Origin: an uncultured Acidobacteriota bacterium
GTDB taxonomy: Bacteria; Acidobacteriota; Vicinamibacteria; Vicinamibacterales; Fen-181
Reading direction: 5' to 3'
NCBI GenBank assembly: GCA_963741715.1
Contig: CAVUJA010000002.1
Location: forward strand, 136,883-200,882
DNA length: 64,000 bases
Positions within the stretch are counted from its first letter, which is position 1; each line of letters starts with the position of its first letter. Positions 1 to 64,000 of this stretch are shown piece after piece. The notes below the pieces were generated by a model that saw only the letters and a program-made list of their open reading frames with translations, searched no databases and had not been told where the DNA came from. The position numbers and the translations under genes are program-made.

Positions 1-558
1 CCTTCTTCAGCGCGGCAGTGGAACCGAGCGCGACCACACCGGGCTCGATGAACGTGACGCCCATCTCCTCGGCGGTCGTCCCGGCGCCTGCCTCCGGCGG
101 GTGCACGAAGATCTGCTTGCCGTTGTAGGTCTGCTCCACGCCGCCCTTCGAGCGGATGAACGCTTCGATGCGCGGCTGGTCGAAGCGGCCGCGGGCGAGG
201 ATGTAGCCGCTCGGCTTGTCGGTGCTTCCTGCGGGGGCGGCCAGCGCGCACGCGACGATGTAGTCGATGTCCTTCTCGACGTCGATCCCGACCGCCGCGC
301 GGATCTCCTCCTGGCCCTTCTGCCGTTCGGCAGCCGGCTCGAGACCCTGCATCTGCTGGCGGAACTGCGACGCCATGAGCTGCTGGACGTCGGCGTAGGC
401 CACGACGGCCGCGTCACTCGGGACGTACTGCAGTTCGACCGGCCCTGCCGGCTCGGCGAACCCGGGGATGCCGCCGTAGTAGGCCGCCAACCCGACCGTG
501 AGCCCGAGCGCCAGGAAGCCCACCGACCCGAACATGAAGTAACGCGTGCGTTTGGTCA
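1..558 (-). CDS. hypothetical membrane-anchored protein (partial; 3' end lies beyond the window)
   Basis: Not in the ORF track because there is no stop inside the window. The reverse complement from ATG 558-556 reads MTKRTRYFMFGSVGFLALGLTVGLAAYYGG... (N-terminal hydrophobic anchor). It stays open for all 186 codons to position 1 with GC-rich third positions. Co-directional with the upstream ABC-2 permease gene. Confidence 0.5.
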
Positions 559-626
559 TACACCCCCCGTTTTACTGGATATACGGTGGCGCCTCGAAAT
601 TAGTTCCTGAGCTTCACCCGGGTTCC

Positions 627-1511
627 CTACTGCTCGAGCACGTACTCCCGCCGGGCCACGGCCCGGGCGGCCAGGAAGAGGAAGCCGGCCCAGATAACCC
701 CCAGCCAAAACAACGACATAGGGGCAGACAGCGCGTCGCGGACGACGACCCGGAGGAGGCTGAGGGCGCTGTCGTTCGGCATGGCGTGCGGGACGAGCGC
801 CTGGAGGTAGTAGGCGATGCTGAGGCGCTTCAGGTAGCCGGGGACGAGCATGATGCCCTGCTCCCAGCCGAACGCGAACACCAGGCCGGTCACGAGCGGA
901 TACTTGAACTGGGCGCCCACCCACGCGAACAGCGAGCCGTAGGCGGCCAGGCCGATGCCCAGCAGGACGAGGTCCTTCGCCAGGGCCGGGAACGCCGCCG
1001 CCAGCGACCCACCCCCCATCGGGACGACCAGGAAATAGAGGAGCATCACCGACGGCAGCACCACCAGGACCGTGGCCGCCAGGTAGGCCAGGTACTTGCC
1101 GATCACCACCGCGCCCCGCTGGATGGGCCGGGTGAACAGGAAGGTGATCGTCTTGTCCTCCACCTCGTCCGCGATCAGCGAGACTCCGTAGAAGATGCCC
1201 AGCACCGGGACGATGAACCTCAGGTAGAGCAGCCAGATGAAGAGGCCGAACACCGAGGGGCCGGCGACGATGGCCGAGCCGCCCAGCCGGACCGAGCCGC
1301 CGATGCCCGCCGAGGTCAGGACGCGGACGATGACGCCGATGAGCACCGGGGCGCCCACCACCAGGCCCAGGAAGATCGTCCGGCGCGACCAGAGCATCTG
1401 CCCGAGGCTCAGGTCGAACACGCGCAGCGCCGCGGCGACGAACGACGGCGGCCGCCGGGTGCCGGCGGGCGCGGGCTGCGACGGGGCGGCGAGAGGGGGT
1501 TGAGCAGCCAC
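627..1511 (-). CDS. ABC-2 type transporter permease
   Basis: 294-aa ORF with several long hydrophobic helices (LGLVVGAPVLIGVIV, VFGLFIWLLYLRFIVPVLGIFYGV, AYLAATVLVVLPSVMLLYFLVV) and an FLFTRPI motif. Its start lies 1 nt after the stop of the ATPase gene at 1513. Confidence 0.75.
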   Translation of the reverse strand: MAAQPPLAAPSQPAPAGTRRPPSFVAAALRVFDLSLGQMLWSRRTIFLGLVVGAPVLIGVIVRVLTSAGIGGSVRLGGSAIVAGPSVFGLFIWLLYLRFIVPVLGIFYGVSLIADEVEDKTITFLFTRPIQRGAVVIGKYLAYLAATVLVVLPSVMLLYFLVVPMGGGSLAAAFPALAKDLVLLGIGLAAYGSLFAWVGAQFKYPLVTGLVFAFGWEQGIMLVPGYLKRLSIAYYLQALVPHAMPNDSALSLLRVVVRDALSAPMSLFWLGVIWAGFLFLAARAVARREYVLEQ

Positions 1512-1512
1512 G

Positions 1513-2565
1513 TTATTTCACCAGGTACTGGAAGACGGCCTGCAGGTTGTCGTCGGGCGACGTGACCTCGGCAATCTCGCCCGCTTCGCCCGTCGCCGCC
1601 AGTTCGGTCAGCCGCGCGTAGAACCCGTCGGGCGCCGCCGTCTGCACCACCACCGCCCCCTCCTCGAACTTCAGGCTGATCACATCGTCGTGGGCGAGGA
1701 ACCGGCGGGCCAGGCCGCGCGTGTCGGCCGCGCGGATGAAGACGGTGTGCGGGTGCGTGTCGATGAGGTCGCGGATCTGGTGGACGTTGCCCTCGGCCAG
1801 GATCCGCCCGTTGTTGATCAGGAGGATGTTGGACGTCATCGACTCGATCTCGTGCAGGATGTGGCTCGAGACGATGACCGTCTTGCCGGCGCGCGCCCAG
1901 TCCTTGATCAGGCGGATCGTCTTGCGGCGGCCGAGCGGGTCCATGCCCGCCAGCGGCTCGTCGAGGATCAGCAGCTCGGGGTCGTGGACGATCGCCTGCG
2001 CCAGCTTCACGCGCTGGCGCATCCCCTTGCTGTAGCCGCCGATCTTCTTGTCGGCGGCGGCCAGCAGGTCCACCGTGTCGAGCGCGCGGCGCGCCGCCTC
2101 GGTGGATTCCCGTTCCGAGTAGCCATTGAGGCGAACCAGCGCGGCCACCCACTCGAGGCCCGTCATCCGGTCGTAGAAGGCGTCCTGGTCCGGACAGAAT
2201 CCCACGCGGAAGTAGATCGCCGGGTTCGACCAGATCGGCTCGCCGAGCACCTTGATCGTCCCCTTGCTCGGCTTGAGCTGCCCGGTCATCAGCTTCATGA
2301 AGGTGGACTTCCCGGCGCCGTTCGGCCCGAGGAGGCCGGTGACGCCAGGGGGCACGCTCACCGACACGTCGTTCAGGCCGATCACCTGGCCGTACCACTT
2401 CGACAGCTTGACCGCTTCGATGGCCGGGGCGAGGCTCGCCGAAGAGCTCGTGCCGCCCTCGCCCACACGGGCCTGCTCCGCGGTGGCGCTCTCGAGTTCG
2501 TCGGCGCGAAGGTGGGCCGGCCCCGCCGTAGCGCTCGCAGTGTCGTCGGCGCGAAGGTGCGTCAC
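1513..2565 (-). CDS. ABC transporter ATP-binding protein
   Basis: Walker A GPNGAGKST, signature YSKGMRQR, Walker B LLILDEP, H-loop SSHIL. The 656-aa track ORF 1513..3483 is a read-through artefact; its N-terminal part overlaps the real permease gene in another frame. GTG at 2565 overlaps the permease stop (GTGA), so the start is inferred. Confidence 0.85.
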   Translation of the reverse strand: MTHLRADDTASATAGPAHLRADELESATAEQARVGEGGTSSSASLAPAIEAVKLSKWYGQVIGLNDVSVSVPPGVTGLLGPNGAGKSTFMKLMTGQLKPSKGTIKVLGEPIWSNPAIYFRVGFCPDQDAFYDRMTGLEWVAALVRLNGYSERESTEAARRALDTVDLLAAADKKIGGYSKGMRQRVKLAQAIVHDPELLILDEPLAGMDPLGRRKTIRLIKDWARAGKTVIVSSHILHEIESMTSNILLINNGRILAEGNVHQIRDLIDTHPHTVFIRAADTRGLARRFLAHDDVISLKFEEGAVVVQTAAPDGFYARLTELAATGEAGEIAEVTSPDDNLQAVFQYLVK

Positions 2566-3401
2566 GACACCACCTCCACCCCGCGCACGCGGCGTTCGAG
2601 GACCCACAGCGAGACGCCGATCACCACGACCATCGCCAGCAGCGAGACGGCGGCCGGCGTGGAGTAGCGCGGCTCGAGGCGGAAGATGATGTCCCCAATC
2701 TGGTTGAGGTTGCCGGGCAGCGACAGCCACGACATCTTCGTGCTGCCGGTGACCGCGTAGATCACCCCGAAGACGGCGTGGCTGAACCAGTAGGCGCCCG
2801 CGTAGAGGATGGCGACGTAGCGGCTGCTCTTGCTGAGCGAGGAGAGCGCCAGCATCGTGAACGCCGCCAGCAGCACCTGCAGGAAGGAGAAGACGGTGAC
2901 CGCCGGGAACAGGTAGAAGTTCTGCCGCAGGAACGTGAAGCTGCCGCTGAACGCGACCTGCAGGACCAGCAGGAGGATGGCCGGCACCCAGGTGACCAGC
3001 AGCAGGAACGCGGCGAGGATCACCAGCTTGCCGGCGATGTACTCGGTGCGGGTGAGCGGCTTCGACAGGTAGATCTGCAGCGCGTTGGCGCGCTTGTCGT
3101 TGGCGATCAGGCCGGCGCCCACCCAGACGGTGATGGTGAAGACGAAGAAGTCCTGCGTGCCCAGGAACTCGCGGAACCGCTGGGCGGTCATCGACAGCAG
3201 CGTGAACTGCGGGAAGTTGGCGTTCAGGTAGACCATCACCGCGCCGACGACGAACGGGATCCACGCGAGGACCAGCAGGCCGAGGAACAGCCGCTTGCGG
3301 ACGATGGTGCGGATGCCGTTGACGGCAATCACCATCCACGCCTGCCCGGCCTGTGCCCGCAGCCCCGCGTATCGCCGGTAGGATTGGTCGTGTATCGGCA
3401 T
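2562..3401 (-). CDS. ABC-type transporter permease / polytopic membrane protein
   Basis: 279-aa ORF MPIHDQSYRRYAG... with about 6 hydrophobic helices, sandwiched between two ABC ATPase genes on the same strand. Confidence 0.7.
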   Translation of the reverse strand: MPIHDQSYRRYAGLRAQAGQAWMVIAVNGIRTIVRKRLFLGLLVLAWIPFVVGAVMVYLNANFPQFTLLSMTAQRFREFLGTQDFFVFTITVWVGAGLIANDKRANALQIYLSKPLTRTEYIAGKLVILAAFLLLVTWVPAILLLVLQVAFSGSFTFLRQNFYLFPAVTVFSFLQVLLAAFTMLALSSLSKSSRYVAILYAGAYWFSHAVFGVIYAVTGSTKMSWLSLPGNLNQIGDIIFRLEPRYSTPAAVSLLAMVVVIGVSLWVLERRVRGVEVVS

Positions 3402-3473
3402 CTACTGCATCTCCGACGGCTTGCGGCCTGCGGCCTGCGGCCGGCGGCACGGTCGCCTTCGGCTCGCGATCCT

Positions 3474-3618
3474 CACTAGCCACTACCCACTACCCACTAC
3501 CACTAGCCACTAGCCACTAACCACTAGCCACTAACCACTAGCCACTACCTACTAGCCACTACGCACTAGCCACTAGCCACTACGCACTAGCCACTAGCCA
3601 CTAGCCACCAGCCACTAC
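3474..3618. repeat. tandem heptamer array (CCACTAG)n, about 20 units
   Basis: Read directly: cactagc cactacc cactacc ... ccactag ccactag ccaccag ccactac. It fills the gap between the stop of the ATPase gene (3615-3617) and the region upstream of the permease start (3401). Period 7 puts TAG/TAA in all frames on both strands. Confidence 0.95.
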
Positions 3619-4559
3619 TCTTCCCCAACTGCCTTGGCGAACACGTCCTCGAGCGTGGGCACGCTCGGGCGGAGGTGGCGAACCTGCACCTTCTCCCGGT
3701 CGGCCATCGCGAACAGCGTGCGGGCGCCCTCGTCCGGCCCCACGAGCACGCGCAGGACTTCATCGTCCGTCTCGTGGCACTCGAACCCGGCGGCGGCGAG
3801 CGTGGCGGTAAAGGCCTGGCGGTCGCCCTTGATGCGCAGCTCGAACACCTGCTTGCGCGTGCCCTTCAGCGTGTCGATCGGCCCCTGCGCCACCACCTGG
3901 CCCTTGTCCAGCACGACGACGTTGGTGCAGGTGTATTCGACGTCGGGCAGGAGGTGCGAGGAGAGGATCAGGTTGATCTGCTTCTCGTACGCGAGGTCGC
4001 GCACCAGGTCGAGCATCTCGTCGCGGCCCTTGGGGTCCATCCCGTTGGTCGGCTCGTCGAGGAACAGCAGGTCGGGGTCGTGGACGAGCGCCTGCGCGAG
4101 CTTGATGCGCTGCTTCATCCCGGTCGAATAGGTTTCGAGGTTGCGGTAGCGCGCCTCGCCCAGGCCGACGTAGTAGAGCACCTCGTGCGCGCGCTGCATC
4201 GCGTCGCTGGCCGGCAGGCCCGCGAGCTGGCCGCAGTAGGCGACGAACGACACCGCGTTCATGCCCGGGATGTGGCCGTCGGTCTCGGGCATGTACCCGA
4301 TGCGCCGGCGGATGTCGAGGGGGGATTTGGCGACATCGAGGCCGAAGACGCTCATGCGGCCGGAGGTGGGCACCAGGAAGCCGAGCAGCGACTTGAGCAT
4401 CGTGCTCTTGCCGGCGCCGTTGGGCCCCAGCAGGCCGGTGGCCCCGCCGTGGAACGCCGCGGTGACGTCGCGGAGCGCGGCGCTTTTTCCGTAGGCGACG
4501 CTGACCGCCTCGAGGGCAACGACGGGGGTGGTGTCCGGCTCGGCCATCTCACTGTCCAA
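3615..4559 (-). CDS. ABC transporter ATP-binding protein
   Basis: Walker A GPNGAGKST, signature YSTGMKQR, Walker B LLFLDEP, H-loop SSHLL; 314 aa. Confidence 0.9.
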   Translation of the reverse strand: MDSEMAEPDTTPVVALEAVSVAYGKSAALRDVTAAFHGGATGLLGPNGAGKSTMLKSLLGFLVPTSGRMSVFGLDVAKSPLDIRRRIGYMPETDGHIPGMNAVSFVAYCGQLAGLPASDAMQRAHEVLYYVGLGEARYRNLETYSTGMKQRIKLAQALVHDPDLLFLDEPTNGMDPKGRDEMLDLVRDLAYEKQINLILSSHLLPDVEYTCTNVVVLDKGQVVAQGPIDTLKGTRKQVFELRIKGDRQAFTATLAAAGFECHETDDEVLRVLVGPDEGARTLFAMADREKVQVRHLRPSVPTLEDVFAKAVGEE

Positions 4560-4586
4560 TTACGAGCTTCCGACGGATTTCGTTCG

Positions 4587-4624
4587 CACTGCCTGCCTAC
4601 TGCCGACTGCCGACTGCCTACTAC
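4587..4624. repeat. tandem heptamer array (TGCCGAC/TGCCTAC)n, about 5 units
   Basis: cactgcc tgcctac tgccgac tgccgac tgcctac tac. It overlaps the stop codon (4621-4623) of the HD-domain gene. Confidence 0.85.
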
Positions 4625-5193
4625 AACGATCCCTTCAGCCCCAGCGCCTCGGCCTGCTCGCGCATGCCGGCAATCACGTTGGCGATGTGCTCGGCCAGCG
4701 GCAGCCCCAGTTCCTCGGCGCCCTTCTTGAGGTCTTCGCGGCTGACGGCGCGCGCGAAGGCCTTGTCCTTCATCCGCTTGACGACCGAGGAGGCCTCGAG
4801 GTCGAGGACGCTCTTCGACGGCCGGACGAGGGAGGCGGCGGTGACGAAGCCGGCCATCTCGTCGCAGGCGAACAGCGTGTGCTCCAGCCGGGTGTCGCGC
4901 GGCGTGTTCGTGTGGTCGGCGTGGGACAGGACGGCCTTCACCACGAACTCGGGGTAGCCGTGCTCGCGCAGGAAGTCGGCGCCCCGGAACGGGTGGTTCT
5001 CGAGGGTCGGGTAGCGCTCGTAGTCGAAGTCGTGGAGCAGCGCCACGGCGCCCCATTCCTCCTCGTTCTCGCCGAACTTCCGCGCGTAGAAGCGGACGGC
5101 CGCCTCGACGGCGAGCGCGTGCTTCCGCAACGCGTCGCTCTGGGTCCACTCGCACAGCAACGACCAGGCCGATTCACGTGACAGCATGGACAT
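4621..5193 (-). CDS. HD-domain metal-dependent phosphohydrolase
   Basis: 190 aa. HD-superfamily signature residues (ALLHDFDY ... LSHADH) in a short all-helical protein. Confidence 0.8.
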   Translation of the reverse strand: MSMLSRESAWSLLCEWTQSDALRKHALAVEAAVRFYARKFGENEEEWGAVALLHDFDYERYPTLENHPFRGADFLREHGYPEFVVKAVLSHADHTNTPRDTRLEHTLFACDEMAGFVTAASLVRPSKSVLDLEASSVVKRMKDKAFARAVSREDLKKGAEELGLPLAEHIANVIAGMREQAEALGLKGSL

Positions 5194-5235
5194 AGGATTC
5201 AGGATTCAGGAGTCGGGATTCGGGATTCAGTTCAG
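5194..5235. repeat. tandem heptamer array (AGGATTC/AGGAGTC/GGGATTC)n, 6 units
   Basis: aggattc aggattc aggagtc gggattc gggattc agttcag. It begins at the nucleotide next to the ATG (5193) of the HD gene. Confidence 0.9.
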
Positions 5236-5345
5236 TCGCAATGCGTGAACGGCCGGTCGCGAGGGCCGCGGTCGGGCCGACTCCCTCCGCAGCTCCGTCG
5301 GCGGCGCCGGCAAAAGCCGCGGCGGCCGGAGAGGGCCGAAAGCCG

Positions 5346-5900
5346 CCGGGGTCGCCCGGTTCGATCCGTGTGCGTGATCGGGCTCAACCCGGCTCCTCCC
5401 CAACGCCTGCCGCGGCGTTTTGCCGTCTGATGCGTGCCACGGCTTGCCGAAGTCGCCGCTTCGCGAGCCGGCCCACCCGCGTCCGGCGTCATCCCGCTGC
5501 CAGCGGCCGCCCTGTGGCGTGCGTCTGGGGCCCCAGACTTCGCGCCCTCCGGCGCTCGGCCACAAGGGCGCGGCGGCCTGCTCCGAAGCGAATCGTCCGG
5601 CGAGGCGCCCGCGCTCGGCGCGCCTCACAGCGGCGGCCGTCATTCAGCACCCACGCCCGTCCGTCCGCGCCTGTCGTGGCGGCCGCTGCCTGCACTCGAC
5701 CGGCTGGCGGGGGCACCCGGCGAAGCGAACATGCGAGCAGTGCCGTCGGTCGATGCACAACCACGCACCGCAGGTTCAGACTCGCCCTTGAGGCGCTCGT
5801 GCCAGGCCGAATGGCTCAACGAAACCCACCGACCGAGGATGCGTGGTTCGGCACTGTCGAGCGTGAGCGGAGGCGGGTGCCCCCGCCGGCCGGTCGCGTC
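5346..5900. repeat. mosaic GC-rich dispersed repeat, copy A
   Basis: Blocks such as ggggtcgcccggt..gtgtgcgtgatcgggctcaacccggctcctcccca.cgcctgc.gcggcgttttgccgtctga, gcgaacatgcgagcagtgccg.cggtcga.tgca and ggttcggcactgtcgagcgtgagcg recur as the reverse complement at 28490-28880. A 30-nt block (gcggcctgctccgaagcg..cgtccggcga) recurs at 17748-17780. Confidence 0.8.
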
Positions 5901-6029
5901 GGCCGCGGTGACGGACCCGGCGCGCCCAGCGTATCACTGCCGTCTGCCCGGCATGATATATTCGGCGACCAGTTCTCGCCAACGACTGAATCGGGCCGGA
6001 CCGCTGGCCGTCGCCGCACGGAGGTCACC

Positions 6030-7106
6030 GTGATCGCTGTCCTGTTCGTCGCGCTCGCCATCCTCACGCTCGTGTTCGTCGCCGTCTGGGTGCTCGAGGT
6101 CCGGAAGAACCCGGACACGCCCGATCCGGGCGCGCCCAACGCGGAGCGCGTCGCGGTCGGCTTCTTCGCGAACTTCTTCGACGCCCTCGGCATCGGCAGC
6201 TTCGCGACCAGCACCACCTACTTCCGCATGCGGAAGCTGGTGCGCGACGAACTCATCCCCGGCACCCTCAACGTCGGCCACTGCCTGCCCACGGTCACGC
6301 AGGCGTTCATCGGCATCGCGGTCATCGCCGTCGAGCCGCTGATGCTCGTCCTGATGATCGCCACCGCCGTGGCGGGAGCCTGGGTCGGCGCCGGGGTCGT
6401 CTCGCGGATGCCGCGCCGGGCGATCCAGATCGGCATGGGGATCGCGCTGCTGGTGGCCGCCGGCTTCCTGTTCGCCAAGGCGGCGCGGATCATGCCTTCC
6501 GACGCCGTGACGGTGGGGCCGCAGCAGGCGGTGATTCGGGCGGAGGGCGCCCCCACGGCCGGCGCGGTCGCGACGCTCGCCGCCGGCACCCCGCTCGAAC
6601 TGCTGACCGCCGGCCACGCGTGGTCCCGCGTCAGCGCCGCCGGGGCGACGCCGGAGGCGCCGAGGATCGAGGGCTATATCCAGACCGCCGCGGCGACGGG
6701 GATCGTCCTCGGCGTCACCGGCATCAAGTTGGGCCTGGCGCTGGCGGGCAGCTTCTTCCTCGGCACCATCATGCCGCTCGGCATCGGCTACTACGCGCCG
6801 TGCATGGTGCTCATCGCGCTGCTCGGCATGAGCCCGAGCGCGGCCTTCCCCATCATGATGGGCGCCTGCGCGTTCCTGATGCCCGTCGCGGGGGCGGAGT
6901 TCGTCTGGAAGAAGAAGTACAGCCTGCGCGCCTCCGCGGGCCTGGCCGCCGGCGGCATCTTCGGCTCGGCGCTCGCGCTGCTCGTCGTGAAGAGCCTCAA
7001 TCTCCGCTACGTGATGTGGCTGGTGACGATCGTCATCATCTACACGGCGGTGATGCTGCTGATGGCCGCGGCGCGGGAGAAGAGGGCGGCGGCAGGCGTC
7101 GCCTAG
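6030..7106 (+). CDS. TauE/SafE (DUF81) family anion permease with a central soluble insert
   Basis: GTG 6030 is preceded by GGAGG (6019-6023). The upstream 263 codons of track ORF 5241..7106 lie in the repeat element and are Arg/Ala/Pro junk. Two TM-rich halves (FFANFFDALGIGSFATST..., GTIMPLGIGYYAPCMVLIALLGMS...) are typical of the family. Confidence 0.7.
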   Translation: MIAVLFVALAILTLVFVAVWVLEVRKNPDTPDPGAPNAERVAVGFFANFFDALGIGSFATSTTYFRMRKLVRDELIPGTLNVGHCLPTVTQAFIGIAVIAVEPLMLVLMIATAVAGAWVGAGVVSRMPRRAIQIGMGIALLVAAGFLFAKAARIMPSDAVTVGPQQAVIRAEGAPTAGAVATLAAGTPLELLTAGHAWSRVSAAGATPEAPRIEGYIQTAAATGIVLGVTGIKLGLALAGSFFLGTIMPLGIGYYAPCMVLIALLGMSPSAAFPIMMGACAFLMPVAGAEFVWKKKYSLRASAGLAAGGIFGSALALLVVKSLNLRYVMWLVTIVIIYTAVMLLMAAAREKRAAAGVA

Positions 7107-7287
7107 CGGTCAGACGGTGCGTCTTCGACGGCGCCCCCCGCACAGTACGGTGGTCGGCACCGGGTCATGCGATAATCTCTCCTGGGAGAAGCCTGAACCA
7201 CCCTGCCTCGCGTGAACTCGTGCGCGGTCTTCGCCGCAGGAAGACGACGTGCCACGGGAGAAACCGTTTCATGTCGGAGGAGGAGAA

Positions 7288-7989
7288 ATGAACGCATCGT
7301 CTCCACCACAGCTACCGTCCCGGCGGCGTTTCCTGCGAGTCGGCGCGGCCGGAACCGCGGCCGGCTTGCTGGCCCCCGGACTCGAGTTGGCGGTCCCGCG
7401 GCCTGCCGGGGCACAGAGCACTCTGACGCCCGATGCCGCCTTGGCCCAGTTGATGGAAGGCAACAGACGGTTCGTCGCCGGGCGCTTGACGGCTCACGAC
7501 CAGGATCTTGCCATTCTCAAGCAACACACCGTGGACAAGCAGGAGCCATTCGCGGCGGTGTTGTCCTGCGCGGATTCCCGCGTGCCCGTCGAGCTCGTCT
7601 TCGATCAGACGATCGGCCACCTCTTTGTCACACGCATCGCGGGCAACATGATCACCCCCGAGATCATCGCGAGTCTCGAGTATGGGGCCGCGGTTCTGGG
7701 GACGAAGGTGATCCTGGTCATGGGACACTCCGGTTGCGGTGCGGTCAGCGCAACCGTCAAAGGCAAGGAGGTGCCCGGTCAAATCAGCGCGCTCTTCCCG
7801 CACATTCAACCCGCCGTCGATTCTGCTGGGCCGAACCTGGAAGCCGCGACCAAGGCGAACGCCAAGATCCAGGCGACCGTCCTGAGCCAGGCATCGACCG
7901 TCGTGTCGGGCCTAGTGAAGGAAGGCAAACTGAAGGTGGTGGCTGGCTACTATGAACTCGCCAGCGGCGCCGTGACCCTCGTCGCGTAG
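7288..7989 (+). CDS. beta-class carbonic anhydrase with twin-arginine signal peptide
   Basis: Zinc-ligand motifs SCADSR and HSGCG. N-terminal [16 protein letters not shown] Tat motif. ATG 7288 is preceded by ggaggaggag. Confidence 0.85.
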
Positions 7990-7997
7990 GAAACGCC

Positions 7998-8411
7998 ATG
8001 AAGACGCTCACCGAGTACCTCTTCTTCAACACGCGCGAGCGCCGCGAGATGGTGCGCATCACCGACGAGGTCGCGGACATCGTCCGGCGCAGCGGCGTGC
8101 GCGAGGGGATGGCGCTGGTGTCGGCGATGCACATCACGGCCGGCGTCTACGTGAACGACTGGGAGGACGGCCTCATCGAGGACTTCGGCGAGTGGCTCGA
8201 GAAGCTGGCGCCGTCGGGCCGCAACTATCACCACCACCAGACCGGCGAGGACAACGCCGACGCCCACCTCAAGCGCACGCTGATCGGTCACCAGGTGATC
8301 CTGCCGGTCACCAACGGCAAGCTGGACCTCGGCCCGTGGGAGCAGGTCTTCTACGCCGAGTTCGACGGCCAGCGCAAGAAGCGGGTGGTGGTGAAGGTGA
8401 TGGGAGAGTAG
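7998..8411 (+). CDS. YjbQ/UPF0047 family protein (secondary thiamine-phosphate synthase-like)
   Basis: 137 aa. Family-typical [13 protein letters not shown] ... [18 protein letters not shown] ... [13 protein letters not shown]. Confidence 0.85.
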
Positions 8412-8427
8412 GCCGGCAGCGGTCTCG

Positions 8428-8445
8428 ACTCGGTCCGGACCGAGT
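8428..8445. repeat. 18-bp perfect palindrome ACTCGGTCCGGACCGAGT (copy 1 of 3)
   Basis: Read directly, just downstream of the yjbQ-like stop. May act as a hairpin terminator. Confidence 0.9.
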
Positions 8446-8640
8446 TTGTGTGCCCGCTCCTGGCGTTGGGTTTCCCCACAGACAAGATGATGATGACGCT
8501 GTGGAAGCTCGTGGGCCGCGCGTGCTGGCGAGCGCGGTCCAAGAACCTTGTGGGAGCGTTCTGCGCTTCCACAGGTTCGGCAGCTTCCACAGCGCCGTCC
8601 GGCCCGCGCGTGACGCCCGGCCGCGCGCGACGCCCCCCGG

Positions 8641-10002
8641 CTACCCGTGGCGGTCGCGCGGGGCCTCAACTCGGTCCGGACCGAGTTCGATGGGATCTCG
8701 GCCCGCGCCGATCACCGGCCCGAAGAACCGCTCCACTTCGTGGGCGTTGTGCCGGCGGCAGCGTAGCGAGATGTTCGCGACCGTCGCCGCGCCACCCATC
8801 GCAAATGGCACCTCGTGGTGGTACTCCAGGAATCCGCGCTCGGGGCAGCGGCCCGCCACGCCCACGAACGCGCACTGCCCGCCGTCCCGTTCCCACACCG
8901 CGCGCTTCACCTTCGACGGGATGCGGCGCGAACGAAGAGGCGGTGCTCCGGCCGTGACCCCGTCACTCGGGTGCCGCGTCGCCACAAGTGAAGGCCTGGC
9001 GCGAATCGCGGTGTCGGTTGCGAAGGTCGCTGACGGAGCCCCCGCTCGACCTGCACCGGCGCCTGCGTCTGCCCGACGGAATGGTGGCGCGACGTTCGAG
9101 TCGCCTGTCCGCTTCCGATCGCGCTGCTCGGTCGGCTGCTTCCTGGTTCGCTCCTTCCGCGCGGCGAACTTCGCCCGCTCCAGGTCCGCCACGAGCAGCG
9201 TCAGCGCACGATCGAAGATGAGCGCCAGATCACCGTTGGGCACCACGTGCCGCAGCAGGTCCTGCGCGTGCCTCAACTTGGCATGCGTTTGCGCGGACAC
9301 GGTCACCTGCACGTGGTAACGCTCAGGCGCGAGAGCTCGGACCGTCGCCGGTCGAGCGCCGAGCGCAGGCGGCACCCTAAGCAGCGCGGCGCCCATGCCC
9401 TGCCCGTTGTCCAGGAGCGGCGCGGCCTCCAGTCCCGGTTGCACGTGGGCGGGTGCGGCACCCGGTTCGACGATGGCGGCTGCAGGTGGCGGCGCTTCGC
9501 TCGCCCGCGCGCTGCCGCTCGTCCCTGCGGTGTCGGCCGCCGTCGCCACCCGCGGCCCGGGCACCTTCCGGATGGACGGTCGAACGTCGGAGCGCGGCCT
9601 CAGGCGCGCCGCCAGCTCCTCGACCGCGCGCTTGCCGAGGTGCCTGGCCGCCGCCAGGACGTCACGATGGTTCTCCTCGGTCAGGTGCGGTCGCAGCAGG
9701 CCGACCGTGGTCAGCGTCAGCGCGCCCTCCTCGAGCAGTCCGAGAATCACCGGGAACCGGCGCGTTGCCAGGGCGGCCTCGATGCGGAGATACGCGGCGT
9801 GCTCCGAGAGGTGCAGACACATGGTGCAGTACGCGAAGAGGGACGGGAGACCCTCGGGCAGGTAGAGCCGACGCTGGTCCAACTCGACGAGCGAGGCGAT
9901 GAGGTCGGCCGTGGCGCCGCGTTCGCGGTGTGCCAACCGCACGACTTCGGCGACCAGGGCCCCATCGGACAACCGAGCGAATTCCGAAGTGTTCATGGCC
10001 AT
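8641..10002 (-). CDS. HNH endonuclease with DUF222-like N-terminal domain
   Basis: C-terminal HNH module CAFVGVAGRCPERGFLEYHHEVPFAMGGAATVANISLRCRRHN. Helical N-terminal region (LVELDQRRLYLPEG...SLFAYC). Start at ATG 10002 or 9996 (MAMNTSEF). The last ~15 codons read through the palindromic repeat. Confidence 0.75.
   Translation of the reverse strand: MAMNTSEFARLSDGALVAEVVRLAHRERGATADLIASLVELDQRRLYLPEGLPSLFAYCTMCLHLSEHAAYLRIEAALATRRFPVILGLLEEGALTLTTVGLLRPHLTEENHRDVLAAARHLGKRAVEELAARLRPRSDVRPSIRKVPGPRVATAADTAGTSGSARASEAPPPAAAIVEPGAAPAHVQPGLEAAPLLDNGQGMGAALLRVPPALGARPATVRALAPERYHVQVTVSAQTHAKLRHAQDLLRHVVPNGDLALIFDRALTLLVADLERAKFAARKERTRKQPTEQRDRKRTGDSNVAPPFRRADAGAGAGRAGAPSATFATDTAIRARPSLVATRHPSDGVTAGAPPLRSRRIPSKVKRAVWERDGGQCAFVGVAGRCPERGFLEYHHEVPFAMGGAATVANISLRCRRHNAHEVERFFGPVIGAGRDPIELGPDRVEAPRDRHG
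8656..8687. repeat. 32-nt repeat CGCGCGGGGCCTCAACTCGGTCCGGACCGAGT containing the 18-bp palindrome (copy 2)
   Basis: Near-identical direct copy at 10465-10496. Together they bracket the HNH gene. Confidence 0.9.
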
Positions 10003-10464
10003 GGACACAATATAGGCGGCCACTTTCGGGCCCACGCCGTTGGCGCCTCCCGCCCGATTGCACGCCACGATGACGCCGATGCCGACCCGCGACCCGATCG
10101 CCTCCGCACGCTCAACGTCGTCCGCGTCTCCGCTGTTCTGACGGGCGGTCCCGCCCCTGCGCCGGTCACCGTCCGGAAGCTGTCAAGCCCCAGAGCACAT
10201 ATATTTCGGGCGCGGCTGTCGCGGAGAGGCTGGAAGGTCCAAAGCGTGGTTGGTGTCGGAGCTGTTTTCGGAGCAACGTGACCTGGCCGGGTTTCCGACG
10301 CAAAAGACCTGCGATTCCGCAATCCTGTTGAAAACCCTGCACCGCTTCTCCGGGCAGAAACTGCGTCGCGCCGACGGATGTCGAAAAAACAGCTCCGACG
10401 TGAATTGTCCCGCCTTGGAACCGTCCGACCGCGCGCGAGTGCCGCCTGGCTGCGAGTGACGACC

Positions 10465-10496
10465 GCGCGGGGCCCCAACTCGGTCCGGACCGAGTC
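10465..10496. repeat. 32-nt repeat CGCGCGGGGCCCCAACTCGGTCCGGACCGAGT (copy 3)
   Basis: Differs from 8656-8687 at one position. Lies between the HNH gene and the tsaD stop. Confidence 0.9.
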
Positions 10497-10519
10497 CAGA
10501 GTGTGAAGGCGGAGGGTTC

Positions 10520-11671
10520 CTACAGCTTCAGCGCCGCGTCCGCGTTGAGGCTCCAGTCGGCGGTAACGCCCGCGCGGTAGCGGCGCAGGCCGGCGGCGGC
10601 GATCATCGCCGCGTTGTCGGTCGAGAGGGCAAGCGTCGGGAGGAAGACGGGCAGGCTCAGCTCCGCGCCGCGGGCCGCGGCGTCCTCGCGCAGCCGGCTG
10701 TTGGCCGACACGCCGCCCGCGATCCCCACGCTCTTCGCGCCGTGGCGCCAGGCGGCCTCGAACAGCCGATCGACGAGCGTCTCGACGACCACGCGCTGGA
10801 AGCTGGCGCAGATGTCGGCGATCTCGGCGGGCGTGAACGGTGCGGGCGCCGCATCCGCCCCCGTCCCCTGTCCCTCGTGCCTCGCCCCTCGTCCCCCGTC
10901 CCTCGTCCCTCGTCCCTCGTTCCCTGTCCCTCGCCCCTCGTCCCCAATTCCTCGGCCCTTGACGTACCGCGAAACCGCCGTCTTGATCCCGCTGAAGCTG
11001 AAGTCCAGCCGGCCGGCGAGGTCGGGCGCGTTGCGATCGCGGTGCGTGATGCGCGTCATGGGAAACGCCACCGCGCGGTCGTTGCCCTCGCGCGCCAGCT
11101 TGTCGATGATCGGCCCGCCCGGGTAGCCCAGCCCCAACAGCTTCGCCACCTTGTCGTACGCCTCGCCCGCCGCATCGTCCCGGGTGCGCGCGATCAGCCG
11201 ATAGACGCCAGCTTCCGGAACGAGATACAGGCTCGTGTGGCCGCCCGAAACGACGAGGACGACCGACGGAAGAGGAAGCGGGCCGTTGTGGAGGAAGAGC
11301 GACTCGATGTGGCCCGCGAGGTGGTGCACGGGGACGAGCGGCTTGCCGATGGACGCCGCAAACGACTTCGCGAACTGCAGGCCCACCAGCAGCGAGCCAA
11401 CCAGCCCAGGCCCCTGCGTCACCGCGACCGCGTCGATCCCCCGCGCGTCGATCCCGGCATCGAGCAGCGCCTTCTCGACGACCCCGCAGATGTCGCGGAC
11501 GTGCTGCCGCGACGCGAGTTCCGGAACCACGCCGCCCCACTCGCGGTGGATGTCCACCTGGGACGCGACCACGCTCGAGCGGATCTGCCACGGACGCGCC
11601 GCGTCATCGACTTCGGCCACCACGGCGGCGGCCGTTTCGTCGCACGAGCTCTCGATTCCCAGGATCTGCAT
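10520..11671 (-). CDS. tsaD: tRNA N6-adenosine threonylcarbamoyltransferase TsaD, with a repeat-encoded ~33-aa insertion
   Basis: Kae1/TsaD motifs GIESSCDET, HHLAGH, VSGGHTSL, DFSFSGIKTAV, GGVSANSRL, STDNAAMIA. 383 aa, about 40 longer than usual, because of GRGIGDEGRGTGNEGRGTRDGGRGARHEGQGTG. Confidence 0.92.
   Translation of the reverse strand: MQILGIESSCDETAAAVVAEVDDAARPWQIRSSVVASQVDIHREWGGVVPELASRQHVRDICGVVEKALLDAGIDARGIDAVAVTQGPGLVGSLLVGLQFAKSFAASIGKPLVPVHHLAGHIESLFLHNGPLPLPSVVLVVSGGHTSLYLVPEAGVYRLIARTRDDAAGEAYDKVAKLLGLGYPGGPIIDKLAREGNDRAVAFPMTRITHRDRNAPDLAGRLDFSFSGIKTAVSRYVKGRGIGDEGRGTGNEGRGTRDGGRGARHEGQGTGADAAPAPFTPAEIADICASFQRVVVETLVDRLFEAAWRHGAKSVGIAGGVSANSRLREDAAARGAELSLPVFLPTLALSTDNAAMIAAAGLRRYRAGVTADWSLNADAALKL
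10858..10955. repeat. tandem heptamer array (CCCTCGT)n, about 14 units, inside the tsaD coding sequence
   Basis: cccccgt cccctgt ccctcgt gcctcgc ccctcgt cccccgt ccctcgt ccctcgt ccctcgt tccctgt ccctcgc ccctcgt ccccaat tcctcgg. On the coding strand this is (ACGAGGG)n and is stop-free in every frame. Confidence 0.95.
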
Positions 11672-11691
11672 TCTACAAGTCGAAGTCGCCC

Positions 11692-11742
11692 GTCAGTCGG
11701 CACTGCCTGTCAGTCGGGATTGGACATCAGTCGGAGCTCCGC
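11692..11742. repeat. 3 x 17-nt tandem repeat carrying (G/A)TCAGTCGG
   Basis: GTCAGTCGG at 11692 and 11709, ATCAGTCGG at 11726. CAGTCGG is the complement of the CCGACTG-type heptamer at 4587-4624. Lies between the tsaD start and the mtnA stop. Confidence 0.7.
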
Positions 11743-11765
11743 GCCGGTCGCCTGACAGGCGTCGA

Positions 11766-12806
11766 CTAGCTGACCGCCTGCCTGAGCGACTGCTCGTAAG
11801 GCGCCCGCCAGACGCCGCGCTCGGTGATGATCGCCGTCACCAGTCTCGCCGGCGTGACGTCGAACGCGGGGTTGCGGATCTTCGCCGCCTCCGGTGTCAG
11901 GCGCGTCGTCCCCACGTGCGTGACCTCGCGGGTCGGCCGCTCCTCGATGGGAATCCCCGCGCCGCTCTCGGTCGCCAGGTCGAGCGTCGAGCTCGGCGCC
12001 GCGACGTAGAACGGGATGCCGTGCTCCTTCGCGAGCACCGCCACGCCGTACGTCCCCACCTTGTTCGCCACGTCGCCGTTGGCGGCAATCCGGTCGGCGC
12101 CCACGACGACGAGGTCGATGAGGCCCTGGCGCATGAAAGTGCCGGCCATGTTGTCGGTGATGACGGTCGTGTCGATACCGTCGTGCGTCAGCTCCCACGC
12201 CGTCAGGCGCGCGCCCTGCAGGAAGGGCCGCGTCTCGTCGGCGAACACGCTCACCTGCTTGCCCATCTCCACCGCGCCGCGGACGACGCCGAGCGCCGTC
12301 CCGTAGCCGGCGGTCGCCAGCGCGCCCGCGTTGCAGTGCGTGAGAATGCGCGCCTTCTGCGGCACGAGCTCGCCGCCGAACCTCCCGATCGCCCGGCACA
12401 TCTCGACGTCTTCGTCGTGGATGCCGCGCGCTTCGCGCTCGAGGCGCGCCTTGATCTCGTCCACCGACGCCCCGGCCTGCGCCGCCGCGGCGAAGCACCG
12501 CTTCATCCGGTCGATGGCCCAGAACAGGTTGACGGCGGTCGGCCGCGTCGACGCCAGCAGCTCGCACGTCTTCTGGAACTCGGCCGCGAACCTGCCGGTG
12601 CCCGTGGCCTTGCTCTTCTTCATGCCGAGCGCCAGGCCCATGGCCGCCGACACGCCGATCGCCGGCGCCCCCCGAATCACCATCGTCTTGATGGCCCTTG
12701 CCACCTCGGCGGCCGACTTGCACTTGACGTAGACCTCGGCCGACGGCAGCTTGCGCTGATCGATCATCACGACGAGGTCGTCCTGCCACTCGACGGTGGG
12801 AAGCAT
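11766..12806 (-). CDS. mtnA: S-methyl-5-thioribose-1-phosphate isomerase
   Basis: 346 aa. MtnA/eIF-2B-like family pattern: MIDQRKLP ... [13 protein letters not shown] ... [11 protein letters not shown] ... HCNAGALAT ... [20 protein letters not shown] ... [19 protein letters not shown]. Confidence 0.92.
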
Positions 12807-12821
12807 AGGGTGCGATCATAC

Positions 12822-12917
12822 AGGATTCAGGAGTCAGGATTCGGGATTCGGGACGGCGCAGACCCGCCGAATCCCACCTGGATCCCACTGACTCCCGACT
12901 CCCGGCTCCTGAATCCT
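12822..12917. repeat. inverted pair of heptamer arrays (AGGATTC-type arm and its complement) forming a hairpin
   Basis: Left arm aggattc aggagtc aggattc gggattc ggga (12822-12852). Right arm cgaatcc ...ctgactcc cgactcc cggctcc tgaatcc t (12868-12917). About 15-nt loop. Sits between the mtnA start (12806) and the cdd stop (12923). Confidence 0.9.
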
Positions 12918-12922
12918 ACGGG

Positions 12923-13315
12923 CTATTTCTTGAGAAACCGCGCGTCGAACGGCAGCGGCAGGAGGTCGCTCAGGCGGTAGCGCGCCTTCTCTTCGCGGAG
13001 GTTCGCGAGGACGACCTCGATGTCGCCCGCGAACTCCCAAAGGATCTGGCGGCACGGGCCGCACGGCGGCGTGGGGTCGTCGGTGTCGGCGGCGACGGCG
13101 ATGCGGCGGAACGCGGTGAAGCCGTCCGACACCGCCTTGAACACCGCCACGCGCTCGGCGCACATGGTCAGGCCGTAGGTGGCGTTCTCGATGTTGCAGC
13201 CGGTGATGACGCGGCCGTCGGTGGTTTCGAGCGCGGCGCCCACCTTGAACTGCGAGAACGGGGCGTGCGCCCGCTCGCGGGCCTCACGCGCGGCGGCAAC
13301 CAGAGGGTCGGTCAT
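12923..13315 (-). CDS. cdd: cytidine deaminase
   Basis: 130 aa. Zinc motifs CAERVA and PCGPCRQ, with the family-typical SQFKVGAAL...GCNIENA. Confidence 0.92.
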   Translation of the reverse strand: MTDPLVAAAREARERAHAPFSQFKVGAALETTDGRVITGCNIENATYGLTMCAERVAVFKAVSDGFTAFRRIAVAADTDDPTPPCGPCRQILWEFAGDIEVVLANLREEKARYRLSDLLPLPFDARFLKK

Positions 13316-13527
13316 AACGGCATTCTCTCACGCGGGGACCGGCACCGGGACCCATCACGGCGCCGGCGCCTCATTGTACGGCCAGACGCAGCTCTCGTCG
13401 TGTTCAGGACGACGCGGGCGAACCTGCCGCGTCCACCATGCGGGCGGGGGGAGCGGTCCTTCTTGGTCAGGGTCGGCCGCCGGAATGGGCTCGCAGGCGG
13501 CGCGACGACATCGGACGTCCAGATGGC

Positions 13528-14586
13528 TCACAGGACGCCTGGATGGGGCGCCTCGATGTCGGTGAATCGCACCATCCGTTGCTGCGCCTCGTCCCACAGC
13601 CGCAGGCGGACCAGGCGCAGGCTTCCGCGGAGCGTCAGCGGCGGAACCTCGTGGAACGCCGGCACGCGGTCCTGGCACTGCTGCAGGGCGTAGCTCGGAA
13701 TGCGCGGCTGGACGTGATGGATGTGGTGCAGGCCGATGCTGCCGGTGAACCACTGCAGCACCTTCGGCAGCTTGTAGTACGAACTGCCGGCCAGGGCCGC
13801 GCGCCACGGGTTCCACGCCTCGTGCCGGCTCCAATAGACGTCGTCGAACTGGTGCTGCACGTAGAACAGCCAGATCCCGGCCGCGCCGCCGAGCAGTCCA
13901 ACGGGCGCCGCCAGCAGGACGAAGTTTCGGAAGCCGAACGCCAGCACCGCCCCGGCGAGTAGGGCCGCGGCGCCCGCGTTGGTGAAATGCACGCTGAATC
14001 GCTCGCGGCGGCTCGCGTGTCGCGGGCAGAACCGGTGCTGGATGACAAAGACGAACACGGGACCGATGGCGAACATCACCAGCGGATTCCGGAAGGCTCG
14101 ATAGAAAAACCGCTGCAGGCGCGACGCCGCCAGGTACTCCTTGACCGTCAGCGTCCACACGTCGCCGACCCCGCGCCGGTCCAGGTCGCCGACGGTCGCG
14201 TGGTGCCGGACGTGCGCGCGCTGCCACCGCTCGAACGGGGTGAGGGTCAGCAGGCCCGTGATGTAGCCGACCACACGGTTGGCCCGGGCCGACGGAAACA
14301 GCGAGCCGTGACAGCAGTCGTGAAAGAGGATGAAGACCCTCACGGTCAGGCCGGCGGCGAGGACCGTCAGCCCGAGGGCCGCGGCCGGATGTCTGCGGAC
14401 CAGCCAGGCCATCGCCGCCCAGACGGCGACGTACGGGACGAGGGTTTCGATCAGTTGCCAGGTTGCGCGCCGCGTATCGGCTCGCGCGAACGCCGCAACC
14501 GCCGGGTACCAGTCGGGCCTCGCCCGGACGGGTGCCGCGCCCTCGTCGGCCGCCGAAATCGTCATCGGTGCCGTGGCTTCTTCCAT
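13528..14586 (-). CDS. membrane fatty-acid desaturase
   Basis: Three histidine boxes HDCCH, HVRHH, HHIHH, plus hydrophobic helices. The start is placed at ATG 14586 (MEEATAP...); the longer track ORF adds 69 unlikely codons. Confidence 0.85.
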   Translation of the reverse strand: MEEATAPMTISAADEGAAPVRARPDWYPAVAAFARADTRRATWQLIETLVPYVAVWAAMAWLVRRHPAAALGLTVLAAGLTVRVFILFHDCCHGSLFPSARANRVVGYITGLLTLTPFERWQRAHVRHHATVGDLDRRGVGDVWTLTVKEYLAASRLQRFFYRAFRNPLVMFAIGPVFVFVIQHRFCPRHASRRERFSVHFTNAGAAALLAGAVLAFGFRNFVLLAAPVGLLGGAAGIWLFYVQHQFDDVYWSRHEAWNPWRAALAGSSYYKLPKVLQWFTGSIGLHHIHHVQPRIPSYALQQCQDRVPAFHEVPPLTLRGSLRLVRLRLWDEAQQRMVRFTDIEAPHPGVL

Positions 14587-14832
14587 GTCCGGAAATCCCG
14601 CCGGGCCCCTGGGCGCCAACGTCCGCCGGCTGGGAAAGGGACCCTGACGTGTCCATTTTGACTGGCCGCCGGGGCGCTCGCTGTTCACAATTGGACAGCC
14701 CGAAAAGGTGACTGCTGCCGAATCGGAAGACGTCCGCGGCGCCGCCTTAGCGCAAGGCAACGAACGTCCTGTGCGGCCGAGCTCGAAATACACTGTCGGC
14801 GCGGGCGGTGGTGGCCAGTACCGCAGTTCCGA

Positions 14833-15654
14833 CTACAGCGCCGTGACGACGCCTTCGAGCAGCGAGATGAATTGATCCTTCACCCGCGTGGCCGTTGCCA
14901 TGACTTCCGCGTGGTTCAGCGGCTGGTCCAGCACGCCGGCGGCCATGTTCGTGATGCACGAAATCGCCAGCACCTCGAGGCCCATGTGGCGCGCGACGAT
15001 GGTTTCGGGCACGGTGGACATGCCCACCGCGTCGGCGCCGATCGACCGGAGGTAGCGAATCTCGGCCGGCGTTTCGTAACTCGGGCCGTGCAGCCCGACG
15101 TAGATGCCGTGCGCCACCGCAATGCCTCTCGCCGCCGCCACCACGTCGGCCAGCCCGCGCAGCCGCTTCGAGTACGCGTCGGTCATGTCGGGGAAGCGGG
15201 GCCCGAAGCGCTCGTCGTTGGGCCCGATCAGCGGGTTGGTGCCGAACAGGTTGATGTGGTCGTCGATCACCATCAGCGCGCCCGACTCGAACGAGGTGTT
15301 GATGCCGCCCGCGGCGTTGGTGAGGATGACGGTCTTCACGCCGAGCAGGCCGAGGACGCGGACCGAGAACGTGGATCGCGGCAGCGGGTGCCCTTCGTAG
15401 AAGTGCGCGCGCCCGGAGAGCACCGCGATCTGCTTGCCGCACAACTCCCCTGCCACCAGCTTGCCGGCGTGGCCCACGACGCCCGACGGCGGCCAGTTCG
15501 GGATCTGGAGGTAGGGGATCGTCGTCGCCGCGTTCACGCGGCCGGCGAAATCGCCGAGCCCCGAGCCCAGGACGACGGCGAGTTCGGGAACACCCCCCAG
15601 CGCCCGGCGCAGGTACTCGGCAGCTTCGGAGACCTGATCGTAGTAGGTGGACAT
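14833..15654 (-). CDS. punA: purine nucleoside phosphorylase (trimeric PNP/PunA type)
   Basis: 273 aa from ATG 15654 (GGAG 5 nt upstream). Pattern VVLGSGLG ... GHAGKLV.G ... GRAHFYEG ... LTNAAGG ... GPSYETPAE ... GADAVGMSTVPE. The upstream 54 codons of the track ORF are translation of the octamer array. Confidence 0.85.
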   Translation of the reverse strand: MSTYYDQVSEAAEYLRRALGGVPELAVVLGSGLGDFAGRVNAATTIPYLQIPNWPPSGVVGHAGKLVAGELCGKQIAVLSGRAHFYEGHPLPRSTFSVRVLGLLGVKTVILTNAAGGINTSFESGALMVIDDHINLFGTNPLIGPNDERFGPRFPDMTDAYSKRLRGLADVVAAARGIAVAHGIYVGLHGPSYETPAEIRYLRSIGADAVGMSTVPETIVARHMGLEVLAISCITNMAAGVLDQPLNHAEVMATATRVKDQFISLLEGVVTAL

Positions 15655-15670
15655 GATGACTCCATGCGCA

Positions 15671-16008
15671 GATAACTGGATAACTGAAGAACTGGATAAC
15701 TGGATAACTGGATAACTGGATAACTGGATAACTGAACTGGATAACTGAAGAACTGGAGAGCTGGGGAACTGAGTGACGGCACAACTGCGCAATTGCGTGA
15801 CCGCGCAACTGCACAACTGACGCCGCTGCAGTACCGCGTGGCAGAACAGTTGGCGCGCGACTTGCCCCAGTTACCCGGTTGTCCAGTTGCCCAGTTACCC
15901 AGTTGCCCAGTTGCCCAGTCCTCCAGTCTCCCAGTTGCCCAGTTATCCAGTTGCCCAGTTGCCCAGTTGCCCAGTTGCCCAGTTTCCCAGTTCTCCAGTT
16001 CTCGAGTT
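15671..16008. repeat. inverted pair of octamer arrays: (GATAACTG-like)x19 then (CAGTTGCC-like)x20
   Basis: Left arm 15671-15819, unit NNNAACTG. 27-nt spacer. Right arm 15847-16008, unit CAGTTNNC. The arms are mutually complementary. The right arm abuts the nupC stop (16007-16009), and the left arm ends 17 nt before the PNP start. Confidence 0.95.
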
Positions 16009-17401
16009 ACAGCAAGAACCCCGCAATGGTCGCGGTCACGAAGTTCGCCAGCGTGCCGGCCAGCATCGCGCGGAAGCCGAGGCGCGCCAGGTCGTGGCGG
16101 CGGTTCGGCGCCAGCGCGCCGATGCCGCCGATCTGGATGCCGATCGAGCTGAAGTTGGCGAAGCCGCACAGCGCGAACGTGGCGATGGTGAACGACTTCA
16201 TGTCGATCTGCCCGAACAGCGGGCCGGCCGCGTGCAGCGCCGTCGCCCCCGAGTACTTGCCGAGTTCCGAATACGCGACGAACTCGTTCAGCACCATGCG
16301 CGTGCCGAGCAGGTTGCCGATGATCTGCGAGTCCTTCCAGGGCACGCCCATCGACCACGCCACCGGCGCGAACGCCCACCCGAGAATCTGCTGCAAGGTC
16401 AGCCCAACCAGGCCGAGGCACGCGTTGACCAGCGCGACCAGCGCGAGGAACGAGATGAGCATCGCGCCGACGTTCAGCGCCAGGTGCAGGCCCTCGCCGG
16501 TGCCGCGCCCCGCCGCGTCGATCACGTTCACGTCGGTCCTCGGCACGTCCAGCTTCACCGTCCCCATCGTCTTGGGCGAGTCGGTCTCGGGAACGAACAT
16601 CTTGGCCATCATCAGCGTGCCCGGCGCGGTCATGATGACCGCCGTCAGCAGGTGCTTGGCCTCGATGCCGAACAGGATGTAGGCCGCCATGATGCCGCCG
16701 GAGATGTGCGCCATCCCCGACGTCATCACCGTCATCAGCTCGGACTGCGTCATCTCGGGCAGGTAGGGACGGATGGTCAGCGGCGCCTCGGTCTGCCCCA
16801 TGAAGATGCTCGCGGCGACGTTCAGCGACTCGGCCCCGCTCGCCTTCATCACGCGGCGCATCAGGTACGCGAACCCGCGCACGACCAGCTGCATGACGCC
16901 GAAGTAGTAGAGGATGGCGAAGAGCGCCGCGATGAAGATGATGGTCGGCAGCACCTGGAAGGCGAAGATCGTCCCGTACTGCGCGCCGTCGGGCCCGAGG
17001 ACGGTGGTCATGATCTTCGGCCACGCCTTCTTGTCGCCGAGCGGCCCGAAGACGAACGACGAGCCGACGTCGGCAAACGCCAGCAGCTGCGTGATGCCGT
17101 CGCTCGCCTTCTGGAAGATCACCGAGCCCGCGTTGGTCTTCAGGACGCCGAGCGCGAAGAGGATCTGCAGGCCGAGGCCCCACGCGACGGTCTTCAGGTC
17201 GATCGCGCGCCGGTTGCTGGACATCAGGTAGGCGATCCCGAGGATCACCACCAGGCCGACCACCGCCTGCACGCGGGGCATGCCCCCGAACTTGGCGAGG
17301 AGGGCGGCGACGACGGCGATGACGATCGCGGCGCCGACGATGAGGAACTCGATCCGGCGGGAAGCGGCCGGGGCCACAGGTTTCGAGTCGGTTGAATTCA
17401 C
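16007..17401 (-). CDS. nupC: NupC/concentrative nucleoside transporter family permease
   Basis: Family-typical blocks GSSFVFG, FAFQVLPTIIF, ASIFMGQTEAPL, MTSGMAHISGG, ATFALCGFANFSSIGIQIGG. GTG 17401 with GAGGAG 5 nt upstream. Confidence 0.9.
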   Translation of the reverse strand: MNSTDSKPVAPAASRRIEFLIVGAAIVIAVVAALLAKFGGMPRVQAVVGLVVILGIAYLMSSNRRAIDLKTVAWGLGLQILFALGVLKTNAGSVIFQKASDGITQLLAFADVGSSFVFGPLGDKKAWPKIMTTVLGPDGAQYGTIFAFQVLPTIIFIAALFAILYYFGVMQLVVRGFAYLMRRVMKASGAESLNVAASIFMGQTEAPLTIRPYLPEMTQSELMTVMTSGMAHISGGIMAAYILFGIEAKHLLTAVIMTAPGTLMMAKMFVPETDSPKTMGTVKLDVPRTDVNVIDAAGRGTGEGLHLALNVGAMLISFLALVALVNACLGLVGLTLQQILGWAFAPVAWSMGVPWKDSQIIGNLLGTRMVLNEFVAYSELGKYSGATALHAAGPLFGQIDMKSFTIATFALCGFANFSSIGIQIGGIGALAPNRRHDLARLGFRAMLAGTLANFVTATIAGFLL

Positions 17402-17556
17402 GCGTTCTCCTCGACAGCAGTGCCGGTTCGGCCTACTCGTCTCGCGGGCGTGGGGGTTCGTGTCGGTGCCGGAGCCACCGCTGCACCGCGGCCCCACCGC
17501 CTCCCGACCCGCCTCCGCAGGCCGGTAAACCTCCTCGCGGTGCGCCGGTTTCCGGT

Positions 17557-17612
17557 CCCTTCGACTCGCTTCGCTCGCTCAGGATCGCCCCGAGCACGGT
17601 CGAGGGGCGGCT
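17557..17612. repeat. REP-like GC-rich element (CCCTTCGACTC...CTCAGG..CGCCCCGAGCA..GTCGAGGGGCG)
   Basis: The same ~55-nt element occurs in reverse orientation at 26872-26925. Its ends are self-complementary (CCCTTCGAC / GTCGAGGGG). Confidence 0.75.
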
Positions 17613-17816
17613 CTCGGAATCGGGCTTGCGCTAACCGCGCTGGGCTGACCGCTACGCGCTGCGCCCGGGAAAGGCACCCCAACGCGGCTGCCGCGTCGGG
17701 GACCCCGCCGAGAAGCGCACGCGCTCGTCGGTTTTCGGCACCGTGACGCGGCCTGCTCCGAAGCGGCTCGTCCGGCGATGGGCCCGCGGCACAGCGGTGA
17801 ACCGGGCCACCCGCGG

Positions 17817-19121
17817 TTACCTCACTTCCTCGATGACCAACGGAAGCAGCGTCGGCGGCTCGTCGCCGATCTCGATCGCGCGCGCGAGGAGCTCGGTCGC
17901 CGGGGCCAGGTCCGCCTCGCGCCGGTAGTGCAGCTCGACGATCGGGTCGCCGGCGTTCAGCCGCTCTCCCGGATGCGCCTTCACGATCACCCCCACCGCC
18001 GGGTCCACCACGTCGTCCACCTTGCTGCGCCCGGCGCCGAGCGCGAGGCTCGCGCGGCCGACGAGTTCCGCATCCAGCACGGACAGGTAGCCAGAACGCG
18101 AAGCGCGGACGATGTGGCGGTTCGGGACCGAGGGCATCAGGCCGTAGTCGTCCACGGTGCGCGGGTCGCCGCCCTGCTGCGCGACGATCTCGCGCCACTT
18201 CTCCACGCCCGCGCCCGACGCGAGCGCGCGGCGCACCTGCGCGTCGGCGTCCTCGGAGGTCGCCGCGAGGCCGGCCGCCAGGACCATCCGCGCGGCGAGC
18301 AGCACCGACAGGGCCTCGAGGTCTTTCGGACCGCGCCCCTTCAGCGTCTCGACGCACTCGATCACCTCGAGCGCGTTGCCCACCGCGTGGCCCAGCGGCG
18401 CGTCCATCGCGGTGATGAACGCCTCGGTCTTCACGCCCGAGAGGTTCCCGGTGTCCACGAGCGACCGGGCCAGTTTGCGCGAGTCGTCCACCGTCTTCAT
18501 GAACGCGCCGCGGCCCGTCTTGACGTCGAGCACCAGCGCGTCAATCCCCTCGGCGATCTTCTTGCTCATGATCGAGGCGGTGATGAGCGGGATGCTCTCG
18601 ACGGTGCCGGTCACGTCGCGCAGCGCGTAGAGCTTCTTGTCGGCGGGCGCAATCTGGGCGGTCTGGCCGAGCATCGCCACGCCGGTCTTTCGGAGCGCCG
18701 CCTTCAGCTCGTCGAGGGAGAGGTCCACGCGAAAGCCGGCAATCGACTGCAGCTTGTCGAGGGTGCCGCCGGTGTGGCCGAGGCCGCGGCCCGACATCAT
18801 CGGCACCTTCACCCCGCACGCCGCCGCCAGCGGGGCGAGGATCAGCGAAGATTTGTCGCCCACGCCGCCCGTGCTGTGCTTGTCCACCTTCACGCCGGGA
18901 ATGGCCGACAGGTCCACCTTGATCCCCGACCGCACCATGGCGCTGGTCAGCCAGGCCGTCTCTTCGGCCGTCATCCCCTTGAGGACAATCGCCATGAGGA
19001 GCGCGGAGGCCTGGTAATCGGGGAAGGAACCGTCGGTGACGCCGGCGACGAACGACTCGATGGCCTCTCGGGAGAGCGCCGCGCCGTCCCGCTTGGCGCG
19101 GATGATGTCCGTGGCACGCAT
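17817..19121 (-). CDS. deoA: thymidine / pyrimidine-nucleoside phosphorylase
   Basis: 434 aa. Hallmarks: DKHSTGGVGDK, SGRGLGHTGGTLDKL, TASIMSKK, C-terminal alpha/beta domain. Confidence 0.92.
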   Translation of the reverse strand: MRATDIIRAKRDGAALSREAIESFVAGVTDGSFPDYQASALLMAIVLKGMTAEETAWLTSAMVRSGIKVDLSAIPGVKVDKHSTGGVGDKSSLILAPLAAACGVKVPMMSGRGLGHTGGTLDKLQSIAGFRVDLSLDELKAALRKTGVAMLGQTAQIAPADKKLYALRDVTGTVESIPLITASIMSKKIAEGIDALVLDVKTGRGAFMKTVDDSRKLARSLVDTGNLSGVKTEAFITAMDAPLGHAVGNALEVIECVETLKGRGPKDLEALSVLLAARMVLAAGLAATSEDADAQVRRALASGAGVEKWREIVAQQGGDPRTVDDYGLMPSVPNRHIVRASRSGYLSVLDAELVGRASLALGAGRSKVDDVVDPAVGVIVKAHPGERLNAGDPIVELHYRREADLAPATELLARAIEIGDEPPTLLPLVIEEVR

Positions 19122-19137
19122 AAGGGCGAAGTATACG

Positions 19138-19221
19138 TCAGGATTCAGGAGTCAGGATTCGGGAGTCAGGAGCAGCACGATTCAGGAGTCAGGATTCAGG
19201 AGTCAGGATTCGGGAGTCAGT
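19138..19221. repeat. tandem heptamer array (AGGATTC/AGGAGTC/GGGAGTC)n, about 11 units
   Basis: tcaggattc aggagtc aggattc gggagtc aggagca gcacgattc aggagtc aggattc aggagtc aggattc gggagtc ag. Starts 17 nt from the deoA ATG. Confidence 0.95.
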
Positions 19222-19223
19222 TG

Positions 19224-19857
19224 GTCGCACCGAATCCCGGCTCCCGCGCTTGTCAGCCTCACAAATGGGTCGTTCACCGCCGCCAAGGGAGACACAGGGA
19301 CGGCGGTTTCGATCACTCCCCACTCGGCATGGGCTCCTGGCGGCGGGTGGATCTCCTACGCGCCGACAGGTATCGGACCGGACAACATTCTCGCGCCAAC
19401 CTACAACACGCCGATCGTCGCCTCGGACCCCGCGGACCAACGGCAGGCGATCGTTCTCTTCACCCGCACATTCGCCGCCAACGAGGGTCAGACCTTGATC
19501 ATGAAGCTGTGGGCCGACGACACAGCCTTCATGCGGGTCGACGGCGGAGCGTGGGTCCCCACGGCGCATACGTGGGCCCAGAGCGTCTGCGAGACCGATC
19601 CGACCTCCTGTTCAGCCAATGAGTACTCGCTTGGCAGTTTCGACCTGTTGTTCACCGGCGATCACACGCTTGAGATCCGCGCATACCAGATCGGGACCGC
19701 AACGACCTACCCTAACCCCACCTTCTTCGGGGACAACAACAGCAACCCGTTCGGCATCAAATACGAGGGCAGTGTGGTTCCAGACGGCGGTGCAACTCTG
19801 ATGCTGCTCGGCGGCGCGCTGGCGGGCTTGGCGGCCCTCAGGAGACTCCGGGGCTAA
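19224..19857 (+). CDS. PEP-CTERM-like (VPDGG variant) sorting-signal protein, apparently 5'-truncated / without signal peptide
   Basis: The C-terminus VPDGGATLMLLGGALAGLAALRRLRG has the motif / TM helix / basic tail architecture. The open frame extends upstream through the heptamer array to 19036. There is no ATG/GTG/TTG between 19117 and the Leu (TTG) before IMKLWADD, and no signal peptide, so the 5' boundary is uncertain. Confidence 0.5.
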
Positions 19858-19860
19858 GCT

Positions 19861-21339
19861 CAATGCCTTTCGGAAATTCGGCGTCGTGAATTTCCCCGTG
19901 TACTTTTTACACTTGTACTTTTCCGACGAGATCGGTATTTATCCTGGGGATGCGACATCCTCCCCAGACACGACGGCGTCGAGATCGGCGCGAAGCGATC
20001 GACGCGTCGGCGCCGCCCGCCGGATTCCTTGGCGCGTGGGACCGGTTGCTCGACGGCGACACGCCGTCGTTGCCGCCCCGACGCGGACGCAAGCCACGCG
20101 TTCCATTGACCCAGGTGTTGCCCGCCCTTACCTTTCACGTGATGAAAGGGCCGGGCACATTGGGCGAGCACTTTGCGGAGTTGTTCGAGGCGTCGCTGGC
20201 CGACAGTTCGCTGGCGGACCGACGCGCGCGGCTGCCGTGGGAGATCTTCACGGAGTTGATGCGCCGCATGTTGCGCCCGCGGGCCACGCGGCGTCGCGAG
20301 CCGGAGGCGTTCTGGAACGGGTGGCGCTTGACGGCCCTCGATGGGACGCAATGGAGTCTCACCAATACGCCGCAGATCACCTCGGCGGTCCGCAAGGCGC
20401 GCACACGCCGAGGCCGCGCGGCGTTCGCGAAGCTGCCGACCGCCGTGCTGCTCGAGCTCGGCCTCCACAACCCGGTGGCCGCGGCGATTGGGCGCGACGG
20501 CGAGTCCGAGTGGGCGCTGGCCCTGACCCTGCTGAGCCACATCCCGCCGCGCGCGCTGGTCCTCGCGGACCGGCTGTATGGTTGCGGCGCGTTCACCGCG
20601 CCGCTCCAGGCGGCGTGCGAGCGTGTCGGCAGCCACTTCCTGGTCCGGGCGCAGATGTCCGTCAAGGCGCGCGTCGTGAAGCGGTTGCGCGATGGCAGCC
20701 GCCTGGTAACCGTGGCGGTCACGCCCCGCTATCGGGTGACGCCGGACGCCACCACGCTGACGGTACGCGAAATTCGGGTGCAGGTCGGCCGGCCCGGCGC
20801 CCGGCCCACGACGCTGCGGTTGTGGACGAGCCTCACCGACGCGCGGACGGCCCCGGCGCTGGATCTCGCACGGCTGTACGCGCAGCGGTGGGAGCACGAG
20901 CTGTATTTTCGCGAAGTGAAGCGGCACCTGCGGCGGACCGACTTGCTGCAGAGTCATACCGTCGAGACGGCCGCCCAGGAGATCGCCGCGATCGTGCTCG
21001 CCAGCGCCCTGCTCGCCGTCGAACGCACCCGCGCAGCCGACGGGAAAGTGCCGGTGCTGCGCGTGAGTTTCGCGAAGATGCTCCCGGTCGTCGAAGCCAT
21101 GTGGTTCACGCTGGATGTGGCCGCTCCGGTCCTGACCGAGCGACAGACGCAGTACATCCTCACGCAGATGTATGCACGGATGCGGCACCACATCACGCCG
21201 GCACGTCGACCGCGTTCATGTCCACGGGCCGTGCGGCAGCCGGTCACCGGCTGGCCGCGATTGATGAAGAACACGTCCGTCGAAGCGCCTCTTGAGTTCA
21301 CGGTCGTATGAGCGTCTCAGCAATTTCCGAAAGGCATTG
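19861..21339 (+). mobile_element. IS4-family insertion sequence, intact (1479 bp)
   Basis: 18-bp perfect terminal inverted repeats CAATGCCTTTCGGAAATT (19861-19878; complement 21322-21339). 10-bp direct target duplication GGGCTAAGCT (19851-19860 and 21340-21349). Single transposase ORF. Confidence 0.92.
19950..21311 (+). CDS. IS4-family DDE transposase
   Basis: 453 aa. Contains the Y-(2)-R-(3)-E-(6)-K signature YAQRWEHELYFREVK typical of IS4 transposases, plus LTALDGT and VLADRLYG acidic-residue blocks. Confidence 0.9.
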   Translation: MRHPPQTRRRRDRREAIDASAPPAGFLGAWDRLLDGDTPSLPPRRGRKPRVPLTQVLPALTFHVMKGPGTLGEHFAELFEASLADSSLADRRARLPWEIFTELMRRMLRPRATRRREPEAFWNGWRLTALDGTQWSLTNTPQITSAVRKARTRRGRAAFAKLPTAVLLELGLHNPVAAAIGRDGESEWALALTLLSHIPPRALVLADRLYGCGAFTAPLQAACERVGSHFLVRAQMSVKARVVKRLRDGSRLVTVAVTPRYRVTPDATTLTVREIRVQVGRPGARPTTLRLWTSLTDARTAPALDLARLYAQRWEHELYFREVKRHLRRTDLLQSHTVETAAQEIAAIVLASALLAVERTRAADGKVPVLRVSFAKMLPVVEAMWFTLDVAAPVLTERQTQYILTQMYARMRHHITPARRPRSCPRAVRQPVTGWPRLMKNTSVEAPLEFTVV

Positions 21340-21376
21340 GGGCTAAGCTGCCGCGTTTCGTACAGAATGTCCTTCC

Positions 21377-21406
21377 AGGGCCGGAGCGATCCGGCCCTTC
21401 GTTTGT
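21377..21406 (+). terminator. rho-independent terminator, displaced from its gene by the IS
   Basis: AGGGCCGGA-gcga-TCCGGCCCT (9-bp stem, GCGA loop) followed by tcgtttgt. It lies 28 nt after the right target duplication, which contains the stop codon of the gene at 19224-19857. Confidence 0.7.
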
Positions 21407-21418
21407 ACGCGGGTGCCG

Positions 21419-21908
21419 TTCGAGCGCACCGAGGAGCACCCCGGCGGGCACAGCATCCCCGAGCTTGCCGCGGCGCTGCTGCGCGCGCTGCGCGACATCG
21501 CCGGCTACATCGGCAGCCAGGAGCCGGCGCGCCTGCCGACGATCTTCGACAACATGGCGTCGGCCATGTCGCGGTTGTCGCCCGACTTCGTGATGGAGTT
21601 GGTGGAGGAAGGCCAGGACGACGGCAGCGCCCACGCGGGCCTGATCAAGGAGATCTCCAGCCGCGCGTCACCGAGACGACGATCGCCCAGTTCATCGCCC
21701 GCTCCGTGGCGCGCGAACGCGCGTGCACCGCGCGGCTCGCGGACGCGTTCCGCGCCCTCGCCGCCACGCCGGCCCGGCAGGAAGCCGCCGTCAGCCTGGC
21801 GCACCAGGAGCTGGCCGGCTCGCCGATGGGCGAGGAGGCGAGCCGACAAGGCCTGGGTGTCGGACACCTACAACCGCGAGCTCTCGTCCGCGCAGGCGCG
21901 CGCCGGCG
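21419..21908 (+). pseudogene. degenerate duplicate of an internal segment of the HEAT-repeat gene (copy of ~25219-25752)
   Basis: Nucleotide-level match to 25219-25752 (FERTE.HPGGHSIPELAAALLRALRDIA.YIG.QEPARLPTIFDNMASA.SRLSPDFVMELVEEGQDD...). It carries a 2-bp insertion near 21667 and a 47-bp deletion near 21846. It has no start and no end of its own. Confidence 0.85.
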
Positions 21909-22095
21909 CGAACATCGGGTCCTTCCCTACGGCGTTCCGGTACTCCAGCACCGCCGCGTCGATCTTCCCCGCCTTCAGCGCCGCGTCGCCGCGATTGACG
22001 TAATCCTGGGCGCTCCTCGAGCACCCGGAGGCCGCCGCCGCGATCAGCGCCACGATGAGTGCGATTCGGATTCGAGATGAGATGCGCACAGGCAA
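21909..22095 (-). pseudogene. N-terminal fragment of a PrsT-like TPR lipoprotein gene
   Basis: MPVRISSRIRIALIVALIAAAASGCSRSAQDYVNRGDAALKAGKIDAAVLEYRNAVGKDPMF has a lipobox ASGC and the same opening motif (..EYRNA.QKD..) as the three full-length paralogs at 43127, 45567 and 47868. It breaks off after ~62 codons, where the HEAT-gene fragment begins on the other strand. Confidence 0.8.
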
Positions 22096-22177
22096 GCTCC
22101 TTCGGCGGCGTCCCCGTGCCGATGAACGACACGCCCCTGTTGCATGGTTCTGCCAAACAGGGTGTTACAATTCGACG

Positions 22178-22588
22178 GTGGATGGACACTTGGAACGCGC
22201 GTGTCGCGGCCACGGCGTTGACGCGCTGTACGCCTTTGGCTCGCGAGCCGATGACGGACCACGAGTGCTGGCTGGTGAACGGGTCGCGGGCCAGGGCTCG
22301 GACCTCGATGTCGGCGTGTTCTTCGAGGCGGGCGTGAACGGGATCGCCGAGTTGCCCGGCCTCCAGATCGATCTCGAGGACGTCTTCGCCCCACTGAGAC
22401 TCGACGTCGTGCCCCTCGCCGCGGTGGACGCCTTGTTCCAGTTCCGGGCGATTGACGGACATCGGTTGTTCGCCGCCAACCCTGGAGACGCGGATCGGCA
22501 CGAACTGCTGATCATGAGGCGCGCGGCGGAACTGCTGCCCATCCAGCGCGCGATCGAACGCGAACGCTTCGGGGTGGCCACGTCGTGA
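22178..22588 (+). CDS. MNT-type nucleotidyltransferase (antitoxin of a HEPN-MNT module)
   Basis: NTase motif LYAFGSRA ... GSDLDVGV. GTG 22178. The stop overlaps the start of the HEPN gene (GTGA). Confidence 0.75.
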   Translation: MDGHLERACRGHGVDALYAFGSRADDGPRVLAGERVAGQGSDLDVGVFFEAGVNGIAELPGLQIDLEDVFAPLRLDVVPLAAVDALFQFRAIDGHRLFAANPGDADRHELLIMRRAAELLPIQRAIERERFGVATS

Positions 22589-23205
22589 CGCGCGGCGCCA
22601 TCGATCTGAAGATTGTGAGCGAGCGTATCGACATGGTGCGCGCGGCGCTGGCCGAACTCCGCCAGTTGCCGCAGGCCTCGTTGGAGGAGTTCACGGGCGA
22701 CCGCCGGAACATCTGGTCGGCGGACGCGCTCCTCCGGCGCGCGATGGAGGCGCTGTTCGACACCGCACGGCACCTGCTGGCCAAGGCGCACGGACGGGGC
22801 GGGCTCGAATATCGTGAGGTCGCGCGCCTGGCGCTGGAACAAGGCCTGGTGACGCCCCAGGCTGGCGGAGACCAGTTCACCCGGATTGCCGGCTACCGCA
22901 ACCGGCTGATGCACCACTACGACGCCGTCACGCCAGACGAGCTCTTCGCGATCCTCCGGCAACACCTGGGCGACATCGAACGTCTTGCCGACGGCCTCGA
23001 GGCCGCCGCCGCGCACCTTGCGGCGCCCGGCGACCCGCCCGCCCCCGTGGCTTCCCAACCTGGCGACCGATCGGCGCCTGGGGCTCCGACCTTCCGATCG
23101 AACGTCCGCGGCCGCGTGGCGGGCGTCGCGCGTCAGTACCGGCGTCGAGATCGTCTACGCTTTCGGGAGTCGAGCACGCGAGGCGCTGGCCCACGTGGAG
23201 GGTGA
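22585..23205 (+). CDS. HEPN (DUF86) domain toxin-like protein
   Basis: R-X4-H motif in IAGYRNRLMHHYD. The N-terminal helix IVSERIDMVRAALAELRQL is typical of DUF86. The C-terminal ~60 codons are low-complexity and overlap the next ORF, so the true end is uncertain. Confidence 0.7.
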   Translation: MTRGAIDLKIVSERIDMVRAALAELRQLPQASLEEFTGDRRNIWSADALLRRAMEALFDTARHLLAKAHGRGGLEYREVARLALEQGLVTPQAGGDQFTRIAGYRNRLMHHYDAVTPDELFAILRQHLGDIERLADGLEAAAAHLAAPGDPPAPVASQPGDRSAPGAPTFRSNVRGRVAGVARQYRRRDRLRFRESSTRGAGPRGG

Positions 23206-23521
23206 CGGCGGGTTCGCGACAGGCTGCCAGTCGGACCTCGACCTGGCCGTGCTGCCCGAGGCGGGCCAATCGTGGAGCCTCGACGACAAGGTGGCGATGA
23301 CCGCGGCCTTCGAAGACGTCTTCCCCGCGCCGCGCGTGGACCTGGTGGTTCTGCCCGACGCGCCGCCGTTCCTGGCCCTCGCTGCCGTGTCCGGGGAGCT
23401 GCTCTTCGCCCGCGACAGCGTGCGCGAGGCGAACTACCAGCTGTTCGTGCTCCGCCGCGCTGGCGACCTGGCGCCGTTCGAGCGCGAGCGACGCGCGCGG
23501 CTGCTGGCGGTGGAGCGATGA
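22985..23521 (+). CDS. second MNT-type nucleotidyltransferase (start uncertain)
   Basis: IVYAFGSRAREA ... QSDLDLAVL, paralogous to 22178-22588. The only in-frame start is ATG 22985, which adds ~45 unlikely codons. Confidence 0.6.
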   Translation: MPTASRPPPRTLRRPATRPPPWLPNLATDRRLGLRPSDRTSAAAWRASRVSTGVEIVYAFGSRAREALAHVEGDGGFATGCQSDLDLAVLPEAGQSWSLDDKVAMTAAFEDVFPAPRVDLVVLPDAPPFLALAAVSGELLFARDSVREANYQLFVLRRAGDLAPFERERRARLLAVER

Positions 23522-23616
23522 CACCCTCCCGGATCAGCGCCACGGTCGTTGCCGAACGCATCGCCCGGATCGAGGCGATGCTTGCGGGCATCCGCCAGCT
23601 CCCGCTCGATTCCTAA
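23518..23616 (+). pseudogene. truncated second HEPN (DUF86) gene, only 32 codons
   Basis: MTPSRISATVVAERIARIEAMLAGIRQLPLDS* aligns with the first 32 residues of the HEPN at 22585 (..IVSERIDMVRAALAELRQLP). ATG overlaps the MNT stop (ATGA). The RX4H region is missing. Confidence 0.6.
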
Positions 23617-23698
23617 TTCGAGCGTCTAGACAGCTGCACCTGCCGCGTCGGCTGCGCCTGCCACGCGTCGGGCAGGCTGGCCAGCGCAACCGGGCCAG

Positions 23699-24436
23699 TT
23701 ACTCGAGGCCTTCGATGTCGCCCAGGTCCTTCGGGCGCCCCGTCGCGCGCTTGTTCCTGAGAAACGCCTCGCGGCCGATGAAGTCCACCGACAACTCCCC
23801 AACCACCTCGCGCACCCGTCCGGGCCACGCGTCCTCGAACGCGAGGCCGGTCAGCGCCGTCAGGATGTCGATGCGTCCGGGCGCGACGCCGAGTTGGAGG
23901 ACGACGCCGGGGCTCGAGAAGTCGGCTTCGGACACCTGGTCCATCGGCGCGCCGAACGCCGCCAGCGCGCGGACGATCCGCCGCGCGTTCTCGGGCGTGG
24001 CGTCCACCCAGACGTCCAGGTCGCCAGTGGCCCTCGGCCGGCCGTGCACGGCCAGCGCGTAGGCACCGACGATCAGAAACCGCACGTCATGGGCGACGAA
24101 CGCTCGCAACGGATCGACAGTTCTAGCGAGGCTGGCCTCATACCGAACCGGGGCCTGCCTCGGTAGAACCGGAAACGCTGTTGGCTGGCCCCGCGAAGCG
24201 GGGCTCGAGACGTCTTGAACGCGGGCTCGGCTTTGGCCGTTCAAGACGTCTGGTTCATCGCGGAACTCGCCTCGCCACCGCCAGAGGTCCACGCTGAGGC
24301 GCCAGACCTGGAGCAGCCGTTCGGGCGCGGGGATGGAGAGCCAGTATTCGACGTCGTGTCGATCGGCTTCGTCGGCCGACGCGAACTTCCGGACCACCAT
24401 CCGGGCGGATCGCGAGGCGGCGGCGCTGGGGTCCAC
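23699..24436 (-). CDS. nucleotidyltransferase-like protein (uncharacterised family), possibly a fusion of two small genes
   Basis: The C-terminal half (FLIVGAYALAVHGRPRATGDLDVWVDATPENARRIV.AL..FGAP ... GRIDILT ... NKRATGRPKDLGDIEGL) resembles small NTase-fold proteins. The N-terminal 60 aa (FASADEADRHDVEYWLSIPAPERL) resemble a separate small protein family. Assignment is from memory of motif patterns only. Confidence 0.5.
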   Translation of the reverse strand: MDPSAAASRSARMVVRKFASADEADRHDVEYWLSIPAPERLLQVWRLSVDLWRWRGEFRDEPDVLNGQSRARVQDVSSPASRGQPTAFPVLPRQAPVRYEASLARTVDPLRAFVAHDVRFLIVGAYALAVHGRPRATGDLDVWVDATPENARRIVRALAAFGAPMDQVSEADFSSPGVVLQLGVAPGRIDILTALTGLAFEDAWPGRVREVVGELSVDFIGREAFLRNKRATGRPKDLGDIEGLE

Positions 24437-24517
24437 AGGCGTATTGTAACTGAACGGGCGCTCCGGGCGCCCGCGCCAAAACCAACGACAGGCCGGGCGA
24501 TCGAGTGCGTGCGCATC

Positions 24518-24580
24518 CAGGAGTCGGATTCAGCAGTCGGTGGTCCCCCCCGAATCCTGCCCCCCGACTCCTGAATCCTG
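24518..24580. repeat. hairpin built from heptamer-type units (CAGGAGTCGGATTC... / ...GAATCC..CCGACTCCTG)
   Basis: caggagtcgg (24518-24527) pairs perfectly with ccgactcctg (24564-24573). ggattc (24526-24531) pairs with gaatcc (24552-24557). Lies 40 nt upstream of the HEAT-gene start. Confidence 0.85.
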
Positions 24581-24618
24581 CCGGTTCGTCCGATAAACCC
24601 TGTGCAGAGCTACGCCCG

Positions 24619-26823
24619 ATGGTAGAGACCCCCTCGACACCGCTTTCGCCCGAGGCCGCCACGCGGCTGATGGCGTTTGCGCGCGCGTGCAAGGGTGCCG
24701 CGCGGGCGGTCGCGCTCTACCCGCCCGAGCACCCGGCCATCGGCGAGGCCCTGCAGCGCCTGGCCGCCGCCGCCGAGGCCGCCACCGCCTCGGGCCCGCT
24801 CTCGGTCGTCGTCCTCCCCGACAACCTGCTGGTGGGCGGCCGCGTCGCCGCCCGCCCCGACGCCGGCCTGGCCGAACTGGCCGCGCTGCTGCACGACCAC
24901 ATGGTCGCCGAGATCACGGTCCAGCCGGACGTCGAGGAACCGGCCTGGCGGACGTTCCTGGAACTGCTCGGCCGCGACCCGGTGCACCTGCGCGCGCACG
25001 GCGGCATCGCCCGCGCGCTGACCACCGCCGGCGGCGTGGGCATCGAGATCACCGAACTGGACTACTCGGGCCTCATCAAGGACCGCGACTCGGGCTGGCT
25101 GGCCACGTGGGACTCGATCATCGCCCACTGCCTGCAGAAGGACTCGCTGGACCTCGACGACGAGACGCTGCGGCTGCTGGGCGAAATCGCCCGCGACCCC
25201 TCCCGCCTCGCCGACTTCTTCGAGCGCACGGAGGACCACCCCGGCGGGCACAGCATCCCCGAGCTGGCCGCGGCGCTGCTGCGCGCGCTGCGCGACATCG
25301 CCGACTACATCGGCCGCCAGGAGCCGGCGCGCCTGCCGACGATCTTCGACAACATGGCGTCGGCCATCTCGCGATTGTCGCCCGACTTCGTGATGGAGCT
25401 GGTGGAGGAGGGTCAGGACGACGCCAGCGATCACGCGAAACTGATCAAGGAGATCACCAGCCGCGTCACCGAGACGACCATCGCCCAGTTCATCGCCCGC
25501 TCCGTCGCGCGCGAACGCGCGTGCACCGCGCGGCTCGCCGACGCGTTCCGCGCCCTCGCCGCCACCCCGGCCCGGCAGGAAGCCGCCGTCAGCCTGGCGC
25601 ACCAGGAACTGGCCACGTCGCCGATGGGCGAGGAGGCGAGCTTCCCGCGCCTGTGGAACACCGTGGAGCGCATCCTCCTCTCCTACTCCGACAAGGACTG
25701 GGTGTCGGACACCTACAACCGCGAGCTCTCGTCCGCGCAGGCCCGCGCCGGCGACTCCGAGCACCTCTTCGACGACCCTCCCGAGCGCGTCGTCGGGTGG
25801 TTGACGACGGTGAGCGACGCCGCGATCAGGAGCTGGGACCTGCAGCTGCTGGCCGACCTGCTCGTCCTCGAGACGGATGCCGGCAACCGCGAGGAGCTGC
25901 TGCAGCTGGTGTCGGGCCAGGTGGAGGAACTGGTCATCCTCGGCGACTTCGAGGGCGCGCGGAAGCTCGTGGAATCGCTGATCGCCTTCGGCGACCAGGC
26001 GACGTCGCCCGGGGTGCAGGCGCAGCTGGCGCGGGCGCTGGACCAGATCGTCGCGGGCCCGTTCATGTCGCACGCGGCGGTCCACCTCAACGCGGTGCGC
26101 GACGACGAGTTCGAGCAGGTGAAGGCGCTGTTCGCGGCGCTCGGGCCGGGCCTGGTGCCGAAGCTGGCCGACACGCTGGTGACCGAGGCGCGCGCCCGGG
26201 CGCGGCAGCGGCTCACCGAGCTGTTCATGATGTTCGGCGAGCACGGCAAGAGCTCGGTGGACCAGCTGCGCCAATCGCCCAACCCCAGCGTCCGCCGCAC
26301 GGCGGTGCAGCTGCTGCGGTCGTTCGGCGGCCCCGAGTCGCTGCCGGATCTCGAGATCCTCGTGAACGACCCCGAGCCCGCGGTGCAGCGCGAGGCCGCC
26401 CGGGCGTTGATCGGCTTCGGCTTCGACGAGTCGTTCGATCTGCTCACGCGGATGCTGCGCAACAACAAGCTCCAGGGCCGGAAGGCGCTGATCGAGGAGC
26501 TGGTCTCGACGCACGATCACAAGACCGGGCCGCTGTTCTGCCACCTGGTTCGACACCTGGCGTGCACCGGGCCCGCACGCGAGGTCTACCTCCGGTCGAT
26601 CGGCCGGCTCGGGCTGCTCGGCGGCCCCGAGGCCGTGGCGGCGCTCGCCGAGGTGCTGCGGAAGGGACAGTGGTGGGCGCCGATGCGGACGCGCGAGGTG
26701 CGGGCGGAAGCGGCGGCGGCGCTGGCGCAGATCAAGCTGCCCGAGGCGCGCGAGGCGCTGCGCGACGCGGCCGAGAACGGCACGTTCGGCGTTCGCGCGG
26801 CGGCGCGGCGGTTCATTAAGTAG
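24619..26823 (+). CDS. large HEAT-repeat protein with an N-terminal module shared with the adjacent HD-GYP protein
   Basis: 734 aa from ATG 24619. C-terminal HEAT/armadillo-like repeats (NPSVRRTAVQLLRSFGG, DPEPAVQREAARALIGFG, ...ALAEVLRKG, ...AAAALAQIK, ...VRAAARRF). The N-terminus (AVALYPPEHPAI) parallels QLYAPGHPLV of the next gene. Confidence 0.75.
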   Translation: MVETPSTPLSPEAATRLMAFARACKGAARAVALYPPEHPAIGEALQRLAAAAEAATASGPLSVVVLPDNLLVGGRVAARPDAGLAELAALLHDHMVAEITVQPDVEEPAWRTFLELLGRDPVHLRAHGGIARALTTAGGVGIEITELDYSGLIKDRDSGWLATWDSIIAHCLQKDSLDLDDETLRLLGEIARDPSRLADFFERTEDHPGGHSIPELAAALLRALRDIADYIGRQEPARLPTIFDNMASAISRLSPDFVMELVEEGQDDASDHAKLIKEITSRVTETTIAQFIARSVARERACTARLADAFRALAATPARQEAAVSLAHQELATSPMGEEASFPRLWNTVERILLSYSDKDWVSDTYNRELSSAQARAGDSEHLFDDPPERVVGWLTTVSDAAIRSWDLQLLADLLVLETDAGNREELLQLVSGQVEELVILGDFEGARKLVESLIAFGDQATSPGVQAQLARALDQIVAGPFMSHAAVHLNAVRDDEFEQVKALFAALGPGLVPKLADTLVTEARARARQRLTELFMMFGEHGKSSVDQLRQSPNPSVRRTAVQLLRSFGGPESLPDLEILVNDPEPAVQREAARALIGFGFDESFDLLTRMLRNNKLQGRKALIEELVSTHDHKTGPLFCHLVRHLACTGPAREVYLRSIGRLGLLGGPEAVAALAEVLRKGQWWAPMRTREVRAEAAAALAQIKLPEAREALRDAAENGTFGVRAAARRFIK

Positions 26824-26851
26824 GATTCGGGAGTCGGGATTCGGGATTCAG
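26822..26851. repeat. tandem heptamer array (AGGATTC/GGGAGTC/GGGATTC), 4 units
   Basis: aggattc gggagtc gggattc gggattc ag. Starts inside the TAG stop (26821-26823) of the HEAT gene. Confidence 0.9.
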
Positions 26852-26871
26852 TGGGATACGGCCGCAAGCCG

Positions 26872-26925
26872 CACGTCGCAGGTCGCCCCTCGACGTTGCT
26901 CGGGGCGCCCTGAGCGGAGTCGAAG
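26872..26925. repeat. REP-like GC-rich element, inverted copy of 17557-17612
   Basis: The reverse complement reads gcccttcgactccgctcagggcgccccgagcaacgtcgaggggcg. Confidence 0.75.
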
Positions 26926-26949
26926 GGCGCAAGTCGGAATGGTGAGCCA

Positions 26950-28326
26950 ATGACGGACCGTCCACTTCGTCGGCAGGCGTTGATGGAGGAGCTGCTGCGG
27001 CGCTTCGGCGCCGCGCTCCGCGGGGCGCAGCTCTACGCCCCGGGGCACCCGCTGGTCCTCCGCAACGTCGCCTCGCTCTGCGAAGCGGCCCAGCGGATCC
27101 TCGAGGAGCTCCCGAGCGTCTCCATCGCGCTGCTGGCCGACGAGGTGGTGATTGCCGACCTGCCGATCCCGCGCGCCGCGAACACGCTGGGCGAGCTGCT
27201 GGCGAAGCTGAAGTCGCGCGGCGTCGAACGCGTGACGCTCGACAAGGGCGTGACGCTCGAAGAGCTGGCGGCCAGCGTGGACGCCCTGTGCCTGCGGCTC
27301 CAGTCGGCCGGCGAGGCCGACGAGAGCCCGTTCCCGGAGCTGCCGCACGTCCGCATCGGGCTGGTCCGCCTCGAGCAGCGTACGCAGGCGAGCCTGGCCG
27401 ACATGGCCACCATCCGCAAGCTGTACACGCAGGCGTCCTCCACGATGAGGATGGTGTGGGAGAACGCGCAGACGGACGGCGTGGCCAAGGGCGCGGAAGT
27501 GCGGTCGGTCGTGGACGAACTGGCGCAGGCGGTCAGCCAGAACCGCAACGCGCTGGTGGCGCTGACGACGATGCGCAACGCCGACACCTACACGTTCACG
27601 CACCTGGTGAACGTGTCGATCCTGACGATGGTGCAGGCGCGGGGGCTGGGCATCGACGGCACGCTGCTGCGCGAGTTCGGCGTGGCCGGCCTGCTGCACG
27701 ACATCGGCAAGGTGCGCACGCCGCCCGAGATCCTGTCGAAGCCGGGCAAGCTCGACGACCGGGAGACGGTGATCATGCGCCGGCACCCGGTGGAGGGCGC
27801 GGAGCTCCTCCGCAAGACGAAGGACCTCACGCCGCTGGCCGCCGTCGTGGCGTTCGAGCACCACCTGCGCCTGGACGGCAGCGGCTATCCGATCGGCGTG
27901 AAGCGGCCGGCGCTGAACCTGGCCACGATGCTCTGCACGATCGCCGACGTCTACGACGCGATGCGATCGAAGCGGCAATACCAGGAAGCGTTCCCCGCCG
28001 ACCGCGTGCTCGCGGTGCTCAAGAGCAGCGAAGGGCGGGAGTTCGAGCAGCGCCTGGTGCGGCGCTTCGTGCAGCTGATGGGCCTCTACCCTGTCGGCTC
28101 GCTGGTGCGCCTGAACTCGGGCGCGTGCGCGATCGTGCTGCGGCCCTTCTCGGGCGACCCGCACCGCCCGCGCGTCCGCGTCGTCTTCGCGGCCGACGGC
28201 CGTCGCCTGGCCGCGCCGTACGATCTCAACCTGTGGGAAGTGGAACCCGCCCCGCACCGGTCGTCGTCGGTGATCGGCCCCGCCAACGCGCCGGACCCGG
28301 AGTTCGACCCGCTGGACGTGATGTAA
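26950..28326 (+). CDS. HD-GYP domain c-di-GMP phosphodiesterase
   Basis: 458 aa. HD motif GLLHDIGK, HHLRLDGSGYP, DVYDAMRSKRQY. Confidence 0.9.
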   Translation: MTDRPLRRQALMEELLRRFGAALRGAQLYAPGHPLVLRNVASLCEAAQRILEELPSVSIALLADEVVIADLPIPRAANTLGELLAKLKSRGVERVTLDKGVTLEELAASVDALCLRLQSAGEADESPFPELPHVRIGLVRLEQRTQASLADMATIRKLYTQASSTMRMVWENAQTDGVAKGAEVRSVVDELAQAVSQNRNALVALTTMRNADTYTFTHLVNVSILTMVQARGLGIDGTLLREFGVAGLLHDIGKVRTPPEILSKPGKLDDRETVIMRRHPVEGAELLRKTKDLTPLAAVVAFEHHLRLDGSGYPIGVKRPALNLATMLCTIADVYDAMRSKRQYQEAFPADRVLAVLKSSEGREFEQRLVRRFVQLMGLYPVGSLVRLNSGACAIVLRPFSGDPHRPRVRVVFAADGRRLAAPYDLNLWEVEPAPHRSSSVIGPANAPDPEFDPLDVM

Positions 28327-28334
28327 CACGGACG

Positions 28335-28383
28335 AGGGATCGGGGATCAGGGATCGGGGATCGGGGATCAGGGATCAGGGACT
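28335..28383. repeat. tandem heptamer array (RGGGATC)n, 7 units
   Basis: agggatc ggggatc agggatc ggggatc ggggatc agggatc agggact. Starts 9 nt after the HD-GYP stop. Confidence 0.95.
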
Positions 28384-28489
28384 CGAGTTGGGACCACCCT
28401 GGCGGGATGGCCAGACAGACGTCCATACGTCCGCACATTAATGTCCGGCGAGCGGCGGCCGGTCGCGGGCGGCTCGCGAAACGGCCGCT

Positions 28490-28880
28490 GAGAGCCGTCG
28501 GGCGCCGGGGGCGCCCTCCTTCGCTCACGCTCGACAGTGCCGAACCCGCGCATCCTCATTCGGTCGAATTCGCGTGAGCCAGTCGGCATGGCCAAGAGAG
28601 CCTCCGGGCAAGTCCCGACTTGCGGTGCGCGGTTCTGCATTCGACCGTCGGCACTGCTCGCATGTTCGCTCAGTCGGGCATCCCCCGACACCCGCCGGCG
28701 GGAAGCGGCCGCTGCCCGTCCCATAGGCGGCGGACGGACGCGGGACGACTCGCGAAACGGCGACTGTCGGCAAGCCGTGTCGAGCGTCAGACGGCAAAAC
28801 GCCGCCGCAGGCGCTGGGGAGGAGCCGGGTTGAGCCCGATCACGCACACGAATCAGACCGGGCGACCCCGGCGGTTCTCG
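28490..28880. repeat. mosaic GC-rich dispersed repeat, copy B (inverted relative to 5346-5900)
   Basis: The reverse complement matches blocks of copy A. Copy A carries ~190 extra internal nucleotides. Confidence 0.8.
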
Positions 28881-28950
28881 GCCGACGACAGCCGAGGACG
28901 GCTTTCTGCCGGCGCCGCCGACCGGAGCCGTGGAGCGAGCGGCCCGCGGG

Positions 28951-29094
28951 CGGCCGCCGCTCTGCGACGCGGGCAACGGCGCCCGACGGCTCGTGTGGCC
29001 GGCCACCGCTCTGCGACGCAGGCAACGGCGCCCGGCGGCTCTCGTGCGGCCCGCGGCCCGCGGCCGGCCGCCGCTCTGCGACAGCCGCTACGGC
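28951..29094. repeat. about 2.5 copies of a 50-60-nt tandem repeat
   Basis: cggccgccgctctgcgacgcgggcaacggcgcccgacggctcgtgtggc / cggccaccgctctgcgacgcaggcaacggcgcccggcggctctcgtgcggcccgcggcccg / cggccggccgccgctctgcgacagccgctacggc. The last partial unit overlaps the receiver-gene stop (29088-29090). Confidence 0.8.
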
Positions 29095-29467
29095 TTCGCG
29101 CCGGGGTCGGCTGCGATGGCCTTGGCGATGGTGTCGAGGAGCGTCGCGCGCATGACGGGCTTCACCAGGAAGACGGCGCCCGACCGCACCGCCTCTTCGC
29201 GAAGGTTCGGGTCTTCGTAGCCCGTGAGCACGACGACGGGGAGGCCGGGGTGGTGGTCGCGCGCGAAGATGCCCAGCTGCAGGCCGTTGTAGGCGCCGAG
29301 GCGGATGTCGGTGAGCAGGAGGTCGGGGCGCGAGGCCGCCAGCAGCGCCTTCGCGTCCTGGTAGCGCTCGCACGCCACGGTGTCGTAGCCCCCATCCTGC
29401 AGGATCTCCGCCAGGAACTTCAGCACCTGCCGGTCGTCGTCCACGACGAAGACGCGCTTGAGCGGGC

Positions 29468-29471
<4 letters not shown>
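29088..29471 (-). CDS. stand-alone response-regulator receiver (REC) protein
   Basis: 127 aa. Acidic pocket VVDDD, phospho-acceptor LLLTDIRL, VVVLTGY, LVKP. No output domain. ATG overlaps the stop of the upstream activator gene (ATGA). Confidence 0.9.
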
Positions 29472-30682
<1,211 letters not shown>

Positions 30683-31031
30683 TACTGTATCGCCACGGTC
30701 GAGCGGCGTCAATGGCGCTGGTTCCGCGGCGCTGGTTTCGCGCTGGTTTCGCAGGTTCCCCCGGGGTCTTCCCTCGCCCAGTGGGTGCGGACGATCTGCG
30801 CGAGGGGTGCGCGGCGTCGGGAGGCAGGCAGGCGATGAAGAACCGGGGCTCGCGGGTGGTGTGGTCACCGTCCGCGTCGCCTCGATGCACACCACGGAGC
30901 GGAGCGCGCGGCAAGAAGTACGCTGACTATCGTGTCTTTAGTGGTCTCGTGGGCTGACTTCCTCTGCCTGTTCGGGGATTCCAACTCGCACAATGACCGA
31001 GATCATTCGCTATTCGACGAATTGCCGGGTT

Positions 31032-31047
31032 TGGCACCCTAGTTGCT
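31032..31047 (+). promoter_or_regulatory. sigma-54 (-24/-12) promoter TGGCAC-N5-TTGCT
   Basis: tTGGCACcctagTTGCTc, a perfect match to the consensus, 93 nt upstream of ATG 31140. Divergent from the bEBP gene. Confidence 0.8.
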
Positions 31048-31139
31048 CCAGCTGGGACCCAAAGGGCCGCGCTCCGAGTGGGCACGAGAGCACCCGCAGT
31101 GCGGTCCCGCGTGAGCGACGCCATCAACTCGAGGTAGCG

Positions 31140-31835
31140 ATGAGCAGAATCCTGAAGATCGCGGCAGTGGGAACGGCGCTCGTGGTCACCGTGGCGCTGG
31201 CCACCCCCGCCAGTGCCGGGATCATCTTCGTTGGTGCCGCCGTCGGCGGCGCACCGACCGGCGCGTCCCACGAGAATTTCGATCTACTGGGCCTCGGTGG
31301 CGGCGGCGGCAACCTCGCGAGCGGGATCGGTGTGTCGTTCACGCCGGACGGGCAGGCCGTCCAGGGGTCCGTGAGCGGGCGGTATGCGGCGCCCTACCTG
31401 AGCGGGCTCAACGGGGCGGGCTTTGGCAACTCGCCCTCGGTCGGGGCGGATGAGTCGACCTACCTCGCCACCGGCCTGGGCCTGGTCACGTTGACGATGC
31501 CAGCCGCGGAGCGGTACCTCGGCCTCCTCTGGGGTTCGGTGGATGCCTACAATACCCTGACCTTCTACAACGGCACGACAGTGGTGGGAACCCTGACCGG
31601 GGCGGACGTCATGGCGCTTCCGAGCGGGAACCAGGGGCTGGATGGCACCACATACGTGAACGTCGCCTTCGACGAGGACTTCAACAAGGTGGTCGCGTCG
31701 AGCACGAGCTACGCCTTCGAGTTCGACAACGTCGCCTTCAACCCGACGAACCCGATTCCCGAGCCGGCCTCGCTGCTGCTGCTCGGCACGGGCCTCGTCG
31801 GCGTCGGTCGCCTGATGCGCCATCGCCGGAGGTAG
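31140..31835 (+). CDS. PEP-CTERM sorting-domain protein
   Basis: Signal peptide MSRILKIAAVGTALVVTVALATPASA. C-terminal NPIPEPASLLLLGTGLVGVGRLMRHRRR. Confidence 0.9.
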   Translation: MSRILKIAAVGTALVVTVALATPASAGIIFVGAAVGGAPTGASHENFDLLGLGGGGGNLASGIGVSFTPDGQAVQGSVSGRYAAPYLSGLNGAGFGNSPSVGADESTYLATGLGLVTLTMPAAERYLGLLWGSVDAYNTLTFYNGTTVVGTLTGADVMALPSGNQGLDGTTYVNVAFDEDFNKVVASSTSYAFEFDNVAFNPTNPIPEPASLLLLGTGLVGVGRLMRHRRR

Positions 31836-31943
31836 TGGCCGGCCACGCGCTAACGGGGGAAAGCTCGCAGGGCCACCCACGCGGTGGCCCGTTTCTCGTA
31901 CGCGAATCCCCGACCTCCGCCTCCCGCCGGCTGGTGCGCTATC

Positions 31944-33388
31944 ATGAGGCTGCGATGGCCTCTCGCCTTCGACTCCCTCTCTCCTGTTGGCCGTCGGCCT
32001 GTCCGCCTGCGCGCGCAGCCCGTCAACGCCGCCCGCCTCGGGGCAGCAGGTCACTGTCACTGGCGCGGAACGGCTGATGTGGGACCAGTCGGTCGGGAGC
32101 GGAGAGGCCATCTCCACGTACCGCTTCGCCGCCCTCGTGGACGGAGTCCGGGCGGAGCTGCCGGGAGCCGGGTGCGTGGCGGCCGCCGAAGCGCTCTACG
32201 CGTGCTCGAGCGGCCTGCCGCCCATGTCCGCCGGCCCGCATTCGCTCCGGCTGATCGCGATCAACGGCGCCCTCGAAAGCCCGCCTTCCACGCCGCCACT
32301 GTCGCTCGTCGTGGTGACCGGCCAGTCCAGTACGGCGCCCGCGTCTTCGCGCGACACGGCGGCGAACGACACGCGCGTGACGACCGCAGACGGCGTGAAC
32401 CTCCGGCTCGAAACGCTGGCCGGCGGATTGACCGACGTCACCGACGTGGCGCCGGCCCCCGGGGGCACGTTCTTCGTGGCGGAGCGCGCGGGCACGATCC
32501 GCCTCTATCGAGACGCCCTCGTCCAGCCCGCTCCAGCAGCGGCCATGGACGACACCATCGCCGCGGGCGGCGAGCTGCTCGCGGTGGCCGTGGACCCGGG
32601 GTTCAGCGCCAACCGGTGGATCTACGCCCTTCACACGACGGCCCGCTTTGCGGTCACCCCCGGCCTGTTCGAATTCCGCATCACCAGGCTCACGGCGTTG
32701 GACGACTCCTTCTCGGAGAGAGTCACCGTGCTCGCGGGCGTCGCCGCCGCCTCCGCACGGTCGGCCGCGGCGCTTCGCTTCGGGCCCGACGGCAAGCTGT
32801 ACGCGGCGTTCGACGATGGGGGGAGCGAGCTGGCGCCGAACGACCTGGCGTCGTTCAACGGGAAGGTGCTGCGGCTCGAGCCGGACGGGACGACGCCCGC
32901 GGACCAGCCCGCCGCGACGCCGGTCCTTGCCGGCGGCTTTCAGGCGCCGCGGAAGCTGGCGTGGTCGGAGGACGGCGGCGTCTTGTGGGTCTTTCAGTCG
33001 CGGAGCGACGGCTCGGAGCGCATGACGCCGGTCAGGATCGAGCGGCGGCTCGGGGCCGCGCCTCAGGCGCCCTACGACGCTGCCGCATCCGTTCGGCATC
33101 GGTGGCGCCGCGCTCTACTCGGCGTCGCTCGTCCCCGAGTTCAAGGGGAATCAGTTCGTCGGCGGCGAGCAGGCGCGCTATCTGCTCCGCCTGCGATTCG
33201 ATCCGGCGGATCCGCTCACCGTGGCATCCACCGAACAACTGCTCCAGGACCGCGTCGGCGACATCCGCGCCGTCACCGTGGGCACCGACGGCGCGATCTA
33301 CCTGGCGACGTCCACGTCACTCCTCCGCCTCGCGCAGCTGCAGTCAGGTTCCGCCCCGGGCGTCGGCACAGCGCGCGTAGCGCGTTAG
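31944..33388 (+). CDS. PQQ-dependent sugar dehydrogenase-like beta-propeller lipoprotein, frameshifted as assembled
   Basis: Motifs GGLTDVTDVAPAPGGTFFVAERAGTIRLY, LAVAVDPGFSANRWIYALHT, LRFGPDGKLYAAFDDGG, NGKVLRLEPDGTTPADQP (frame of 31987). The C-terminal part LPHPFGIGGAALYSASLVPEFKGNQFVGG...GDIRAVTVGTDGAIYLAT lies in the +1 frame after ~33026-33080 and ends at TAG 33386-33388. The lipobox LLLAVGLSAC is probably joined to ATG 31944 through another shift near 31975-31985. Confidence 0.7.
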
Positions 33389-33435
33389 GCACGCCGCGTC
33401 AACGCGACTTGCGAGCGGGAGACCTCGGAAAACGC

Positions 33436-33467
33436 GAAAGGCCGCCCGGTTGCCCGGACGGCCTTTC
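33436..33467 (-). terminator. hairpin terminator for the minus-strand PEP-CTERM gene
   Basis: GAAAGGCCG...CGGCCTTTC (9-bp outer stem plus inner CCGG pairs). On the minus strand it is followed by gcgtttt. Located 50 nt after the stop at 33518. Confidence 0.55.
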
Positions 33468-33517
33468 CGTGAATCCAGGGCTTGGTGCGCGAGCGCACCG
33501 CCCTCCGATGCCACGTG

Positions 33518-34267
33518 CTAGCGCTTCCGACGGCGCGACGCGCGGGCGGCACCGGCGAGGCCGATGCCCAGCAGAGTGAGGGTCGCAGGCTCAGGCACGG
33601 GGTTCACGACCGTCTGAATCTTGTTGCCGATGGCGTCGGCATACCCCTGCGGGTTCGCCACGCCGATGTAGAAGCCCTGGGTCGGGAAATTGAAGGGAAT
33701 CGTCGTATCGCACGGTCCCGGGTAGCAGACACTGCCCTGGAGGAAGGTAGTGTCAATGCCAGTCCCGATGCCCTCGACGCTGATGTTGTCGACCTTCGTC
33801 TTCAGCAACGCCAACGCGGTACTCGTGTGACTCGTGTCCACGTTGTCTTGTCCGTCCGTGGCGAAGTTCACGTACGACGTCGAACTCGCGTTCATCAGGG
33901 CGGCCATCTCGTTGAAAGGGTCCGTGAAGTTCGTGTTCCCATTCAGGAAGGGCAAGGCCGTAATCAGGGAGGCCAGCGCAGTCCTGCTCGCCGCGTCGGT
34001 CACCAGGTAGTTCCCGATGACATTACCCAAGCCGGTCGAGAACGTGACCACCGACACCTGGTACTGGCTGCCAAGCGGGATTTCGTTGGTCACCGCGTTG
34101 GCCAGGCCATTCGTAATCGTGGACCAGCCGCTGCTAGTGATGCTGCCGGAACTGTCCAGGATGAACCCGAGCTGGATGGCCGAGGCCTCGGCCTTCGAGC
34201 CGGCGCCGAGCGTCACCGCCATCACCAGGGCGATGACCACAACTGGTAGCGTGATCAACTTTCGCAT
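33518..34267 (-). CDS. von Willebrand factor A (vWA) domain PEP-CTERM protein
   Basis: Signal peptide MRKLITLPVVVIALVMAVTLGAGSKAEA. MIDAS-like ILDSSGS ... TDG. C-terminal NPVPEPATLTLLGIGLAGAARASRRRKR. Confidence 0.9.
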   Translation of the reverse strand: MRKLITLPVVVIALVMAVTLGAGSKAEASAIQLGFILDSSGSITSSGWSTITNGLANAVTNEIPLGSQYQVSVVTFSTGLGNVIGNYLVTDAASRTALASLITALPFLNGNTNFTDPFNEMAALMNASSTSYVNFATDGQDNVDTSHTSTALALLKTKVDNISVEGIGTGIDTTFLQGSVCYPGPCDTTIPFNFPTQGFYIGVANPQGYADAIGNKIQTVVNPVPEPATLTLLGIGLAGAARASRRRKR

Positions 34268-34497
34268 CGCACATTCCTCCCGCGTGACGCCAAGTACCCC
34301 ACATGGGCCCCACGCCACTGCTCTGATGTCCCCGAATCACAGGAACCGCCACCCTCGACGGCCGATACCGTTCCACACCGAAGCCCTCCGTCCGACGGGC
34401 GGGCTAGCCCGAATCGGAACGGCACACCACCCACGGGCGGCGCGAATCCCGGCGGCGCCCTCCCCAGTCCGCCGCTGCCCCAGTGGATAACAGCACA

Positions 34498-34512
34498 GCA
34501 AACCAGACGCCA
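34498..34512 (-). promoter_or_regulatory. candidate sigma-54 promoter TGGCGT-N5-TTGCT
   Basis: The minus strand reads TGGCGTctggtTTGCt. Lies 230 nt upstream of ATG 34267, in the gap after the GGDEF gene. Confidence 0.5.
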
Positions 34513-34665
34513 ACTGTCCGCAGCAGATCTCGTTTGCAGCAACACGTTGTCGCAGAGCAGTTTCTGCCAACTTTGAAGGTGCCTGGCCGGCGGGGAAGTC
34601 AACTCGAAGGAGGACTTTTGTTCTGCGTGCAGGTGGGGTCGATGAAAACCGGTGAGCCTTCGCCG

Positions 34666-35817
34666 CTACTCCGTCGTCGCCAGGCGCACGCAGTTCTTCC
34701 CTGCCGCCTTGGCCGCGTAGAGCGCGCGGTCGGCGCGGGCGATCAGGTCCTGCGCGGAGCCGTCGCCGGTGAGGACGGCGACGCCGACGCTGATGGTCGG
34801 GTGCATGTCGGCGGGAATGAGGAGCGGGTCGAAGCGGTAGTTGGCGATGCGCTGGCGGATGCGCTCGGCGCTCTGGAGCGCGCTGGCCGCGGGACTGCCC
34901 GGCATGAGGATCGCGAACTCCTCGCCGCCGTAGCGCGTGCACACGTCGAACGCGCGGACCGAGCGGCGGAGCGTGTCGGACATCGCGCGCAGCACGCCGT
35001 CGCCGATCAGGTGGCCGAGGGCGTCGTTGAGGCTCTTGAAGTCGTCGGCGTCGATCACCAGCAGCGCCAGGTCGAGGCCGTAGCGGCGGGCGCGCTGGAT
35101 TTCCTCGTCGATGCGCGTCTCGAAGTAGCGCCGGTTGAACAGCGACGTGAGCGGATCGACCGCGGCCGCGTGGGCCAGGTCCTTCGCCTTGTGCGCGAGG
35201 CGCGTGGTGGAGAGCGCGAGGGCGGCCGGCGCCGCCATCGCGCGCGCCAGGGTGAGGTCGCCGCGGCTGAACGGCTGCAGGTCGGCGCGGTCGGCAAACG
35301 TCAGCACGCCGAGGCCCTCGCTGTCCTTGTAGAGCGGCAGCGCCATGAACGAGCCGGTGCGATAGCGGCGGCGCCGCCGGTGGCCGAGCAGCTCGCGGTC
35401 GGCGTCGGAGACGAGCCGCGGCTGGCGCGACAGGAACACCTCGCCGATCACGCCGCTGCCCGGCGCAATCCGCAGGTCCTCGACGAGCACGGACGGGTAG
35501 CCGCGCGTGGCGACGATCGACAACCGGCCGACCGCCTCGTCGTAGAGCGCGAGCGCGGCCTGCTGCGCCTGCACCCGCTCGGCGATCGTCTCGAGGACGA
35601 ACTCGGAGAGCGGGCCGGTCTCGTCGATCTGGCCAACGCGGCGGGAGAACGCGTAGATGTCCGCCACGAGTCGCTCGCAGCGGCGGCGGCCCGCGAGCCA
35701 GTCGGTCGCGCGTTGGACTACCATCTCCGCGGCCGCCCGCTCGTCGGGCGCGGCCTGGAGGGACGGCCAAAGGTCGCCGAGGCGCCGGAGGTGCGATTCG
35801 GTCAGTTCGACGTGCAC
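34666..35817 (-). CDS. GAF-domain diguanylate cyclase (GGDEF)
   Basis: Active site RYGGEEFAIL with an RAFD I-site 5 residues upstream. DPLTSLFNRRYF. N-terminal GAF-like region. Confidence 0.9.
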   Translation of the reverse strand: MHVELTESHLRRLGDLWPSLQAAPDERAAAEMVVQRATDWLAGRRRCERLVADIYAFSRRVGQIDETGPLSEFVLETIAERVQAQQAALALYDEAVGRLSIVATRGYPSVLVEDLRIAPGSGVIGEVFLSRQPRLVSDADRELLGHRRRRRYRTGSFMALPLYKDSEGLGVLTFADRADLQPFSRGDLTLARAMAAPAALALSTTRLAHKAKDLAHAAAVDPLTSLFNRRYFETRIDEEIQRARRYGLDLALLVIDADDFKSLNDALGHLIGDGVLRAMSDTLRRSVRAFDVCTRYGGEEFAILMPGSPAASALQSAERIRQRIANYRFDPLLIPADMHPTISVGVAVLTGDGSAQDLIARADRALYAAKAAGKNCVRLATTE

Positions 35818-36304
35818 GGGATGATGCCAGTCTCTCCGCCTCCCGACACTTCGGGGGCGGACTTGGCCACCTCATCGCACGTTCTGTACCAGCTCGGCCG
35901 GGAGGACGGAGACTTCCGCGCGGACCGGTACAGGCGTCTTGCCAGCCGGACGCGGTTCCCAACCACAACGGTATGCCGAATAGAGAGTTACGGCTACTCG
36001 AGCTGTGAGCGACGCGGCAGCGGGGCCGAGGGCGGCCTGTCGACGCTGCCGAGAAGGCAGGCGCCAAGGCCGTGATTGGCGCAGCAAAGTCAGCTCTTCA
36101 GGAGCCTAAAGACTGCTTCTCAAATCGGCCGAGCAGTGCGTGGTTTGCAGAGAATGCGGAGTTTTTTCAGCCCCCGCATAGACTTACTGCCAGTCGCCAC
36201 AGGATGACCACTCTAATTGCTGGGCTTTTGTGCTCTCCAGCGCTCGGAATGTTGTTTGCACACGGTCCTGTCGGTCACGACCGCCCCGCACGTCGAGGAA
36301 ACCT

Positions 36305-36520
36305 ATGGAAATCCACCTTGTTTCGTCGCTCACGCCCGACGATGAGAGCCGGCTGGCGCCGAGGGTGTTGAAGGCGATTGACGAGTTGTTGGAGCGTCTG
36401 CCGGTTTCGTACTCGGTCCGCATCGAGACGGCCATCGGAAAGGCGATCCATCACAGCCACGTCGAGCCCAGCCAGGCTGACGCGCCGGCATCCCCTGAGG
36501 CCGGGTCGGTCGTCCCGTAG
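36305..36520 (+). CDS. small hypothetical protein (71 aa)
   Basis: ATG 36305 with GAGGA 6 nt upstream. GC-rich third positions. No recognisable motif. Confidence 0.35.
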   Translation: MEIHLVSSLTPDDESRLAPRVLKAIDELLERLPVSYSVRIETAIGKAIHHSHVEPSQADAPASPEAGSVVP

Positions 36521-36685
36521 GAGCAGATTCTGGGAGCAGGCCTCGCGGCCTGCTCGCCGACTGATCACGTCCGGCATGAGTCGTTCGACGGTTCCAACCA
36601 CTGAGACCTCGGAGCACACAGAGGCTGTCACGCCCGATGGCATCGCGGCTCGGCCACCGCTCCCCCGCCTCCGGTGGGCGAGCCG

Positions 36686-36765
36686 GGAGGGGCGGCTGGG
36701 CGGCGCCGCCACGAGAAGCGTCCTGGAGCCCGGGCTTTTCGCGGCGGCGCCGCCCAGCCGCCCCT
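36686..36765. repeat. long perfect hairpin (24-bp stem, 32-nt loop)
   Basis: GAGGGGCGGCTGGGCGGCGCCGCC (36686-36709) and its exact complement GGCGGCGCCGCCCAGCCGCCCCTC (36742-36765). Confidence 0.9.
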
Positions 36766-36890
36766 CGCGCCACGGGCTTCGCCCGCGGCGCCGATGCCCA
36801 CGGTCACCCGATCCCACATGCGACGGGTGCCGGTCTGCCCTTGGTGGCCTCTGTGAGCTCGGTGGTTCCTCCCGGCATTCCGTCAGGCCG

Positions 36891-36925
36891 AGGACTCTCG
36901 ACTCTCGACTCGTGACTCTTGACAG
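36891..36925. repeat. tandem heptamer array (TCGACTC-type), 5 units, upstream flank of vapC
   Basis: aggactc tcgactc tcgactc gtgactc ttgacag. Ends 9 nt before ATG 36935. Confidence 0.9.
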
Positions 36926-36934
36926 CCAGGTGGG

Positions 36935-37303
36935 ATGCTCAATCTTGACACCCACGTCCTGGTCGCGCTCCTCGAGGGCTCGCTGAAGCCCGCCGAGGAG
37001 GCGCTGGTCGCCGACGAGGAACTGGCGATCTCGGACATCGTGCTCTGGGAGCTGGCGAAGCTCGTCCAACTCGGCCGGCTCGAGATGGATCTCGACAGCC
37101 CGGCCTTCCGGCGCGCGCTCGACCACATCACCGTCGTCCCGATGTCGGCGGACATCGCCAGCCTGAGCACCCAGCTGGATTTCAAGTCCGACCCGGCAGC
37201 CGAACTCATCGCCGCCACCAGCCTGTCCGCCGGCATGCCGCTCCTCACCAGGGACCGGCGCATCCTGCGCTCCAAGGTCGTTCCCTTCGCCCGGCGCGCT
37301 TGA
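36935..37303 (+). CDS. vapC: PIN-domain ribonuclease toxin (VapC family), no adjacent antitoxin gene
   Basis: MLNLDTHVLVALL..., ISDIVLWELAKL, ...DPAAELIAATSLSAGMPLLTRDRRI: the acidic residues and layout of a PIN/VapC protein. 122 aa. Confidence 0.85.
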   Translation: MLNLDTHVLVALLEGSLKPAEEALVADEELAISDIVLWELAKLVQLGRLEMDLDSPAFRRALDHITVVPMSADIASLSTQLDFKSDPAAELIAATSLSAGMPLLTRDRRILRSKVVPFARRA

Positions 37304-37404
37304 CGCTCGACTCTCGACTCCTGACCCTCGACTCCAGACTCTTGACTGTTGACTCTGGGCTGTTGACTCCGGACTCTTGACTCTTGACTCTCGACTCTTG
37401 GTGT
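37300..37404. repeat. tandem heptamer array (TCGACTC/TTGACTC)n, 15 units, downstream flank of vapC
   Basis: ttgacgc tcgactc tcgactc ctgaccc tcgactc cagactc ttgactg ttgactc tgggctg ttgactc cggactc ttgactc ttgactc tcgactc ttggtgt. The first unit contains the vapC TGA stop. Confidence 0.95.
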
Positions 37405-37621
37405 ACCCGGTAAATCCAACATCACGAGTTGATAATACAAGGCGCCGGAACTTCATCCGCACGAGGGGTCGAGACCTTCCCGATCGCGCGGGATATCCGC
37501 GCCGTGCCGATGGCGCGCATCCTCACGGACGTCGAGCCGCTGTAGCGCGCGTCTGGCGAGGGTGTCCGGCCGACGCTCTCCGATCTACCGCTGCTCCAAC
37601 GTACGTCCGACAATCAGGCAG

Positions 37622-39430
37622 ATGCGACGCACTCTCCTCGCTCTTGCCGTCATCCTCTTTGCCGCGGCCTCACCGGCGTTGGCGCAATCCGGCGACAACG
37701 TCCTGCTGGTCGTCAACGAGGCGTCCGCCGACTCGGGGCGCATCGCCGAGCACTACGCGCGGACGCGCGGCGTGCCGCAGACGCAGGTGCTGCGCATCAC
37801 GGTGGACGCGGCGGCCGACGAGGTCGATCGGACGGTGTTCGAGGCGCAGATCCAGGCGCCAATCGCCGACTGGATTCGCAAGAATTCCGCCCACGACCGC
37901 ATCCTCTACATCGTCCTCGCCAAGGGGATCCCGCTGCGCATCCGCGGAACCTCCGGCCGCGGCGGCACGGTCGCCAGCGTGGACTCCGAGCTGGCGCTGC
38001 TCTACCGCAGGCTCGCCGGCATCGAGGCCCCGGTCGCTGGGCCGATCCCGAACCCGTATTATCTGGCCGACGCCCCCATCGCGAAGGCGCGGACCTTCAC
38101 CCACCAGGTGGCCGACATCTTCCTGGTGACCCGCCTCGACGGCTTCACCGTGGACGATGTGCTGAAGGTGATCGACCGGGGCGCGGCGCCGGTGCGCGAG
38201 GGGAAGATCCTGCTCGATCAGAAGGCGGCGCTGGACGACACGGGCGGCAACGCGTGGCTGAAGGCCGCGGCCGACTGGATGACCGCGAACGGCTTCGGCG
38301 ACCGCGTCGTCCTCGAGACGACGAGCCGCGTGCTGCGCGACGAGAAGAACGTGCTCGGCTACTACTCGTGGGGCTCGAACGACCCGGCAATTACCACCCG
38401 CACGTTCGGCCTCGGCTTCGTCCCTGGCGCGATCGCGGGGATGTACGTCAGCTCGGACGGCCGCACGTTCAAGCAGCCGCCGGCCGACTGGACGATCGGC
38501 CCGTGGACGGACCGCTCCAAGTTCTTCGCCAACTCGCCCCAGTCGCTGGCGGGCGACCTGATCCGCGAAGGGGTGACCGGCGTGGCCGGACACGTGGCGG
38601 AGCCCTATCTCGACGCCACCATCCGGCCGAACGTGCTGTTCCCGGCCTATCTCTCGGGCTTCAACCTGGCGGAGTCGTTCTACCTGGCGATGCCCTACGT
38701 GAGCTGGCAGACCGTCGTCGTGGGCGACCCGCTCTGCGCGCCGTTTCCGCGGAAGCTGCTGCAGCCGTCCGACATCGACAAGGGCATCGACCCGGCCACC
38801 GAACTGCCGGCGCTCTTCTCCGCGCGGCGGCTGCGAGTGCTGACCGCCCAGGGAGTGAAGCCCGAGGCGGCGAACCTCGTGCTCCGCGCCGAGTCGCGAA
38901 ACGGCAAGGGCGACCGCGCCGGGGCAACGAAGGCGCTCGAGGAGGCGACCGCGGCGGACCCGCGTGTGCCGGGGGCGCAGATGACGCTGGCGCAGTGGTA
39001 CGAGCAGGCGAAGGAGTACGACAAGGCGATCGACCGCTACCGGCAGATCCTGGCACAGAGTCCGAACGACACCATCGTGCTCAACAACCTCGCCTACGGG
39101 CTGGCGGTGCGGAAGGGGCAGGCGGCCGAGGCCCTCGGGTACGCCGAGCGCGCCTACACCCTCTCGCGCCGGAACCCGACGATTGGCGACACGCTGGCGT
39201 GGGTGCAGCACCTGCTCGGGCGCGACAAGGAGGCGGCGCCGATCCTGGCGGCGGCGGCCAAGGCGCTCCCCGACAACGCCGAAGTGCGCCTGCACGCGGC
39301 GGTCGTCTACGCCGCGGTCGGGATGCTGGAGCCGGCCGCCAAGGAACTGGCGGAGGCACTGCGCCTGGACCCGGCACTGGCGAAGACCGATGAGGTGAGG
39401 GCGCTGCAGGGGAGGCTCGGAAAGAAATAG
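37622..39430 (+). CDS. secreted protein of an uncharacterised family (TIGR03790-like by memory) with C-terminal TPR repeats
   Basis: Signal peptide MRRTLLALAVILFAAASPALA. N-terminal VLLVVNEASADSGRIAEHYARTRGVP ... ILYIVLAKGIPLRI ... GYYSWGSNDP ... GVAGHVAEPYLD ... VVVGDPLCAPF. Last ~200 aa are TPR-like. Confidence 0.8.
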   Translation: MRRTLLALAVILFAAASPALAQSGDNVLLVVNEASADSGRIAEHYARTRGVPQTQVLRITVDAAADEVDRTVFEAQIQAPIADWIRKNSAHDRILYIVLAKGIPLRIRGTSGRGGTVASVDSELALLYRRLAGIEAPVAGPIPNPYYLADAPIAKARTFTHQVADIFLVTRLDGFTVDDVLKVIDRGAAPVREGKILLDQKAALDDTGGNAWLKAAADWMTANGFGDRVVLETTSRVLRDEKNVLGYYSWGSNDPAITTRTFGLGFVPGAIAGMYVSSDGRTFKQPPADWTIGPWTDRSKFFANSPQSLAGDLIREGVTGVAGHVAEPYLDATIRPNVLFPAYLSGFNLAESFYLAMPYVSWQTVVVGDPLCAPFPRKLLQPSDIDKGIDPATELPALFSARRLRVLTAQGVKPEAANLVLRAESRNGKGDRAGATKALEEATAADPRVPGAQMTLAQWYEQAKEYDKAIDRYRQILAQSPNDTIVLNNLAYGLAVRKGQAAEALGYAERAYTLSRRNPTIGDTLAWVQHLLGRDKEAAPILAAAAKALPDNAEVRLHAAVVYAAVGMLEPAAKELAEALRLDPALAKTDEVRALQGRLGKK

Positions 39431-39587
39431 AGCCCCGCGCCAAGTCAACCTGGACGTGCGTGGCAGCGACAAAAGTCTCCACGCAGACGAACTTCTCTAA
39501 AAATCGGCTCCACCGCTCCCCCCAAGAACGCCGTTCTCCCGCCAATCTGCACGGACTTTCTCTGCCGCGCTGACGAACGGCCGAGCC

Positions 39588-39602
39588 TGGTACCAACCTT
39601 GC
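39588..39602 (+). promoter_or_regulatory. sigma-54 promoter TGGTAC-N5-TTGCT
   Basis: cTGGTACcaaccTTGCTc, 80 nt upstream of ATG 39682. Confidence 0.7.
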
Positions 39603-39681
39603 TCTGCCGCAGGTCATTGTCGCGACCGTTCGCCATGTCATCAGTAGCACTCGCGCCAGCCGCGAGGGAGGGTTAGAAGCC

Positions 39682-40411
39682 ATGAAGCGGTTCTTCGTTC
39701 TGTTGGCCGTGCTGTTCATCGCTCCTGCGGCTGCGCAGGCGACGAGCATCGTCTACTCCACCGGCGGCGCCGTCTACACGACGGCCGCCCTCACCGGGTA
39801 CGAGACCTCGGGAAACGACATGAGTGGCATGACGGTGACCGCCGAGATCGTGAGGGACAACGTCACCCACACGTTCACCGAGGCCTGGGGAAATCTCGGA
39901 GGCGGCCACTGGGGAGTGGAGTTCACGACTAGTGGCTTCGACCTGGCGCTCGGCGCGACCGAGGATACCTTCAGCGGAACCTGGGATTTCGACTTCTCGG
40001 TACGGTGGGTCCCAGCACTGGACGCTGGTCAGCCTGCTGTTCGACGGGACGACGGGCAAGACCGTGTTCGACCGGACGTTCGGTGGCCAGGTCGGCACCC
40101 CAGGGTCGGAGTTGGGCCGCGACTTCGAAGGCTTCTCGGGAATCAATGGCCTGACGATCCATGCCGACTATCTGCACCCGGTGGCAATCGGCGCGGCGGC
40201 CCCGGTCGGTGACGTCTACGCGATGTTCAAGGCGACTTTCGCCCCCGGGTTGCCGGAAGACGACCACTACCACTTCATGATGGACACCGACAACGCGACG
40301 ACCCGTCCTGTGCCACGGGACCCGGACCCGGTTCCCGAGCCGACCTCGATGCTGCTGCTCGGCAGCGGCCTGGTGGGCCTGGCGCGCGTCGTCCGGCGCA
40401 AGTCGCGGTAG
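39682..40411 (+). CDS. PEP-CTERM sorting-domain protein, frameshifted as assembled
   Basis: Signal peptide MKRFFVLLAVLFIAPAAAQA in the frame of 39682. C-terminal PVPEPTSMLLLGSGLVGLARVVRRKSR in the +1 frame (track ORF 39932..40411). The frames swap somewhere in ~39950-40010. Confidence 0.8.
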
Positions 40412-40587
40412 GCCTGGTTGCGGGGCTGGTCATGCGCCCTTTTCAACCAGGGATCTTCAGCGCGGAAGAAAGTCGGCGTCACAGGTGTTTTCGGGCCCTT
40501 GTCGGCGGCGAGTCGAGGCGCAGTTCACGGGCTTATGTGCTTGATTCAAAGGCACATATCGGGAGCGCGGTGGCGGATGGCTCAACG

Positions 40588-40602
40588 TGGTACTGGCTTT
40601 GC
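40588..40602 (+). promoter_or_regulatory. sigma-54 promoter TGGTAC-N5-TTGCT
   Basis: gTGGTACtggctTTGCTg, 100 nt upstream of ATG 40702. Confidence 0.7.
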
Positions 40603-40701
40603 TGATGCGTTACGTAACTCGATGTCGATTTCGACACCGTTTGCCCCTTGCGGCGACATTCAGATCCTGACGGATTTGAGGATAAAGGGGAGGAGGCAGA
40701 G

Positions 40702-41340
40702 ATGAAGAGACTGTTGTTTGCGCTCGTGTTGGCAGCGGCCCTGATGGCGGCTCCAAGCGCTCAGGCTGTGGCGATCATCGATTTCGGCACCGGATCGGCG
40801 CCGGCCTCAGGGGTATTCTCTTTGCTGGCGGGCGGGAACGCCAGCGGTGCGGGCATCCCTGTTGGCGCCTTGACAGTGACGGGAGCTCCAGTCAGCGGTG
40901 TCTTCGACACCAGCGGCGCTGGTCCCGGCAACTCGCTCTTTACGGACCTCAACGGGTCCGCGGTGCTGGCGTTCAACACCGCGACCAATGTTGTCACGAT
41001 CACGGGTGGTGTGCCCGTTCTTGGGATTGCCGACGGAACCGTTCTGTTGAGCGGGTCATTCACTAGCTTCGAGGCCGATGCCAATGGCCTTCACGATGCG
41101 ATCGGCCCGGACACCAAGTCGACGCTTCTGCTGACGGCGCTCGGGTTGCCAACTAACACGCCGTTCTCGTTCTTCGGCTTCTCTCTTACCGCCCAACCGA
41201 TCCCTGGGGCGGTGTCATCGTGGAACGTGACGAGCACTGACTTCAAGAACACCGCCGTCCCCGAGCCCGGCTCCATGCTGTTGCTCGGAACCGGCCTGTT
41301 CGGCCTGGCTGGCGCGGTTCGTCGGCGCCTCAAGAAGTAG
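40702..41340 (+). CDS. PEP-CTERM sorting-domain protein
   Basis: Signal peptide MKRLLFALVLAAALMAAPSAQA. C-terminal AVPEPGSMLLLGTGLFGLAGAVRRRLKK. RBS ggggaggagg. Confidence 0.9.
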   Translation: MKRLLFALVLAAALMAAPSAQAVAIIDFGTGSAPASGVFSLLAGGNASGAGIPVGALTVTGAPVSGVFDTSGAGPGNSLFTDLNGSAVLAFNTATNVVTITGGVPVLGIADGTVLLSGSFTSFEADANGLHDAIGPDTKSTLLLTALGLPTNTPFSFFGFSLTAQPIPGAVSSWNVTSTDFKNTAVPEPGSMLLLGTGLFGLAGAVRRRLKK

Positions 41341-41373
41341 TCGGCGGCCTTCGAACCACCTCCCCATTCTCAC

Positions 41374-41405
41374 CCCCCGGCGTCCAACGGGCGCCGGGGG
41401 TTTTT
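41374..41405 (+). terminator. rho-independent terminator
   Basis: CCCCCGGCG-tccaacggg-CGCCGGGGG followed by TTTTT, 34 nt after the stop at 41340. Confidence 0.75.
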
Positions 41406-41454
41406 CGTCTTCGGCAGGTTCGTCCCCCGCGGTATCCTCTAGAATCGTTCAGGA

Positions 41455-42378
41455 ATGCAGGACGGCCGGGCTTCGGCCGAGAATAGACAGAGTATGCCGC
41501 GCTACGCGAAGCACGTCCTCGCGCTCCTGCTGGTGGCCCTGGGCTTCGGCCTCCTCTACCGGAACGTCATCTTCAAGCTGGTCCACGACTGGGGCACCGA
41601 CGACAACTACTCCCACGGTTTTCTGATCGTCCCCATCGCGCTCTACTTCGTCTGGGAGCGCCGGGCCAGACTGGCCGAGGCGGTGCCGCGGCAGTCGGTG
41701 CTCGGCCTGGTGGTGGTGGCGTTGAGCGTGGTCGTCCTGGGCGCGGGAGTCCTGGGCGCCGAACTGTTCCTCACGCGCGTCTCGATGCTGGGCGTGCTGG
41801 CCGGTGCCGTGCTGTTCATCTACGGCTGGCGGCACTTGCGGATACTGGCCTTTCCGCTCGCCTTCCTCGTGCTGATGATCCCGATCCCCGCGATCATCTT
41901 CAACCAGATCGCCTTCCCGCTGCAGCTGCTGGCATCCCGGTTCGGCGAGGTCGTCCTGACGCTCGTCGGGGTCCCCGTGCTGCGCGAGGGCAACGTGATC
42001 ACGCTGAGCAACACGAGCCTCGAAGTTGCCGAGGCCTGCAGCGGCATCCGGTCCCTCATCTCGCTGCTCACCCTGGCCATCGTGTACGGCTACCTCGTCG
42101 ACCGCAGGAACTGGACGCGCGTGGCGCTGGCGCTGGCGTCGATCCCGGTCGCAATCGTCGCCAACGGCTTCCGGGTCGCGGGCACCGGCATCGCGGCCCA
42201 TTTCTTCGGCCCCGAAGCTGCGCAGGGGTTCTTTCACGAGTTCTCCGGCTGGCTGGTCTTCGTCTTCGCCTTCGTCATGCTGTTCGCCGTCCAAAGGGCC
42301 ATCGCATGGGTGGCTCCCGACATGAGCAGCAGGGCGGCCGCCGTGCTCGCGCCGGCCGCGCCCAAGGAGCAGCCATGA
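41455..42378 (+). CDS. xrtA: exosortase (XrtA/EpsH type)
   Basis: Polytopic membrane protein with exosortase signature residues: Cys in EACSGIRS, Arg in ANGFRVAG, His in HEFSGW. Conserved N-terminal W..DDNYSHGFLI. Immediately followed by epsI. Confidence 0.88.
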   Translation: MQDGRASAENRQSMPRYAKHVLALLLVALGFGLLYRNVIFKLVHDWGTDDNYSHGFLIVPIALYFVWERRARLAEAVPRQSVLGLVVVALSVVVLGAGVLGAELFLTRVSMLGVLAGAVLFIYGWRHLRILAFPLAFLVLMIPIPAIIFNQIAFPLQLLASRFGEVVLTLVGVPVLREGNVITLSNTSLEVAEACSGIRSLISLLTLAIVYGYLVDRRNWTRVALALASIPVAIVANGFRVAGTGIAAHFFGPEAAQGFFHEFSGWLVFVFAFVMLFAVQRAIAWVAPDMSSRAAAVLAPAAPKEQP

Positions 42379-43052
42379 TTGCCCGCGCGCTCGTCGTGTC
42401 TCTCGTGCTCGTCTCGGGCGCCGTCGTCATAGGCCGCGCGTCGAAGAGCGAGCCGGTTCCGGCGCGCGAATCCCTCGCCACGTTCCCCATGGAGATCGCC
42501 GAGTGGCGCGGCCAGTCGGCCGACCGCTTCGATCAGCAGATTCTGGCGGTGCTGGGCGTGGACGAGTACATCAACCGCGTCTACGTGGCCCCCACGAAGG
42601 TGCAGGTCGGCTTGTACGTCGGCTACTATGGGAGCCAGCGCGAGGGGGATACGATGCACTCGCCGCTGAACTGCCTCCCCGGCGCCGGGTGGCAGCCGGT
42701 CAGACAGGCGAGGGTGACCATTCCCGTCGCGACCGCCATGGATGCGGCCACGGGCCGGCCGGTGAACCAGCGCGAGATCGAGGTGAACCGCTTCGTGATC
42801 CAGCGAGGCCTGGACAAGCAGGTGGTGATCTACTGGTACCAGAGCCACGGCCGCGTGGTGGCGAGCGAATACTGGGGCAAGATCTACACGGTGGTGGACG
42901 CCATCCGGTTGAACCGGACCGACGCGGCCATGGTCCGCGTGATTTGCCCGGTGGGCGGCGGCGAACCGGCCGACGTGACGCGCGCCGAGGATGCCGCCAC
43001 GGCGTTCACGAAAGCCCTATTCCCGCTGCTCGGTCGGTATCTGCCTGACTGA
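42375..43052 (+). CDS. epsI: exosortase-associated EpsI family protein
   Basis: ATG 42375 overlaps the xrtA stop (ATGA). Single N-terminal TM helix, then F(P)MEIAEWRGQ ... DEYINRVY ... YVGYYGSQREGDTMHSPLNCLPGAGW ... YWYQSHGR, typical of EpsI. Confidence 0.85.
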   Translation: MIARALVVSLVLVSGAVVIGRASKSEPVPARESLATFPMEIAEWRGQSADRFDQQILAVLGVDEYINRVYVAPTKVQVGLYVGYYGSQREGDTMHSPLNCLPGAGWQPVRQARVTIPVATAMDAATGRPVNQREIEVNRFVIQRGLDKQVVIYWYQSHGRVVASEYWGKIYTVVDAIRLNRTDAAMVRVICPVGGGEPADVTRAEDAATAFTKALFPLLGRYLPD

Positions 43053-43054
43053 CG

Positions 43055-43100
43055 TAGGATTCGGGAGTCAGGATTCGGGAGTCAGTAGGATTCGGGATTG
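43055..43100. repeat. tandem heptamer array (AGGATTC/GGGAGTC), about 6 units
   Basis: taggattc gggagtc aggattc gggagtc agtaggattc gggattg. Starts 3 nt after the epsI stop. It is the last array seen in the window. Confidence 0.9.
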
Positions 43101-43126
43101 AGCATTCAGCTGCGCAGAGGTGTCGG

Positions 43127-45382
43127 ATGTCATCGCGTCGATTGGCTATCGCACTGGTCCTCCTGGTGGTTCTCGCCGGCGGCTGCTCGAGGACTGCCCG
43201 GCAGTACTTCGACAGCGGCAACCAGTACTTCGGCGAACAGAAATACCGGGAAGCCGTGGTCGAGTATCGAAACGCCATCCAGAAGGATGCCAAGTTCGGC
43301 GACGCGCATTTCAAGCTCGCGGAGACGTACGTCAAGCTGAACGAACCGGCGGCCGCCCTCCGCGAGTACGTGTACGCCGCCGACCTGCTGCCCGATAGCA
43401 CGGAAGCGCAGCTCAAGGCCGGGACCTTCCTGATGTTCGCGCGCCGCTACGACGATGCGGGGGCGCGCGCCGAAAAGGCGCTGAAGCTCGATCCGAAGAA
43501 CCTCGAGGCACAGCTGCTCCTCGGCAACGCGAAGGCGGGCCTGGCAGACCTCGACGGGGCGATCCAGCAGGTCGAGGAAGCCATCCAACTCGACCCCGCG
43601 TCCTCGCGGTCCTACACGATGCTTGGCGGACTGGAGACCGCGAAGGGCGACGTCGCGGCGGCCGAAAAGGCGTTCCGGCAGGCCGTGGAACTCGATCCCC
43701 GGTCCGTGACCGCTCACCTCGCTCTCGGGCAATTCCTCGCGGGCGCCGGCCGGGCGGCCGACGCGGAGGCGTCGTTCAAGCGCGCCTACGAGATCGATCC
43801 GAAGAACGCGATTGCGGGCCGCACGCTCGCGGCCTTTTACATGGCCTCGAATCGCGCTGCGGAGGCTGAGCCGTATCTCAAGTCGATCGCCGACAATTCG
43901 AAGGATCCGCGGGCGACGATCGCGCTGGCCGACTACTACCTGATCATGCAGCGCGTGGACGAGGCGGTGGCGTTGCTGAACAAGGTGGCGGGCAACCCGG
44001 ACGTCTTCGCAGACGCCAAGGTCCGGCTTGCCTCGATCGCCTACGGCCAGAAGAAGACCGCCGACGCCCACAAGATAGTCGACGAGGTGCTGGCGAAGGA
44101 TCCGAAGAACGTGCGCGCGCTGCTCGTGAAGGCGCGGTTCCTCGCCGAGGAGAAGAAGATCGACGCAGCGCTTGCGGATGCGAAGGCCGCGGCGGCCGCC
44201 GACCCCCGGTCCGCGCCGGCCCACTTCATACTCGGCGGCCTGTACTCGGTGAAGGGCAATACCGACGAGGCCATCAAGGAGTACGCGGAGGTCCTTCGGC
44301 TGAATCCCCGCGCAGTGCCGGCGCAGTTGCAGCTTGCACGACTGCAGATGACGAAGGGAGCCGCGGAGCCGGCGCTGCAGCTGGCCCAGCAGGCTGTGAC
44401 GTCCCAACCCGACAACCCCGTCGCCCGGCTGATGCTGGCGCGCACGCTGATGGTGAAGGGCGACCTGGCCCAGGCCGAAACCGAGTTGAAGGCGCTCGAG
44501 GCGAAATACCCGAAGGCCGCGCCGGTCCAGGCCGGCCTCGGTTCGCTGGCCGTCCTGAAGAAGGACCTGGCGGGGGCGCGCAAGGCGTACGAGAAGACGC
44601 TGGCCCTCGACCCGAACTCCAACGAGGCGCTGGCAGGCCTGGTGGCGCTCGACGCCGCGGCGAAGAAGCTGCCGGAAGCGAAGGCGCGCGTCGAGGCGAG
44701 GCTGGTCAGAACGCCCGACGACCCGACGGTGCTGATCCTCGCGGCCCGCACGTACGCGACCGGCGGCGACCTGGCGAAGGCCGAGCAGACGCTTCGGAAG
44801 GTGCTGGAAGTGGCGCCAGACAACCTGCAGGCCTACGGCATGCTCGGCCAGCTCTACCTCGCCCAGAAGAAGCTGCCGCAGGCGCGCGAGGAGTTCGCTG
44901 CCCTGGCTGCGAAGCAGTCGAAGCCGGTGGCGGCCGAGACGATGATCGGGATGATCCTGCAGATGGAGGGGAACAACGCGGACGCGCAGAAGCAGTACGA
45001 GAAGGTGATCGCGCTCGACCCGCGTGCGCCGGTGGCCGCCAACAACCTTGCGTGGATCTACGCCGAGTCGGGCGGCAACCTCGACGTGGCGCTGCAGCTG
45101 GCGCAGACGGCGAAGGCCGGCCTGCCCGACTCCCCGGAGGTTGACGACACGCTCGGATGGGTCTACTACAAGAAGGACCTGGTGTCGCAGGCGCTGGTGC
45201 CGCTGCGAGCGGCGGTCGCCAGAGATGCGCAGAATCCCGACTACCACTACCATCTCGGAATGGCGCAGGTGAAGTCGGGCGACGCGACCGGCGGAAAGGC
45301 GTCAATCGAGAAGGCGCTGCAGCTGAACCCCAACTTCAGCGCCGCCGCCGACGCCAGGAAGACGCTGGAGACGATCCGCTAA
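43127..45382 (+). CDS. PEP-CTERM-system TPR-repeat lipoprotein (PrsT-like), paralog 1
   Basis: 751 aa. Lipobox LAGGC. TPR units throughout. Opening motif YF..GNQYFGEQKYREAVVEYRNAIQKD and closing motif NNLAWIYAE.GGNLD.AL.LAQ.A....P..PEV.DTLGWVYYKK are shared with the two following genes. Confidence 0.8.
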   Translation: MSSRRLAIALVLLVVLAGGCSRTARQYFDSGNQYFGEQKYREAVVEYRNAIQKDAKFGDAHFKLAETYVKLNEPAAALREYVYAADLLPDSTEAQLKAGTFLMFARRYDDAGARAEKALKLDPKNLEAQLLLGNAKAGLADLDGAIQQVEEAIQLDPASSRSYTMLGGLETAKGDVAAAEKAFRQAVELDPRSVTAHLALGQFLAGAGRAADAEASFKRAYEIDPKNAIAGRTLAAFYMASNRAAEAEPYLKSIADNSKDPRATIALADYYLIMQRVDEAVALLNKVAGNPDVFADAKVRLASIAYGQKKTADAHKIVDEVLAKDPKNVRALLVKARFLAEEKKIDAALADAKAAAAADPRSAPAHFILGGLYSVKGNTDEAIKEYAEVLRLNPRAVPAQLQLARLQMTKGAAEPALQLAQQAVTSQPDNPVARLMLARTLMVKGDLAQAETELKALEAKYPKAAPVQAGLGSLAVLKKDLAGARKAYEKTLALDPNSNEALAGLVALDAAAKKLPEAKARVEARLVRTPDDPTVLILAARTYATGGDLAKAEQTLRKVLEVAPDNLQAYGMLGQLYLAQKKLPQAREEFAALAAKQSKPVAAETMIGMILQMEGNNADAQKQYEKVIALDPRAPVAANNLAWIYAESGGNLDVALQLAQTAKAGLPDSPEVDDTLGWVYYKKDLVSQALVPLRAAVARDAQNPDYHYHLGMAQVKSGDATGGKASIEKALQLNPNFSAAADARKTLETIR

Positions 45383-45417
45383 ATGAGAGTCCAGGATCCT
45401 GGGTCGTGGGGTTGTGG

Positions 45418-45550
45418 GGCGGGCCTTCAGGCCCGCCGATCGCGGGGCTGAAGCCCCGCGCCACAGGGACAGACGACTCTGAATCGCGGCCTCTCATCTA
45501 GCGTCGCGCAAACTGACGCATATTGCCGTACGCGGGCCTTCAGGCCCGCG
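45418..45550. repeat. cluster of three GC hairpins (GGCGGGCCttcaGGCCCGCC, CGCGGGGCtgaaGCCCCGCG, CGCGGGCCttcaGGCCCGCG)
   Basis: Read directly at 45418-45437, 45441-45460 and 45531-45550, between PrsT-like paralogs 1 and 2. No T-tract follows. Confidence 0.85.
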
Positions 45551-45566
45551 GAACAAGAGGGCTGCC

Positions 45567-47822
45567 ATGTCCCGTTCACACTCCACTCTCGTCCTGGCGC
45601 TGGCTGGCCTCCTGTTCGTCTTCGCCTGCGGCCGCGATCCGAAGTCGTACGTCGCGAAGGGCGACCAGTACGTCGCCGCCAAGAAGTACCGCGAGGCGAC
45701 CATCGAGTACCGGAACGCCCTGCAGAAGGACCCGATGCTCGGCGAGGCCCGGATGAAGCTGGCGGACGCCTACGCCGAGCTGGGCGACTTTGCCAACGCG
45801 GTCCGGGAATGCCAGCGCGGCGCGGACCTGCTGCCCAACGACGTGGGCGCGCAGTTGAAGGCCGGGCAGTTGCTGCTGCTGGCGGCCAGGTACGACGAGG
45901 CGCGGGCGCGCGCACGAAAGGTGCTGGACAAGAACCCGAAGAACGTCGAGGCGCAGGTGCTGTATGCCAACGCCCTGGCTGGGGTCAAAGACCTCGACGG
46001 AGCGATCAAGGAACTCGAACAGGCGATTGCCCTCGATCCCCAGCGGAGCCTCTCCTACGCCAACCTGGGCGCCTTGCTGTACACCCGAGGGAACCGGGAG
46101 CAGGCCGAAACGGCGTACCGCAATGCAGTGGCCATGGACGCCAAGTCGGTGACCGCACGGCTCGCGCTGGCCAACTTCCTCTGGAGCACCGACCGTCCGG
46201 GCGAAGCCGAGGCCTCGCTGAAGGAAGCGCTGGCCATCGATCCGAGAAACATCCTCGCTCACCGGGCCCTTGCCGCGCTCTATCTCGGCGCCAACCGGGC
46301 TGCCGAGGCGGAGCCGCATTTGAAGGCGGCCGCCGACGCGTCGGAGGGTCCCGGCCTCCGCATCGTGCTCGCGGACTACTACCTGTCGCAGAAGCGGACC
46401 GACGACGCCTTGCGGGTGCTGCAGGAGGTGTCGAAGCAGCCGGACGGGTTCGCGCCGGGCCAGACGCGGATCGCGGCGGTGTACTTCGAGGCCGGCAAGA
46501 AGGACGACGCCTACCGGACGATCGACACCGTCCTGGCCAAAATGCCGAACGACGCGCCCGCCTTGATGACCAAGGGGCGCTTCCTCCTGGAAGACGGGAA
46601 GCGGGCCGAGGCACTGGCCAAGGTGAACGCGGCAATCGCGGCCGATCCCACCTATGCGCCGGCGCAGTACCTGCTCGGAATGCTATCGCTTCCGGCCGAT
46701 CCGGCGGGCGCCATCAAGGCGTTCAACGAGGTGGTGAAGTACTCCCCTCGCGCCGTGCCGGCCTACCTGGAACTGGCGCGCCTGCAACTGGCCCAAGGCA
46801 ATGCCGGCGCCGCCGTGGACCGGGCCGGCGAGGCGGTTCGATACGACCCCAAGAACTACGCCGCTCACGAACTGTTCGCGCGCGCGCTGCTGGCGAACAA
46901 GGAACTCGATCGAGCGGCGCAGGAAGCGCAGTTGCTGCAGTCTGCCGCGCCCGAGCGGGCGGAGGGTTCGATCGTGGCCGCGCTCGTGGCCGTCTCGCGC
47001 AACGACATCCCGGGCGCCACCAAGTTGTTCGAGAAGGCGCTGACTGCCGATCCCAAGTCGATAGAGGCCCTTGCCGGATTGGTCCACCTCGATCTGGCGT
47101 CGGGCAAGCGGGCCCGCGCGAAGGGGCGCGTGCAGGCGGCGTTGGGCCGCGATCCGAAGAACAGCCAGGTTTACATGCTCGCCGCGGCCGTGGCGTCGGC
47201 CGAGAACGACGCCGCCGGTCTCGAACGGTCGCTCCGCCAGGCCGCCGAGAACGACCCGTCGGCGCTGGACGCCTACCTCGGCCTCGGCCGGCTGTACGTC
47301 TCCCAGAACAAGCTGGCGGACGCACAGAAGGAGTTCGAGGCCGTGGCCGCGAAGCAGCCGAAGTCCGTGGCTGCCAACACGTTCGTCGCCATGGCGATGC
47401 AGGTCCAGGGGAAGACCTCCGACGCGCAGAAGCGGTACGAGCAGATCCTCGTGACCGACCCGCGGGCCCCGGTCGCGGCCAACAACCTGGCGATGATCTA
47501 CCTCGAACAGGGAACGAACCTGGACACCGCGCTTCAGTTGGCGCAAACCGCCAAGAGCGGCCTGCCCGATCGGCCCGAGATCAACGACACGCTCGGTTGG
47601 ATCTACTACAAGAAGGGGCTGCCGGCGATGGCGGTCGGGCCGCTTCTGCAGGCTGCCGACAAGGCGCCGAAGAACGCGGTGATTCAGTATCACGCGGGCA
47701 TGGCGCTCGCCAAGGCCGGGAACAAGCCCGACGCGCGTCAGAAACTGCAGGCCGCCCTCGAGCTGGACCCGAAGTTCCCCGGCGCCGACGAGGCGCGCCA
47801 GACGCTGGCATCGCTCAAGTAA
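45567..47822 (+). CDS. PEP-CTERM-system TPR-repeat lipoprotein (PrsT-like), paralog 2
   Basis: 751 aa. Lipobox FVFAC. Same opening (YVAKGDQYVAAKKYREATIEYRNALQKD) and closing (NNLAMIYLEQGTNLDTALQLAQTAKSGLPDRPEINDTLGWIYYKKG) motifs. Confidence 0.8.
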   Translation: MSRSHSTLVLALAGLLFVFACGRDPKSYVAKGDQYVAAKKYREATIEYRNALQKDPMLGEARMKLADAYAELGDFANAVRECQRGADLLPNDVGAQLKAGQLLLLAARYDEARARARKVLDKNPKNVEAQVLYANALAGVKDLDGAIKELEQAIALDPQRSLSYANLGALLYTRGNREQAETAYRNAVAMDAKSVTARLALANFLWSTDRPGEAEASLKEALAIDPRNILAHRALAALYLGANRAAEAEPHLKAAADASEGPGLRIVLADYYLSQKRTDDALRVLQEVSKQPDGFAPGQTRIAAVYFEAGKKDDAYRTIDTVLAKMPNDAPALMTKGRFLLEDGKRAEALAKVNAAIAADPTYAPAQYLLGMLSLPADPAGAIKAFNEVVKYSPRAVPAYLELARLQLAQGNAGAAVDRAGEAVRYDPKNYAAHELFARALLANKELDRAAQEAQLLQSAAPERAEGSIVAALVAVSRNDIPGATKLFEKALTADPKSIEALAGLVHLDLASGKRARAKGRVQAALGRDPKNSQVYMLAAAVASAENDAAGLERSLRQAAENDPSALDAYLGLGRLYVSQNKLADAQKEFEAVAAKQPKSVAANTFVAMAMQVQGKTSDAQKRYEQILVTDPRAPVAANNLAMIYLEQGTNLDTALQLAQTAKSGLPDRPEINDTLGWIYYKKGLPAMAVGPLLQAADKAPKNAVIQYHAGMALAKAGNKPDARQKLQAALELDPKFPGADEARQTLASLK

Positions 47823-47834
47823 TATCAGGTGTGG

Positions 47835-47854
47835 GGCGGGCCTCGAGGCCCGCC
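47835..47854. repeat. GC hairpin GGCGGGCCtcgaGGCCCGCC
   Basis: Same element as 45418-45437, preceded by the same gtgg motif, 13 nt after the paralog-2 stop. Confidence 0.85.
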
Positions 47855-47867
47855 AGTGGCAGGCCCC

Positions 47868-50142
47868 ATGTCCTACCGAACTCGCCTTCTTGCAGCCGCC
47901 CTCGCCCTCCTCCTCGCCTTCTCCGCCTGCCGCCACGACCCGGAGGCCGCCAAGCAGGCCGCGCTCGAACGCGGCAACGCCTACTTCGCCCAGAAGAAGT
48001 ACGCCGAGGCGGTGGTCGAGTACCCGGAGGGCCATCCAGGAAGACATGCGCTTTGGCGAGGCGCACTTCCGCCTCGGCCTCACCTACGAACTGCAGGGCG
48101 ACCGGCCCAATGCGCTGCGCGAGTTCGGCAACGCGGCGAACGTGCTGCCCGACCGCAAGGACGTGCAGTTGAAAGCGGGCCAGTACTATCTGTACGCGAG
48201 CAAGTTCGACGAGGCCCGCAAGATCGCCGAGCAGCTGCTGGACAAGGACGTGCGCAACGTGGACGCGCAGCTGCTGCTGGCCAACGCCCTGGCGGGGCTC
48301 AACCAGCTCGATGCGGCCGCCAGGCAGGTTGAGGAAGCCGTCCGCCAGGAGCCGACGAATCCGGCCGGCTACTCGAACCTCGCCGCCGTGGAGCTGGCTC
48401 GTGGAAACCCGGACCAGGCAGAGGCCGCGTTCAAGAACGCGCTGACGATCGCCCCCCGGTCGCTCGATGCCCGGATCGGGCTGGCGAGCCTGTACTGGTC
48501 GGGCGGCCGGCTGGCCGAGGCCGAACGCACGCTCACCGAGGCCGTGGCCATCGACCCCGGCAACCTGCTGGCCAACCGGACCCTGGCCGCCCTGTACATC
48601 TCGACCGGCCGGCCGGCGCAGGCCGAGACCCCGCTCAAGGCCGTCGCGGACGCCAACCCCGACTTCGTCGCGCCGCGGCTGGCGCTGGCGGACTACTACC
48701 TCGCCATGAAGCGCCCCGACGAGGGGCTGGCCATCCTGCAGTCGGTGGCGCTTCGCAAGGACGGCGCCACGCCGGCGTCGCTGCGCATGGCGCAGTACGA
48801 CTTTTCGGTGGGCCGGCGGGCCGAGGCGTACGGGCGCGTCGACCAGGTGATCGCGGCCGACCCGAAGAACCCGCAGCCGTACCTGCTGAAGGCCGCGTTC
48901 CTCCTCTCCGAGAACAAGCCGGACGAGGCCCTCGCACCCGCGAAAGCCGCGGTCGACGCCTCTCCCCGGCTGGCCCGCGCCCACTTCGCCGTCGGGACGA
49001 TCGAGCTGGCGCGAGGAAAGATCGACGAGGCGCGCGCCGCCTTCCAGGAGTCGCTTCGCACGAGCCCGAGGTTCGGGCCGGCGGCGCTGGAGCTGGCGAA
49101 GATCGATCTGTCCCGGGGGCAGACCGAGAGCGCGCTGCAGTTCGCCGACACCGCGGTGGCGAACCTGCCGCAGAGCGCCGACGCGCGCTACGTGCTGGTC
49201 AGGGTCCTGATGGCGCGGGGCGACCGCGAACGCGCAGTCGCCCAGCTCGGCCCCCTCCAGGCGCAGTTCGGCGGCCTCTCGAGCGTGCAGACGCTGGCCG
49301 GCCAGCTTGCCGTCGCGAGATCGGACCGGGAGGCCGCGCGGAAGGCGTTCGAGCAGGCGCTGAAGATCGACCCGTCGAGCGGCGACGCGTTCGAGGGGCT
49401 CGTGGGCCTCGACCTCGACGCCGGCAAGCGGACCGACGCCCTCCGGCGCGTCGAATCGCGGCTTGCCGCGTCTCCAAAGGACCCCACCGCGCTGGCCCTG
49501 GCGGGGCGCCTCTACGCCGCAGCCGGCCTGAGTTCGAAGGCGGAGGCGGCCTGGAGGAGCCTGCTGGAGGTGGAGCCGGGCAGCCTCGACGCCTACCTGG
49601 GGCTGGGGCGTCTCTACTACCAGCAGAACCGCCTCGACCAGGCGGTCACGGAGGCCGAACGCCTGGTGCAGCAGCAGCCGCGCTCGGCGGGCGCCCAGAC
49701 CCTGCTCGGATTCCTCCTGGAAATGCAGAGCCGGTTCGACGAGGCGCAGCAGCGATACCAGAAGGCGCTCGAAGTGGACCCGCGCGCCGGCGCGGCGGCG
49801 AACAACCTGGCGTGGCTCTATGCCATGCGCGGCGGCAACCTCGACGTGGCGCTGCAGTTGGCGCAGACCGCGAAGGCGGCGCTTCCCGACGCACCCGAAG
49901 TCAGCGACACGCTGGGGTGGGTGTACTACAAGAAGGGGCTTCGGGAGGCGGCGATCGGCCCGCTCGAGCAGGCCGTCAGCGCGATGCCCGGGAAGGCCTC
50001 CTACCACTACCACCTGGGTATGGCCTACCTGGCGGAGAACGACTGGACACGTGCGCGGGCGTCGCTGCAACAGGCGCTGGCGCTCGATGCCGGGTTCGAC
50101 GGCGCGTCCGACGCGCGGAAGGCGCTGGCGTCGATCCAGTGA
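47868..50142 (+). CDS. PEP-CTERM-system TPR-repeat lipoprotein (PrsT-like), paralog 3, frameshifted as assembled
   Basis: MSYRTRLLAAALALLLAFSAC (lipobox) ...GNAYFAQKKYAEAVVEY is in the frame of 47829. RRAIQEDMRFGEAHF... to the end is in the frame of 47890. gag tac CCC gg at 48022-48024 has one C more than needed for VEYRRAIQED. Confidence 0.8.
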
Positions 50143-50372
50143 ACGCGGGTCGTCTCGCGAGCCCCCCTCCCGGCTGCCCGCGAAGAGCTTGCCTGGCAGA
50201 CACTTAGCCCTCAAGCGAGCCAGACAATAGAAACTTGGAGTCTTTCGTCTCTTCCGGAGGCGACTTTTGTCCCCTCAAATCTGGGTCTACCGGTAGCTCG
50301 CTCCTCCTGCAACCCGCTCTCCTGCTGCGACTTCTGTCTGCCTGTACGCCGAACGAGTTCCGCCAATTGGGC

Positions 50373-50387
50373 CGGCACAGCTTTGGC
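50373..50387 (+). promoter_or_regulatory. candidate sigma-54 promoter cGGCAC-N5-TGGCT
   Basis: cGGCACagcttTGGCt keeps the GG-N10-GC spacing. Lies 31 nt upstream of GTG 50418, with AAGGAG (50405-50410) between them. Confidence 0.45.
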
Positions 50388-50417
50388 TATGGTTGGGTTC
50401 GACAAAGGAGAAAGCCC

Positions 50418-51154
50418 GTGAAGTACCGACTGACGCTGGTGGCCATCATCCTGTCGCTCCTGTCCTCCGCCGCTTGGGCCGACACCATGGACGTCGCGAA
50501 GGGCGATCCGAAGTGGAACGCGTTCGAGAGCCCACGGCGAAGGGGGGCGGCAAGGCGTTCTGGAACAACGCGAGCATCGACGCCAACCATCAGTGCAACA
50601 TCGGCTACTGGGTGGGGGGCGTGGCGGGTTGCAGCGTGCCCAATTTCCTGAACGGCAGCCCGGGCCAGCCTCTCGACTACCTCGGCAACGCGGCCACCGG
50701 CTGGGGCGTGAAGAAGGACCCGGGCACCCTCTCGGTGACGGTGACCGCCACGCCGCTCCAGATCACGGCCTACGCGCAGACCGACGAACTCGGCTGGTTC
50801 AACCTCGACGCGCCGGGCACACTCAATCCCCTGTTCAAGGGATTCGACATTCCTGGCGCCAGCGCGACGTTCGTGCCGTCGGGCAATTACGGCTTCTACC
50901 TCAAGTCGCCAGAAGGGACGTATCTCAGCACGGGCGTGGGCGACAACCGGACGCACTTCGCGGTGTTCCAGATGTCGGGCAACGGCCACTACCTGATGGG
51001 GGTCGAGGACATGTGGACCAACGCCGACTGGGACTTCAACGACGCGGCGTTCGAGGTCCAGTTCAACGCCGTCCCCGAGCCGGCGACGATGGTGCTGCTG
51101 GGAACGGGTCTGTTGGGAATTGGGGCGGCGGCACGGCGGCGCAGGCAGCGGTAG
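50418..51154 (+). CDS. PEP-CTERM sorting-domain protein with DUF4114-like domain, frameshifted as assembled
   Basis: Signal peptide VKYRLTLVAIILSLLSSAAWA in the frame of 50235. The body (...GGKAFWNNASID ... MWTNADWDFNDAAFEV ... AVPEPATMVLLGTGLLGIGAAARRRRQR) is in the frame of 50393. A 1-nt loss lies between ~50510 and 50547; candidates are the CCC run 50531-50533 or the G6 run 50542-50547. Confidence 0.8.
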
Positions 51155-51165
51155 CGGCCGATCGT

Positions 51166-52359
51166 TCACTTCGCGGCCATCCGTGCCTCCTGGAGCATCT
51201 GCTCGAGTGGTGCGAGGCGCCGCTGCCACGTGAGGTCCGACAGGTCGCAACGCGCGGCCAGTGCCCGGAGTTCCTCGGGCGTCTGGCTCAGCAGGCCGAC
51301 GACCGCGCCCGCGAACGTCTCGCGGTCCTCGGCCGAGCGGCAAGCGGCCCGAACGTGATCCGGCAGCCCTCTGTCCACGGCGGGAGTGACGACCACCGGA
51401 AGACCTGCAGCCACCGCTTCGAGGACCTTGTTCTGCACGCCGCGCGCGACGTGAAGCGGCGCAGCCGCCACGGAGCTCCTCCACAGGTACGGCCTGACGT
51501 CTGCGACCTCTCCCGTTACCAGCACGCCGGCGTCGGGATCGTCCAACGCCCTGACGCGCGGTGTCGGCCTGGCACCGACGAGCAGCAGTCTCGCGTCAGG
51601 CACCTGCCTGCGAACGATCGGCCACACCTCGGTGGCCAGCCACGCCGCCCCAGCCTCGTTCGGCAGATAGTCCATCACCCCGCAGAACACGAGCGTTCGG
51701 GGCTCGCGTTCGGTCGACGTGGGAGCAAAGAAATCTACGTCGATGCCGTTCTGTATCACGCGCACGGTGCCCGGCCCAGCGCCGCGCTCCAGGAGCTCGC
51801 GTTCGCGGTCGTTGACCACAAACGTCACGCGCGCCCGTCGAATCGCCGCCGTCTCGAACGCGGCCAGCAGCCGGGCTTCACGCCTGTAGACCCAGTTGAG
51901 CGGCGGACGCGCGCGGCCACCCAGTTCCGCCCACTTCGCGGAGTCGGCGTCCACCATGTCGATGACGAGCGGCAGCCGGTGGAGCGGTGGCTCCAGGGCG
52001 ATCCGCGCCATGCTGGAGCAGTAGGCCAGCACGAGGTCGGGCGGACGAACGGCGAGGATGCGCTCGAGGGCCGGCCGAGCGTCCGGAGAGTGCAGGAGGA
52101 CGCCGGTCAACGGCCGGCGGCCGGCGAGCGCGACCACGCCGCGCAGGCGGTTGGCCAGGTGCGGCACGCGCGCCACGACGGTTTCGCGGACCAGACCGTC
52201 GAGGTCGTGCGCGTGCGCCGCCTCCTCGTCGTCGTGGACGAGCGACAGCAGCGTGACCTCGTGGCGAGCCGCCATGAAGCGCAGTTCCTGGAACGCGCGC
52301 AGCCGGTCGCCGCGGTTCGGGGCGTATGGGAGGCGGTGGGTGAGAAAGAGGATGTGCAT
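51166..52359 (-). CDS. family-4 glycosyltransferase (PEP-CTERM/EpsH1-system-associated sugar transferase type)
   Basis: 397 aa. The N-terminal MHILFLTHRLPYAPNRGDRLRAF is the pattern I recall for the exosortase-associated sugar-transferase family. C-terminal GT4 E-X7-E-like region. Confidence 0.75.
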   Translation of the reverse strand: MHILFLTHRLPYAPNRGDRLRAFQELRFMAARHEVTLLSLVHDDEEAAHAHDLDGLVRETVVARVPHLANRLRGVVALAGRRPLTGVLLHSPDARPALERILAVRPPDLVLAYCSSMARIALEPPLHRLPLVIDMVDADSAKWAELGGRARPPLNWVYRREARLLAAFETAAIRRARVTFVVNDRERELLERGAGPGTVRVIQNGIDVDFFAPTSTEREPRTLVFCGVMDYLPNEAGAAWLATEVWPIVRRQVPDARLLLVGARPTPRVRALDDPDAGVLVTGEVADVRPYLWRSSVAAAPLHVARGVQNKVLEAVAAGLPVVVTPAVDRGLPDHVRAACRSAEDRETFAGAVVGLLSQTPEELRALAARCDLSDLTWQRRLAPLEQMLQEARMAAK

Positions 52360-52503
52360 GGGACGTTCGGGCGCACAGGGTCCACCCGTCGGACAGGCCG
52401 CGCCATCGTAGCACGGGCTCGCGCCGGTCCGGCCGCGGCTGTCCTCCTGGGCGGTTCTGCCGATACTATGGGGGGGAGATCTGCCCAGGGAGGTCGCGTC
52501 CGC

Positions 52504-53340
52504 GTGGCCACCAGTTCATTCCAGGAGATACCAGAAGCCGTGCCCGGACTACTCGCCGACGCCCGTGAGATGCTCGCCGAACAGGTACAGTATCGCGAGT
52601 TGCTCTACCAGATGACCCGTCGCGACCTGTTGCTGCGCTACAAGCAGACGGTCATGGGTTTCGGCTGGGCGATCTTCATGCCGCTCCTCAACACCGCCGT
52701 GTTCTCGGTGATCTTCACGCGGGTCGCGCCAATCAAGACGCCGGTCGCCTACCCGGTGTTCGCCTACTGCGGTCTCCTGTTCTGGAACTTCTTCGCCTCG
52801 TCGCTGCGCTTCTCGGTCGGGTCGCTCGTCACGAACACCAGCCTCGTCACCAAGGTGTACTTTCCTCGCGAGATCTTCCCGTTCTCCTGCGTCATCGTCT
52901 GCCTGATCGACACCCTCATCGGCGGGGTCGTCCTGGTCGGCTTGATGGTCTACTACCGGGTTGAGGTCGGGCCGGCGCTGCTGTTCCTCCCGGTGGTCAT
53001 GGCTGTACAGATGGCGTTCACGGCCGCGATTGCGTTGCTCGCCGCGATGGGGAACCTGTTCTACCGCGACGTGAAGTACCTCTTCGAGATCGTGGTCACC
53101 GTCTGGATGTTCCTCACGTCCGTCCTGTACCCGATGGACCTGGTGACCGGCCGGCTGAAGGCGGCGCTGCTGCTGAACCCGATGACACCGATCATCGACG
53201 CCTACCGGTCGGTGATCCTGCTCAACCGGATGCCGGACCCGCTCGCCTTCGGTCTCACGGCTGCGCTGTCGGTCGTGCTGCTCGCCGCCTGCTGGGTGGC
53301 GTTCCACAGGGCCGAGTTCAAGTTCGCGGAGAACATCTAG
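52504..53340 (+). CDS. ABC-2 type polysaccharide export permease (Wzm-like)
   Basis: YRELLYQMTRRDLLLRYKQTVMGFGWAIFMPLL plus 6 TM helices. Only the last ~280 codons of track ORF 50593..53340 are real. Start candidates are GTG 52504 (GGGAGG upstream) or ATG 52468. Confidence 0.8.
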   Translation: MATSSFQEIPEAVPGLLADAREMLAEQVQYRELLYQMTRRDLLLRYKQTVMGFGWAIFMPLLNTAVFSVIFTRVAPIKTPVAYPVFAYCGLLFWNFFASSLRFSVGSLVTNTSLVTKVYFPREIFPFSCVIVCLIDTLIGGVVLVGLMVYYRVEVGPALLFLPVVMAVQMAFTAAIALLAAMGNLFYRDVKYLFEIVVTVWMFLTSVLYPMDLVTGRLKAALLLNPMTPIIDAYRSVILLNRMPDPLAFGLTAALSVVLLAACWVAFHRAEFKFAENI

Positions 53341-54548
53341 TGAGCGACGCGATCATCGTGTTCGATGGTGTCTGGAAGAAGTTCCGGCGCGGCGAGCGTC
53401 ACGACAGCCTCCGCGATCTCATCCCGGGGACCGTGAAGTCGCTGTTCGGGCGTAAGAGAGCGGATGAGCTCCAGGAGCAGGAGTTCTGGGCGGTCAAGGA
53501 CGTGTCGTTCGAGGTGAAGCGAGGCGAGGCGCTCGGGATCATCGGGCCGAACGGGGCAGGAAAATCGACGACGTTGAAGCTGCTGACGCGGATCCTCAAA
53601 CCGACGCGAGGCTCGTGCTTCGTGCATGGACGGACCGGCGCTCTCATCGAGGTTGCGGCCGGCTTCCACCCAGACTTGACGGGCCGGGAGAACATCTTCC
53701 TCCAGGGCGCAATCATGGGGATGAAGCGCGCGGAGATCGCGAGGCGGTTCGACGAGATCGTGGAGTTCGCGGGCGTCGCCGATTTCATCGACACGCCGGT
53801 GAAGAGGTACTCCAGCGGCATGAACGCCCGTCTGGGCTTTTCCATCGCGGCGCACCTCGAACCCGAGGCGCTCATCATCGACGAGGTGCTGAGCGTGGGC
53901 GACACGGCGTTCCAGGAGAAATGCGTCGCCAGGATGACGGAGTTCAAGCGGAGCGGGGTGGCGATCGCATTCGTTTCGCACAACCTGCAGGCCGTGACCA
54001 ACCTGTGCGACCAGGCGCTCTACGTCAAGTCGAGTCCGCAGGCGTTCGGCAAGACCGACAGGGTGTTGGAGAAGTACCTGTCGGACACGGACTTGTCCGC
54101 CACCAACACCGGGACGGGCGCGGTCATCCCGCTCCGGGCGGAACTGGTCGATGAATCCGGCGGCCAGGCTTCAGACGTCAGACCCGGCGCCAACCTTGTC
54201 CTGAGGGTGGTCTACAAGGCCGTGCAGCCGGTGACCGACTATCACGTCGCGTTCCTCGCCTACCGATCGACGGACGGACTGACTGTGTATGACGGGAACT
54301 GGACCGGGGACGAACTGGGTCTGCCCGCGTTGGTGGCGGGGACGGAATTCACCGTGGACTTCCGGTTCCACGCCAACCTGACGCGCGGCCACTACCACCT
54401 CGCGTCGCACGTCTATCACAACCCCACCCAAACCTTCCTGGCACAGATCAGGCCGGCGGCGCTGTTCGCCGTCAACGAGCAGCGCACCTGGGCGGGCGTC
54501 GCGGATTTGGAAGTGAGTTCGGCTGCGCACGAGCTGGACGCACCGTAG
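53340..54548 (+). CDS. polysaccharide export ABC transporter ATP-binding protein (Wzt-like, with C-terminal extra domain)
   Basis: Walker A GPNGAGKST, signature YSSGMNARL, Walker B LIIDEVL, H-loop VSHNL. A ~150-aa C-terminal beta-rich extension, as in O-antigen Wzt proteins. GTG 53340 overlaps the permease stop. Confidence 0.85.
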   Translation: MSDAIIVFDGVWKKFRRGERHDSLRDLIPGTVKSLFGRKRADELQEQEFWAVKDVSFEVKRGEALGIIGPNGAGKSTTLKLLTRILKPTRGSCFVHGRTGALIEVAAGFHPDLTGRENIFLQGAIMGMKRAEIARRFDEIVEFAGVADFIDTPVKRYSSGMNARLGFSIAAHLEPEALIIDEVLSVGDTAFQEKCVARMTEFKRSGVAIAFVSHNLQAVTNLCDQALYVKSSPQAFGKTDRVLEKYLSDTDLSATNTGTGAVIPLRAELVDESGGQASDVRPGANLVLRVVYKAVQPVTDYHVAFLAYRSTDGLTVYDGNWTGDELGLPALVAGTEFTVDFRFHANLTRGHYHLASHVYHNPTQTFLAQIRPAALFAVNEQRTWAGVADLEVSSAAHELDAP

Positions 54549-54561
54549 TCATCGTCGTCGG

Positions 54562-55581
54562 CTAGCGGTTCTCCGTCGAACGGGTCGCCGCGCGCCAGGA
54601 TTCCGGCGTATGCTGCCGCAGACCCAGCTCCCACATCAGCCAGTGCCAAAACGCGCTGGCGCGCGCCCGCAGCCCGATGCCGAGGTAGCGCCAGTTCTGA
54701 CTCGTCGGCTTCAGAAGCGCCGACAGGATGCCGACGTCCTTCACGAACGTGAGGCGAAGGGCGGCGGATCGCTTCCCAAACACTCCGAAGTGCTTCAGGT
54801 AGAGGTAGATGGTGTTGCGGATGGCATTGATCTTCCACCGTGCCGACACCTCGCTCATGTCGGGACGGGGCTTCGCCAGGTGCACCGCCGACATGCGAGG
54901 GTTGTACACCACCCTCAGTCCCCGTTCGCGGATGGTGAGGCAGTGGTCGGTCTCGATCCGGTTCCCGCTGCTGTACGGCTGCGCGAGCAGCACCGTGTCG
55001 TTCAGGCCAGCCCTGTTGACGGCCTCGCGCGTGAAGACGTAGCAGAACCCGTACACGTGCTCGACGTCGATGGGGTCGCCGCAATCGACGTTGAAGTTCG
55101 CGACCACCTCGCCCGACTCGCCGATCCGCCCGATGCCCTCGCCGGAGTTCTTGTACCCCGCTTCAATGGCCCGACAGCCAACGCACCCAATCGACGGGTC
55201 GGACTCCAGCAGGCGGTCGCACTCCCGCAGCAGGTCCTTCGCCGGCCGCGCATCGTCGTTCAACAACAGGATCGCGTCGCCAGTTGCTTCGACGATCCCG
55301 CGGTTGACCGAGTAGCCGTAACCTCGGTTCTGACGGTTCACGAGGTAGCGCAGGGTGAGCCGATCGAGAAACGGGGCCGCTGCCGCCCGGCTGTGCTCGG
55401 CTTCTCCCCCGTTGTCGATGATGACGACTTCCAGCCGATCGAGAGGGTATTCCAGCGCGCAGATCGATTCGAGGCATTCCGCAAGCTGGTCGGGTCGCCG
55501 AAAGGTCGGGATGACAATCGAGTAGACCGGTGCCGTGGTCAAGGAAGCTGTTCTCCGCGGGCAAGTCGATCCTTCCACCAT
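54562..55581 (-). CDS. family-2 glycosyltransferase
   Basis: YSIVIPTFRRPDQL ... VVIIDNGG ... LLLNDDARP (DXD-type). Start at ATG 55581, or TTG 55542 overlapping the upstream stop. Confidence 0.8.
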   Translation of the reverse strand: MVEGSTCPRRTASLTTAPVYSIVIPTFRRPDQLAECLESICALEYPLDRLEVVIIDNGGEAEHSRAAAAPFLDRLTLRYLVNRQNRGYGYSVNRGIVEATGDAILLLNDDARPAKDLLRECDRLLESDPSIGCVGCRAIEAGYKNSGEGIGRIGESGEVVANFNVDCGDPIDVEHVYGFCYVFTREAVNRAGLNDTVLLAQPYSSGNRIETDHCLTIRERGLRVVYNPRMSAVHLAKPRPDMSEVSARWKINAIRNTIYLYLKHFGVFGKRSAALRLTFVKDVGILSALLKPTSQNWRYLGIGLRARASAFWHWLMWELGLRQHTPESWRAATRSTENR

Positions 55582-56462
55582 GCGATCGTCCGGGTGAGGC
55601 CCTCGTCCAACGAGATGGTGGGCCGCCACCGCACCTCGGTCGAAAGACGCGACACGTCGGCCACTACGAGCGGCTTGTCGGTCGGAGCGGCCGGGATGGC
55701 GCCGAAATCGAACCGGTCCGACAGTCCCATCAGTTCCCCGGCGCGGTTTGCCAGTTCCCGCAGCGTGACCGCTCGCCCCGACGCAACGTTCACGGCACCG
55801 GTCACGTCGCTTTCGAGGAGTGTCACGAGGGCGTCCGCCACGTCACCGGCATACAGGTAGTCGCGCACCTGCCGTCCGTGGGAGCACCTGGCGCGCTCTC
55901 CCTTTGCCAGGGAGCGGATCACGGACGGAACGAGGCGGTCGGGGTGTTCCCACGGCCCGTACAAGAAGAAGATCCGGCCCCAGGCGAGGCTGAGCGCCGA
56001 CTCGCGGGCATATCCCTCCAGCAGGAGCCTGAGCGCGTGCTTCGCTGTGCCGTACAACGTGTGCGGCTGACAGGGCGTCAGGCGCTCGGAGCAGAAGCCG
56101 TAGTCCCAGTCGTACTCCAGGCACGAGCCCGCCACGACCATTCGCCGGCCGCCGGCCTCCCGGAACGCGCGACCGAGCGCCAGGCTCGCGGTCACCCAAT
56201 CGAGGTTTTCCGGCGCCTTCGCCCACTGCCCCGGGGCGATGAACCAGGCGAGGTGCAGGAGGGCGTCGGCCCGGGCCTCTTCCACCACGCGTCTCGCGTC
56301 AGCGCGCTCGAGCAGGTTCGCAACATGCCAGACGGGACCCGGCAGGTCTGTCGGCGCTTCACCGAGCGCCACGGCGTGGACCTCCCAACCGCGCTGCGCC
56401 AGCAACGGGACCGCCTGCCGCCCCACGCACCCGGTCGCACCGGTCACCAGTACGCGCTTCAT
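55539..56462 (-). CDS. NAD-dependent epimerase/dehydratase family protein (probable 4-keto reductase of the CDP-sugar pathway)
   Basis: Rossmann motif VLVTGATGCVG. Catalytic YGTAK (YxxxK). 307 aa. Confidence 0.8.
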   Translation of the reverse strand: MKRVLVTGATGCVGRQAVPLLAQRGWEVHAVALGEAPTDLPGPVWHVANLLERADARRVVEEARADALLHLAWFIAPGQWAKAPENLDWVTASLALGRAFREAGGRRMVVAGSCLEYDWDYGFCSERLTPCQPHTLYGTAKHALRLLLEGYARESALSLAWGRIFFLYGPWEHPDRLVPSVIRSLAKGERARCSHGRQVRDYLYAGDVADALVTLLESDVTGAVNVASGRAVTLRELANRAGELMGLSDRFDFGAIPAAPTDKPLVVADVSRLSTEVRWRPTISLDEGLTRTIAWWKDRLARGEQLP

Positions 56463-57001
56463 TTGCTGGCTCGCGGCGCGTAGTCAGGCCACTGCCTGTC
56501 CTTATCGGACATGTGCGCCGGCGGAAGCGGCCACGCGATCCGGAACGCTGGGTCATCCCACCGCACGCCTCGTTCGGCGGCCGGCACGTAGAATGCGGAC
56601 ACCGGGTACAACACCTCGCACTCGTCGGCGAGCGCCTGGTACCCGTGCGCGCAGCCGGCGGGCACGTAGAGCATCCGGCGGTTGTCGGCGGACAGGTCGG
56701 CGCCGAACCACTTGAGGTAGGTCGGCGACCCTGGCCGTAGGTCGACGAGGACGTCGAACACCGCGCCGCGGACGCAGCGCATCAGCTTGACTTCCGCGTG
56801 AGGATCGGCCTGGTAGTGCAGGCCGCGAAGCGTGCCCCGCCACCGGCTGAAGGCGTCGTTGCACTGGACGAAGGCGGCGCCGAGGCCGCGCGACGCAAAC
56901 TCCTGCTGGCACCAGGCACGCGCGAAGAAACCCCGCTCGTCCCCCCTGGGTTCGGCGTCAATCAGCCAGGCGCCGGCGATGGGCGTCTCGGTGAAGATCA
57001 T
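56459..57001 (-). CDS. RmlC-like cupin, NDP-4-keto-6-deoxyhexose 3,5-epimerase family
   Basis: 180 aa. Pattern D.RG.F...W ... QCN.S.S..GTLRGLHYQ ... KL(M)RCV.G.VFDV.VDLR..SPT. ... L.S.DN...L.VP.G.AHG(Y). Confidence 0.85.
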   Translation of the reverse strand: MIFTETPIAGAWLIDAEPRGDERGFFARAWCQQEFASRGLGAAFVQCNDAFSRWRGTLRGLHYQADPHAEVKLMRCVRGAVFDVLVDLRPGSPTYLKWFGADLSADNRRMLYVPAGCAHGYQALADECEVLYPVSAFYVPAAERGVRWDDPAFRIAWPLPPAHMSDKDRQWPDYAPRASK

Positions 57002-57990
57002 TGCGCGTCTGCGTCAGACCGCGGACCGAAGAACGCACGGTACCACGCGACGGTAGCAGTCAGGCCCTGCTCCAGCGTGAACGCCGGCTTCCACTGCAGG
57101 ACGCGGCGCGCCTTGGAAGCATCGAGATACTGGTCGCGAATTTCCGCGCGGACCTGGTCGAGGATGACGGGCTCCAGGTCGGCACGGCCCATCACCCGCT
57201 GGATCTCGCGGACGATGTCGATCACCTGGACCTGTATCTCGGGGCTGAAGTTGAACGCCTGGCCTCGGACCTCCGCCCGGTCCGCGGCGGCGCCGAGGGC
57301 CAGGTAGGCCTCCACGACGTCCTCCACGTAGATGTAATCGCGGATGAACCGGCCGTCGCTCCGGATGATGGGGCGCTCGCCCGACAGGAGGCTGCGAATC
57401 GTCCCCGGGACGATGCGGCTCCAGTTCAGATCGCCGCCCCCGTAGATGTTGCCGCACCGCGCGATGCTCACCGGCAGGCCGTACGTGTGGGCGTAGGTCA
57501 TCGCGAGCAGGTCCGTGCAACTCTTGCTCACGTCGTAGGGGTGCCGACCGTTGACAGGCATGTCCTCGGTGTACGGGAGGACGGGCACGTCCCCGTAGGC
57601 CTTGTCGCTGCTCGCCACGACGACCCGCTTCACCAAGTCCGGGTGACTCCTCGCGGCCTCGAGCACGTTCCACGTTCCGCGAATGTTGGTTTCGAAGGTC
57701 GGCAGGGGATTGCGCAGGGCCGTGGTGACAATCGGCTGCGCCCCAAGATGGAAGATCGTGTCGATGTCGTGCTCGTTGACCGCGCGCTCCTGCGTCGCAA
57801 AACTCTCGAGCGCGCCGTTCACGACCGAGACACGCTTCACGGTTCCTGAGCGTATCAGGTCGCTCTGGGGGTCGGTGTCGTGCATCAACGCCACCACGTA
57901 GGCGCCTTCGGCAACCAGGCGCCGCACCAACCAGGAGCCGACGATCCCGGACGCGCCGGTGACGTAGACGCGTGACGACTTCCACATCAT
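56998..57990 (-). CDS. rfbG: CDP-glucose 4,6-dehydratase
   Basis: VYVTGASGIVGSWL, SSDKAYG, YDVSKSC (YxxxK), RCGN.YGGGD. Located immediately after the cytidylyltransferase gene. ATG 57990 overlaps its stop (ATGA). Confidence 0.8.
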   Translation of the reverse strand: MMWKSSRVYVTGASGIVGSWLVRRLVAEGAYVVALMHDTDPQSDLIRSGTVKRVSVVNGALESFATQERAVNEHDIDTIFHLGAQPIVTTALRNPLPTFETNIRGTWNVLEAARSHPDLVKRVVVASSDKAYGDVPVLPYTEDMPVNGRHPYDVSKSCTDLLAMTYAHTYGLPVSIARCGNIYGGGDLNWSRIVPGTIRSLLSGERPIIRSDGRFIRDYIYVEDVVEAYLALGAAADRAEVRGQAFNFSPEIQVQVIDIVREIQRVMGRADLEPVILDQVRAEIRDQYLDASKARRVLQWKPAFTLEQGLTATVAWYRAFFGPRSDADAQ

Positions 57991-58766
57991 CGATCCACCC
58001 AGACCTTCCATGGCGCCTTGCCGGAGTTCCAGAGATCCTCGAGGAGCTTGCGCTCGCGTATCGTGTCCATTGGCTGGAAGAAGCCCTCGTGCCGGTAGGC
58101 CATCAACTGGCCATCACGCGCGAGACGTTCGAGCGGCTCTCGCTCCCACAGCGTCTCGTCGTTGTCCACGTAGTCGAGGACCTTGCGGTCCAGGACGAAG
58201 AACCCGCCGTTGATCCAGCCCTCCCCCGCTTGCGGCTTCTCGGTGAACTCGGCCACGCGGTCGCCGTCGAAGACGATGCCGCCGAACCGCGCCGGGGGGC
58301 GGACGGTGGTCACGGTTGCCAGCCTGCCGTGCTGCTCGTGGAACCTGAGAAGGGCCCGGATGTTGACGTCGGCGAGCCCGTCACCGTAGGTGAGCATGAA
58401 GGTCCGGTCTTCGCCCAGCCACTTCGCCAGCCGCTTCACGCGCCCGCCCGTCTGCGTGTCTGCCCCGGTGTCCACGAGGTGCACGCGCCAGCGCGGCTGG
58501 TTTCCCTCATGCACGGTGGTGTGGCCGCTGGCGAGGTCGAGGGAGATGTTGTTGTTCAATGCGAAGAAGTTGAGGAAGTACTCCTTGACGACTTCTCCCC
58601 GGTAGCCGAGCGCCACGATGAACTCGTCCACACCGAAGGCGGCGTAGATGTTCATGATGTGCCAGAGGATCGGCTTGCCGCCGATCTCCACCATCGGCTT
58701 CGGCTTGAGGACTGTCTCCTCCGAAAGTCGCGAACCGAGACCGCCCGCGAGAATGATCGCCTTCAT
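57987..58766 (-). CDS. rfbF: glucose-1-phosphate cytidylyltransferase
   Basis: MKAIILAGGLGSRLSEET..KPKPMVEIGGKPILWHIM..Y ... TYGDG(L)ADVNI ... GG.INGGFFVL, the characteristic RfbF pattern. 259 aa. Confidence 0.88.
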   Translation of the reverse strand: MKAIILAGGLGSRLSEETVLKPKPMVEIGGKPILWHIMNIYAAFGVDEFIVALGYRGEVVKEYFLNFFALNNNISLDLASGHTTVHEGNQPRWRVHLVDTGADTQTGGRVKRLAKWLGEDRTFMLTYGDGLADVNIRALLRFHEQHGRLATVTTVRPPARFGGIVFDGDRVAEFTEKPQAGEGWINGGFFVLDRKVLDYVDNDETLWEREPLERLARDGQLMAYRHEGFFQPMDTIRERKLLEDLWNSGKAPWKVWVDR

Positions 58767-59701
58767 TCCGCCGCCTCCGCCGCCTTGCGCCTAGCCCCAA
58801 GGCACTCCACGGCTGCACCGAGAAAGAAGTCGTACTTTCTCAACGCCGCCAATCCTCCCGAGCGCAAGCATCCGGGCCGGCGCAGGAGGCTCCGCACCCG
58901 TAATACCAGGAGTTGCTTCACCATCCACAACGGCACGCCGTACAGTTGTTTACCACCCGGGCAGCCTTGCGCCCTTACCCATGTTCGACCGCGCCCGCGA
59001 GTGTAGCGACACAGATACGACAGAGTCATCCGGTCGGGAGCGACGAAGTGCCTGACCCTCATGCCGGGCACCCACACACAGGGTCCGCCATCCCTCCTGA
59101 TCTGCTCAATAACGGCGGTCTCCTCACCGACCGCGATCTGCGACCCAATGGAGCCGATTTCCGTAGGGAACCGGTACTTTCGGAGTATGGAAAGGCGAAA
59201 ACCCATGTTCGCCCCCCAGACATCCTTGCCTGCGTCCAGCAACCCTTCCGGAAGATCGTGGTCGAGCCCGCAATACCCGGTGGCCAGCATCGGAAACGCC
59301 TCCGTGAGCATCGGGTCCGGAGGCGAAGGGAACCACGGCTCGATTGGCCCTCCGAACACCGCTGCCGTCGGATGGCGGACCGTGGCCGTGTAGAATGCCC
59401 GCAACCAGTTCCCGCCGACGATCACATCATCGTCGGTCCACAAGATAGAATCGCCCCTCGCCTCGTCGACGGCGCGGTTCCGTGCGTGGGCGATTCCCTG
59501 CCTCTTCTCGGCCACAGTGCGCAGGGGCAGTGCCTCATGTGCCGACGCTAGAACCGACGGCGTGTCATCGGTGGAGTTGTTATCGACAACCACAAGTTCC
59601 CACTGCAGACCCGAGGGTACGTCCATTGCGCGGAAAGCGTCCAGCGCCTGACGCAAAAGCGCCGATCGATTGTAGGTGCAGACGGCAACGGTCAGAACCA
59701 T
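58763..59701 (-). CDS. family-2 glycosyltransferase
   Basis: LTVAVCTYNRSALL ... LVVVDNNSTDDT ... ILWTDDD. Confidence 0.8.
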   Translation of the reverse strand: MVLTVAVCTYNRSALLRQALDAFRAMDVPSGLQWELVVVDNNSTDDTPSVLASAHEALPLRTVAEKRQGIAHARNRAVDEARGDSILWTDDDVIVGGNWLRAFYTATVRHPTAAVFGGPIEPWFPSPPDPMLTEAFPMLATGYCGLDHDLPEGLLDAGKDVWGANMGFRLSILRKYRFPTEIGSIGSQIAVGEETAVIEQIRRDGGPCVWVPGMRVRHFVAPDRMTLSYLCRYTRGRGRTWVRAQGCPGGKQLYGVPLWMVKQLLVLRVRSLLRRPGCLRSGGLAALRKYDFFLGAAVECLGARRKAAEAAE

Positions 59702-59728
59702 CAGTTCAGATCCTAACGACGGGCTTGC

Positions 59729-60715
59729 TCATCGTCTCCCCGTCTGGGCCTTAAGGCCTCGAGCGCTGGCTATGACCGCGGGTGGCAGGTAGGTGGCTGC
59801 CCAGTAGGCCGTCACCATTGGCCGCGGGCCGCATTCACGAATCAGATCACGCAGGCGAAGTCTTGCCTCACGGAAATCCTCCCTGCGAAAGGCCTGCAGC
59901 CCCCAGTCTAAGAAGGTGGCACGGTACAGCGCCGACAGTTCCGGCTTGATGGCTGGAGGAAGATCGGCGGCGAGGTCGAGGAACTTCTTGCGAATCTTGA
60001 CGCCGTTGCCGACCATATTCTCGAGATCGGCGGACATATTCCCCGGATGCTTTTCCAGGTATACCGACGCGGCATCAAGATAGGCAAAGGGTCCGCGCAG
60101 GGCCAGCCGGGTGAAGAAATCCCATTCTTCGTAGCCGGTCAGTTGTTCGTCGAAGCCGCCCATCACTTCGACCAGGTTCCGACGGACGACCGCCGTCTGG
60201 GCAAGCACGGTGTTCTGCCGGCACAACTGGAATCGCAAGAACCCGTCTTCGTCGAGGAGCCGGATGCCGTCACCGATCGGAGTCGAGCGTATTTGCCACC
60301 ATTCGTCCAATGCGCGGCTATGGTGGCCGCGCTCATAGGTGGTGCCGCGATAGTTCGACAGGACGTCTGAGAAAACCGCTGCGACCCGCGGGTGTCGATC
60401 GAGGGCCGCCACCATGACCACGTGTGCGCCCGGAATGAATCGGTCGTCCGAATCCAGAAAGGCAAGGAGCGCTCCGCGACTCGCGCGAATTCCGGCGTTC
60501 CTCGCTGCCGAAGCACCTCTGTTGCCCTGCGCGATATACCGAATGGGACCGGAGATTTGTCGTACGACGTTCGCAGTGTCATCCTCCGATCCGTCGTCGA
60601 CGACGATTACTTCGAAGTCCTGCAGACCCGAAGACAGGATAGAGGCCAGGCAGGCTGGCAGAAAGGTCGCGCGGTTGAACGTAGGCACGATCACGCTGCA
60701 AAGTGGCACTGGCAT
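59729..60715 (-). CDS. family-2 glycosyltransferase
   Basis: CSVIVPTFNRATFL ... VIVVDDGSEDDT ... LAFLDSDD. Start at ATG 60715 (MPVPL...) is preferred over 60748. Confidence 0.8.
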   Translation of the reverse strand: MPVPLCSVIVPTFNRATFLPACLASILSSGLQDFEVIVVDDGSEDDTANVVRQISGPIRYIAQGNRGASAARNAGIRASRGALLAFLDSDDRFIPGAHVVMVAALDRHPRVAAVFSDVLSNYRGTTYERGHHSRALDEWWQIRSTPIGDGIRLLDEDGFLRFQLCRQNTVLAQTAVVRRNLVEVMGGFDEQLTGYEEWDFFTRLALRGPFAYLDAASVYLEKHPGNMSADLENMVGNGVKIRKKFLDLAADLPPAIKPELSALYRATFLDWGLQAFRREDFREARLRLRDLIRECGPRPMVTAYWAATYLPPAVIASARGLKAQTGRR

Positions 60716-60918
60716 GCTTGTTGCTGCCCGACAGGCGCTCGCCTGCAATCCCCGACAGCGGATTGCCGGATACTGTTGTTATCGGATGTGGGCGCGAGCT
60801 GGTTTACCCTGGAGATCCTTGGCATCCACACATCTCGGTTGTCCGATTCCCGTGTCGAGGATGGCAGGCCGGGCATGGGCCACTCCACCTGTTCTTACCA
60901 GGACAGCAGTTGCCGGAC

Positions 60919-62114
60919 ATGTATACTGGTGTCCTGTCGAAACGCGCACCGCGAACCAGTGTGACCGATCAGCAAATCTACCCGCAACTATCGACCAGTG
61001 CCAACAACGCTTGCGAAGCCCTGGTTTTCAATTCGCAACGGATCCGTGGGATTTGCATCCTCGCGGTCGTTGCGATTCATGCCACGCCTGAATTTCCCAC
61101 ACGAACGCCGGTCGATTGGGCCACGGTGCTTCTGATCTATGCAAACAGCCTTGCTCGATTCGCGGTACCTGTCTTCGTCCTGATCTCCGGCTTCTACCTG
61201 AGCCTAAACAAACGCAACCAGCGGCCCGTTCAGTTCTATCGTCGCACCCTGAAGTTCCTCGTGATTCCCTACGTGGTTTACACGACGCTGTACTCGGCGG
61301 TTCACTTTGCGGAGGTCGGCTCAGCAGGTGCATGGAGCAGGTACCCCATCGGCGAGCGATTCGCCAGATACTCCTTTGGAATCTTCGCCACGCCTCTGCA
61401 GAGGGCATTCTCTGGTTCATCCCAGCGATATTGGGACTTTACTTGCTCCATCCCTTCCTCAGGAGCGCGTATGAGCGAGTCGGGCACAACGGGCGATTTG
61501 TCGCACTCGCGTTCATTTTCCAACTCGCCTTCGGCACGCTCGACGAGGCCTACAGGCAGTCAATTCGGCAGAGTGAATTCCGTTGGCTCGCCGATCTGGG
61601 CCTTTCGTTCCTGCCCCTGCTCGGGTACTTCGTTCTCGGATATCACGTACACGATCACGCGCAGACTGTAGTGCGCGTGGTGTGGCGGCGAAAGGTTCAG
61701 GTACTGGCTCTCGTTACATGGTCAGCGATGGCGATCTTCCTGGAACTGTACTGGTTCTTCCCATTGCCCGTCGCGAGGTATTCCCAAACGCTTCTCGGAG
61801 CACGTGTGCTACGGGTGCTCTTGGCCGCGCCGTTGAGCGTCGCTGCCTCCATCGTAATGCTGCGCTGGGTTCTGGAAAGACGAGGGACGGACGCTGTGAA
61901 CCGGCTCCTTCAGACGTGCGGACTCTATGCCTACGGAGTTTATTATCTGCATCCGCTCGTGCTGATGTTTGTGGGATGGGGCTTGACGGCGGTGGCCGGG
62001 CTTGATGCGAGCAGCGCCGAGTCTTATGTCCTGTATCTTCCGCTCGGCTCCCTGGTCAGCGTATTTGCCGCCAGACAACTTGCACGTTTGCCCACTAGCA
62101 GATATCTCGTGTGA
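60919..62114 (+). CDS. acyltransferase family 3 (membrane O-acyltransferase), frameshifted as assembled
   Basis: RIRGICILAVVAIHA ... ARFAVPVFVLISGFYL is in the frame of 60703. ILWFIPAILGLYLLHPFL ... GVYYLHPLVLMFV is in the frame of 61116. The frames swap in ~61320-61400. Confidence 0.75.
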
Positions 62115-62267
62115 CCAGATCCCGCAACTCGGGCGCATCCTCCGCAGACGCACGGTGACGACGTGCCCGTGTCTGCCGGGACATCAAGTTCTATAAGTTC
62201 GTAAGAGCCTTGACAGTTCCGGTCGTCTGACCGGTCGGTGCCCTGGGCCACGGTTCAGAATCCCGCC

Positions 62268-62465
62268 GGCCCTCGGTGGACACTTGAATACCGGATCAAG
62301 CCCATGTCCGTGTTTGACGGTGGCATCTACCTCATTCGGACGAACGTCCCCGAGCCGCAGATGACGGCCGACGACGCGGTGCGGAACTACAAGGCGCTCA
62401 GCCAGGTCGAACGCGCCTTCCGATCGCTGAACACGATCGACCTCCACGTCCGACCGATCCAAATC
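62268..62465 (+). pseudogene. fragment of an IS1634/IS4-superfamily transposase gene
   Basis: FDGGIYLIRTNVPEPQMTADDAVRNYKALSQVERAFRSLNTIDLHVRPI matches the conserved C-terminal third of such transposases. It has no N-terminal catalytic part and breaks off where the next gene ends. Confidence 0.7.
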
Positions 62466-63943
62466 AGCAGTTCACTCCGAAGACGTAGATGACAGGCCTC
62501 GGCTCGTATGGGTTCGTGAGCGCGTCCGCGTTGCATCCCGTCACGAACAGCAATTTGCTCGTCGGCTCGAACCAGGCCCCGCCGAAGTAGTCCCGTGGCA
62601 CCCGGTCGAACCCATACGTCTGCGCCAGATCGAGTGTGGACACAGGCGAACCGTTCCAGGGCGTACTCCTTCCCTGGGCTGCTGCCGCAAGGGTGGCCGG
62701 ATCCCAGAACCAGACGATGGGGGCCATGGACCCCGCTGCTGGGCCGGTTGCCTGGAAGAACGGATCGGCTTGCCCATGAATACAGAAGCCGGGGCCGTAC
62801 CAGTTGTGCGGGGTCCCGTAGTAGGGCCGGCCCGTGCTGGGGTTGATGACGGTCTTCACAAGCGAACCCATGAACAGAACGCCTTGCTTGCTCGGCCCCG
62901 CGATCCAAACGCTTGAGTTCACGCGGTCACAGCAGCAAGACGGTGAGGGACCTCCAAAGACATTCGTCCCGGGTACGATGGTGCCGCCCTGACTGTTGTC
63001 GTACCTGCACGTTCCACCCGCATTGCACGTAGTTCGTATCCCCGCCAAATCGAGGCATCTGGTGCGTGACATCGAAGCCGATGGTTCCGACACAGGCCAC
63101 CGAGGCTCGTTCGTTGTTGTAGGCAAAGGCACTCTGCACGGGGTCGGGTGGCTGGGAGGTGGACGGTGGGTTGGCGGCCACGAGCGCACAGCCCATCCAG
63201 CAGCCCACATTTCCGCTCGTCACCGGAGCGCCGACACCAAGCTGATAGCCGCTCGTGTTGGACGAGGCCCACGCACTGGGGATTGCCGTCATGTAACCAC
63301 GAGTCTTCTGGCTGGGAATCGTCGTGCGCCACGGGCCATAGGCTACAGACGACCCGTCGTTGTCGTTGAGAATCGAGAAGCCGATGGACGGGTCCCAGGC
63401 GTGACTGCTGGCGTTATATTGGTCGCCAAACGTCCACCACAGTTGATTGTTCAACCAGAGAAGTCCTCGACAGTCAGCGCTGCCTAGGGTGTCGTAGATC
63501 AGCCGCTTCCCGTGGTAGATATCGCCCCAGAACCGGGAAATCCTGCACGCCGGAGCCTGAGCCAGCGCGGTCTTCGGGTTGCCAGGGTAGATCAGCTCGC
63601 ACACCAGGCTGTTCCATCCTGACCCCTCCTTCCCGCTGATGAACAGGTGAATGTCACTGCCGACGGTGCGACCAGTCAGTGCTCCGTAGGAGAACCCAAA
63701 CCGCGCATCGGCCAACGTCATCCCCTGATCTTGGGGACAGCGAACCATACCCAGGTAAGTGAGGTCGGAGGATGCCAGCGCCCGAGGGCTTCCGATCTGT
63801 ACGTTGGACGGCGCTCTCGGCACCTGGGCCGAGACCACCCGTTCGGTCCCGAGCAACAACCCTCCCCCAGTCGCCGTCACGCCCGCTCCACACAAGCGCA
63901 GAAATTCCCGCCGAGAGTATTCGGAGAACTGTCTCTTGGTCAT
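62464..63943 (-). CDS. Tat-signal secreted hypothetical protein, frameshifted as assembled
   Basis: MTKRQFSEYSRREFLRLCGAGVTATGG (twin-arginine motif). The N-terminal two-thirds are in track ORF 62927..63991 and the C-terminal third is in 62464..63210. The frames swap at ~63000-63045. No family recognised. Confidence 0.6.
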
Positions 63944-64000
63944 CGTAACTGGTCCAGGCAACAATCGTATCAACAGCTGACCGGCATGCAAACTACAGGC

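Follow-up and report, generated by a model that had tools for sequence, protein, structure and literature searches.

Heptamer and octamer tandem arrays in a Vicinamibacterales genome, a dense new example of long simple sequence repeats

Intergenic heptamer arrays of the (GGGAATC)n or (GGGANTN)n type are known in the high-GC Xanthomonas, where they lie within 50 bp of ORF ends, carry the G-rich strand as the sense strand after stop codons and form inverted pairs in convergent arrangement (Rehm et al. 2015, PMC4692102). Related Xanthomonas species share the occupied spacers, with variable array lengths, and most of the repeats are transcribed (PMC4692102). The same work reports a like anatomy for Xanthomonas and Nostoc, together with a hypothesis of polymerase slippage, and cites Mrázek 2007 for an excess of heptamers in large genomes whose G+C content is above 60% (PMC4692102).

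The window analysed here, a 64-kb stretch of a soil Vicinamibacterales (Acidobacteriota) genome with 68% G+C, contains arrays of similar appearance. The loci listed in an earlier, sequence-only reading all hold period-7 or period-8 arrays according to both Tandem Repeats Finder (TRF) and a separate detector, and the 29 occurrences of the pattern RGGAKTCRGGAKTC are more than chance would give (0.44 expected). TRF also detects an array absent from that list, (CGGCCTG)n at 3413-3448. Two of the listed loci are more modest than proposed: the supposed 17-nt relative at 11692-11742 reduces to three exact copies of a short word and is a weak relative of the arrays, and the array at 24518-24540 consists of three degenerate units. 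No period-7 or period-8 array was found beyond 43.1 kb by either program, in agreement with the earlier inspection by eye; from the upstream density about 6.8 arrays would be expected there (Poisson estimate, P of about 0.001). The sole DDE transposase of the window (19950-21311) is an ordinary IS-type gene unconnected with the arrays, and an acyltransferase gene is split over two reading frames, which could be a sequencing error. The arrays are the following, with the type of evidence in brackets.

[quoted passage not shown]
3474..3618, minus strand: (CCACTAG)n, sense (CTAGTGG)n, 20.7 copies; the TAG of its first unit is the ABC ATPase stop codon, 3615-3617 (TRF 3474-3617, sequence, orthologue alignment extending to the last residue, 310/310).
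4587..4624, minus strand: (TGCCGAC/CTGCCTA)n, sense TAG-(TAGGCAG/TCGGCAG)n, about 4.3 copies, beginning directly at the HD-domain gene stop codon (4621-4623) and followed by a conserved 40-nt leader and the ABC start at 4547 (TRF 4593-4622, orthologue alignment, sequence).
5194..5235, no strand assigned: TAGGATTC-(RGGAKTC)n-AGT, filling the spacer between a putative HD start codon (5193, minus strand) and a plus-strand ORF from 5241; on the HD-gene sense strand, (GAATCCT/GAATCCC)n and immediately ATG (TRF 5194-5230, sequence).
10858..10955, minus strand: (CCCTCGT)n, sense (ACGAGGG)n, about 13-14 copies in frame inside tsaD, with G4-type motifs, encoding a low-complexity 33-residue insertion, GDEGRGTGNEGRG..., which leaves a 33-residue gap against an array-free tsaD orthologue (TRF 10858-10945, tblastn, TsaD alignment).
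11692..11742, minus strand: CCGACTGA, present three times, identically, at a spacing of 17 nt in the spacer that separates the IF-2B-family gene stop from the tsaD start (sequence; no TRF detection at a score of at least 30).
12822..12917, minus strand: inverted array pair; in the mRNA, the G-rich arm TAGGATTC(RGGAGYC)n, 12917-12868, starts 4 nt past the cdd stop codon, and the C-rich arm (GAATCCY/GACTCCT)n, 12852-12822, stops 15 nt short of the start codon of the IF-2B-family gene; predicted RNA hairpin of -57.9 kcal/mol, z = -3.7 (TRF segments 12821-12853 and 12890-12909, sequence).
15671..16008, minus strand: two inverted period-8 arrays, sense (CAACTGGG)n beginning at the nupC TAA stop (16007-16009) and sense (CCAGTTAT)n ending 16 nt before the PNP start codon; the 352-nt spacer is predicted to fold over its whole length as a single long RNA hairpin of -185.6 kcal/mol, z = -12, with 0/100 shuffles equally stable (TRF 15671-15771 and 15866-16000, sequence).
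[quoted passage not shown]
24518..24580, plus strand: short degenerate inverted pair, (AGGAGTC GGATTC ...) against (GAATCCT ... GACTCCT GAATCCT), 38 nt ahead of the start codon (24619) of the HEAT-repeat gene; predicted RNA fold of -43.8 kcal/mol, z = -3.4 (TRF 24546-24573, sequence).
26821..26851, plus strand: TAGGATTC GGGAGTC GGGATTC GGGATTC AGT, with a G4-type motif and the G-rich strand as sense; its TAG is the HEAT-repeat gene stop, 26821-26823 (TRF 26823-26849, orthologue alignment, sequence).
28335..28383, plus strand: (RGGGATC)n, 6.7 copies, with a G4-type motif and the G-rich strand as sense, beginning 8 nt past the HD_5 gene TAA stop (TRF 28335-28381, orthologue alignment, sequence).
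36891..36925, plus strand: (TCGACTC)n, 4.4 copies, with its end about 10 nt short of the start codon (36935) of the PIN-domain gene (TRF 36893-36923, sequence).
37299..37404, plus strand: (TTGACTC/TCGACTC)n, 14.6 copies, whose first unit, TTGACGC, contains the PIN gene TGA stop (37301-37303); no Watson-Crick structure predicted by RNA folding (TRF 37299-37400, sequence).
43055..43100, plus strand: TAGGATTC GGGAGTC AGGATTC GGGAGTC AGT AGGATTC GGGATTG, beginning 2 nt past the DUF3485 (EpsI-like) gene TGA stop and ending 27 nt before the TPR gene start codon (TRF 43056-43085, sequence).

The period of the arrays is fixed at 7, less often 8, and the unit sequence is not: there are more than 100 distinct canonical units, some of them common to several loci and genomes, such as ACTAGCC (8 loci in 4 genomes). 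Arrays of the RGGAKTC family have fixed polar ends, opening with TAGGATTC (5 matches against 0.29 expected) and closing with GGGAKTCAGT (5 against 0.2), which points to copying between loci or to a directional process. Inverted pairs are frequent and fold into long predicted hairpins: among adjacent arrays, 8 of 28 pairs are reverse complements, and among distant ones 25 of 472 (P = 5e-5; P values are optimistic because orthologous spacers are not independent), and none of the 28 adjacent combinations are direct copies. Single arrays, in turn, mostly have less predicted structure than their shuffled controls, and a G4-type motif occurs in only about one third of the window's arrays. An Rfam search with the arrays gave no family match, and neither a terminator or promoter consensus nor U-tract terminators were seen at them. 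SD-like words occur in the units at the frequency set by base composition, and so do stop triplets (20 against 19.6 expected), which does not bear out the proposal that arrays insulate translation by stops in all frames.

The relation of the arrays to genes is close, although less exact than a placement precisely on gene boundaries. According to orthologue alignments, the stops at 3615-3617, 4621-4623, 16007-16009, 26821-26823 and 37301-37303 lie in or next to a first unit; the array at 43055 begins 2 nt after a stop, and that at 5194 adjoins the putative start codon at 5193. On the other hand, the in-frame insertion in tsaD means that not every array is on a gene boundary, and part of the coincidence comes from ancestral spacers that were very short: the spacers in question measure 27, 39 and 129 nt in the array-free relative L009 and 361, 216 and 76 nt in the window. 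In spacers, arrays always lie between a stop codon and the conserved leader, of about 45 nt, of the next gene. Across related loci, whose genes were called with our own GC3-based caller, arrays of the array-bearing relatives occupy about a quarter of intergenic spacers, with no preference for the co-directional ones that had been thought to hold most of them (23% co-directional, 29% convergent and 29% divergent). Arrays are enriched at stop codons, as suspected: 32 of 85 arrays start within 3 nt of a stop, against 13.3 expected from spacer geometry, or 22.1 when 15 nt are reserved for the ribosome-binding site. Where a spacer has 30 nt or more of slack, the count is 14 of 53, against 2.5 expected. 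TAG and TAA stops are much commoner in genes with an adjoining array (43:16) than in other genes (210:240; odds ratio 3.1), an excess seen in both clades. After stops, the sense strand in the window's clade is the G-rich one (24/27), and before starts it is the C-rich one (16/20); the more distant clade shows no significant strand asymmetry (17:13).

The arrays are a trait of the Vicinamibacterales lineage: 918 kb of related Acidobacteriota loci contain 125 period-7, 42 period-8 and zero period 4-6 arrays, whereas 586 kb of loci from other phyla contain only 3 period-7 arrays and 1 period-8 array. Arrays keep their spacers from genome to genome and through speciation, with units that drift together in sequence. 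The nupC-PNP spacer holds arrays in 16 of 43 related genomes, with complementary arms and different units, and the cdd-IF2B spacer in 19 of 39, compared with 1 of 38 and 4 of 44 for neighbouring, less occupied spacers; this occupancy recurs across relatives with 56-92% pdp identity. At single codons, the window and L005, L006, L007, L008 and L062 carry related units at the same stop or start, a pattern of concerted evolution: TAGTGGC, TAGGCAG and TAGGCGG arrays stand at the ABC ATPase stop codon in L005, L006, L007 and L062, and the HD start codon is also adjoined in L005 to L008 by C-rich arrays of related units, which differ by genome (CCTGAAT, CCTGAGC, CCCGAAG). The same operon occurs free of arrays in L009, L028, L034, L012, L038 and L048, and at least one close relative, L009, has lost its arrays and keeps a two-unit relic. 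Finally, at least six genomes carry in-frame arrays, of different repeats, in a variable loop of TsaD.

The explanation that we favour, with slightly better than even confidence, is that the arrays are microsatellites born of slippage and template switching, kept only where they are tolerated, and that any effect on mRNA structure is a by-product; slippage and mRNA structure, both raised beforehand, remain the leading ideas. Slipped-strand replication would create the arrays and alter their length. In E. coli, loops of at least 5 nt escape MutS-type mismatch repair. Intrastrand template switching at quasi-palindromes would copy the arms and make them uniform, and selection would remove damaging arrays, leaving those at permissive sites: in spacers, the short gap that separates a stop codon from the leader or ribosome-binding site of the following gene, and in proteins, tolerant loops, provided that the unit count preserves the reading frame. 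Given their position inside operons, the arrays are presumably transcribed; paired arrays would then form long hairpins tolerant of register shifts and single arrays unstructured G-rich or C-rich tracts, with possible effects on mRNA decay, translational coupling or termination, as with REP elements, that would be secondary and not the reason for the arrays. The arrays of the TsaD loop, the array-free genomes with the same operon and the relic of L009 indicate that the action of the arrays is on the level of DNA and that genomes tolerate them but do not require them. Pure slippage with tolerance nevertheless leaves unexplained the abutment to stops, the TAG/TAA excess, the strand asymmetry, the polar ends of the RGGAKTC family, the hot-spot spacers and the preference for 7 over 5 or 6.

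Several of these features would be accounted for if the arrays were selected cis-acting RNA modules setting expression ratios in operons, like REP/BIME in E. coli, which we consider possible, though rather unlikely. Paired arrays would act as intercistronic hairpins, their tandem units making the stem tolerant of register shifts, and G-rich arrays after stops might form G-quadruplexes; either structure could obstruct 3'-5' exonucleases, act on terminating ribosomes by uncoupling or pausing them, or cause partial termination of transcription. An effect on translation of REP sequences near stop codons in E. coli, reportedly observed by Liang, Rudd and Deutscher in 2015, would fit this proposal. 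So do the strand asymmetry of the window's clade (24:3 after stops, 4:16 before starts), the abutment above geometric expectation, the repeated occupation of the nupC-PNP and cdd-IF2B spacers, arms that stay complementary inside each genome though units differ among genomes, the very stable predicted hairpins (z = -12, -3.7 and -3.4), and the transcription of most such repeats in Xanthomonas (PMC4692102). However, close relatives have the same operons without arrays (L009, and largely L006), unit sequence, period, copy number and paired or single state vary freely, and arrays also lie within a coding loop. Moreover, template switching can yield complementary arms without selection, single arrays mostly show less predicted structure than shuffles, G4-type motifs are in the minority, U-tract terminators are absent and the asymmetry loses significance in the distant clade.

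The fixed ends also recall a dispersed non-autonomous mobile element, MITE-like or REPIN-like, that would insert at TA/TAG, sites concentrated in stop codons in a 68% G+C genome, and then grow by slippage. This origin would agree with the enrichment of TAG and TAA stops beside arrays, the identical units at several loci and genomes, such as ACTAGCC, and the TA at both outer ends of some pairs (at 12.8 kb and 15.7-16.0 kb in the window, and in L007), but it is improbable: TA flanks are missing in L003, L011 and L027, a single element cannot account for more than 100 unrelated units, the neighbourhood of the arrays showed no transposase or RAYT gene, and orthologous arrays change gradually in place, which implies inheritance and not repeated insertion. 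The TAACTGA repeats of Beggiatoaceae have been proposed to bind a protein at many operons (PMC4679880), and the arrays could likewise be a multivalent platform to which a lineage-specific protein binds, regulating many operons at once; such a protein could be an RNA binder resembling CsrA, S1 or Csp, or a DNA binder with a register of 7-8 nt. The fixed period with varying sequence, the GGA motif of every RGGAKTC unit and the likeness of the window's octamer TAACTGGA to TAACTGA are in line with such a platform, and the all-or-none presence per genome suggests a trans-acting factor; yet over 100 different units are beyond the recognition of any one sequence-specific binder, SD-like words do not exceed the base-composition prediction and no candidate gene was identified, so that we regard it as very improbable. 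Least credible of all is an artefact of long-read metagenome assembly, for which it may be said that many related genomes are long-read MAGs (MFD isolates) and that the split acyltransferase gene could be a sequencing error, since the same kind of arrays occurs in the independent Illumina assemblies of relatives L046, L016, L032, L037, L026 and L017, with 11 arrays in 15 kb of L046 (SPAdes); in addition, arrays respect reading frames and stop codons, and their differences between genomes are orderly and inherited.

A last question is related to the place of these arrays among known repeats. They are neither CRISPR nor REP elements, as the sequence-only reading had stated, and its comparison with the STRR heptamer arrays of cyanobacteria is apt. 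Its suggestion that no high-GC lineage with such arrays had been described fails, because Rehm et al. (2015) described them in Xanthomonas. Our literature search found no paper on such arrays in Acidobacteriota or Vicinamibacterales. In any case, nearly all features seen here are shared with the GGGAATC-type arrays of Xanthomonas, and the arrays belong, with these GGGANTN arrays and the STRRs, to the long simple sequence repeats with units of 5-11 bp, the class of Mrázek. Since such repeats are already described in Xanthomonas and cyanobacteria, the Vicinamibacterales arrays are a dense new example and not a new kind of element.

Tandem arrays at the loci listed by the sequence-only reading were recovered both by TRF and by a second detector, which required at least three units with no more than one mismatch per unit and delimited 18 period-7 and three period-8 segments in the window, every one before 43.1 kb. 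Array patterns occur far above shuffled controls, with 29 matches to the composite pattern RGGAKTCRGGAKTC against 0.44 expected, and the arrays are real and far beyond chance. For periods 5-6, the second detector gave just minimal three-copy chance matches in the window, and for periods 9-11 none. The arrays delimited by TRF, including one that the earlier reading had missed, are the following:

3413-3448, period 7, (CGGCCTG)n, the additional array
3474-3617, period 7, 20.7 copies
4593-4622, period 7
5194-5230, period 7
10858-10945, period 7
12821-12853, period 7
12890-12909, period 7
15671-15771, period 8
15866-16000, period 8
19137-19220, period 7
24546-24573, period 7
26823-26849, period 7
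28335-28381, period 7
36893-36923, period 7
37299-37400, period 7
43056-43085, period 7

The absence of arrays beyond 43.1 kb, first noticed by eye, was borne out by computation, about 6.8 arrays being expected there from the upstream density (Poisson estimate). The genes found there are three for TPR proteins and those of a polysaccharide cluster with reduced G+C, and some of the spacers bear REP-like GC hairpins. The latter (GGGGCGGGCCTTCAGGCCCGCC and variants, at about 45416-45459, 45532-45549 and 47833-47854) lie in spacers of the three TPR genes that have no heptamer arrays, and hairpins of a similar type are also present in the nupC-PNP spacers of two related loci (L005, L046). The G+C content, 68% for the window, drops to 0.59-0.63 at 58000-64000 over an array-free gene cluster (glycosyltransferase, acyltransferase, sugar epimerase), which may be a polysaccharide locus acquired horizontally. 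Two overlapping ORFs in different frames at 60703-62114 (plus strand) correspond to the N-terminal and C-terminal parts of Pfam Acyl_transf_3, which suggests either a frameshift in an acyltransferase gene or an error in the sequence.

Gene boundaries in the left half of the window were fixed by alignment with an array-free relative, L009 (the same as L002, a 7.04-Mb chromosome). On the minus strand, the aligned stretch carries genes for thymidine phosphorylase (pdp), nupC, PNP, a fatty-acid desaturase, cdd, an IF-2B-family gene and tsaD, and further on HD, ABC ATPase and ABC-2 permease genes; on the plus strand lie HEAT and HD_5 genes. The rest of the window encodes an exosortase, DUF3485, PEP-CTERM and TPR proteins, a PIN toxin, HepT/MNT pairs and a DDE transposase. 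The best homologues of pdp (17817-19121, minus) are found in Vicinamibacterales and other Acidobacteriota MAGs. A DDE_Tnp_1 transposase gene at 19950-21311 is followed at 21419-21831 by short fragments resembling the HEAT-repeat protein of 24619-26823, which suggests an insertion sequence beside a gene remnant (19950-21831); a transposase is missing here from the relatives L001 and L002. The ORF that precedes the conserved TauE domain (5241-6030, plus) is about 790 nt longer than in L002, with a coding signal weaker than that of the TauE part, and this stretch may be either an N-terminal extension or non-coding DNA.

Eight arrays lie 3′ of a stop codon in the orientation of transcription, with their first base 0-8 nt from the stop, and in five of them the stop triplet is inside the first unit: TAG-TGG(CTAGTGG)n, TAG-(TAGGCAG)n, TAA-CTCGAG(AACTGGGC)n, T-AGGATTC... 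and T-TGA-CGC(TCGACTC)n. The genes have not been shortened by the arrays, as alignments with orthologues extend through the C-terminal residue of each protein. Arrays located 5′ of start codons stop 10-16 nt short of the start, leaving room for a ribosome-binding site, with the exception of the HD gene, where the gap is 0. Placement on gene boundaries, noted at first for nearly every array, does not extend to the one at 10858-10955, which is intragenic and forms an in-frame insertion of 33 residues in a variable loop of TsaD (gene 10520-11671, minus). Heptamer arrays in frame with tsaD are also found in L004, L005, L006, L011, L026 and L046, related loci in which the repeats differ between genomes; such arrays add 20-48 residues of low-complexity sequence, and relatives have them at the site occupied in the window and also at a second insertion site, near residue 77 (L005, L006 and L046).

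Four loci of the window are inverted array pairs. The whole nupC-PNP spacer of 352 nt is predicted to form a single hairpin (-185.6 kcal/mol, z = -12), and stable RNA folds are also predicted for the pairs of the cdd-IF2B spacer (-57.9 kcal/mol, z = -3.7) and upstream of HEAT (-43.8 kcal/mol, z = -3.4); for the pair upstream of pdp the predicted fold is a short stem only. Single arrays show no predicted structure above that of shuffled sequence. Arrays of the RGGAKTC family (AGGATTC, AGGAGTC and GGGATTC-type units) share polar ends, one being TAGGATTC and the other GGGAKTCAGT, each with five matches where 0.29 and 0.2, respectively, were expected.

The distribution of the arrays was followed in 80 loci around pdp, fetched from species-representative genomes, with relatives' chromosomes of 5.4-7.0 Mb. 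The Acidobacteriota loci (918 kb) contain 125 arrays of period 7, 42 of period 8, 23 of period 9 and 23 of period 20, and none of periods 4-6, as compared to three arrays of period 7 and one of period 8 in 586 kb from other phyla. Array density in the relatives is about 0.18 per kb, and arrays occur in 23-29% of the spacers in array-bearing loci. A preference for co-directional spacers, as proposed from the sequence alone, did not survive this comparison, the apparent excess being the base rate of spacer types. The presence of arrays is all-or-none among genomes, and the same operon is free of any array in L009, L028, L034, L012, L038 and L048, of which L009 (OY969603) and L034 (OY970174) are complete chromosomes. 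Metagenomic relatives of the exosortase gene from JGI (517 kb, 50-75% identity, mostly short contigs) yielded only 7 arrays, which shows the trait to be confined to a clade but is too sparse for a replication; the pdp-based loci were split into two clades instead. A contig from the Gemmataceae (L033) carries an inverted heptamer pair at 7598-7719, TGGTGAG opposite ACCACTC. With 23 arrays, the 20-nt period ranks fourth in the lineage; in L001/L008, a close relative, long arrays occur in similar spacers (4538-4769, 14469-14563, 16189-16340 and 18425-19009), with a 20-nt unit, GTCGGGACTGACGATGAAGG, in up to 11.6 copies, and a 47-nt unit in 12.4 copies.

Orthologous spacers measure 27, 39 and 129 nt in the array-free L009 against 361, 216 and 76 nt in the window, and in every case the array is placed after the stop codon and ahead of a conserved leader that belongs to the downstream gene. 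Some spacers are hot spots, with arrays in 16 of 43 genomes for nupC-PNP and 19 of 39 for cdd-IF2B, as compared to 1/38 for PNP-cdd and 4/44 for pdp-nupC. Units are extremely diverse, and some of them recur across loci and genomes. At a single site the unit drifts between genomes (TAGTGGC, TAGGCAG and TAGGCGG at the ABC stop; CCTGAAT, CCTGAGC and CCCGAAG at the HD start), a stepwise change that is the pattern expected of inheritance with concerted evolution. Upstream of the HD gene, where clade members carry C-rich arrays, L009 keeps a relic of two units (GAGTCCC GAGAATCC, at about 17995); the deposited gene call of L009 runs the HD ORF through this relic, giving 211 residues instead of about 190. 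In paired spacers the arms are complementary within each genome, with units that differ between genomes. Adjacent arrays are reverse-complementary in 8 of 28 cases and never direct copies, whereas distant pairs are reverse-complementary in 25 of 472 (P = 5e-5).

The placement beside stop codons was evaluated in 85 co-directional spacers, for which genes were called by a GC3-based procedure of our own and start codons were chosen as conservatively as possible. Arrays start within 3 nt of the stop in 32 of these spacers, against 13.3 expected under uniform placement in the spacer, or 22.1 once 15 nt are set aside for ribosome binding (P = 4e-4; such P values are optimistic, as orthologous spacers are not independent). 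Where a spacer has 30 nt of slack or more, 2.5 of 53 arrays would be expected this close to the stop, and 14 are observed. The excess is in part trivial, since the conserved downstream leader leaves few free bases beside the stop. Stop codon usage and strand are also biased. TAG/TAA versus TGA stops number 43:16 in array-abutted genes and 210:240 in other genes (odds ratio 3.1), an effect present in both clades (odds ratios 3.5 and 2.8), and TAG/TAA are used by 73% of array-abutted genes, 47% of other genes at the same loci and 34% of genes in array-free relatives; among array-abutted stops it is TAA whose relative excess is greatest (window, L003-L065). Within the window's clade, arrays after a stop mostly have a G-rich sense strand (24:3) and arrays before a start mostly a C-rich one (16:4), an asymmetry that is not significant in the more distant clade. 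Neither the TAG/TAA bias nor the strand asymmetry is trivial.

Several possible functional signals were looked for. Stop triplets are present in 20 of 60 sense-strand units against 19.6 expected from composition, and insulation of translation, one of the roles first suggested, is not a general property of the arrays in the form of stops in all frames. Tandem mimicry of Shine-Dalgarno sequences by G-rich units found no support, with SD-like words in 13 of 60 units against 10.4 expected (P = 0.2), nor did the G-quadruplex as a common denominator, for which a motif was found in just 4-5 of about 16 window arrays; G3N1-7 x4 motifs occur only in the arrays at 10.9, 15.9, 26.8 and 28.3 kb. The median copy number is 4.8, from a distribution truncated by the detection threshold (the preference in Rehm et al. 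is four units). No intrinsic terminators or promoters above background were detected at the arrays, an Rfam search gave no known RNA family, and no Y1-transposase (RAYT-type) domain was found among the window ORFs scanned against Pfam.

The arrays keep their period and not their sequence, are inherited in a concerted manner, have complementary arms, occupy tolerant protein loops and are completely lost in some sister genomes. We lean, if only slightly, towards reading them as slippage or template-switch repeats that are kept where harmless, with possible effects on the mRNA. They would arise and change in size through slipped-strand replication, and template switching would copy the arms and make them uniform. 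Loops of the size of a 7-8-nt unit escape MutS-type repair in E. coli. Survival would be limited to harmless sites, right after stops, ahead of ribosome-binding sites or in in-frame protein loops. Within operon transcripts the arrays would form either long register-tolerant hairpins or unstructured G-rich or C-rich tracts, which may change mRNA decay or translational coupling by analogy with REP elements. A primarily selected RNA function is less likely; the strand asymmetry, the hot-spot spacers and the abutment to stop codons speak for it, the existence of array-free relatives and the way every other parameter varies freely against it.

Explanations based on a mobile element, a protein platform or an artefact are unlikely even when taken jointly. 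An artefact of long-read assembly is improbable because Illumina-assembled MAGs also bear arrays (11 in 15 kb of the L046 locus), and a MITE with TA target duplication has a low probability, the TA flanks seen at some paired elements being missing at others. Unlikely, in our opinion, is a trans-acting system peculiar to Vicinamibacterales, in which an enzyme, or a protein that binds nucleic acids, with a register of 7-8 nt would both make the arrays and act on them, seeding repeats at stop codons that contain TA. Such a system would also spread repeats from locus to locus with their polar ends unchanged and preserve the complementarity of paired arms; if it existed, register-tolerant intercistronic hairpins would tune operon polarity genome-wide, and array-free sisters such as L009 would have lost it.

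Tandem heptamers have been known in bacteria since 1990 and, to our knowledge, their origin and function are without explanation. This lineage offers unusually good comparative material: dozens of genomes at graded distances with arrays in about a quarter of the spacers, array-rich and array-free sister genomes with the same operons, paired and single forms side by side, and units that can be traced at orthologous sites. In-frame arrays in the essential gene tsaD set a limit on array instability, and a whole-genome comparison of array-rich and array-free genomes could tell if a trans-acting factor, or a defect in repair or replication, lies behind the 7-nt preference. Leads worth following are the sharp preference for units of 7 nt rather than 5 or 6, the bias towards TAG/TAA, the fixed polar ends shared by RGGAKTC arrays and the all-or-none distribution, and two leads, the excess of starts at the stop codon and the TAG/TAA preference, were not found in the literature searched. 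In practical terms, arrays mislead gene callers, as with the HD start in L009, and also break short-read assemblies.

Among known systems, CRISPR was rightly set aside from the beginning, its repeats of 23-50 nt with unique spacers being unlike head-to-tail units of 7-8 nt without spacers. The REP/BIME/REPIN elements of Proteobacteria are likewise intercistronic hairpin repeats, often near stops and able to stabilise the upstream mRNA, and are the nearest analogy for how paired arrays may work. However, a REP consists of one imperfect palindrome that bears a conserved GTAG head, is mobilised by RAYT transposases and is not arranged in tandem; the distinction first drawn between the two stands, given that the arms here are tandem arrays and the REP-like hairpins of the window are separate (about 45.42, 45.53 and 47.83 kb). 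Heptamers called STRR were reportedly described in heterocystous cyanobacteria by Mazel et al. in 1990, with units that we take to be CCCCAGT (STRR1), TTGGTCA and CAACAGT. They have in common with the present arrays an intergenic tandem arrangement at many loci per genome, and the window octamer CCCAGTTG shares CCCAGT with STRR1, whereas STRR are a few fixed sequences and the arrays described here, from another phylum, have other and highly diverse units.

The octamer TAACTGGA resembles the TAACTGA direct repeats found beside start codons in Beggiatoaceae, cyanobacteria and Bacteroidetes (MacGregor 2015, PMC4679880). Those intergenic heptamers also lie a few nucleotides from starts and are patchy across phyla, and a post-transcriptional role has been proposed for them (PMC4679880), but they have a single fixed unit, read on the sense strand ahead of starts, whereas the nearest array here is this octamer, at 15671-15771, antisense to the downstream PNP and one arm of a hairpin. 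The pervasive and fast-evolving tandem repeats of Borg extrachromosomal elements are, according to the abstract of Schoelmerich et al. 2023 (PMC9879509), also both intergenic and coding, the genic ones creating disordered protein segments; these elements are archaeal and extrachromosomal, and the abstract mentions no heptamer preference. On a broader scale, long simple sequence repeats with units of 5-11 bp, LSSR(5-11) (Mrázek, Guo and Shah 2007, PNAS), are, as cited in PMC4692102, over-represented as heptamers in large high-GC genomes, possibly because the active-site footprint of the polymerase favours 7-nt slippage. The present arrays share with them the unit size, the dominance of heptamers and non-pathogenic hosts with large high-GC genomes, and they fall within this class by their periods of 7 and 8, the 68% G+C of the window, relatives of 5.4-7.0 Mb and counts above shuffled sequence, although LSSR(5-11), as represented in that source, is a statistical class with no defined element.

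The sequence-only reading knew of no such arrays in a high-GC lineage, which was wrong, as heptamer arrays were already known in Xanthomonas, (GGGAATC)n and (GGGANTN)n, together with GGGGA(C/T)T in Nostoc (Rehm et al. 2015, PLoS One, PMC4692102). Xanthomonas arrays have 2-26 units, are about 90% intergenic at an average of 28 nt from the nearer ORF, carry their G-rich strand in sense orientation behind stops and in antisense orientation ahead of starts, and form 70-75 convergent inverted pairs per genome; X. campestris has 186 GGGAATC arrays, and related species keep the same spacers with variable array length and no functional class bias (PMC4692102). Both systems consist of 7-nt tandem arrays in high-GC hosts, no more than about 50 bp from ORF ends and without a link to gene function, in the same spacers with different array length and sequence in related species; placement at ORF ends with the strand rule and convergent inverted pairs are also found here. 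GGGATTC/GGGAGTC units of the window fit GGGANTN at 5194, 12868, 19137, 26822 and 43055 (arrays of at least 14 bp), whereas GGGAATC itself, of which the rule of Rehm et al. asks at least one per array, has 12 matches in the window against 7.8 expected and none inside arrays; the relatives L007 and L003 do carry it in their nupC-PNP spacers, in agreement with that rule. In the Acidobacteriota, a different phylum, many unrelated units (CTAGTGG, TAGGCAG, TTGACTC, ACGAGGG) and 8-nt units occur side by side, and by motif prediction a minority of arrays have G-quadruplex potential. The Xanthomonas campestris genome is about 5 Mb, which puts its GGGAATC arrays at about 0.04 per kb, against about 0.2 arrays per kb here. 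The link with TAG/TAA stops and the in-frame intragenic arrays are not in the report of Rehm et al., and no mention of such arrays in Vicinamibacterales was found in the literature searched. The arrays described here are therefore a new case of a known kind, unusually dense and diverse in their units, in a new phylum.

Follow-up and report, generated by a model that had tools for sequence, protein, structure and literature searches.

An in-frame heptanucleotide array in the α7–α8 loop of TsaD from a Vicinamibacterales-like acidobacterium, probably a tolerated repeat grown in place

Bacterial long simple-sequence repeats (LSSRs) with 7-nt units include the STRR heptamers of cyanobacteria and the TAACTGA arrays of Beggiatoaceae (PMC4679880), as well as, in Xanthomonas and Nostoc, G-rich arrays of GGGAATC and GGGGA(C/T)T (PMC4692102). 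In coding regions the arrays are reported to be under-represented, and cases that are in frame have not been analysed in the papers describing them (PMC4679880, PMC4692102). Coding DNA, and most of all the core genes related to translation, would be expected to lose repeats in which the unit length is not divisible by three. The 64-kb stretch of DNA from a soil acidobacterium analysed here (the window) contains 15 period-7 arrays that resemble the described LSSRs: the units are arranged head to tail, many arrays occur in one genome, the repertoire of units is small, most arrays are intergenic and close to gene ends, and a G3N4 unit fits the G-quadruplex motif. The commonest intergenic unit of the window, GGGATTC/GGGAGTC, is similar to GGGAATC of Xanthomonas. 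All arrays of the window but one are intergenic or touch gene ends. By contrast with the LSSR/STRR families, which are typically intergenic, the remaining array of 14 units lies wholly inside a coding sequence, that of tsaD, and is translated as part of a conserved housekeeping enzyme in which the same loop has been hit across a whole clade. Targeted literature searches found no paper on heptamer repeats in Acidobacteria or Vicinamibacter and nothing relevant on in-frame 7-bp repeats in essential genes.

Tandem repeats of Borg elements create intrinsically disordered regions of proteins (PMC9879509). The tsaD array is comparable to them, in that amplification at the DNA level within open reading frames gives rise, rapidly and independently in related genomes, to disordered segments of low complexity. 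The repeats inside the reading frames of Borgs are near-perfect and have unit lengths divisible by three. By contrast, the unit in tsaD is 7 nt long, the encoded peptide has a period of 7 aa (21 nt), and two-thirds of the possible changes in copy number are frameshifts. Rickettsia palindromic elements (RPEs), according to Ogata et al. in 2000, are reportedly inserted in frame in protein genes. What RPE, REP and MITE sequences have in common with the tsaD array is that selfish or by-product DNA resides in frame at permissive surface sites of conserved, even essential, proteins, with a patchy distribution among relatives. However, the RPEs represent a single longer palindromic element in dispersed copies, whereas the tsaD array is a local tandem amplification. 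A dispersed selfish element of the RPE, REP or MITE type was rejected as the source of the array, because the array contains no palindrome and no ACGAGGG array was found outside tsaD in the window or in 168 other loci (approximately 1.0 Mb, of which approximately 65 kb are from close relatives).

Table 1 Positions of tsaD, its extra loop and the heptamer array in the 64-kb window
Feature	Coordinates	Strand	Description
tsaD coding sequence	10520..11671	-	383 aa, reading frame intact
FSFSGIK motif and helix α7 codons, F224-K238	10958..11002	-	From alignment to T. maritima TsaD; helix 227-239 in the model
Whole extra loop	10838..10957	-	40 aa (residues 239-278), predicted coil with net charge 0
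Heptamer array	10858..10955	-	14 units, consensus ACGAGGG on the coding strand; encodes residues 239-271
Array core	10900..10920	-	21 nt, three perfect ACGAGGG units in a row
Start of the next conserved helix, F277-Q292 (FTPAEIADICASFQ)	10796..10843	-	3' boundary of the variable loop; helix 281-309 in the model

The product of tsaD is identified as a subunit of the threonylcarbamoyl-transferase that would form t6A37 together with TsaB, TsaE and TsaC. It scores 376.3 bits against the equivalog model TIGR03723, which has a cut-off of 296.1, and matches PF00814 with an E value of 2e-87. The TIGR03723 match is broken in two by the insert (residues 239/~283), and the alignments to both hidden Markov models and PDB structures are interrupted between residues 238 and 283. 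The gene order PNP–cdd–IF-2B–tsaD is common to the window and its relatives. Prediction by AlphaFold2 from the single sequence reached a pLDDT of 36, and the model was remade with an alignment of 80 sequences, which resulted in a pLDDT of 85.1 and a pTM of 0.84. The best Foldseek matches of the model are 3zet_B, 8ifx_A and 4ydu_A (TMt 0.90–0.92, E ~1e-32), and the predicted structure contains the two-domain ASKHA fold of the solved TsaD, Kae1 and Qri7 structures. The metal ligands named for TsaD of T. maritima are H109, H113 and D296 (PMC13276492), with which the segments VHHLAGH (H117, H121) and STD352NAAM are aligned. Residues H116, H117, H121 and D352 do not vary among 80 homologs, and the FSFSGLK D-stem motif is present as F224SFSGIK230. 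As judged from these conserved residues, the catalytic core of TsaD is intact. A decaying pseudogene was rejected on account of a TIGR03723 score above the cut-off, metal ligands that do not vary and an unbroken frame. The t6A modification is dispensable in some bacteria, and the essentiality of tsaD in the host organism is an assumption.

A preliminary description of the window had placed about 14 in-frame ACGAGGG units inside tsaD, and the number is exactly 14. Read along the minus strand from 10955 to 10858, units 1–7 are CCGAGGA, ATTGGGG, ACGAGGG, GCGAGGG, ACAGGGA, ACGAGGG and ACGAGGG, and units 8–14 are ACGAGGG, ACGGGGG, ACGAGGG, GCGAGGC, ACGAGGG, ACAGGGG and ACGGGGG. Six of the 14 are perfect, and the core of three consecutive perfect units would be the part of the array most prone to slippage. 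Tandem Repeats Finder places the array, with a period of 7, at 10858–10945 (12.6 copies, 77% matches); periods of 14, 21 and 28 nt outscore the period of 7 (scores 78–129). A 21-nt probe of three units has seven overlapping matches in the array, none elsewhere in the window and none across 100 dinucleotide shuffles. The window contains five period-7 blocks of at least 42 nt, compared with none in 20 Markov-random windows.

The translation around the array reads ...FSFSGIKTAVSRYVK GRGIGDE GRGTGNE GRGTRDG GRGARHE GQGTG ADAAPAPFTPAEIADICASFQ..., in agreement with the earlier reading, and the attribution of its 7-aa super-period to three 7-nt units is borne out by (GGGACGA)n, which gives GRGTRDE whichever frame is read. 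The statement that ACGAGGG is the one stop-free unit of the window was incorrect. Units AATCCCG at 26823, ACTCTCG at 36891 and ACGCTCG at 37297 are likewise free of stops in all six frames, further stop-free units of the window are AGGCCGC, CCCGCGG and the 8-mer AACTGGGC, and only the coding strand matters. The GC content at third codon positions is 0.70 in the array and 0.92 in the remaining tsaD codons. All six arginine codons of the array are CGA or AGG, both of which are absent from the other 25 arginine codons of the gene. This codon usage shows that the origin of the array was DNA-driven and that its codons are set by the repeat rather than by adaptation.

The array is a G-rich direct repeat on one strand. 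The coding strand contains two non-overlapping predicted G-quadruplex motifs, at 10893–10916 and 10922–10945, defined as at least four tracts of three or more G separated by spacers of 1–7 nt on one strand (as in PMC4692102). The predicted folding energy is −57.0 kcal/mol with G-quadruplexes allowed and −34.5 kcal/mol without them; the latter, ordinary minimum-energy fold is weak and irregular, with no defined hairpin in the array.

The array is flanked, as proposed previously, by the FSFSGIKT motif and the EIADICASFQ helix. Solved TsaD structures have approximately 6–7 residues where TsaD of the window has approximately 45, which agrees with the estimate that the protein is about 40 residues longer than usual. 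The site had been called a variable surface loop. Its variability is evident from a comparison of 110 TsaD homologs that are 67–85% identical to the window protein, in which the α7–α8 loop has 16–106 aa; however, it is not just any loop, since the insert starts where helix α7, which reads the tRNA D-stem, has its C-terminal end. The counterpart of F224-K238 in T. maritima TsaD, F207-E223, contacts the D-stem (PMC13276492). Structure modelling, which had been suggested as a check, gave a pLDDT below 50 for residues 243–272, and the array-encoded stretch (33 residues of the 40-aa insert) is predicted to be disordered between two confident helices.

The insert adjoins the D-stem helix and so may influence tRNA binding. 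It is nevertheless very unlikely that the insert is an adaptive extension, retained by selection because a disordered RGG/RG-like loop assists in the capture or discrimination of tRNA. Such a function would be in keeping with the start of the insert 1–3 residues past α7, with its content of six arginines and 14 glycines in 40 residues, and with the K-G-R-G sequence at the helix end, which is widely conserved in the clade. However, aspartates and glutamates balance the arginines to a net charge of zero, the codon usage is unadapted, the length of the loop is unconstrained, and the peptides that relatives hold at this position are quite different (GSGLQAS, SGQWPVV, TADSRQR, PSTRP...) or missing altogether.

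Array-free loops of 16–21 aa are present in close relatives, as found in the ortholog alignment that the preliminary description had called for. A lag-7 amino-acid period is dominant in the loop of 25 of the 110 homologs, and related loops differ by steps of exactly 7 aa at the protein level (21 to 28 to 35, 23 to 30, and 20 to 27). The earlier rule that units can be gained or lost only in multiples of three holds for these steps of 21 nt among relatives but not for the array itself, the length of which, 98 nt, is not divisible by three. Differences in loop length between the window and relatives are 99 and 27 nt, so that the loop as a whole, rather than units counted in triplets, preserves the frame.

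A unit length that is not divisible by three, so that slippage shifts the frame, is a property that the array shares with the coding repeats of contingency loci in Haemophilus, Neisseria and Helicobacter. Heptamer repeats cause phase variation in other bacteria (PMC4692102, PMC12721329), the core of the array has 3–5 near-perfect units, and no frame of the tract contains a stop, so that shifted products would continue through it. The array might be a phase-variable frameshift site at which tsaD is switched between off and on in a subpopulation, and with it t6A and the fidelity of translation. By contrast, the tracts of contingency loci are perfect, usually lie near the 5' end and occur in surface, restriction-modification or lipopolysaccharide genes, whereas the tsaD tract is degenerate, with only three consecutive perfect units, and is positioned in the middle of a gene for a core tRNA-modification enzyme. 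A frameshift would cause the loss of the domain with the aspartate metal ligand, and there is no sign of a second tsaD copy within the 64-kb window. Furthermore, the frame continues through the loop in each of the 120 retrieved homologs, except for truncations at contig ends, with no off-phase allele among them. Taken together, a function as a contingency switch is highly improbable.

Units of the ACGAGGG type are found at the matching tsaD codons of orthologs in a graded series: approximately one in L163 and L169, five in L162, six in L081 (in addition to other arrays), six and then three more separated by a nested hairpin element in L164, and 14 in the window. The window sequence probably comes from a metagenome assembly, its exact protein is known from a single 2.17-Mb contig, and tandem repeats are error-prone in assemblies. 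However, the frame is unbroken through 98 nt of repeat, and L081, L162 and L164, which are independent assemblies from other samples, share the unit at those codons, which makes an assembly or polishing artefact extremely unlikely.

The preliminary description regarded the array as inserted into tsaD by invasion. This view is not supported, given the one-unit seed present in array-free orthologs, which reads CGG GCG AGG GGG ACG GAC (R A R G T D) in L169 and CGC GGG ACA in L163, and the absence of ACGAGGG from every other array that could be read. According to the invasion reading, the array or its founder copies were copied into tsaD by the process that seeds the intergenic heptamer arrays, with the loop as a target that is repeatedly hit or repeatedly survives. 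At least five different heptamer units occur in the loop across relatives (CAGCRGA, GGCTCAG, GGCTYCN, GCCCGRA and GTGGCTA), and several are shared with intergenic arrays: GGCTCAG, with the canonical form AGCCCTG, forms an intergenic array in L162 and is inside tsaD in L168, GTGGCTA (ACTAGCC) is intergenic at 3473–3617 of the window and in L162 and is found in tsaD of L167, and GCCCGAA (AAGCCCG) is intergenic in L168 and is found in tsaD of L166 and L167. The loop arrays of L164 and L167 contain nested REP-like hairpin elements, and a second site of TsaD, after residue 73–76, carries REP-like insertions in 37 of 120 homologs; in tsaD of the window such hairpins are absent from both the loop and the second site. 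However, no donor array for ACGAGGG exists in any sequence examined, the seed is present even in L169, of which the syntenic 21-kb block has no heptamer array, and in all relatives the ancestral K-G-R-G codons lie at the 5' edge of the array. Invasion is thus unlikely for the array of the window. Because no ACGAGGG array was found elsewhere in the sequences examined and the seed is present in array-free orthologs, growth in place fits the ACGAGGG array better. For the loops of other relatives that contain units of the intergenic repertoire, invasion is possible, and these units hint at a copying or targeting process. A rough neighbour-joining tree is compatible with one old short array followed by repeated loss, or with repeated gains.

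Heptamer arrays reach a density of 0.34 per kb in loci of the close clade, compared with 0.15 per kb in other Vicinamibacterales-like loci and 0.058 per kb in unrelated loci. Syntenic 21-kb blocks of L162 and L168, both with arrays in tsaD, contain 10–11 heptamer arrays, compared with none in that of L169, in which the tsaD loop is bare and 21 aa long. The array state of the tsaD loop correlates with the genome-wide array load. Mapping of gene calls showed that tsaD is the only gene with an array inside it in the window, L162, L168, L164 and L081; beyond the 64 kb covered, other genes of this genome may be affected and a second tsaD copy may exist. The intergenic units ACGGCTG, ACTGCCT, AATCCTG and ACTAGCC recur over loci and genomes, which is not explained by purely local de novo slippage.

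The preferred reading, to which we assign a probability of roughly 0.7, is that the array is a tolerated, lineage-specific heptanucleotide repeat that grew in place in the TsaD loop and that its peptide is most likely functionless. The seed would have been the loop codons that in the ancestor followed the C-terminal end of α7, K-G/A-R-G-T-D (for example GCGAGGGGGACGGAC), amplified locally by replication slippage or unequal exchange in a sub-lineage of Vicinamibacterales-like Acidobacteriota that appears to make heptamer arrays genome-wide, in nearly every intergenic spacer. Arrays arising inside genes would normally be purged, but the α7–α8 loop of TsaD may tolerate almost any length, which would allow them to persist there. 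The ACGAGGG unit would persist because it has no stop and all three frames give the Gly-rich, charge-balanced, disordered GRGTRDE. Selection would be confined to filtering the loop as a whole for its frame, giving rise to the steps of 7 aa among relatives. We infer slippage as the mechanism, the neutrality of the array and the reason for the preference for 7 nt. The array is most likely a neutral by-product rather than a new functional module. It is very unlikely that the α7–α8 loop is instead preferentially targeted by, or a nucleation site for, an active, lineage-specific process of heptamer building, with different peptides and quadruplex-prone mRNA next to the D-stem-reading helix that tune or switch t6A synthesis; if this were the case, tsaD of soil Vicinamibacterales would be a hypervariable gene on which selection of the diversifying or contingency type acts.

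The tsaD array provides a clean natural example of repeat dynamics at the DNA level making a disordered protein segment from nothing. The de novo origin of the segment is indicated by the seed in array-free orthologs together with the graded series of copy numbers and the 7-aa steps. Inserts of this kind split matches to hidden Markov models, and an outlying length of a marker gene such as tsaD can be real. The acidobacterial sub-lineage, with its intergenic spacers filled with heptamers, is a natural system for studying why bacteria favour slippage of 7 nt.

The period-7 array reported in tsaD was recovered by Tandem Repeats Finder at window positions 10858–10945, in which longer periods of 14, 21, and 28 nucleotides are nested. 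On the minus strand, positions 10955 to 10858 hold exactly 14 units with the consensus ACGAGGG; six are perfect, including three in succession at 10900–10920. Matches of a three-unit probe are confined to the array within the 64-kb window, and none occur in 100 shuffles. The window contains five period-7 blocks of at least 42 nucleotides, whereas 20 random windows matched to it in first-order composition contain none. Translation of the array in the host reading frame yields the peptide quoted in the preliminary description. The probability that the array is an assembly artefact is close to negligible.

Judged by its sequence, the host open reading frame is a bona fide TsaD. It scores 376 bits against TIGR03723 (cut-off 296), matches PF00814 with an E-value of 2e-87, and has both the metal ligands (His-x3-His and Asp) and the FSFSGIK motif, all invariant in 80 homologs. 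The AlphaFold2 model, calculated with an alignment, has a pLDDT of 85 and a TM-score of ~0.9 to solved TsaD structures. The neighboring genes, encoding PNP, cytidine deaminase, and an IF-2B/MtnA-like protein, are shared with relatives, and therefore the locus is orthologous. No further tsaD copy is present in the 64-kb window. A fatty-acid-desaturase gene between PNP and cdd is additional to the synteny of the relatives. The 475-residue reading frame downstream of tsaD has a C-terminal motif that appears HNH-like by eye; a Pfam search with it gave no hit.

Repeat features of the window, and composition of tsaD loops in related loci read at the DNA level
Feature	Position	Strand	Description
Host ORF of array	10520..11671	-	tsaD
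475-aa ORF	8641-10068	-	stands where relatives have YjbQ gene
Quadruplex motif	10893-10945	-	canonical G3N4, mRNA strand, in array
Desaturase gene	13528-14832		
Heptamer arrays	3473-3617, 4592-4624, 5193-5230, 12818-12854, 12888-12911, 19137-19220, 26823-26851, 28335-28382, 36891-36918, 37297-37400, 43056-43085		intergenic spacers
8-nt array	15671-15771		GATAACTG x~11
8-nt array	15866-16000		CCCAGTTG x~17
45-nt tandem duplication	2469-2559		2.0 copies, 85% matches; just downstream of minus-strand gene 2562-3401
L162 loop			5 GGGACGA/GGGACGG units, codons as in window array
L081 loop			6 GGGACGA/GGGACGG-type units, then CGATCGGG x3 + GCTCGAG x3
L164 loop	within 3001-4200		6 units, nested hairpin-type element, 3 further units
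L165 loop			CAGCRGA x8
L166 loop			GGCTYCN x4 + GCCCGRA x5
L167 loop	within 186-1379		GTGGCTA units, hairpin element, GAAGCCC units
L168 loop			GGCTCAG units
L163, L169 loops			bare, 21 aa

Alignments of the window TsaD to HMMs and PDB entries are interrupted between residues 238 and 283, where it has ~45 residues instead of the 6–7 in solved TsaDs. Residues 240–280 are modelled as a coil, with pLDDT below 50 for 243–272, flanked by confident helices 227–239 and 281–309. In the 2026 cryo-EM structure of the Thermotoga maritima TsaB2D–tRNA complex, helix α7 (A210–E223), beginning with F207SFSGLK213, runs along the D-stem of the tRNA (PMC13276492). Its counterpart by alignment is helix 227–239. 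Therefore, what had been called a variable surface loop is indeed variable, but more specifically the repeat-encoded peptide starts directly at the C terminus of the helix that reads the D-stem.

The array differs from its host gene in codon usage: GC3 is 0.70 compared with 0.92 across the rest of tsaD, and all six arginine codons are CGA or AGG, which are used for none of the 25 remaining arginines. The composition indicates that the array sequence is DNA-driven, not protein-driven. Repeats of GGGACGA encode GRGTRDE in every frame, and the 40-residue insert, with a net charge of 0 and 35% glycine, is an almost ideal inert disordered linker. Peptides at the same position in relatives are chemically unrelated, which argues against a selected peptide function and makes an adaptive RNA-binding extension very unlikely. 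The predicted folding energy of the array is −57 kcal/mol when G-quadruplexes are allowed and −34.5 kcal/mol without them, and just 14 such motif sites occur across the window. Bacterial mRNAs are reported to be poor in RNA quadruplexes, which makes a series of predicted ones in a core gene notable.

Among the best 120 homologs (67–85% identical), the loop could be delimited in 110. Its length ranges from 16 to 106 residues, with a median of 37, and a 7-residue period dominates in 25 of them. Array-free orthologs, proposed as a check, exist in two related loci, L163 and L169, and the loop has 18–26 residues in more distant Vicinamibacterales and other phyla. Therefore, the loop is a clade-specific hotspot rather than a one-off. 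The hairpins nested in the arrays of the L164 and L167 loops (for example TCCGCC...GGCGGA, translated as ALVRRGPEGEGG / LARRSSPTASEGGW) recall the small dispersed repeats that lie within heptamer arrays of cyanobacteria. A second insertion hotspot follows residues 73–76 (AGI|DARG|IDA; window ~11441–11455), with up to 51 extra residues in 37 of the 120 homologs but no insert in the window tsaD. Recurring translations there include RRPEGLRYLE and SRPAFDFAQAREGL, and the inserts resemble REP-like palindromic elements in frame with the gene.

The preliminary description regarded the array as an invasion of coding DNA. For the ACGAGGG unit, the sequence evidence favors growth in place. The bare loops of L163 (K-S-R-G-T-P-D; AAG TCG CGC GGG ACA CCC GAT) and L169 (R-A-R-G-T-D; CGG GCG AGG GGG ACG GAC) contain approximately one array unit at the site where every array begins. 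No ACGAGGG-type array was found outside tsaD in the window or in 168 loci (~1.0 Mb, of which ~65 kb are from close relatives). Arrival of the array from elsewhere is therefore unlikely; however, the loop units AGCCCTG, ACTAGCC, and AAGCCCG of some other lineages also fill the intergenic spacers of those lineages, for which a copying process is conceivable.

In agreement with the frame constraint put forward in the preliminary description, related loops differ in exact 7-residue steps (21/28/35 residues in P0011/P0008/P0066, 23/30 in P0042/P0022, and 20/27 in P0039/P0005), the additional piece being GDEGRG(T/A/P). However, a strict rule of three-unit multiples fails, since the array is 98 nucleotides long. 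The window loop is 99 nucleotides longer than that of L163, and the L162 loop 27 nucleotides longer; therefore, the frame is preserved by the loop as a whole. Operation of the array as a contingency switch is highly improbable. ACGAGGG is free of stops as claimed, a property that it shares with several other window units. ACTAGCC, the most frequent of the long intergenic units, has stops in all frames; in tsaD loops it is limited to one or two units or to the stop-free variant GGCCAGT, which fits a weaker form of the proposed selection for stop-free units.

Heptamer arrays occupy many intergenic spacers of the window and frequently border directly on start or stop codons. GGAKTCR (CAGGATT/CAGGAGT/CGGGATT) is the most frequent family and occurs in both orientations; the longest array is CACTAGC x20. 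ACGGCTG, ACTGCCT, AATCCTG, and ACTAGCC recur in the spacers of relatives, and local slippage alone does not explain the recurrence of such a small repertoire across loci and genomes. Array density is 0.34 per kb in the close clade, dropping to 0.15 in other Vicinamibacterales-like loci and to 0.058 in the remaining loci. Syntenic 21-kb blocks contain 10 arrays in L162 and 11 in L168, both with longer spacers, and none in L169, whose tsaD loop is bare and which could serve as a natural array-free comparison genome for seeking the driver of the arrays. The L169 block lies on a 7.0-Mb contig; its TsaD is 74% identical, its spacers are much shorter (0–161 nucleotides), and a DDE transposase is present. 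In the window and in the four relatives for which gene calls were mapped (L162, L168, L164, L081), tsaD is the only gene containing an array. Two 8-nucleotide arrays in opposite orientation, both with AACTG / CAGTT, lie ~100 nucleotides apart between PNP-like and nucleoside-transporter-like genes.

No account of heptamer arrays in Acidobacteria, or of tsaD genes with repeat arrays, emerged from a literature search. Borg repeat units inside reading frames have lengths divisible by three. Rickettsia palindromic elements are likewise inserted in frame, but they are dispersed palindromes, unlike the tsaD array. Borg tandem repeats resemble it in generating disordered protein regions (PMC9879509). 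Heptamers are known to be over-represented among bacterial SSRs, and STRR arrays, TAACTGA arrays, and G-rich heptamers are known as well; the literature places them in intergenic DNA and finds them under-represented in coding regions (PMC4679880, PMC4692102), whereas this array lies within a gene.

The initial observation is confirmed and its interpretation retained in part: the frame filter and the stop-free unit stand, but not invasion, the strict frame rule, or stop-free uniqueness. With a probability of roughly 0.7, a heptanucleotide SSR would have expanded in place within a permissive loop and been tolerated as a neutral disordered segment, with selection acting only as a filter for reading frame. 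The repeat-encoded segment of TsaD probably has no function of its own. The array represents a clear evolutionary case with unusually good documentation, in which a hotspot shared across the clade lies next to a functional helix.

Follow-up and report, generated by a model that had tools for sequence, protein, structure and literature searches.

The intercistronic palindromes of enterobacteria known as REP/BIME, of which malE-malF offers an example, are extragenic and co-transcribed, act as a barrier to 3'-exonucleases that stabilizes upstream mRNA and give rise to differential expression of the genes on either side. Correia elements of Neisseria are mobile and dispersed, have defined terminal inverted repeats and form hairpins that are cleaved by RNase III. 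Cyanobacteria carry the short repeat STRR1, CCCCAGT, which reads ACTGGGG on the opposite strand. Tandem arrays of TAACTGA direct repeats occupy intergenic DNA in Beggiatoaceae, Cyanobacteria and Bacteroidetes; these repeats are predicted to be unstructured and have been proposed as protein-binding sites for translational control, and one inverted case is recorded among 170 repeat sets (MacGregor 2015, PMC4679880).

The nearest described system to the locus considered here is the set of inverted heptamer repeat pairs of Xanthomonas. [quoted passage not shown] 2015, PLoS One, PMC4692102). [quoted passage not shown] In Xanthomonas the repeat length varies between related genomes while the single or inverted type is retained (PMC4692102). 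The literature that we searched held no relevant paper on repeats of Vicinamibacter or Luteitalea, and none that describes repeats of this kind in Vicinamibacteria.

We analysed a 64-kb stretch of DNA from an uncultured bacterium of the Acidobacteriota (the window). On its minus strand a nucleoside-salvage operon runs in the order deoA, nupC, a repeat array, PNP, a fatty-acid-desaturase-family gene, cdd and mtnA:

19121-17817, minus strand: deoA, first gene of the operon (NF004490 at 2.7e-163)
16007-17497, minus strand: nupC, upstream cistron, NupC/NupG nucleoside transporter; stop codon TAA at 16009-16007
14833-15654, minus strand: PNP, downstream cistron; ATG at 15654-15652, N-terminus MSTYYDQV in agreement with the starts of relatives
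14793-13528, minus strand: fatty-acid-desaturase-family gene, after PNP in operon order
13315-12923, minus strand: cdd, between the desaturase-family gene and mtnA
12806-11766, minus strand: mtnA, last listed gene of the operon

Both genes that flank the array are what the original prediction took them to be. The nupC product scores 435.6 bits against TIGR00804 (1.9e-130), slightly below the curated cut-off of 442. It is well over the cut-off for Pfam Nucleos_tra2_N, Gate and Nucleos_tra2_C, and its C-terminus, which ends in GFLL before the stop, aligns across 80 relatives. Translation of nupC starts at GTG 17497 or, more likely, at the GTG near 17401. The downstream protein is a purine nucleoside phosphorylase (NF006054 at 9e-111).

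We scanned the nupC-PNP gap and found no promoter-like site and no U-tract terminator, so that the array is most simply part of the operon transcript. An intrinsic (Rho-independent) terminator, a GC-rich stem-loop with a U tract behind it, was rejected; the sense sequence past the stem is CUGCGCAUGGAG. We also rejected a phase-variable contingency SSR, which would lie within a reading frame or among promoter elements, since the array separates a stop codon from a Shine-Dalgarno sequence and the gap has no promoter-like site.

In the order of the mRNA, the gap is made up as follows:

15847-16008, minus strand: 5' arm in mRNA sense (the right arm on the plus strand), about 20 AACTGGGC-type units, G-rich
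15820-15846, minus strand: apical region of the hairpin, a spacer of 27 nt of non-repeat sequence with only small local stems in the minimum-free-energy structure
15758-15819, minus strand: degenerate inner part of the 3' arm, with units CAGTTGTG, CAGTTGCG, CGGTCACG, CAATTGCG and similar; TRF period 8, 70% matches
15671-15757, minus strand: clean outer 3' arm (the left arm on the plus strand), with eight exact CAGTTATC, two CAGTTCTT and one 5-nt unit
15655-15670, minus strand: linker with the PNP Shine-Dalgarno sequence, 16 nt; GGAG at 15663-15660, with 5 nt between it and the ATG

Two facing octamer arrays, with 19 units on the left and about 20 on the right, had been predicted, and the sequence, the unit parse and TRF all agree with that description. 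Equally sound are the 27-nt spacer, the occupation of the whole intercistronic gap from the nupC stop to just before the PNP Shine-Dalgarno sequence, and the start of the right arm at that stop, whose last two bases are shared by the first unit, AACTCGAG. One figure has to be corrected: the distance between array and PNP ATG had been given as 17 nt and is 16 nt.

On the plus strand the left arm (15671-15819) parses into 19 units and begins GATAACTG GATAACTG AAGAACTG GATAACTG. Eight of its units are exact copies of GATAACTG, two are AAGAACTG and one is truncated to 5 nt; the inner seven or eight (15758-15819) are degenerate, for example CACAACTG, CGCAATTG and CGTGACCG. The right arm (15847-16008) consists of about 20 CAGTTGCC-like units and reads, from 15847, CAGTTGGC ... 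CAGTTGCC CAGTTACC CAGTTGCC ... CAGTTCTC GAGTTA. Seven units match CAGTTGCC exactly (GCCCAGTT in a rotated frame), and the others are variants CAGTTACC, CAGTTATC, CAGTTCTC, CAGTCCTC and CAGTCTCC together with two degenerate inner units. At period 8, TRF reports 11.2 copies in 15671-15757, 4.8 copies in 15782-15819 and 16.9 copies in 15866-16000. Inverted-repeat arms of 60-85 nt that are 72-82% complementary were detected in many registers. The window contains 15 copies of the two-unit pattern AACTGGNNAACTGG, every one of them within this region; the number expected from shuffles is 0.00. The dominant variant differs by arm. In mRNA sense the 5' arm is dominated by AACTGGGC and the 3' arm by CAGTTATC, which complements GATAACTG; a lone AACTGGAT unit persists in the 5' arm according to the unit parse.

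The region folds strongly. We ran the fold of 15640-16040 that had been proposed as a check. The mRNA-sense minus strand reaches -204.2 kcal/mol with z = -11.9, and the plus strand reaches -189.9 kcal/mol with z = -11.6. In 100 shuffles no sequence was as stable as the native one. For the dominant units, the expected pairing of six Watson-Crick pairs, one G-U pair and one mismatch per unit is correct, the mismatch being C-A. The arms had been said to form a duplex of ~150 bp. Their complementarity holds and an imperfect duplex is predicted, although its predicted size is ~135 bp.

The stem is register-free, as had been claimed. Reshuffling the order of units within either arm leaves stability unchanged: on refolding, the native order gives -184.5 kcal/mol, a shuffled 3' arm -188.7 +/- 6.2 and a shuffled 5' arm -180.0 +/- 5.6. 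Unit order is therefore not tuned for pairing, and many zipping registers are possible. Mirrored positions of variant units in the two arms, which we had seen by eye, were set aside because the native order has no energetic advantage. Sequestration of the Shine-Dalgarno sequence by the stem base was also dropped, as its pairing partner shifts with the fold window. Rfam returned no matches at the gathering threshold over the whole window; a permissive scan gave H19_3 at E = 0.37, a chance match only.

How does the junction look in relatives? Relatives of its NupC assign the window to the Acidobacteriota, order Vicinamibacterales, and the best match, from a Danish soil MAG, is 90% identical. The identical PNP protein is recorded on one contig only. 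The next PNPs are 86-87% identical, and we found no strain-level relatives in which unit numbers could be compared. Adjacency of nupC and PNP is kept in ~70 of 80 related loci. The junction is mostly tight, with an overlap or a gap of less than 20 nt as the usual state: in ~30 of 70 relatives the two genes overlap or abut (gap of -6 to +9 nt), and in a further quarter or so the gap is below 30 nt. With some 40% of relatives in the overlapping or abutting state, the hairpin is no requirement of the operon.

Longer nupC-PNP gaps usually hold arrays of short units, mostly inverted, and the units differ by locus. Inverted short-unit arrays have been gained independently at this junction in ~10 lineages, each with its own unit. 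The closest relatives (L001, which has the 90% identical NupC, L002, L003, L011 and L081) have gaps of 63-98 nt with other repeats. The nupC-PNP gaps of relatives contain:

L003, L011 and L081: AGGATTC-type heptamers facing GAATCCC
L044 and L045: CACGAAGA facing TCTTCGTG
L079: TCGAAGG facing CCTTCGA
L040 and L033: inverted arrays of other units
L001 and L002: one-sided G-rich arrays
L036: a 43-nt hairpin repeat

In every nupC-PNP example that we read by eye, the G-rich arm comes first in sense. The AACTGG octamer is absent from all 81 related loci, which makes the array of the window a recent, lineage-specific gain at an ancestrally tight junction. The 64-kb window holds no second AACTGG array either.

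The exact locus is carried by one assembly only, and short-read contigs of relatives end beside PNP (for example P0004). Both observations would suit an assembly artefact, such as a fold-back chimera or the collapse or expansion of a repeat; insertion of a mobile element (MITE/REP) also has to be considered. However, both genes beside the array are intact and have the correct orientation, the locus lies on a contig of 2.17 Mb, and the arms are imperfect and systematically different, unlike those of fold-back chimeras. Smaller versions of the element occur in dozens of independent assemblies produced with various assemblers. Since neither the window nor the 81 loci contain another copy, and there are no extra terminal repeats, this is not a dispersed mobile element; a MITE was rejected because there is no second copy and no direct duplication bordering the arrays. 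We find an artefact or an insertion scarcely credible.

The octamer does occur in other DNA. When JGI metagenome contigs were scanned for exact runs of four AACTGGNN units, at least 120 contigs matched, and those listed range from 26 to 70% GC and include all NN variants. Of the 127 arrays in the matches listed, ~14 face an inverted partner no more than 350 nt away, and the window locus itself is not among the matches listed. Two contigs resemble the window element:

L084, metagenome contig: GAGAACTG x 12 facing CAGYTCWC x 10
L088, metagenome contig: GATAACTG facing CAGTTATC

The scan covered the AACTGG core alone, and we claim no enrichment of this core from its counts. These arrays, in contigs unrelated to one another and in some cases with inverted partners, could hint at a sequence-specific process. 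An element that works at the level of DNA, as a cruciform or as a protein-binding array with an AACTGG core every 8 bp, might affect replication, the nucleoid or transcription. Such an element would also agree with the fold as single-stranded DNA, which is likewise highly significant (-96 kcal/mol, z = -12.1). Yet with a period of 8 bp each site faces a different side of the helix from the one before it, and enrichment of a core that was scanned without a control is unproven. Extrusion of a cruciform in vivo is unlikely for arms with a degenerate centre and a complementarity of only 75-80%. The units at equivalent junctions of relatives are unrelated, so that no single binding specificity fits. 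A DNA-level role is highly improbable.

The element is not alone in its own neighbourhood. The window contains two further arrays in or beside the operon:

12821-12909, minus strand: smaller hairpin of the same type at the cdd-mtnA junction; inverted heptamers, in sense an AGGATTC/GGGAGTC arm followed by a GAATCCC/GACTCCT arm
19137-19250, minus strand: heptamer array directly upstream of deoA; AGGAGTC/AGGATTC, ~12 units on the plus strand, with a short inverted partner CCGAATCCCGGCTCCCG

Across relatives, the cdd-mtnA gap is ~10 nt in L051, L054, L069, L072 and L078, and inverted arrays occupy it in others:

L025, L032 and L033: CAATTTA facing TAAATTG, 3-4 units
L044: GGTTCTAAA facing CTAGAACC
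L047 and L050: CAGAGGTTC / GAGAGGTTC facing GGAACCTCC / GAACCTCTC
L056 and L065: GGTTC-core units (GGTTCTC) with their complement
L052: CACGAAA facing TTTCGTG
L076: an inverted array

At this junction too, inverted symmetry is retained while the sequence of the unit, and even its length, differ.

We surveyed 746 kb, comprising the window and 80 loci, with TRF (at least 3 copies) and used block-shuffled sequence as the control. The 251 arrays show a sharp peak at period 7 (99 arrays), with 37 at period 9, 34 at period 8 and 26 at period 6; the control gave 7, 3, 4 and 9 arrays at periods 7, 9, 8 and 6. Arrays of 7-8-nt units are thus enriched ~10-fold in these 746 kb, and nearly all are intergenic: 3 of 133 period-7/8 arrays fall within called genes, the gene calls being rough and GC3-based with approximate starts. 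Further inverted array pairs were seen in L035, L044, L022 and L072, and one in L032 is given here:

L032, 8118-8313: TGGTCACT x 15 facing ACCAAATG x 7

Of all the array hairpins found in the survey, the window element is the largest. The original prediction called its repetitive stem unusual. For the lineage this fails, because Vicinamibacterales commonly carry hairpins made of inverted tandem arrays, with a unit specific to each locus, and the description is weakened further by the inverted heptamer repeat pairs already known in Xanthomonas (PMC4692102).

The survey also bears on whether strand and context matter. Arrays lie in co-directional, divergent and convergent gaps in the proportions 70/21/6, against 181/71/26 available gaps, so co-directional gaps are not preferred (72% vs a baseline of 65%). 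Adjacent arrays of equal period are reverse complementary in 12 pairs (at most 1 mismatch) and direct in 4; by our own calculation a random heptamer pair would match thus with a chance of ~1%. In sense, the G-richer arm precedes its partner in 8 of the 9 inverted pairs that lie in co-directional gaps.

Could the G-rich arm be the functional part? On the mRNA and the non-template DNA strand, the stop codon is followed at once by the 5' arm, (GGGCAACU)n. The sense strand has 13 GGG tracts vs 1 CCC tract, and its sequence includes two non-overlapping canonical G3N1-7 motifs, at 15988-15962 and 15916-15890. G-quadruplexes (G4s) formed there might pause ribosomes or RNA polymerase or protect a 3' end, with the C/U-rich arm as competitor. 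The placement of the arm agrees with that of the G4-forming repeats of Xanthomonas and Nostoc (PMC4692102), and a GGGNATC-type array occurs elsewhere in the window (GGGGATC x 6.7 at 28335-28381). The competing duplex, however, amounts to ~-200 kcal/mol. The loops of the motifs are 5 nt long and the tracts comprise only 3 G, and such loops and tracts make weak G4s. Many sister hairpins, such as CAATTTA/TAAATTG and CACGAAGA/TCTTCGTG, have no G tracts at all, and single arrays are more often C-rich than G-rich on the sense strand (28 vs 13). A G4 element is very unlikely.

A more serious rival is that the arrays have no function. Slippage of 7-8-nt units may simply run at a high rate in these genomes, leaving arrays wherever selection allows, as it would between a stop codon and the next ribosome-binding site, with the inverted ones folding away and doing little harm. 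Arrays do occupy each type of intergenic gap about as often as that type is available, units turn over rapidly between close relatives, and the overlapping or near-overlapping junction in ~40% of relatives points the same way. At the RNA level, 23 junction hairpins were compared and the sense fold is the more stable one in 15 of them, which is not a significant excess (15:8, p = 0.21); nor are the units ordered so as to optimise pairing. Because these tests of selection on RNA are negative or weak, a purely neutral origin stays a strong rival. Three observations sit badly with it. Inverted partners are 3-4 times commoner than direct ones (12 vs 4), orthologous junctions retain inverted symmetry although their units change (for which selection for pairing, or else a symmetrising mechanism, is required), and the lead of the G-rich arm in 8 of 9 pairs is unexplained by neutrality alone. 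On this evidence we consider a functionless by-product possible, though rather unlikely.

On balance we lean towards an account in which the element is a hyper-expanded, fast-evolving intergenic repeat hairpin of the Vicinamibacterales that grew by slippage, is co-transcribed and modestly uncouples nupC from PNP. The element would be at most a fold-away hairpin that insulates or stabilizes the mRNA. Judging from the comparison with relatives, both arms of a small intercistronic hairpin probably grew recently through replication slippage. The ancestral nupC-PNP junction would have been tight, with stop and start overlapping, and a short inverted repeat with a periodic stem would have arisen there. 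Once such a stem held two tandem copies of a unit, each arm would be a mini-array prone to replication slippage, and the arms could then lengthen separately, each homogenising to its own variant. Any unit pairs with any unit, so that unequal growth of the arms never destroys the hairpin. The template-switch process known as 'quasipalindrome correction' could add symmetry.

Within the deoA-nupC-PNP-...-cdd-mtnA mRNA, the transcribed element is predicted to form an imperfect stem-loop of ~135 bp, whose helix would have a G-U pair and a C-A mismatch in every 8 bp. The base of the stem would bring the nupC stop beside the PNP ribosome-binding site. The translational coupling of the ancestor may have given way to an independent PNP start driven by its own Shine-Dalgarno sequence (GGAG). 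By analogy with REP elements, the hairpin might act as a barrier to 3'-exonucleases that protects the nupC segment, or it might be a target of double-strand RNases. The levels of nupC and PNP would as a result be uncoupled modestly, to a degree that can be tuned quantitatively, with no dedicated switch. The original prediction expected a structure of this size to have a strong effect on processing, RNase III cleavage or differential expression; any such effect is conjectural.

Some results count against this account. Many relatives do well with no spacer whatever. The lack of a co-directional preference, the 15:8 ratio of sense to antisense stability and the unoptimised unit order are also expected of a neutral mutational by-product.

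A bolder version of the same account can be drawn by analogy, and we hold it to be unlikely. Vicinamibacterales may keep register-free hairpins as 'fold-away' intercistronic spacers, through selection or through a symmetrising mechanism, with re-initiation and a rheostat as the consequences. The base of the stem sets the stop within ~20 nt of the start, so a terminating ribosome could re-initiate across the base of the helix. Such re-initiation would be akin to the ribosome shunting of caulimoviruses or to the bypassing in T4 gene 60. If this version is true, slippage in either arm tunes the length of the hairpin, and hence the stability of the transcript or read-through, and the lineage possesses a quantitatively evolvable rheostat for operon stoichiometry.

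Why does this matter? In a nucleoside-salvage operon, a structured insert of 340 nt has taken the place of an ancestrally coupled stop/start junction, so the dosage of transporter relative to phosphorylase may depend on an unstable repeat. The Vicinamibacterales are among the most abundant soil lineages, and their genomes carry many intergenic hairpins with tandem-repeat arms and locus-specific units. In the literature that we searched, hairpins that keep their symmetry while changing their sequence have no description from Acidobacteriota. They offer a natural system in which to follow the co-evolution of slippage and hairpin structure, and to ask whether such repeats are junk or tunable regulators. 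They also account for contig breaks at gene junctions in short-read assemblies of these genomes.

We can now compare the element with the described systems. It resembles REP/BIME in being an extragenic, imperfect palindrome between cistrons of one operon. REPs, however, are dispersed, share a conserved consensus of ~35 nt and are linked to RAYT, whereas the window element spans 340 nt, consists of tandem units and has one copy in the window and the 81 related loci. We rejected membership of REP/BIME on these grounds: a single copy, arms of tandem units and no dispersed ~35-nt consensus. With Correia elements it shares a long double-stranded RNA stem between genes, which is predicted to be a candidate substrate for RNase III; it differs from them in that they are mobile and dispersed and have defined terminal inverted repeats. 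With the TAACTGA and STRR repeats it shares intergenic arrays of short units with an AACTG or ACTGGG core that end just before start codons. Those are 7-nt direct repeats, whereas the window unit is 8 nt and inverted and the array strongly structured. Membership was rejected for the same three features: the 8-nt unit, the inverted arrays and the strong fold of the region.

The likeness to the Xanthomonas pairs goes further. Both consist of head-to-tail units of 6-9 nt in non-coding DNA that converge on opposite strands, and in both the opposed arrays are close enough together to form a stem-loop. Both lie next to a stop codon between aligned ORFs (here, both flanking genes are on the minus strand), and both have a G-rich arm with G3 tracts. 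Array lengths vary among related genomes in both, although the single or inverted type persists. There are clear differences. The Xanthomonas consensus is the 7-nt GGGNATC, whereas the window units are 8 nt long (AACTGGGC / CAGTTATC in sense). The window element has 19 + 20 units, whereas Xanthomonas pairs typically have 4, with a maximum of 14-26. Unlike the arms of Xanthomonas pairs, the two arms here carry different dominant variants. Xanthomonas uses one consensus unit genome-wide, whereas in Vicinamibacterales each locus has its own unit; in 64 kb of genome and 81 related loci we met no dispersal of one unit over many loci of the Xanthomonas type. The phylum, Acidobacteriota, is also different. 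In the context of its lineage the single element is ordinary, and the notable part is the lineage-wide pattern of symmetric hairpins with fast turnover. The window element is no one-off device: it fits the type of repeat hairpin known from Xanthomonas, but is several times larger and has a unit of its own.

The salvage operon that carries the repeat hairpin has two further genes within it or at its border.

13528-14793, minus strand: fatty-acid-desaturase-family gene (PF00487, 3.8e-27), between PNP and cdd
19950-21311, plus strand: DDE transposase gene (PF01609, 4.2e-14), immediately upstream of the deoA-nupC-PNP operon and divergent from it

The first of these looks like an insertion into the operon; in the related locus L081, PNP and cdd are direct neighbours. 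An untranslated gap (17402-17816) separates deoA from nupC; the corresponding gap in L081 is 25 nt. In the window it spans ∼320–415 nt, the length varying with the nupC start chosen. It has a very high GC content (72–75%) and is predicted to be strongly structured (-248.5 kcal/mol over 451 nt, calculated without a shuffle control). No tandem arrays were found in this gap.

The nupC-PNP gap is also repetitive in a relative. In locus L036 (5263-5513) a 43-nt unit with the REP-like hairpin GGGCGGGGCTTCAGCCCNGCC occurs there four times, and a heptamer array of GAAGTAA comes next. On the short-read contig of an 87%-identical relative (P0004, JGI 3300075153) PNP starts 30 nt from the contig end, and on the contig of another relative (P0002) there is a 168-nt gap 5′ of PNP. 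Each observation would fit a tendency of short-read assemblies to break at repeat arrays in the nupC-PNP junction.

At the cdd-mtnA junction, a TACAAT box ∼6–12 nt 5′ of the mtnA ATG is conserved across many relatives (loci L044, L047, L050, L056, L065, L035, L041, L068, L073 and L080); its counterpart in the window is TATGAT (∼12815-12820). This box suggests a promoter, from which mtnA would be transcribed as a leaderless mRNA or one with a very short leader. If so, the upstream repeat hairpin would lie at the end of the preceding transcription unit.

Low-GC (32–34%) metagenome contigs carry a dispersed element that starts with TATCTCGTAAAGATGGTTAG and contains inverted CCAGTT / AACTGG octamer arrays.

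L122, 1620-1810 and 2930-3010: two copies in one contig
L085, 840-1015: one copy

Possibly the element is a MITE-like, mobile relative, in a different phylum, of the repeat hairpins. Within the window, two mutually similar segments (26880-26930 and 17540-17600, minus strand; CCCCTCGAC..GCTCGGGGCG..CTGAGCG..AGTCGAAGGG) may represent a dispersed REP-like element, and a strict pattern search matched solely the copy at 26898-26916.

Tandem arrays are numerous in the window.

3417-3448: CGGCCTG × 4.6 array, adjoining the next
3474-3617: CACTAGC × 20.7 array, 144 nt, flanked by minus-strand genes at 2562-3401 and 3615-4547
24520-24580: small inverted array pair

The CACTAGC array fills the gap between its flanking genes, and no inverted partner of it was found. 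Further intergenic heptamer arrays lie at 5194-5230, 10858-10945, 26823-26849, 28335-28381, 36893-36923, 37299-37400 and 43056-43085, as well as at the inverted pair. Their units include CCCTCGT × 12.6, CTYGACT × 14.6, AGGATTC/GGGAGTC types and GGGGATC × 6.7 (28335-28381). Several window heptamer units contain GANTC (as GAGTC or GATTC), and the GGGGATC array matches the GGGNATC type published for Xanthomonas (PMC4692102).
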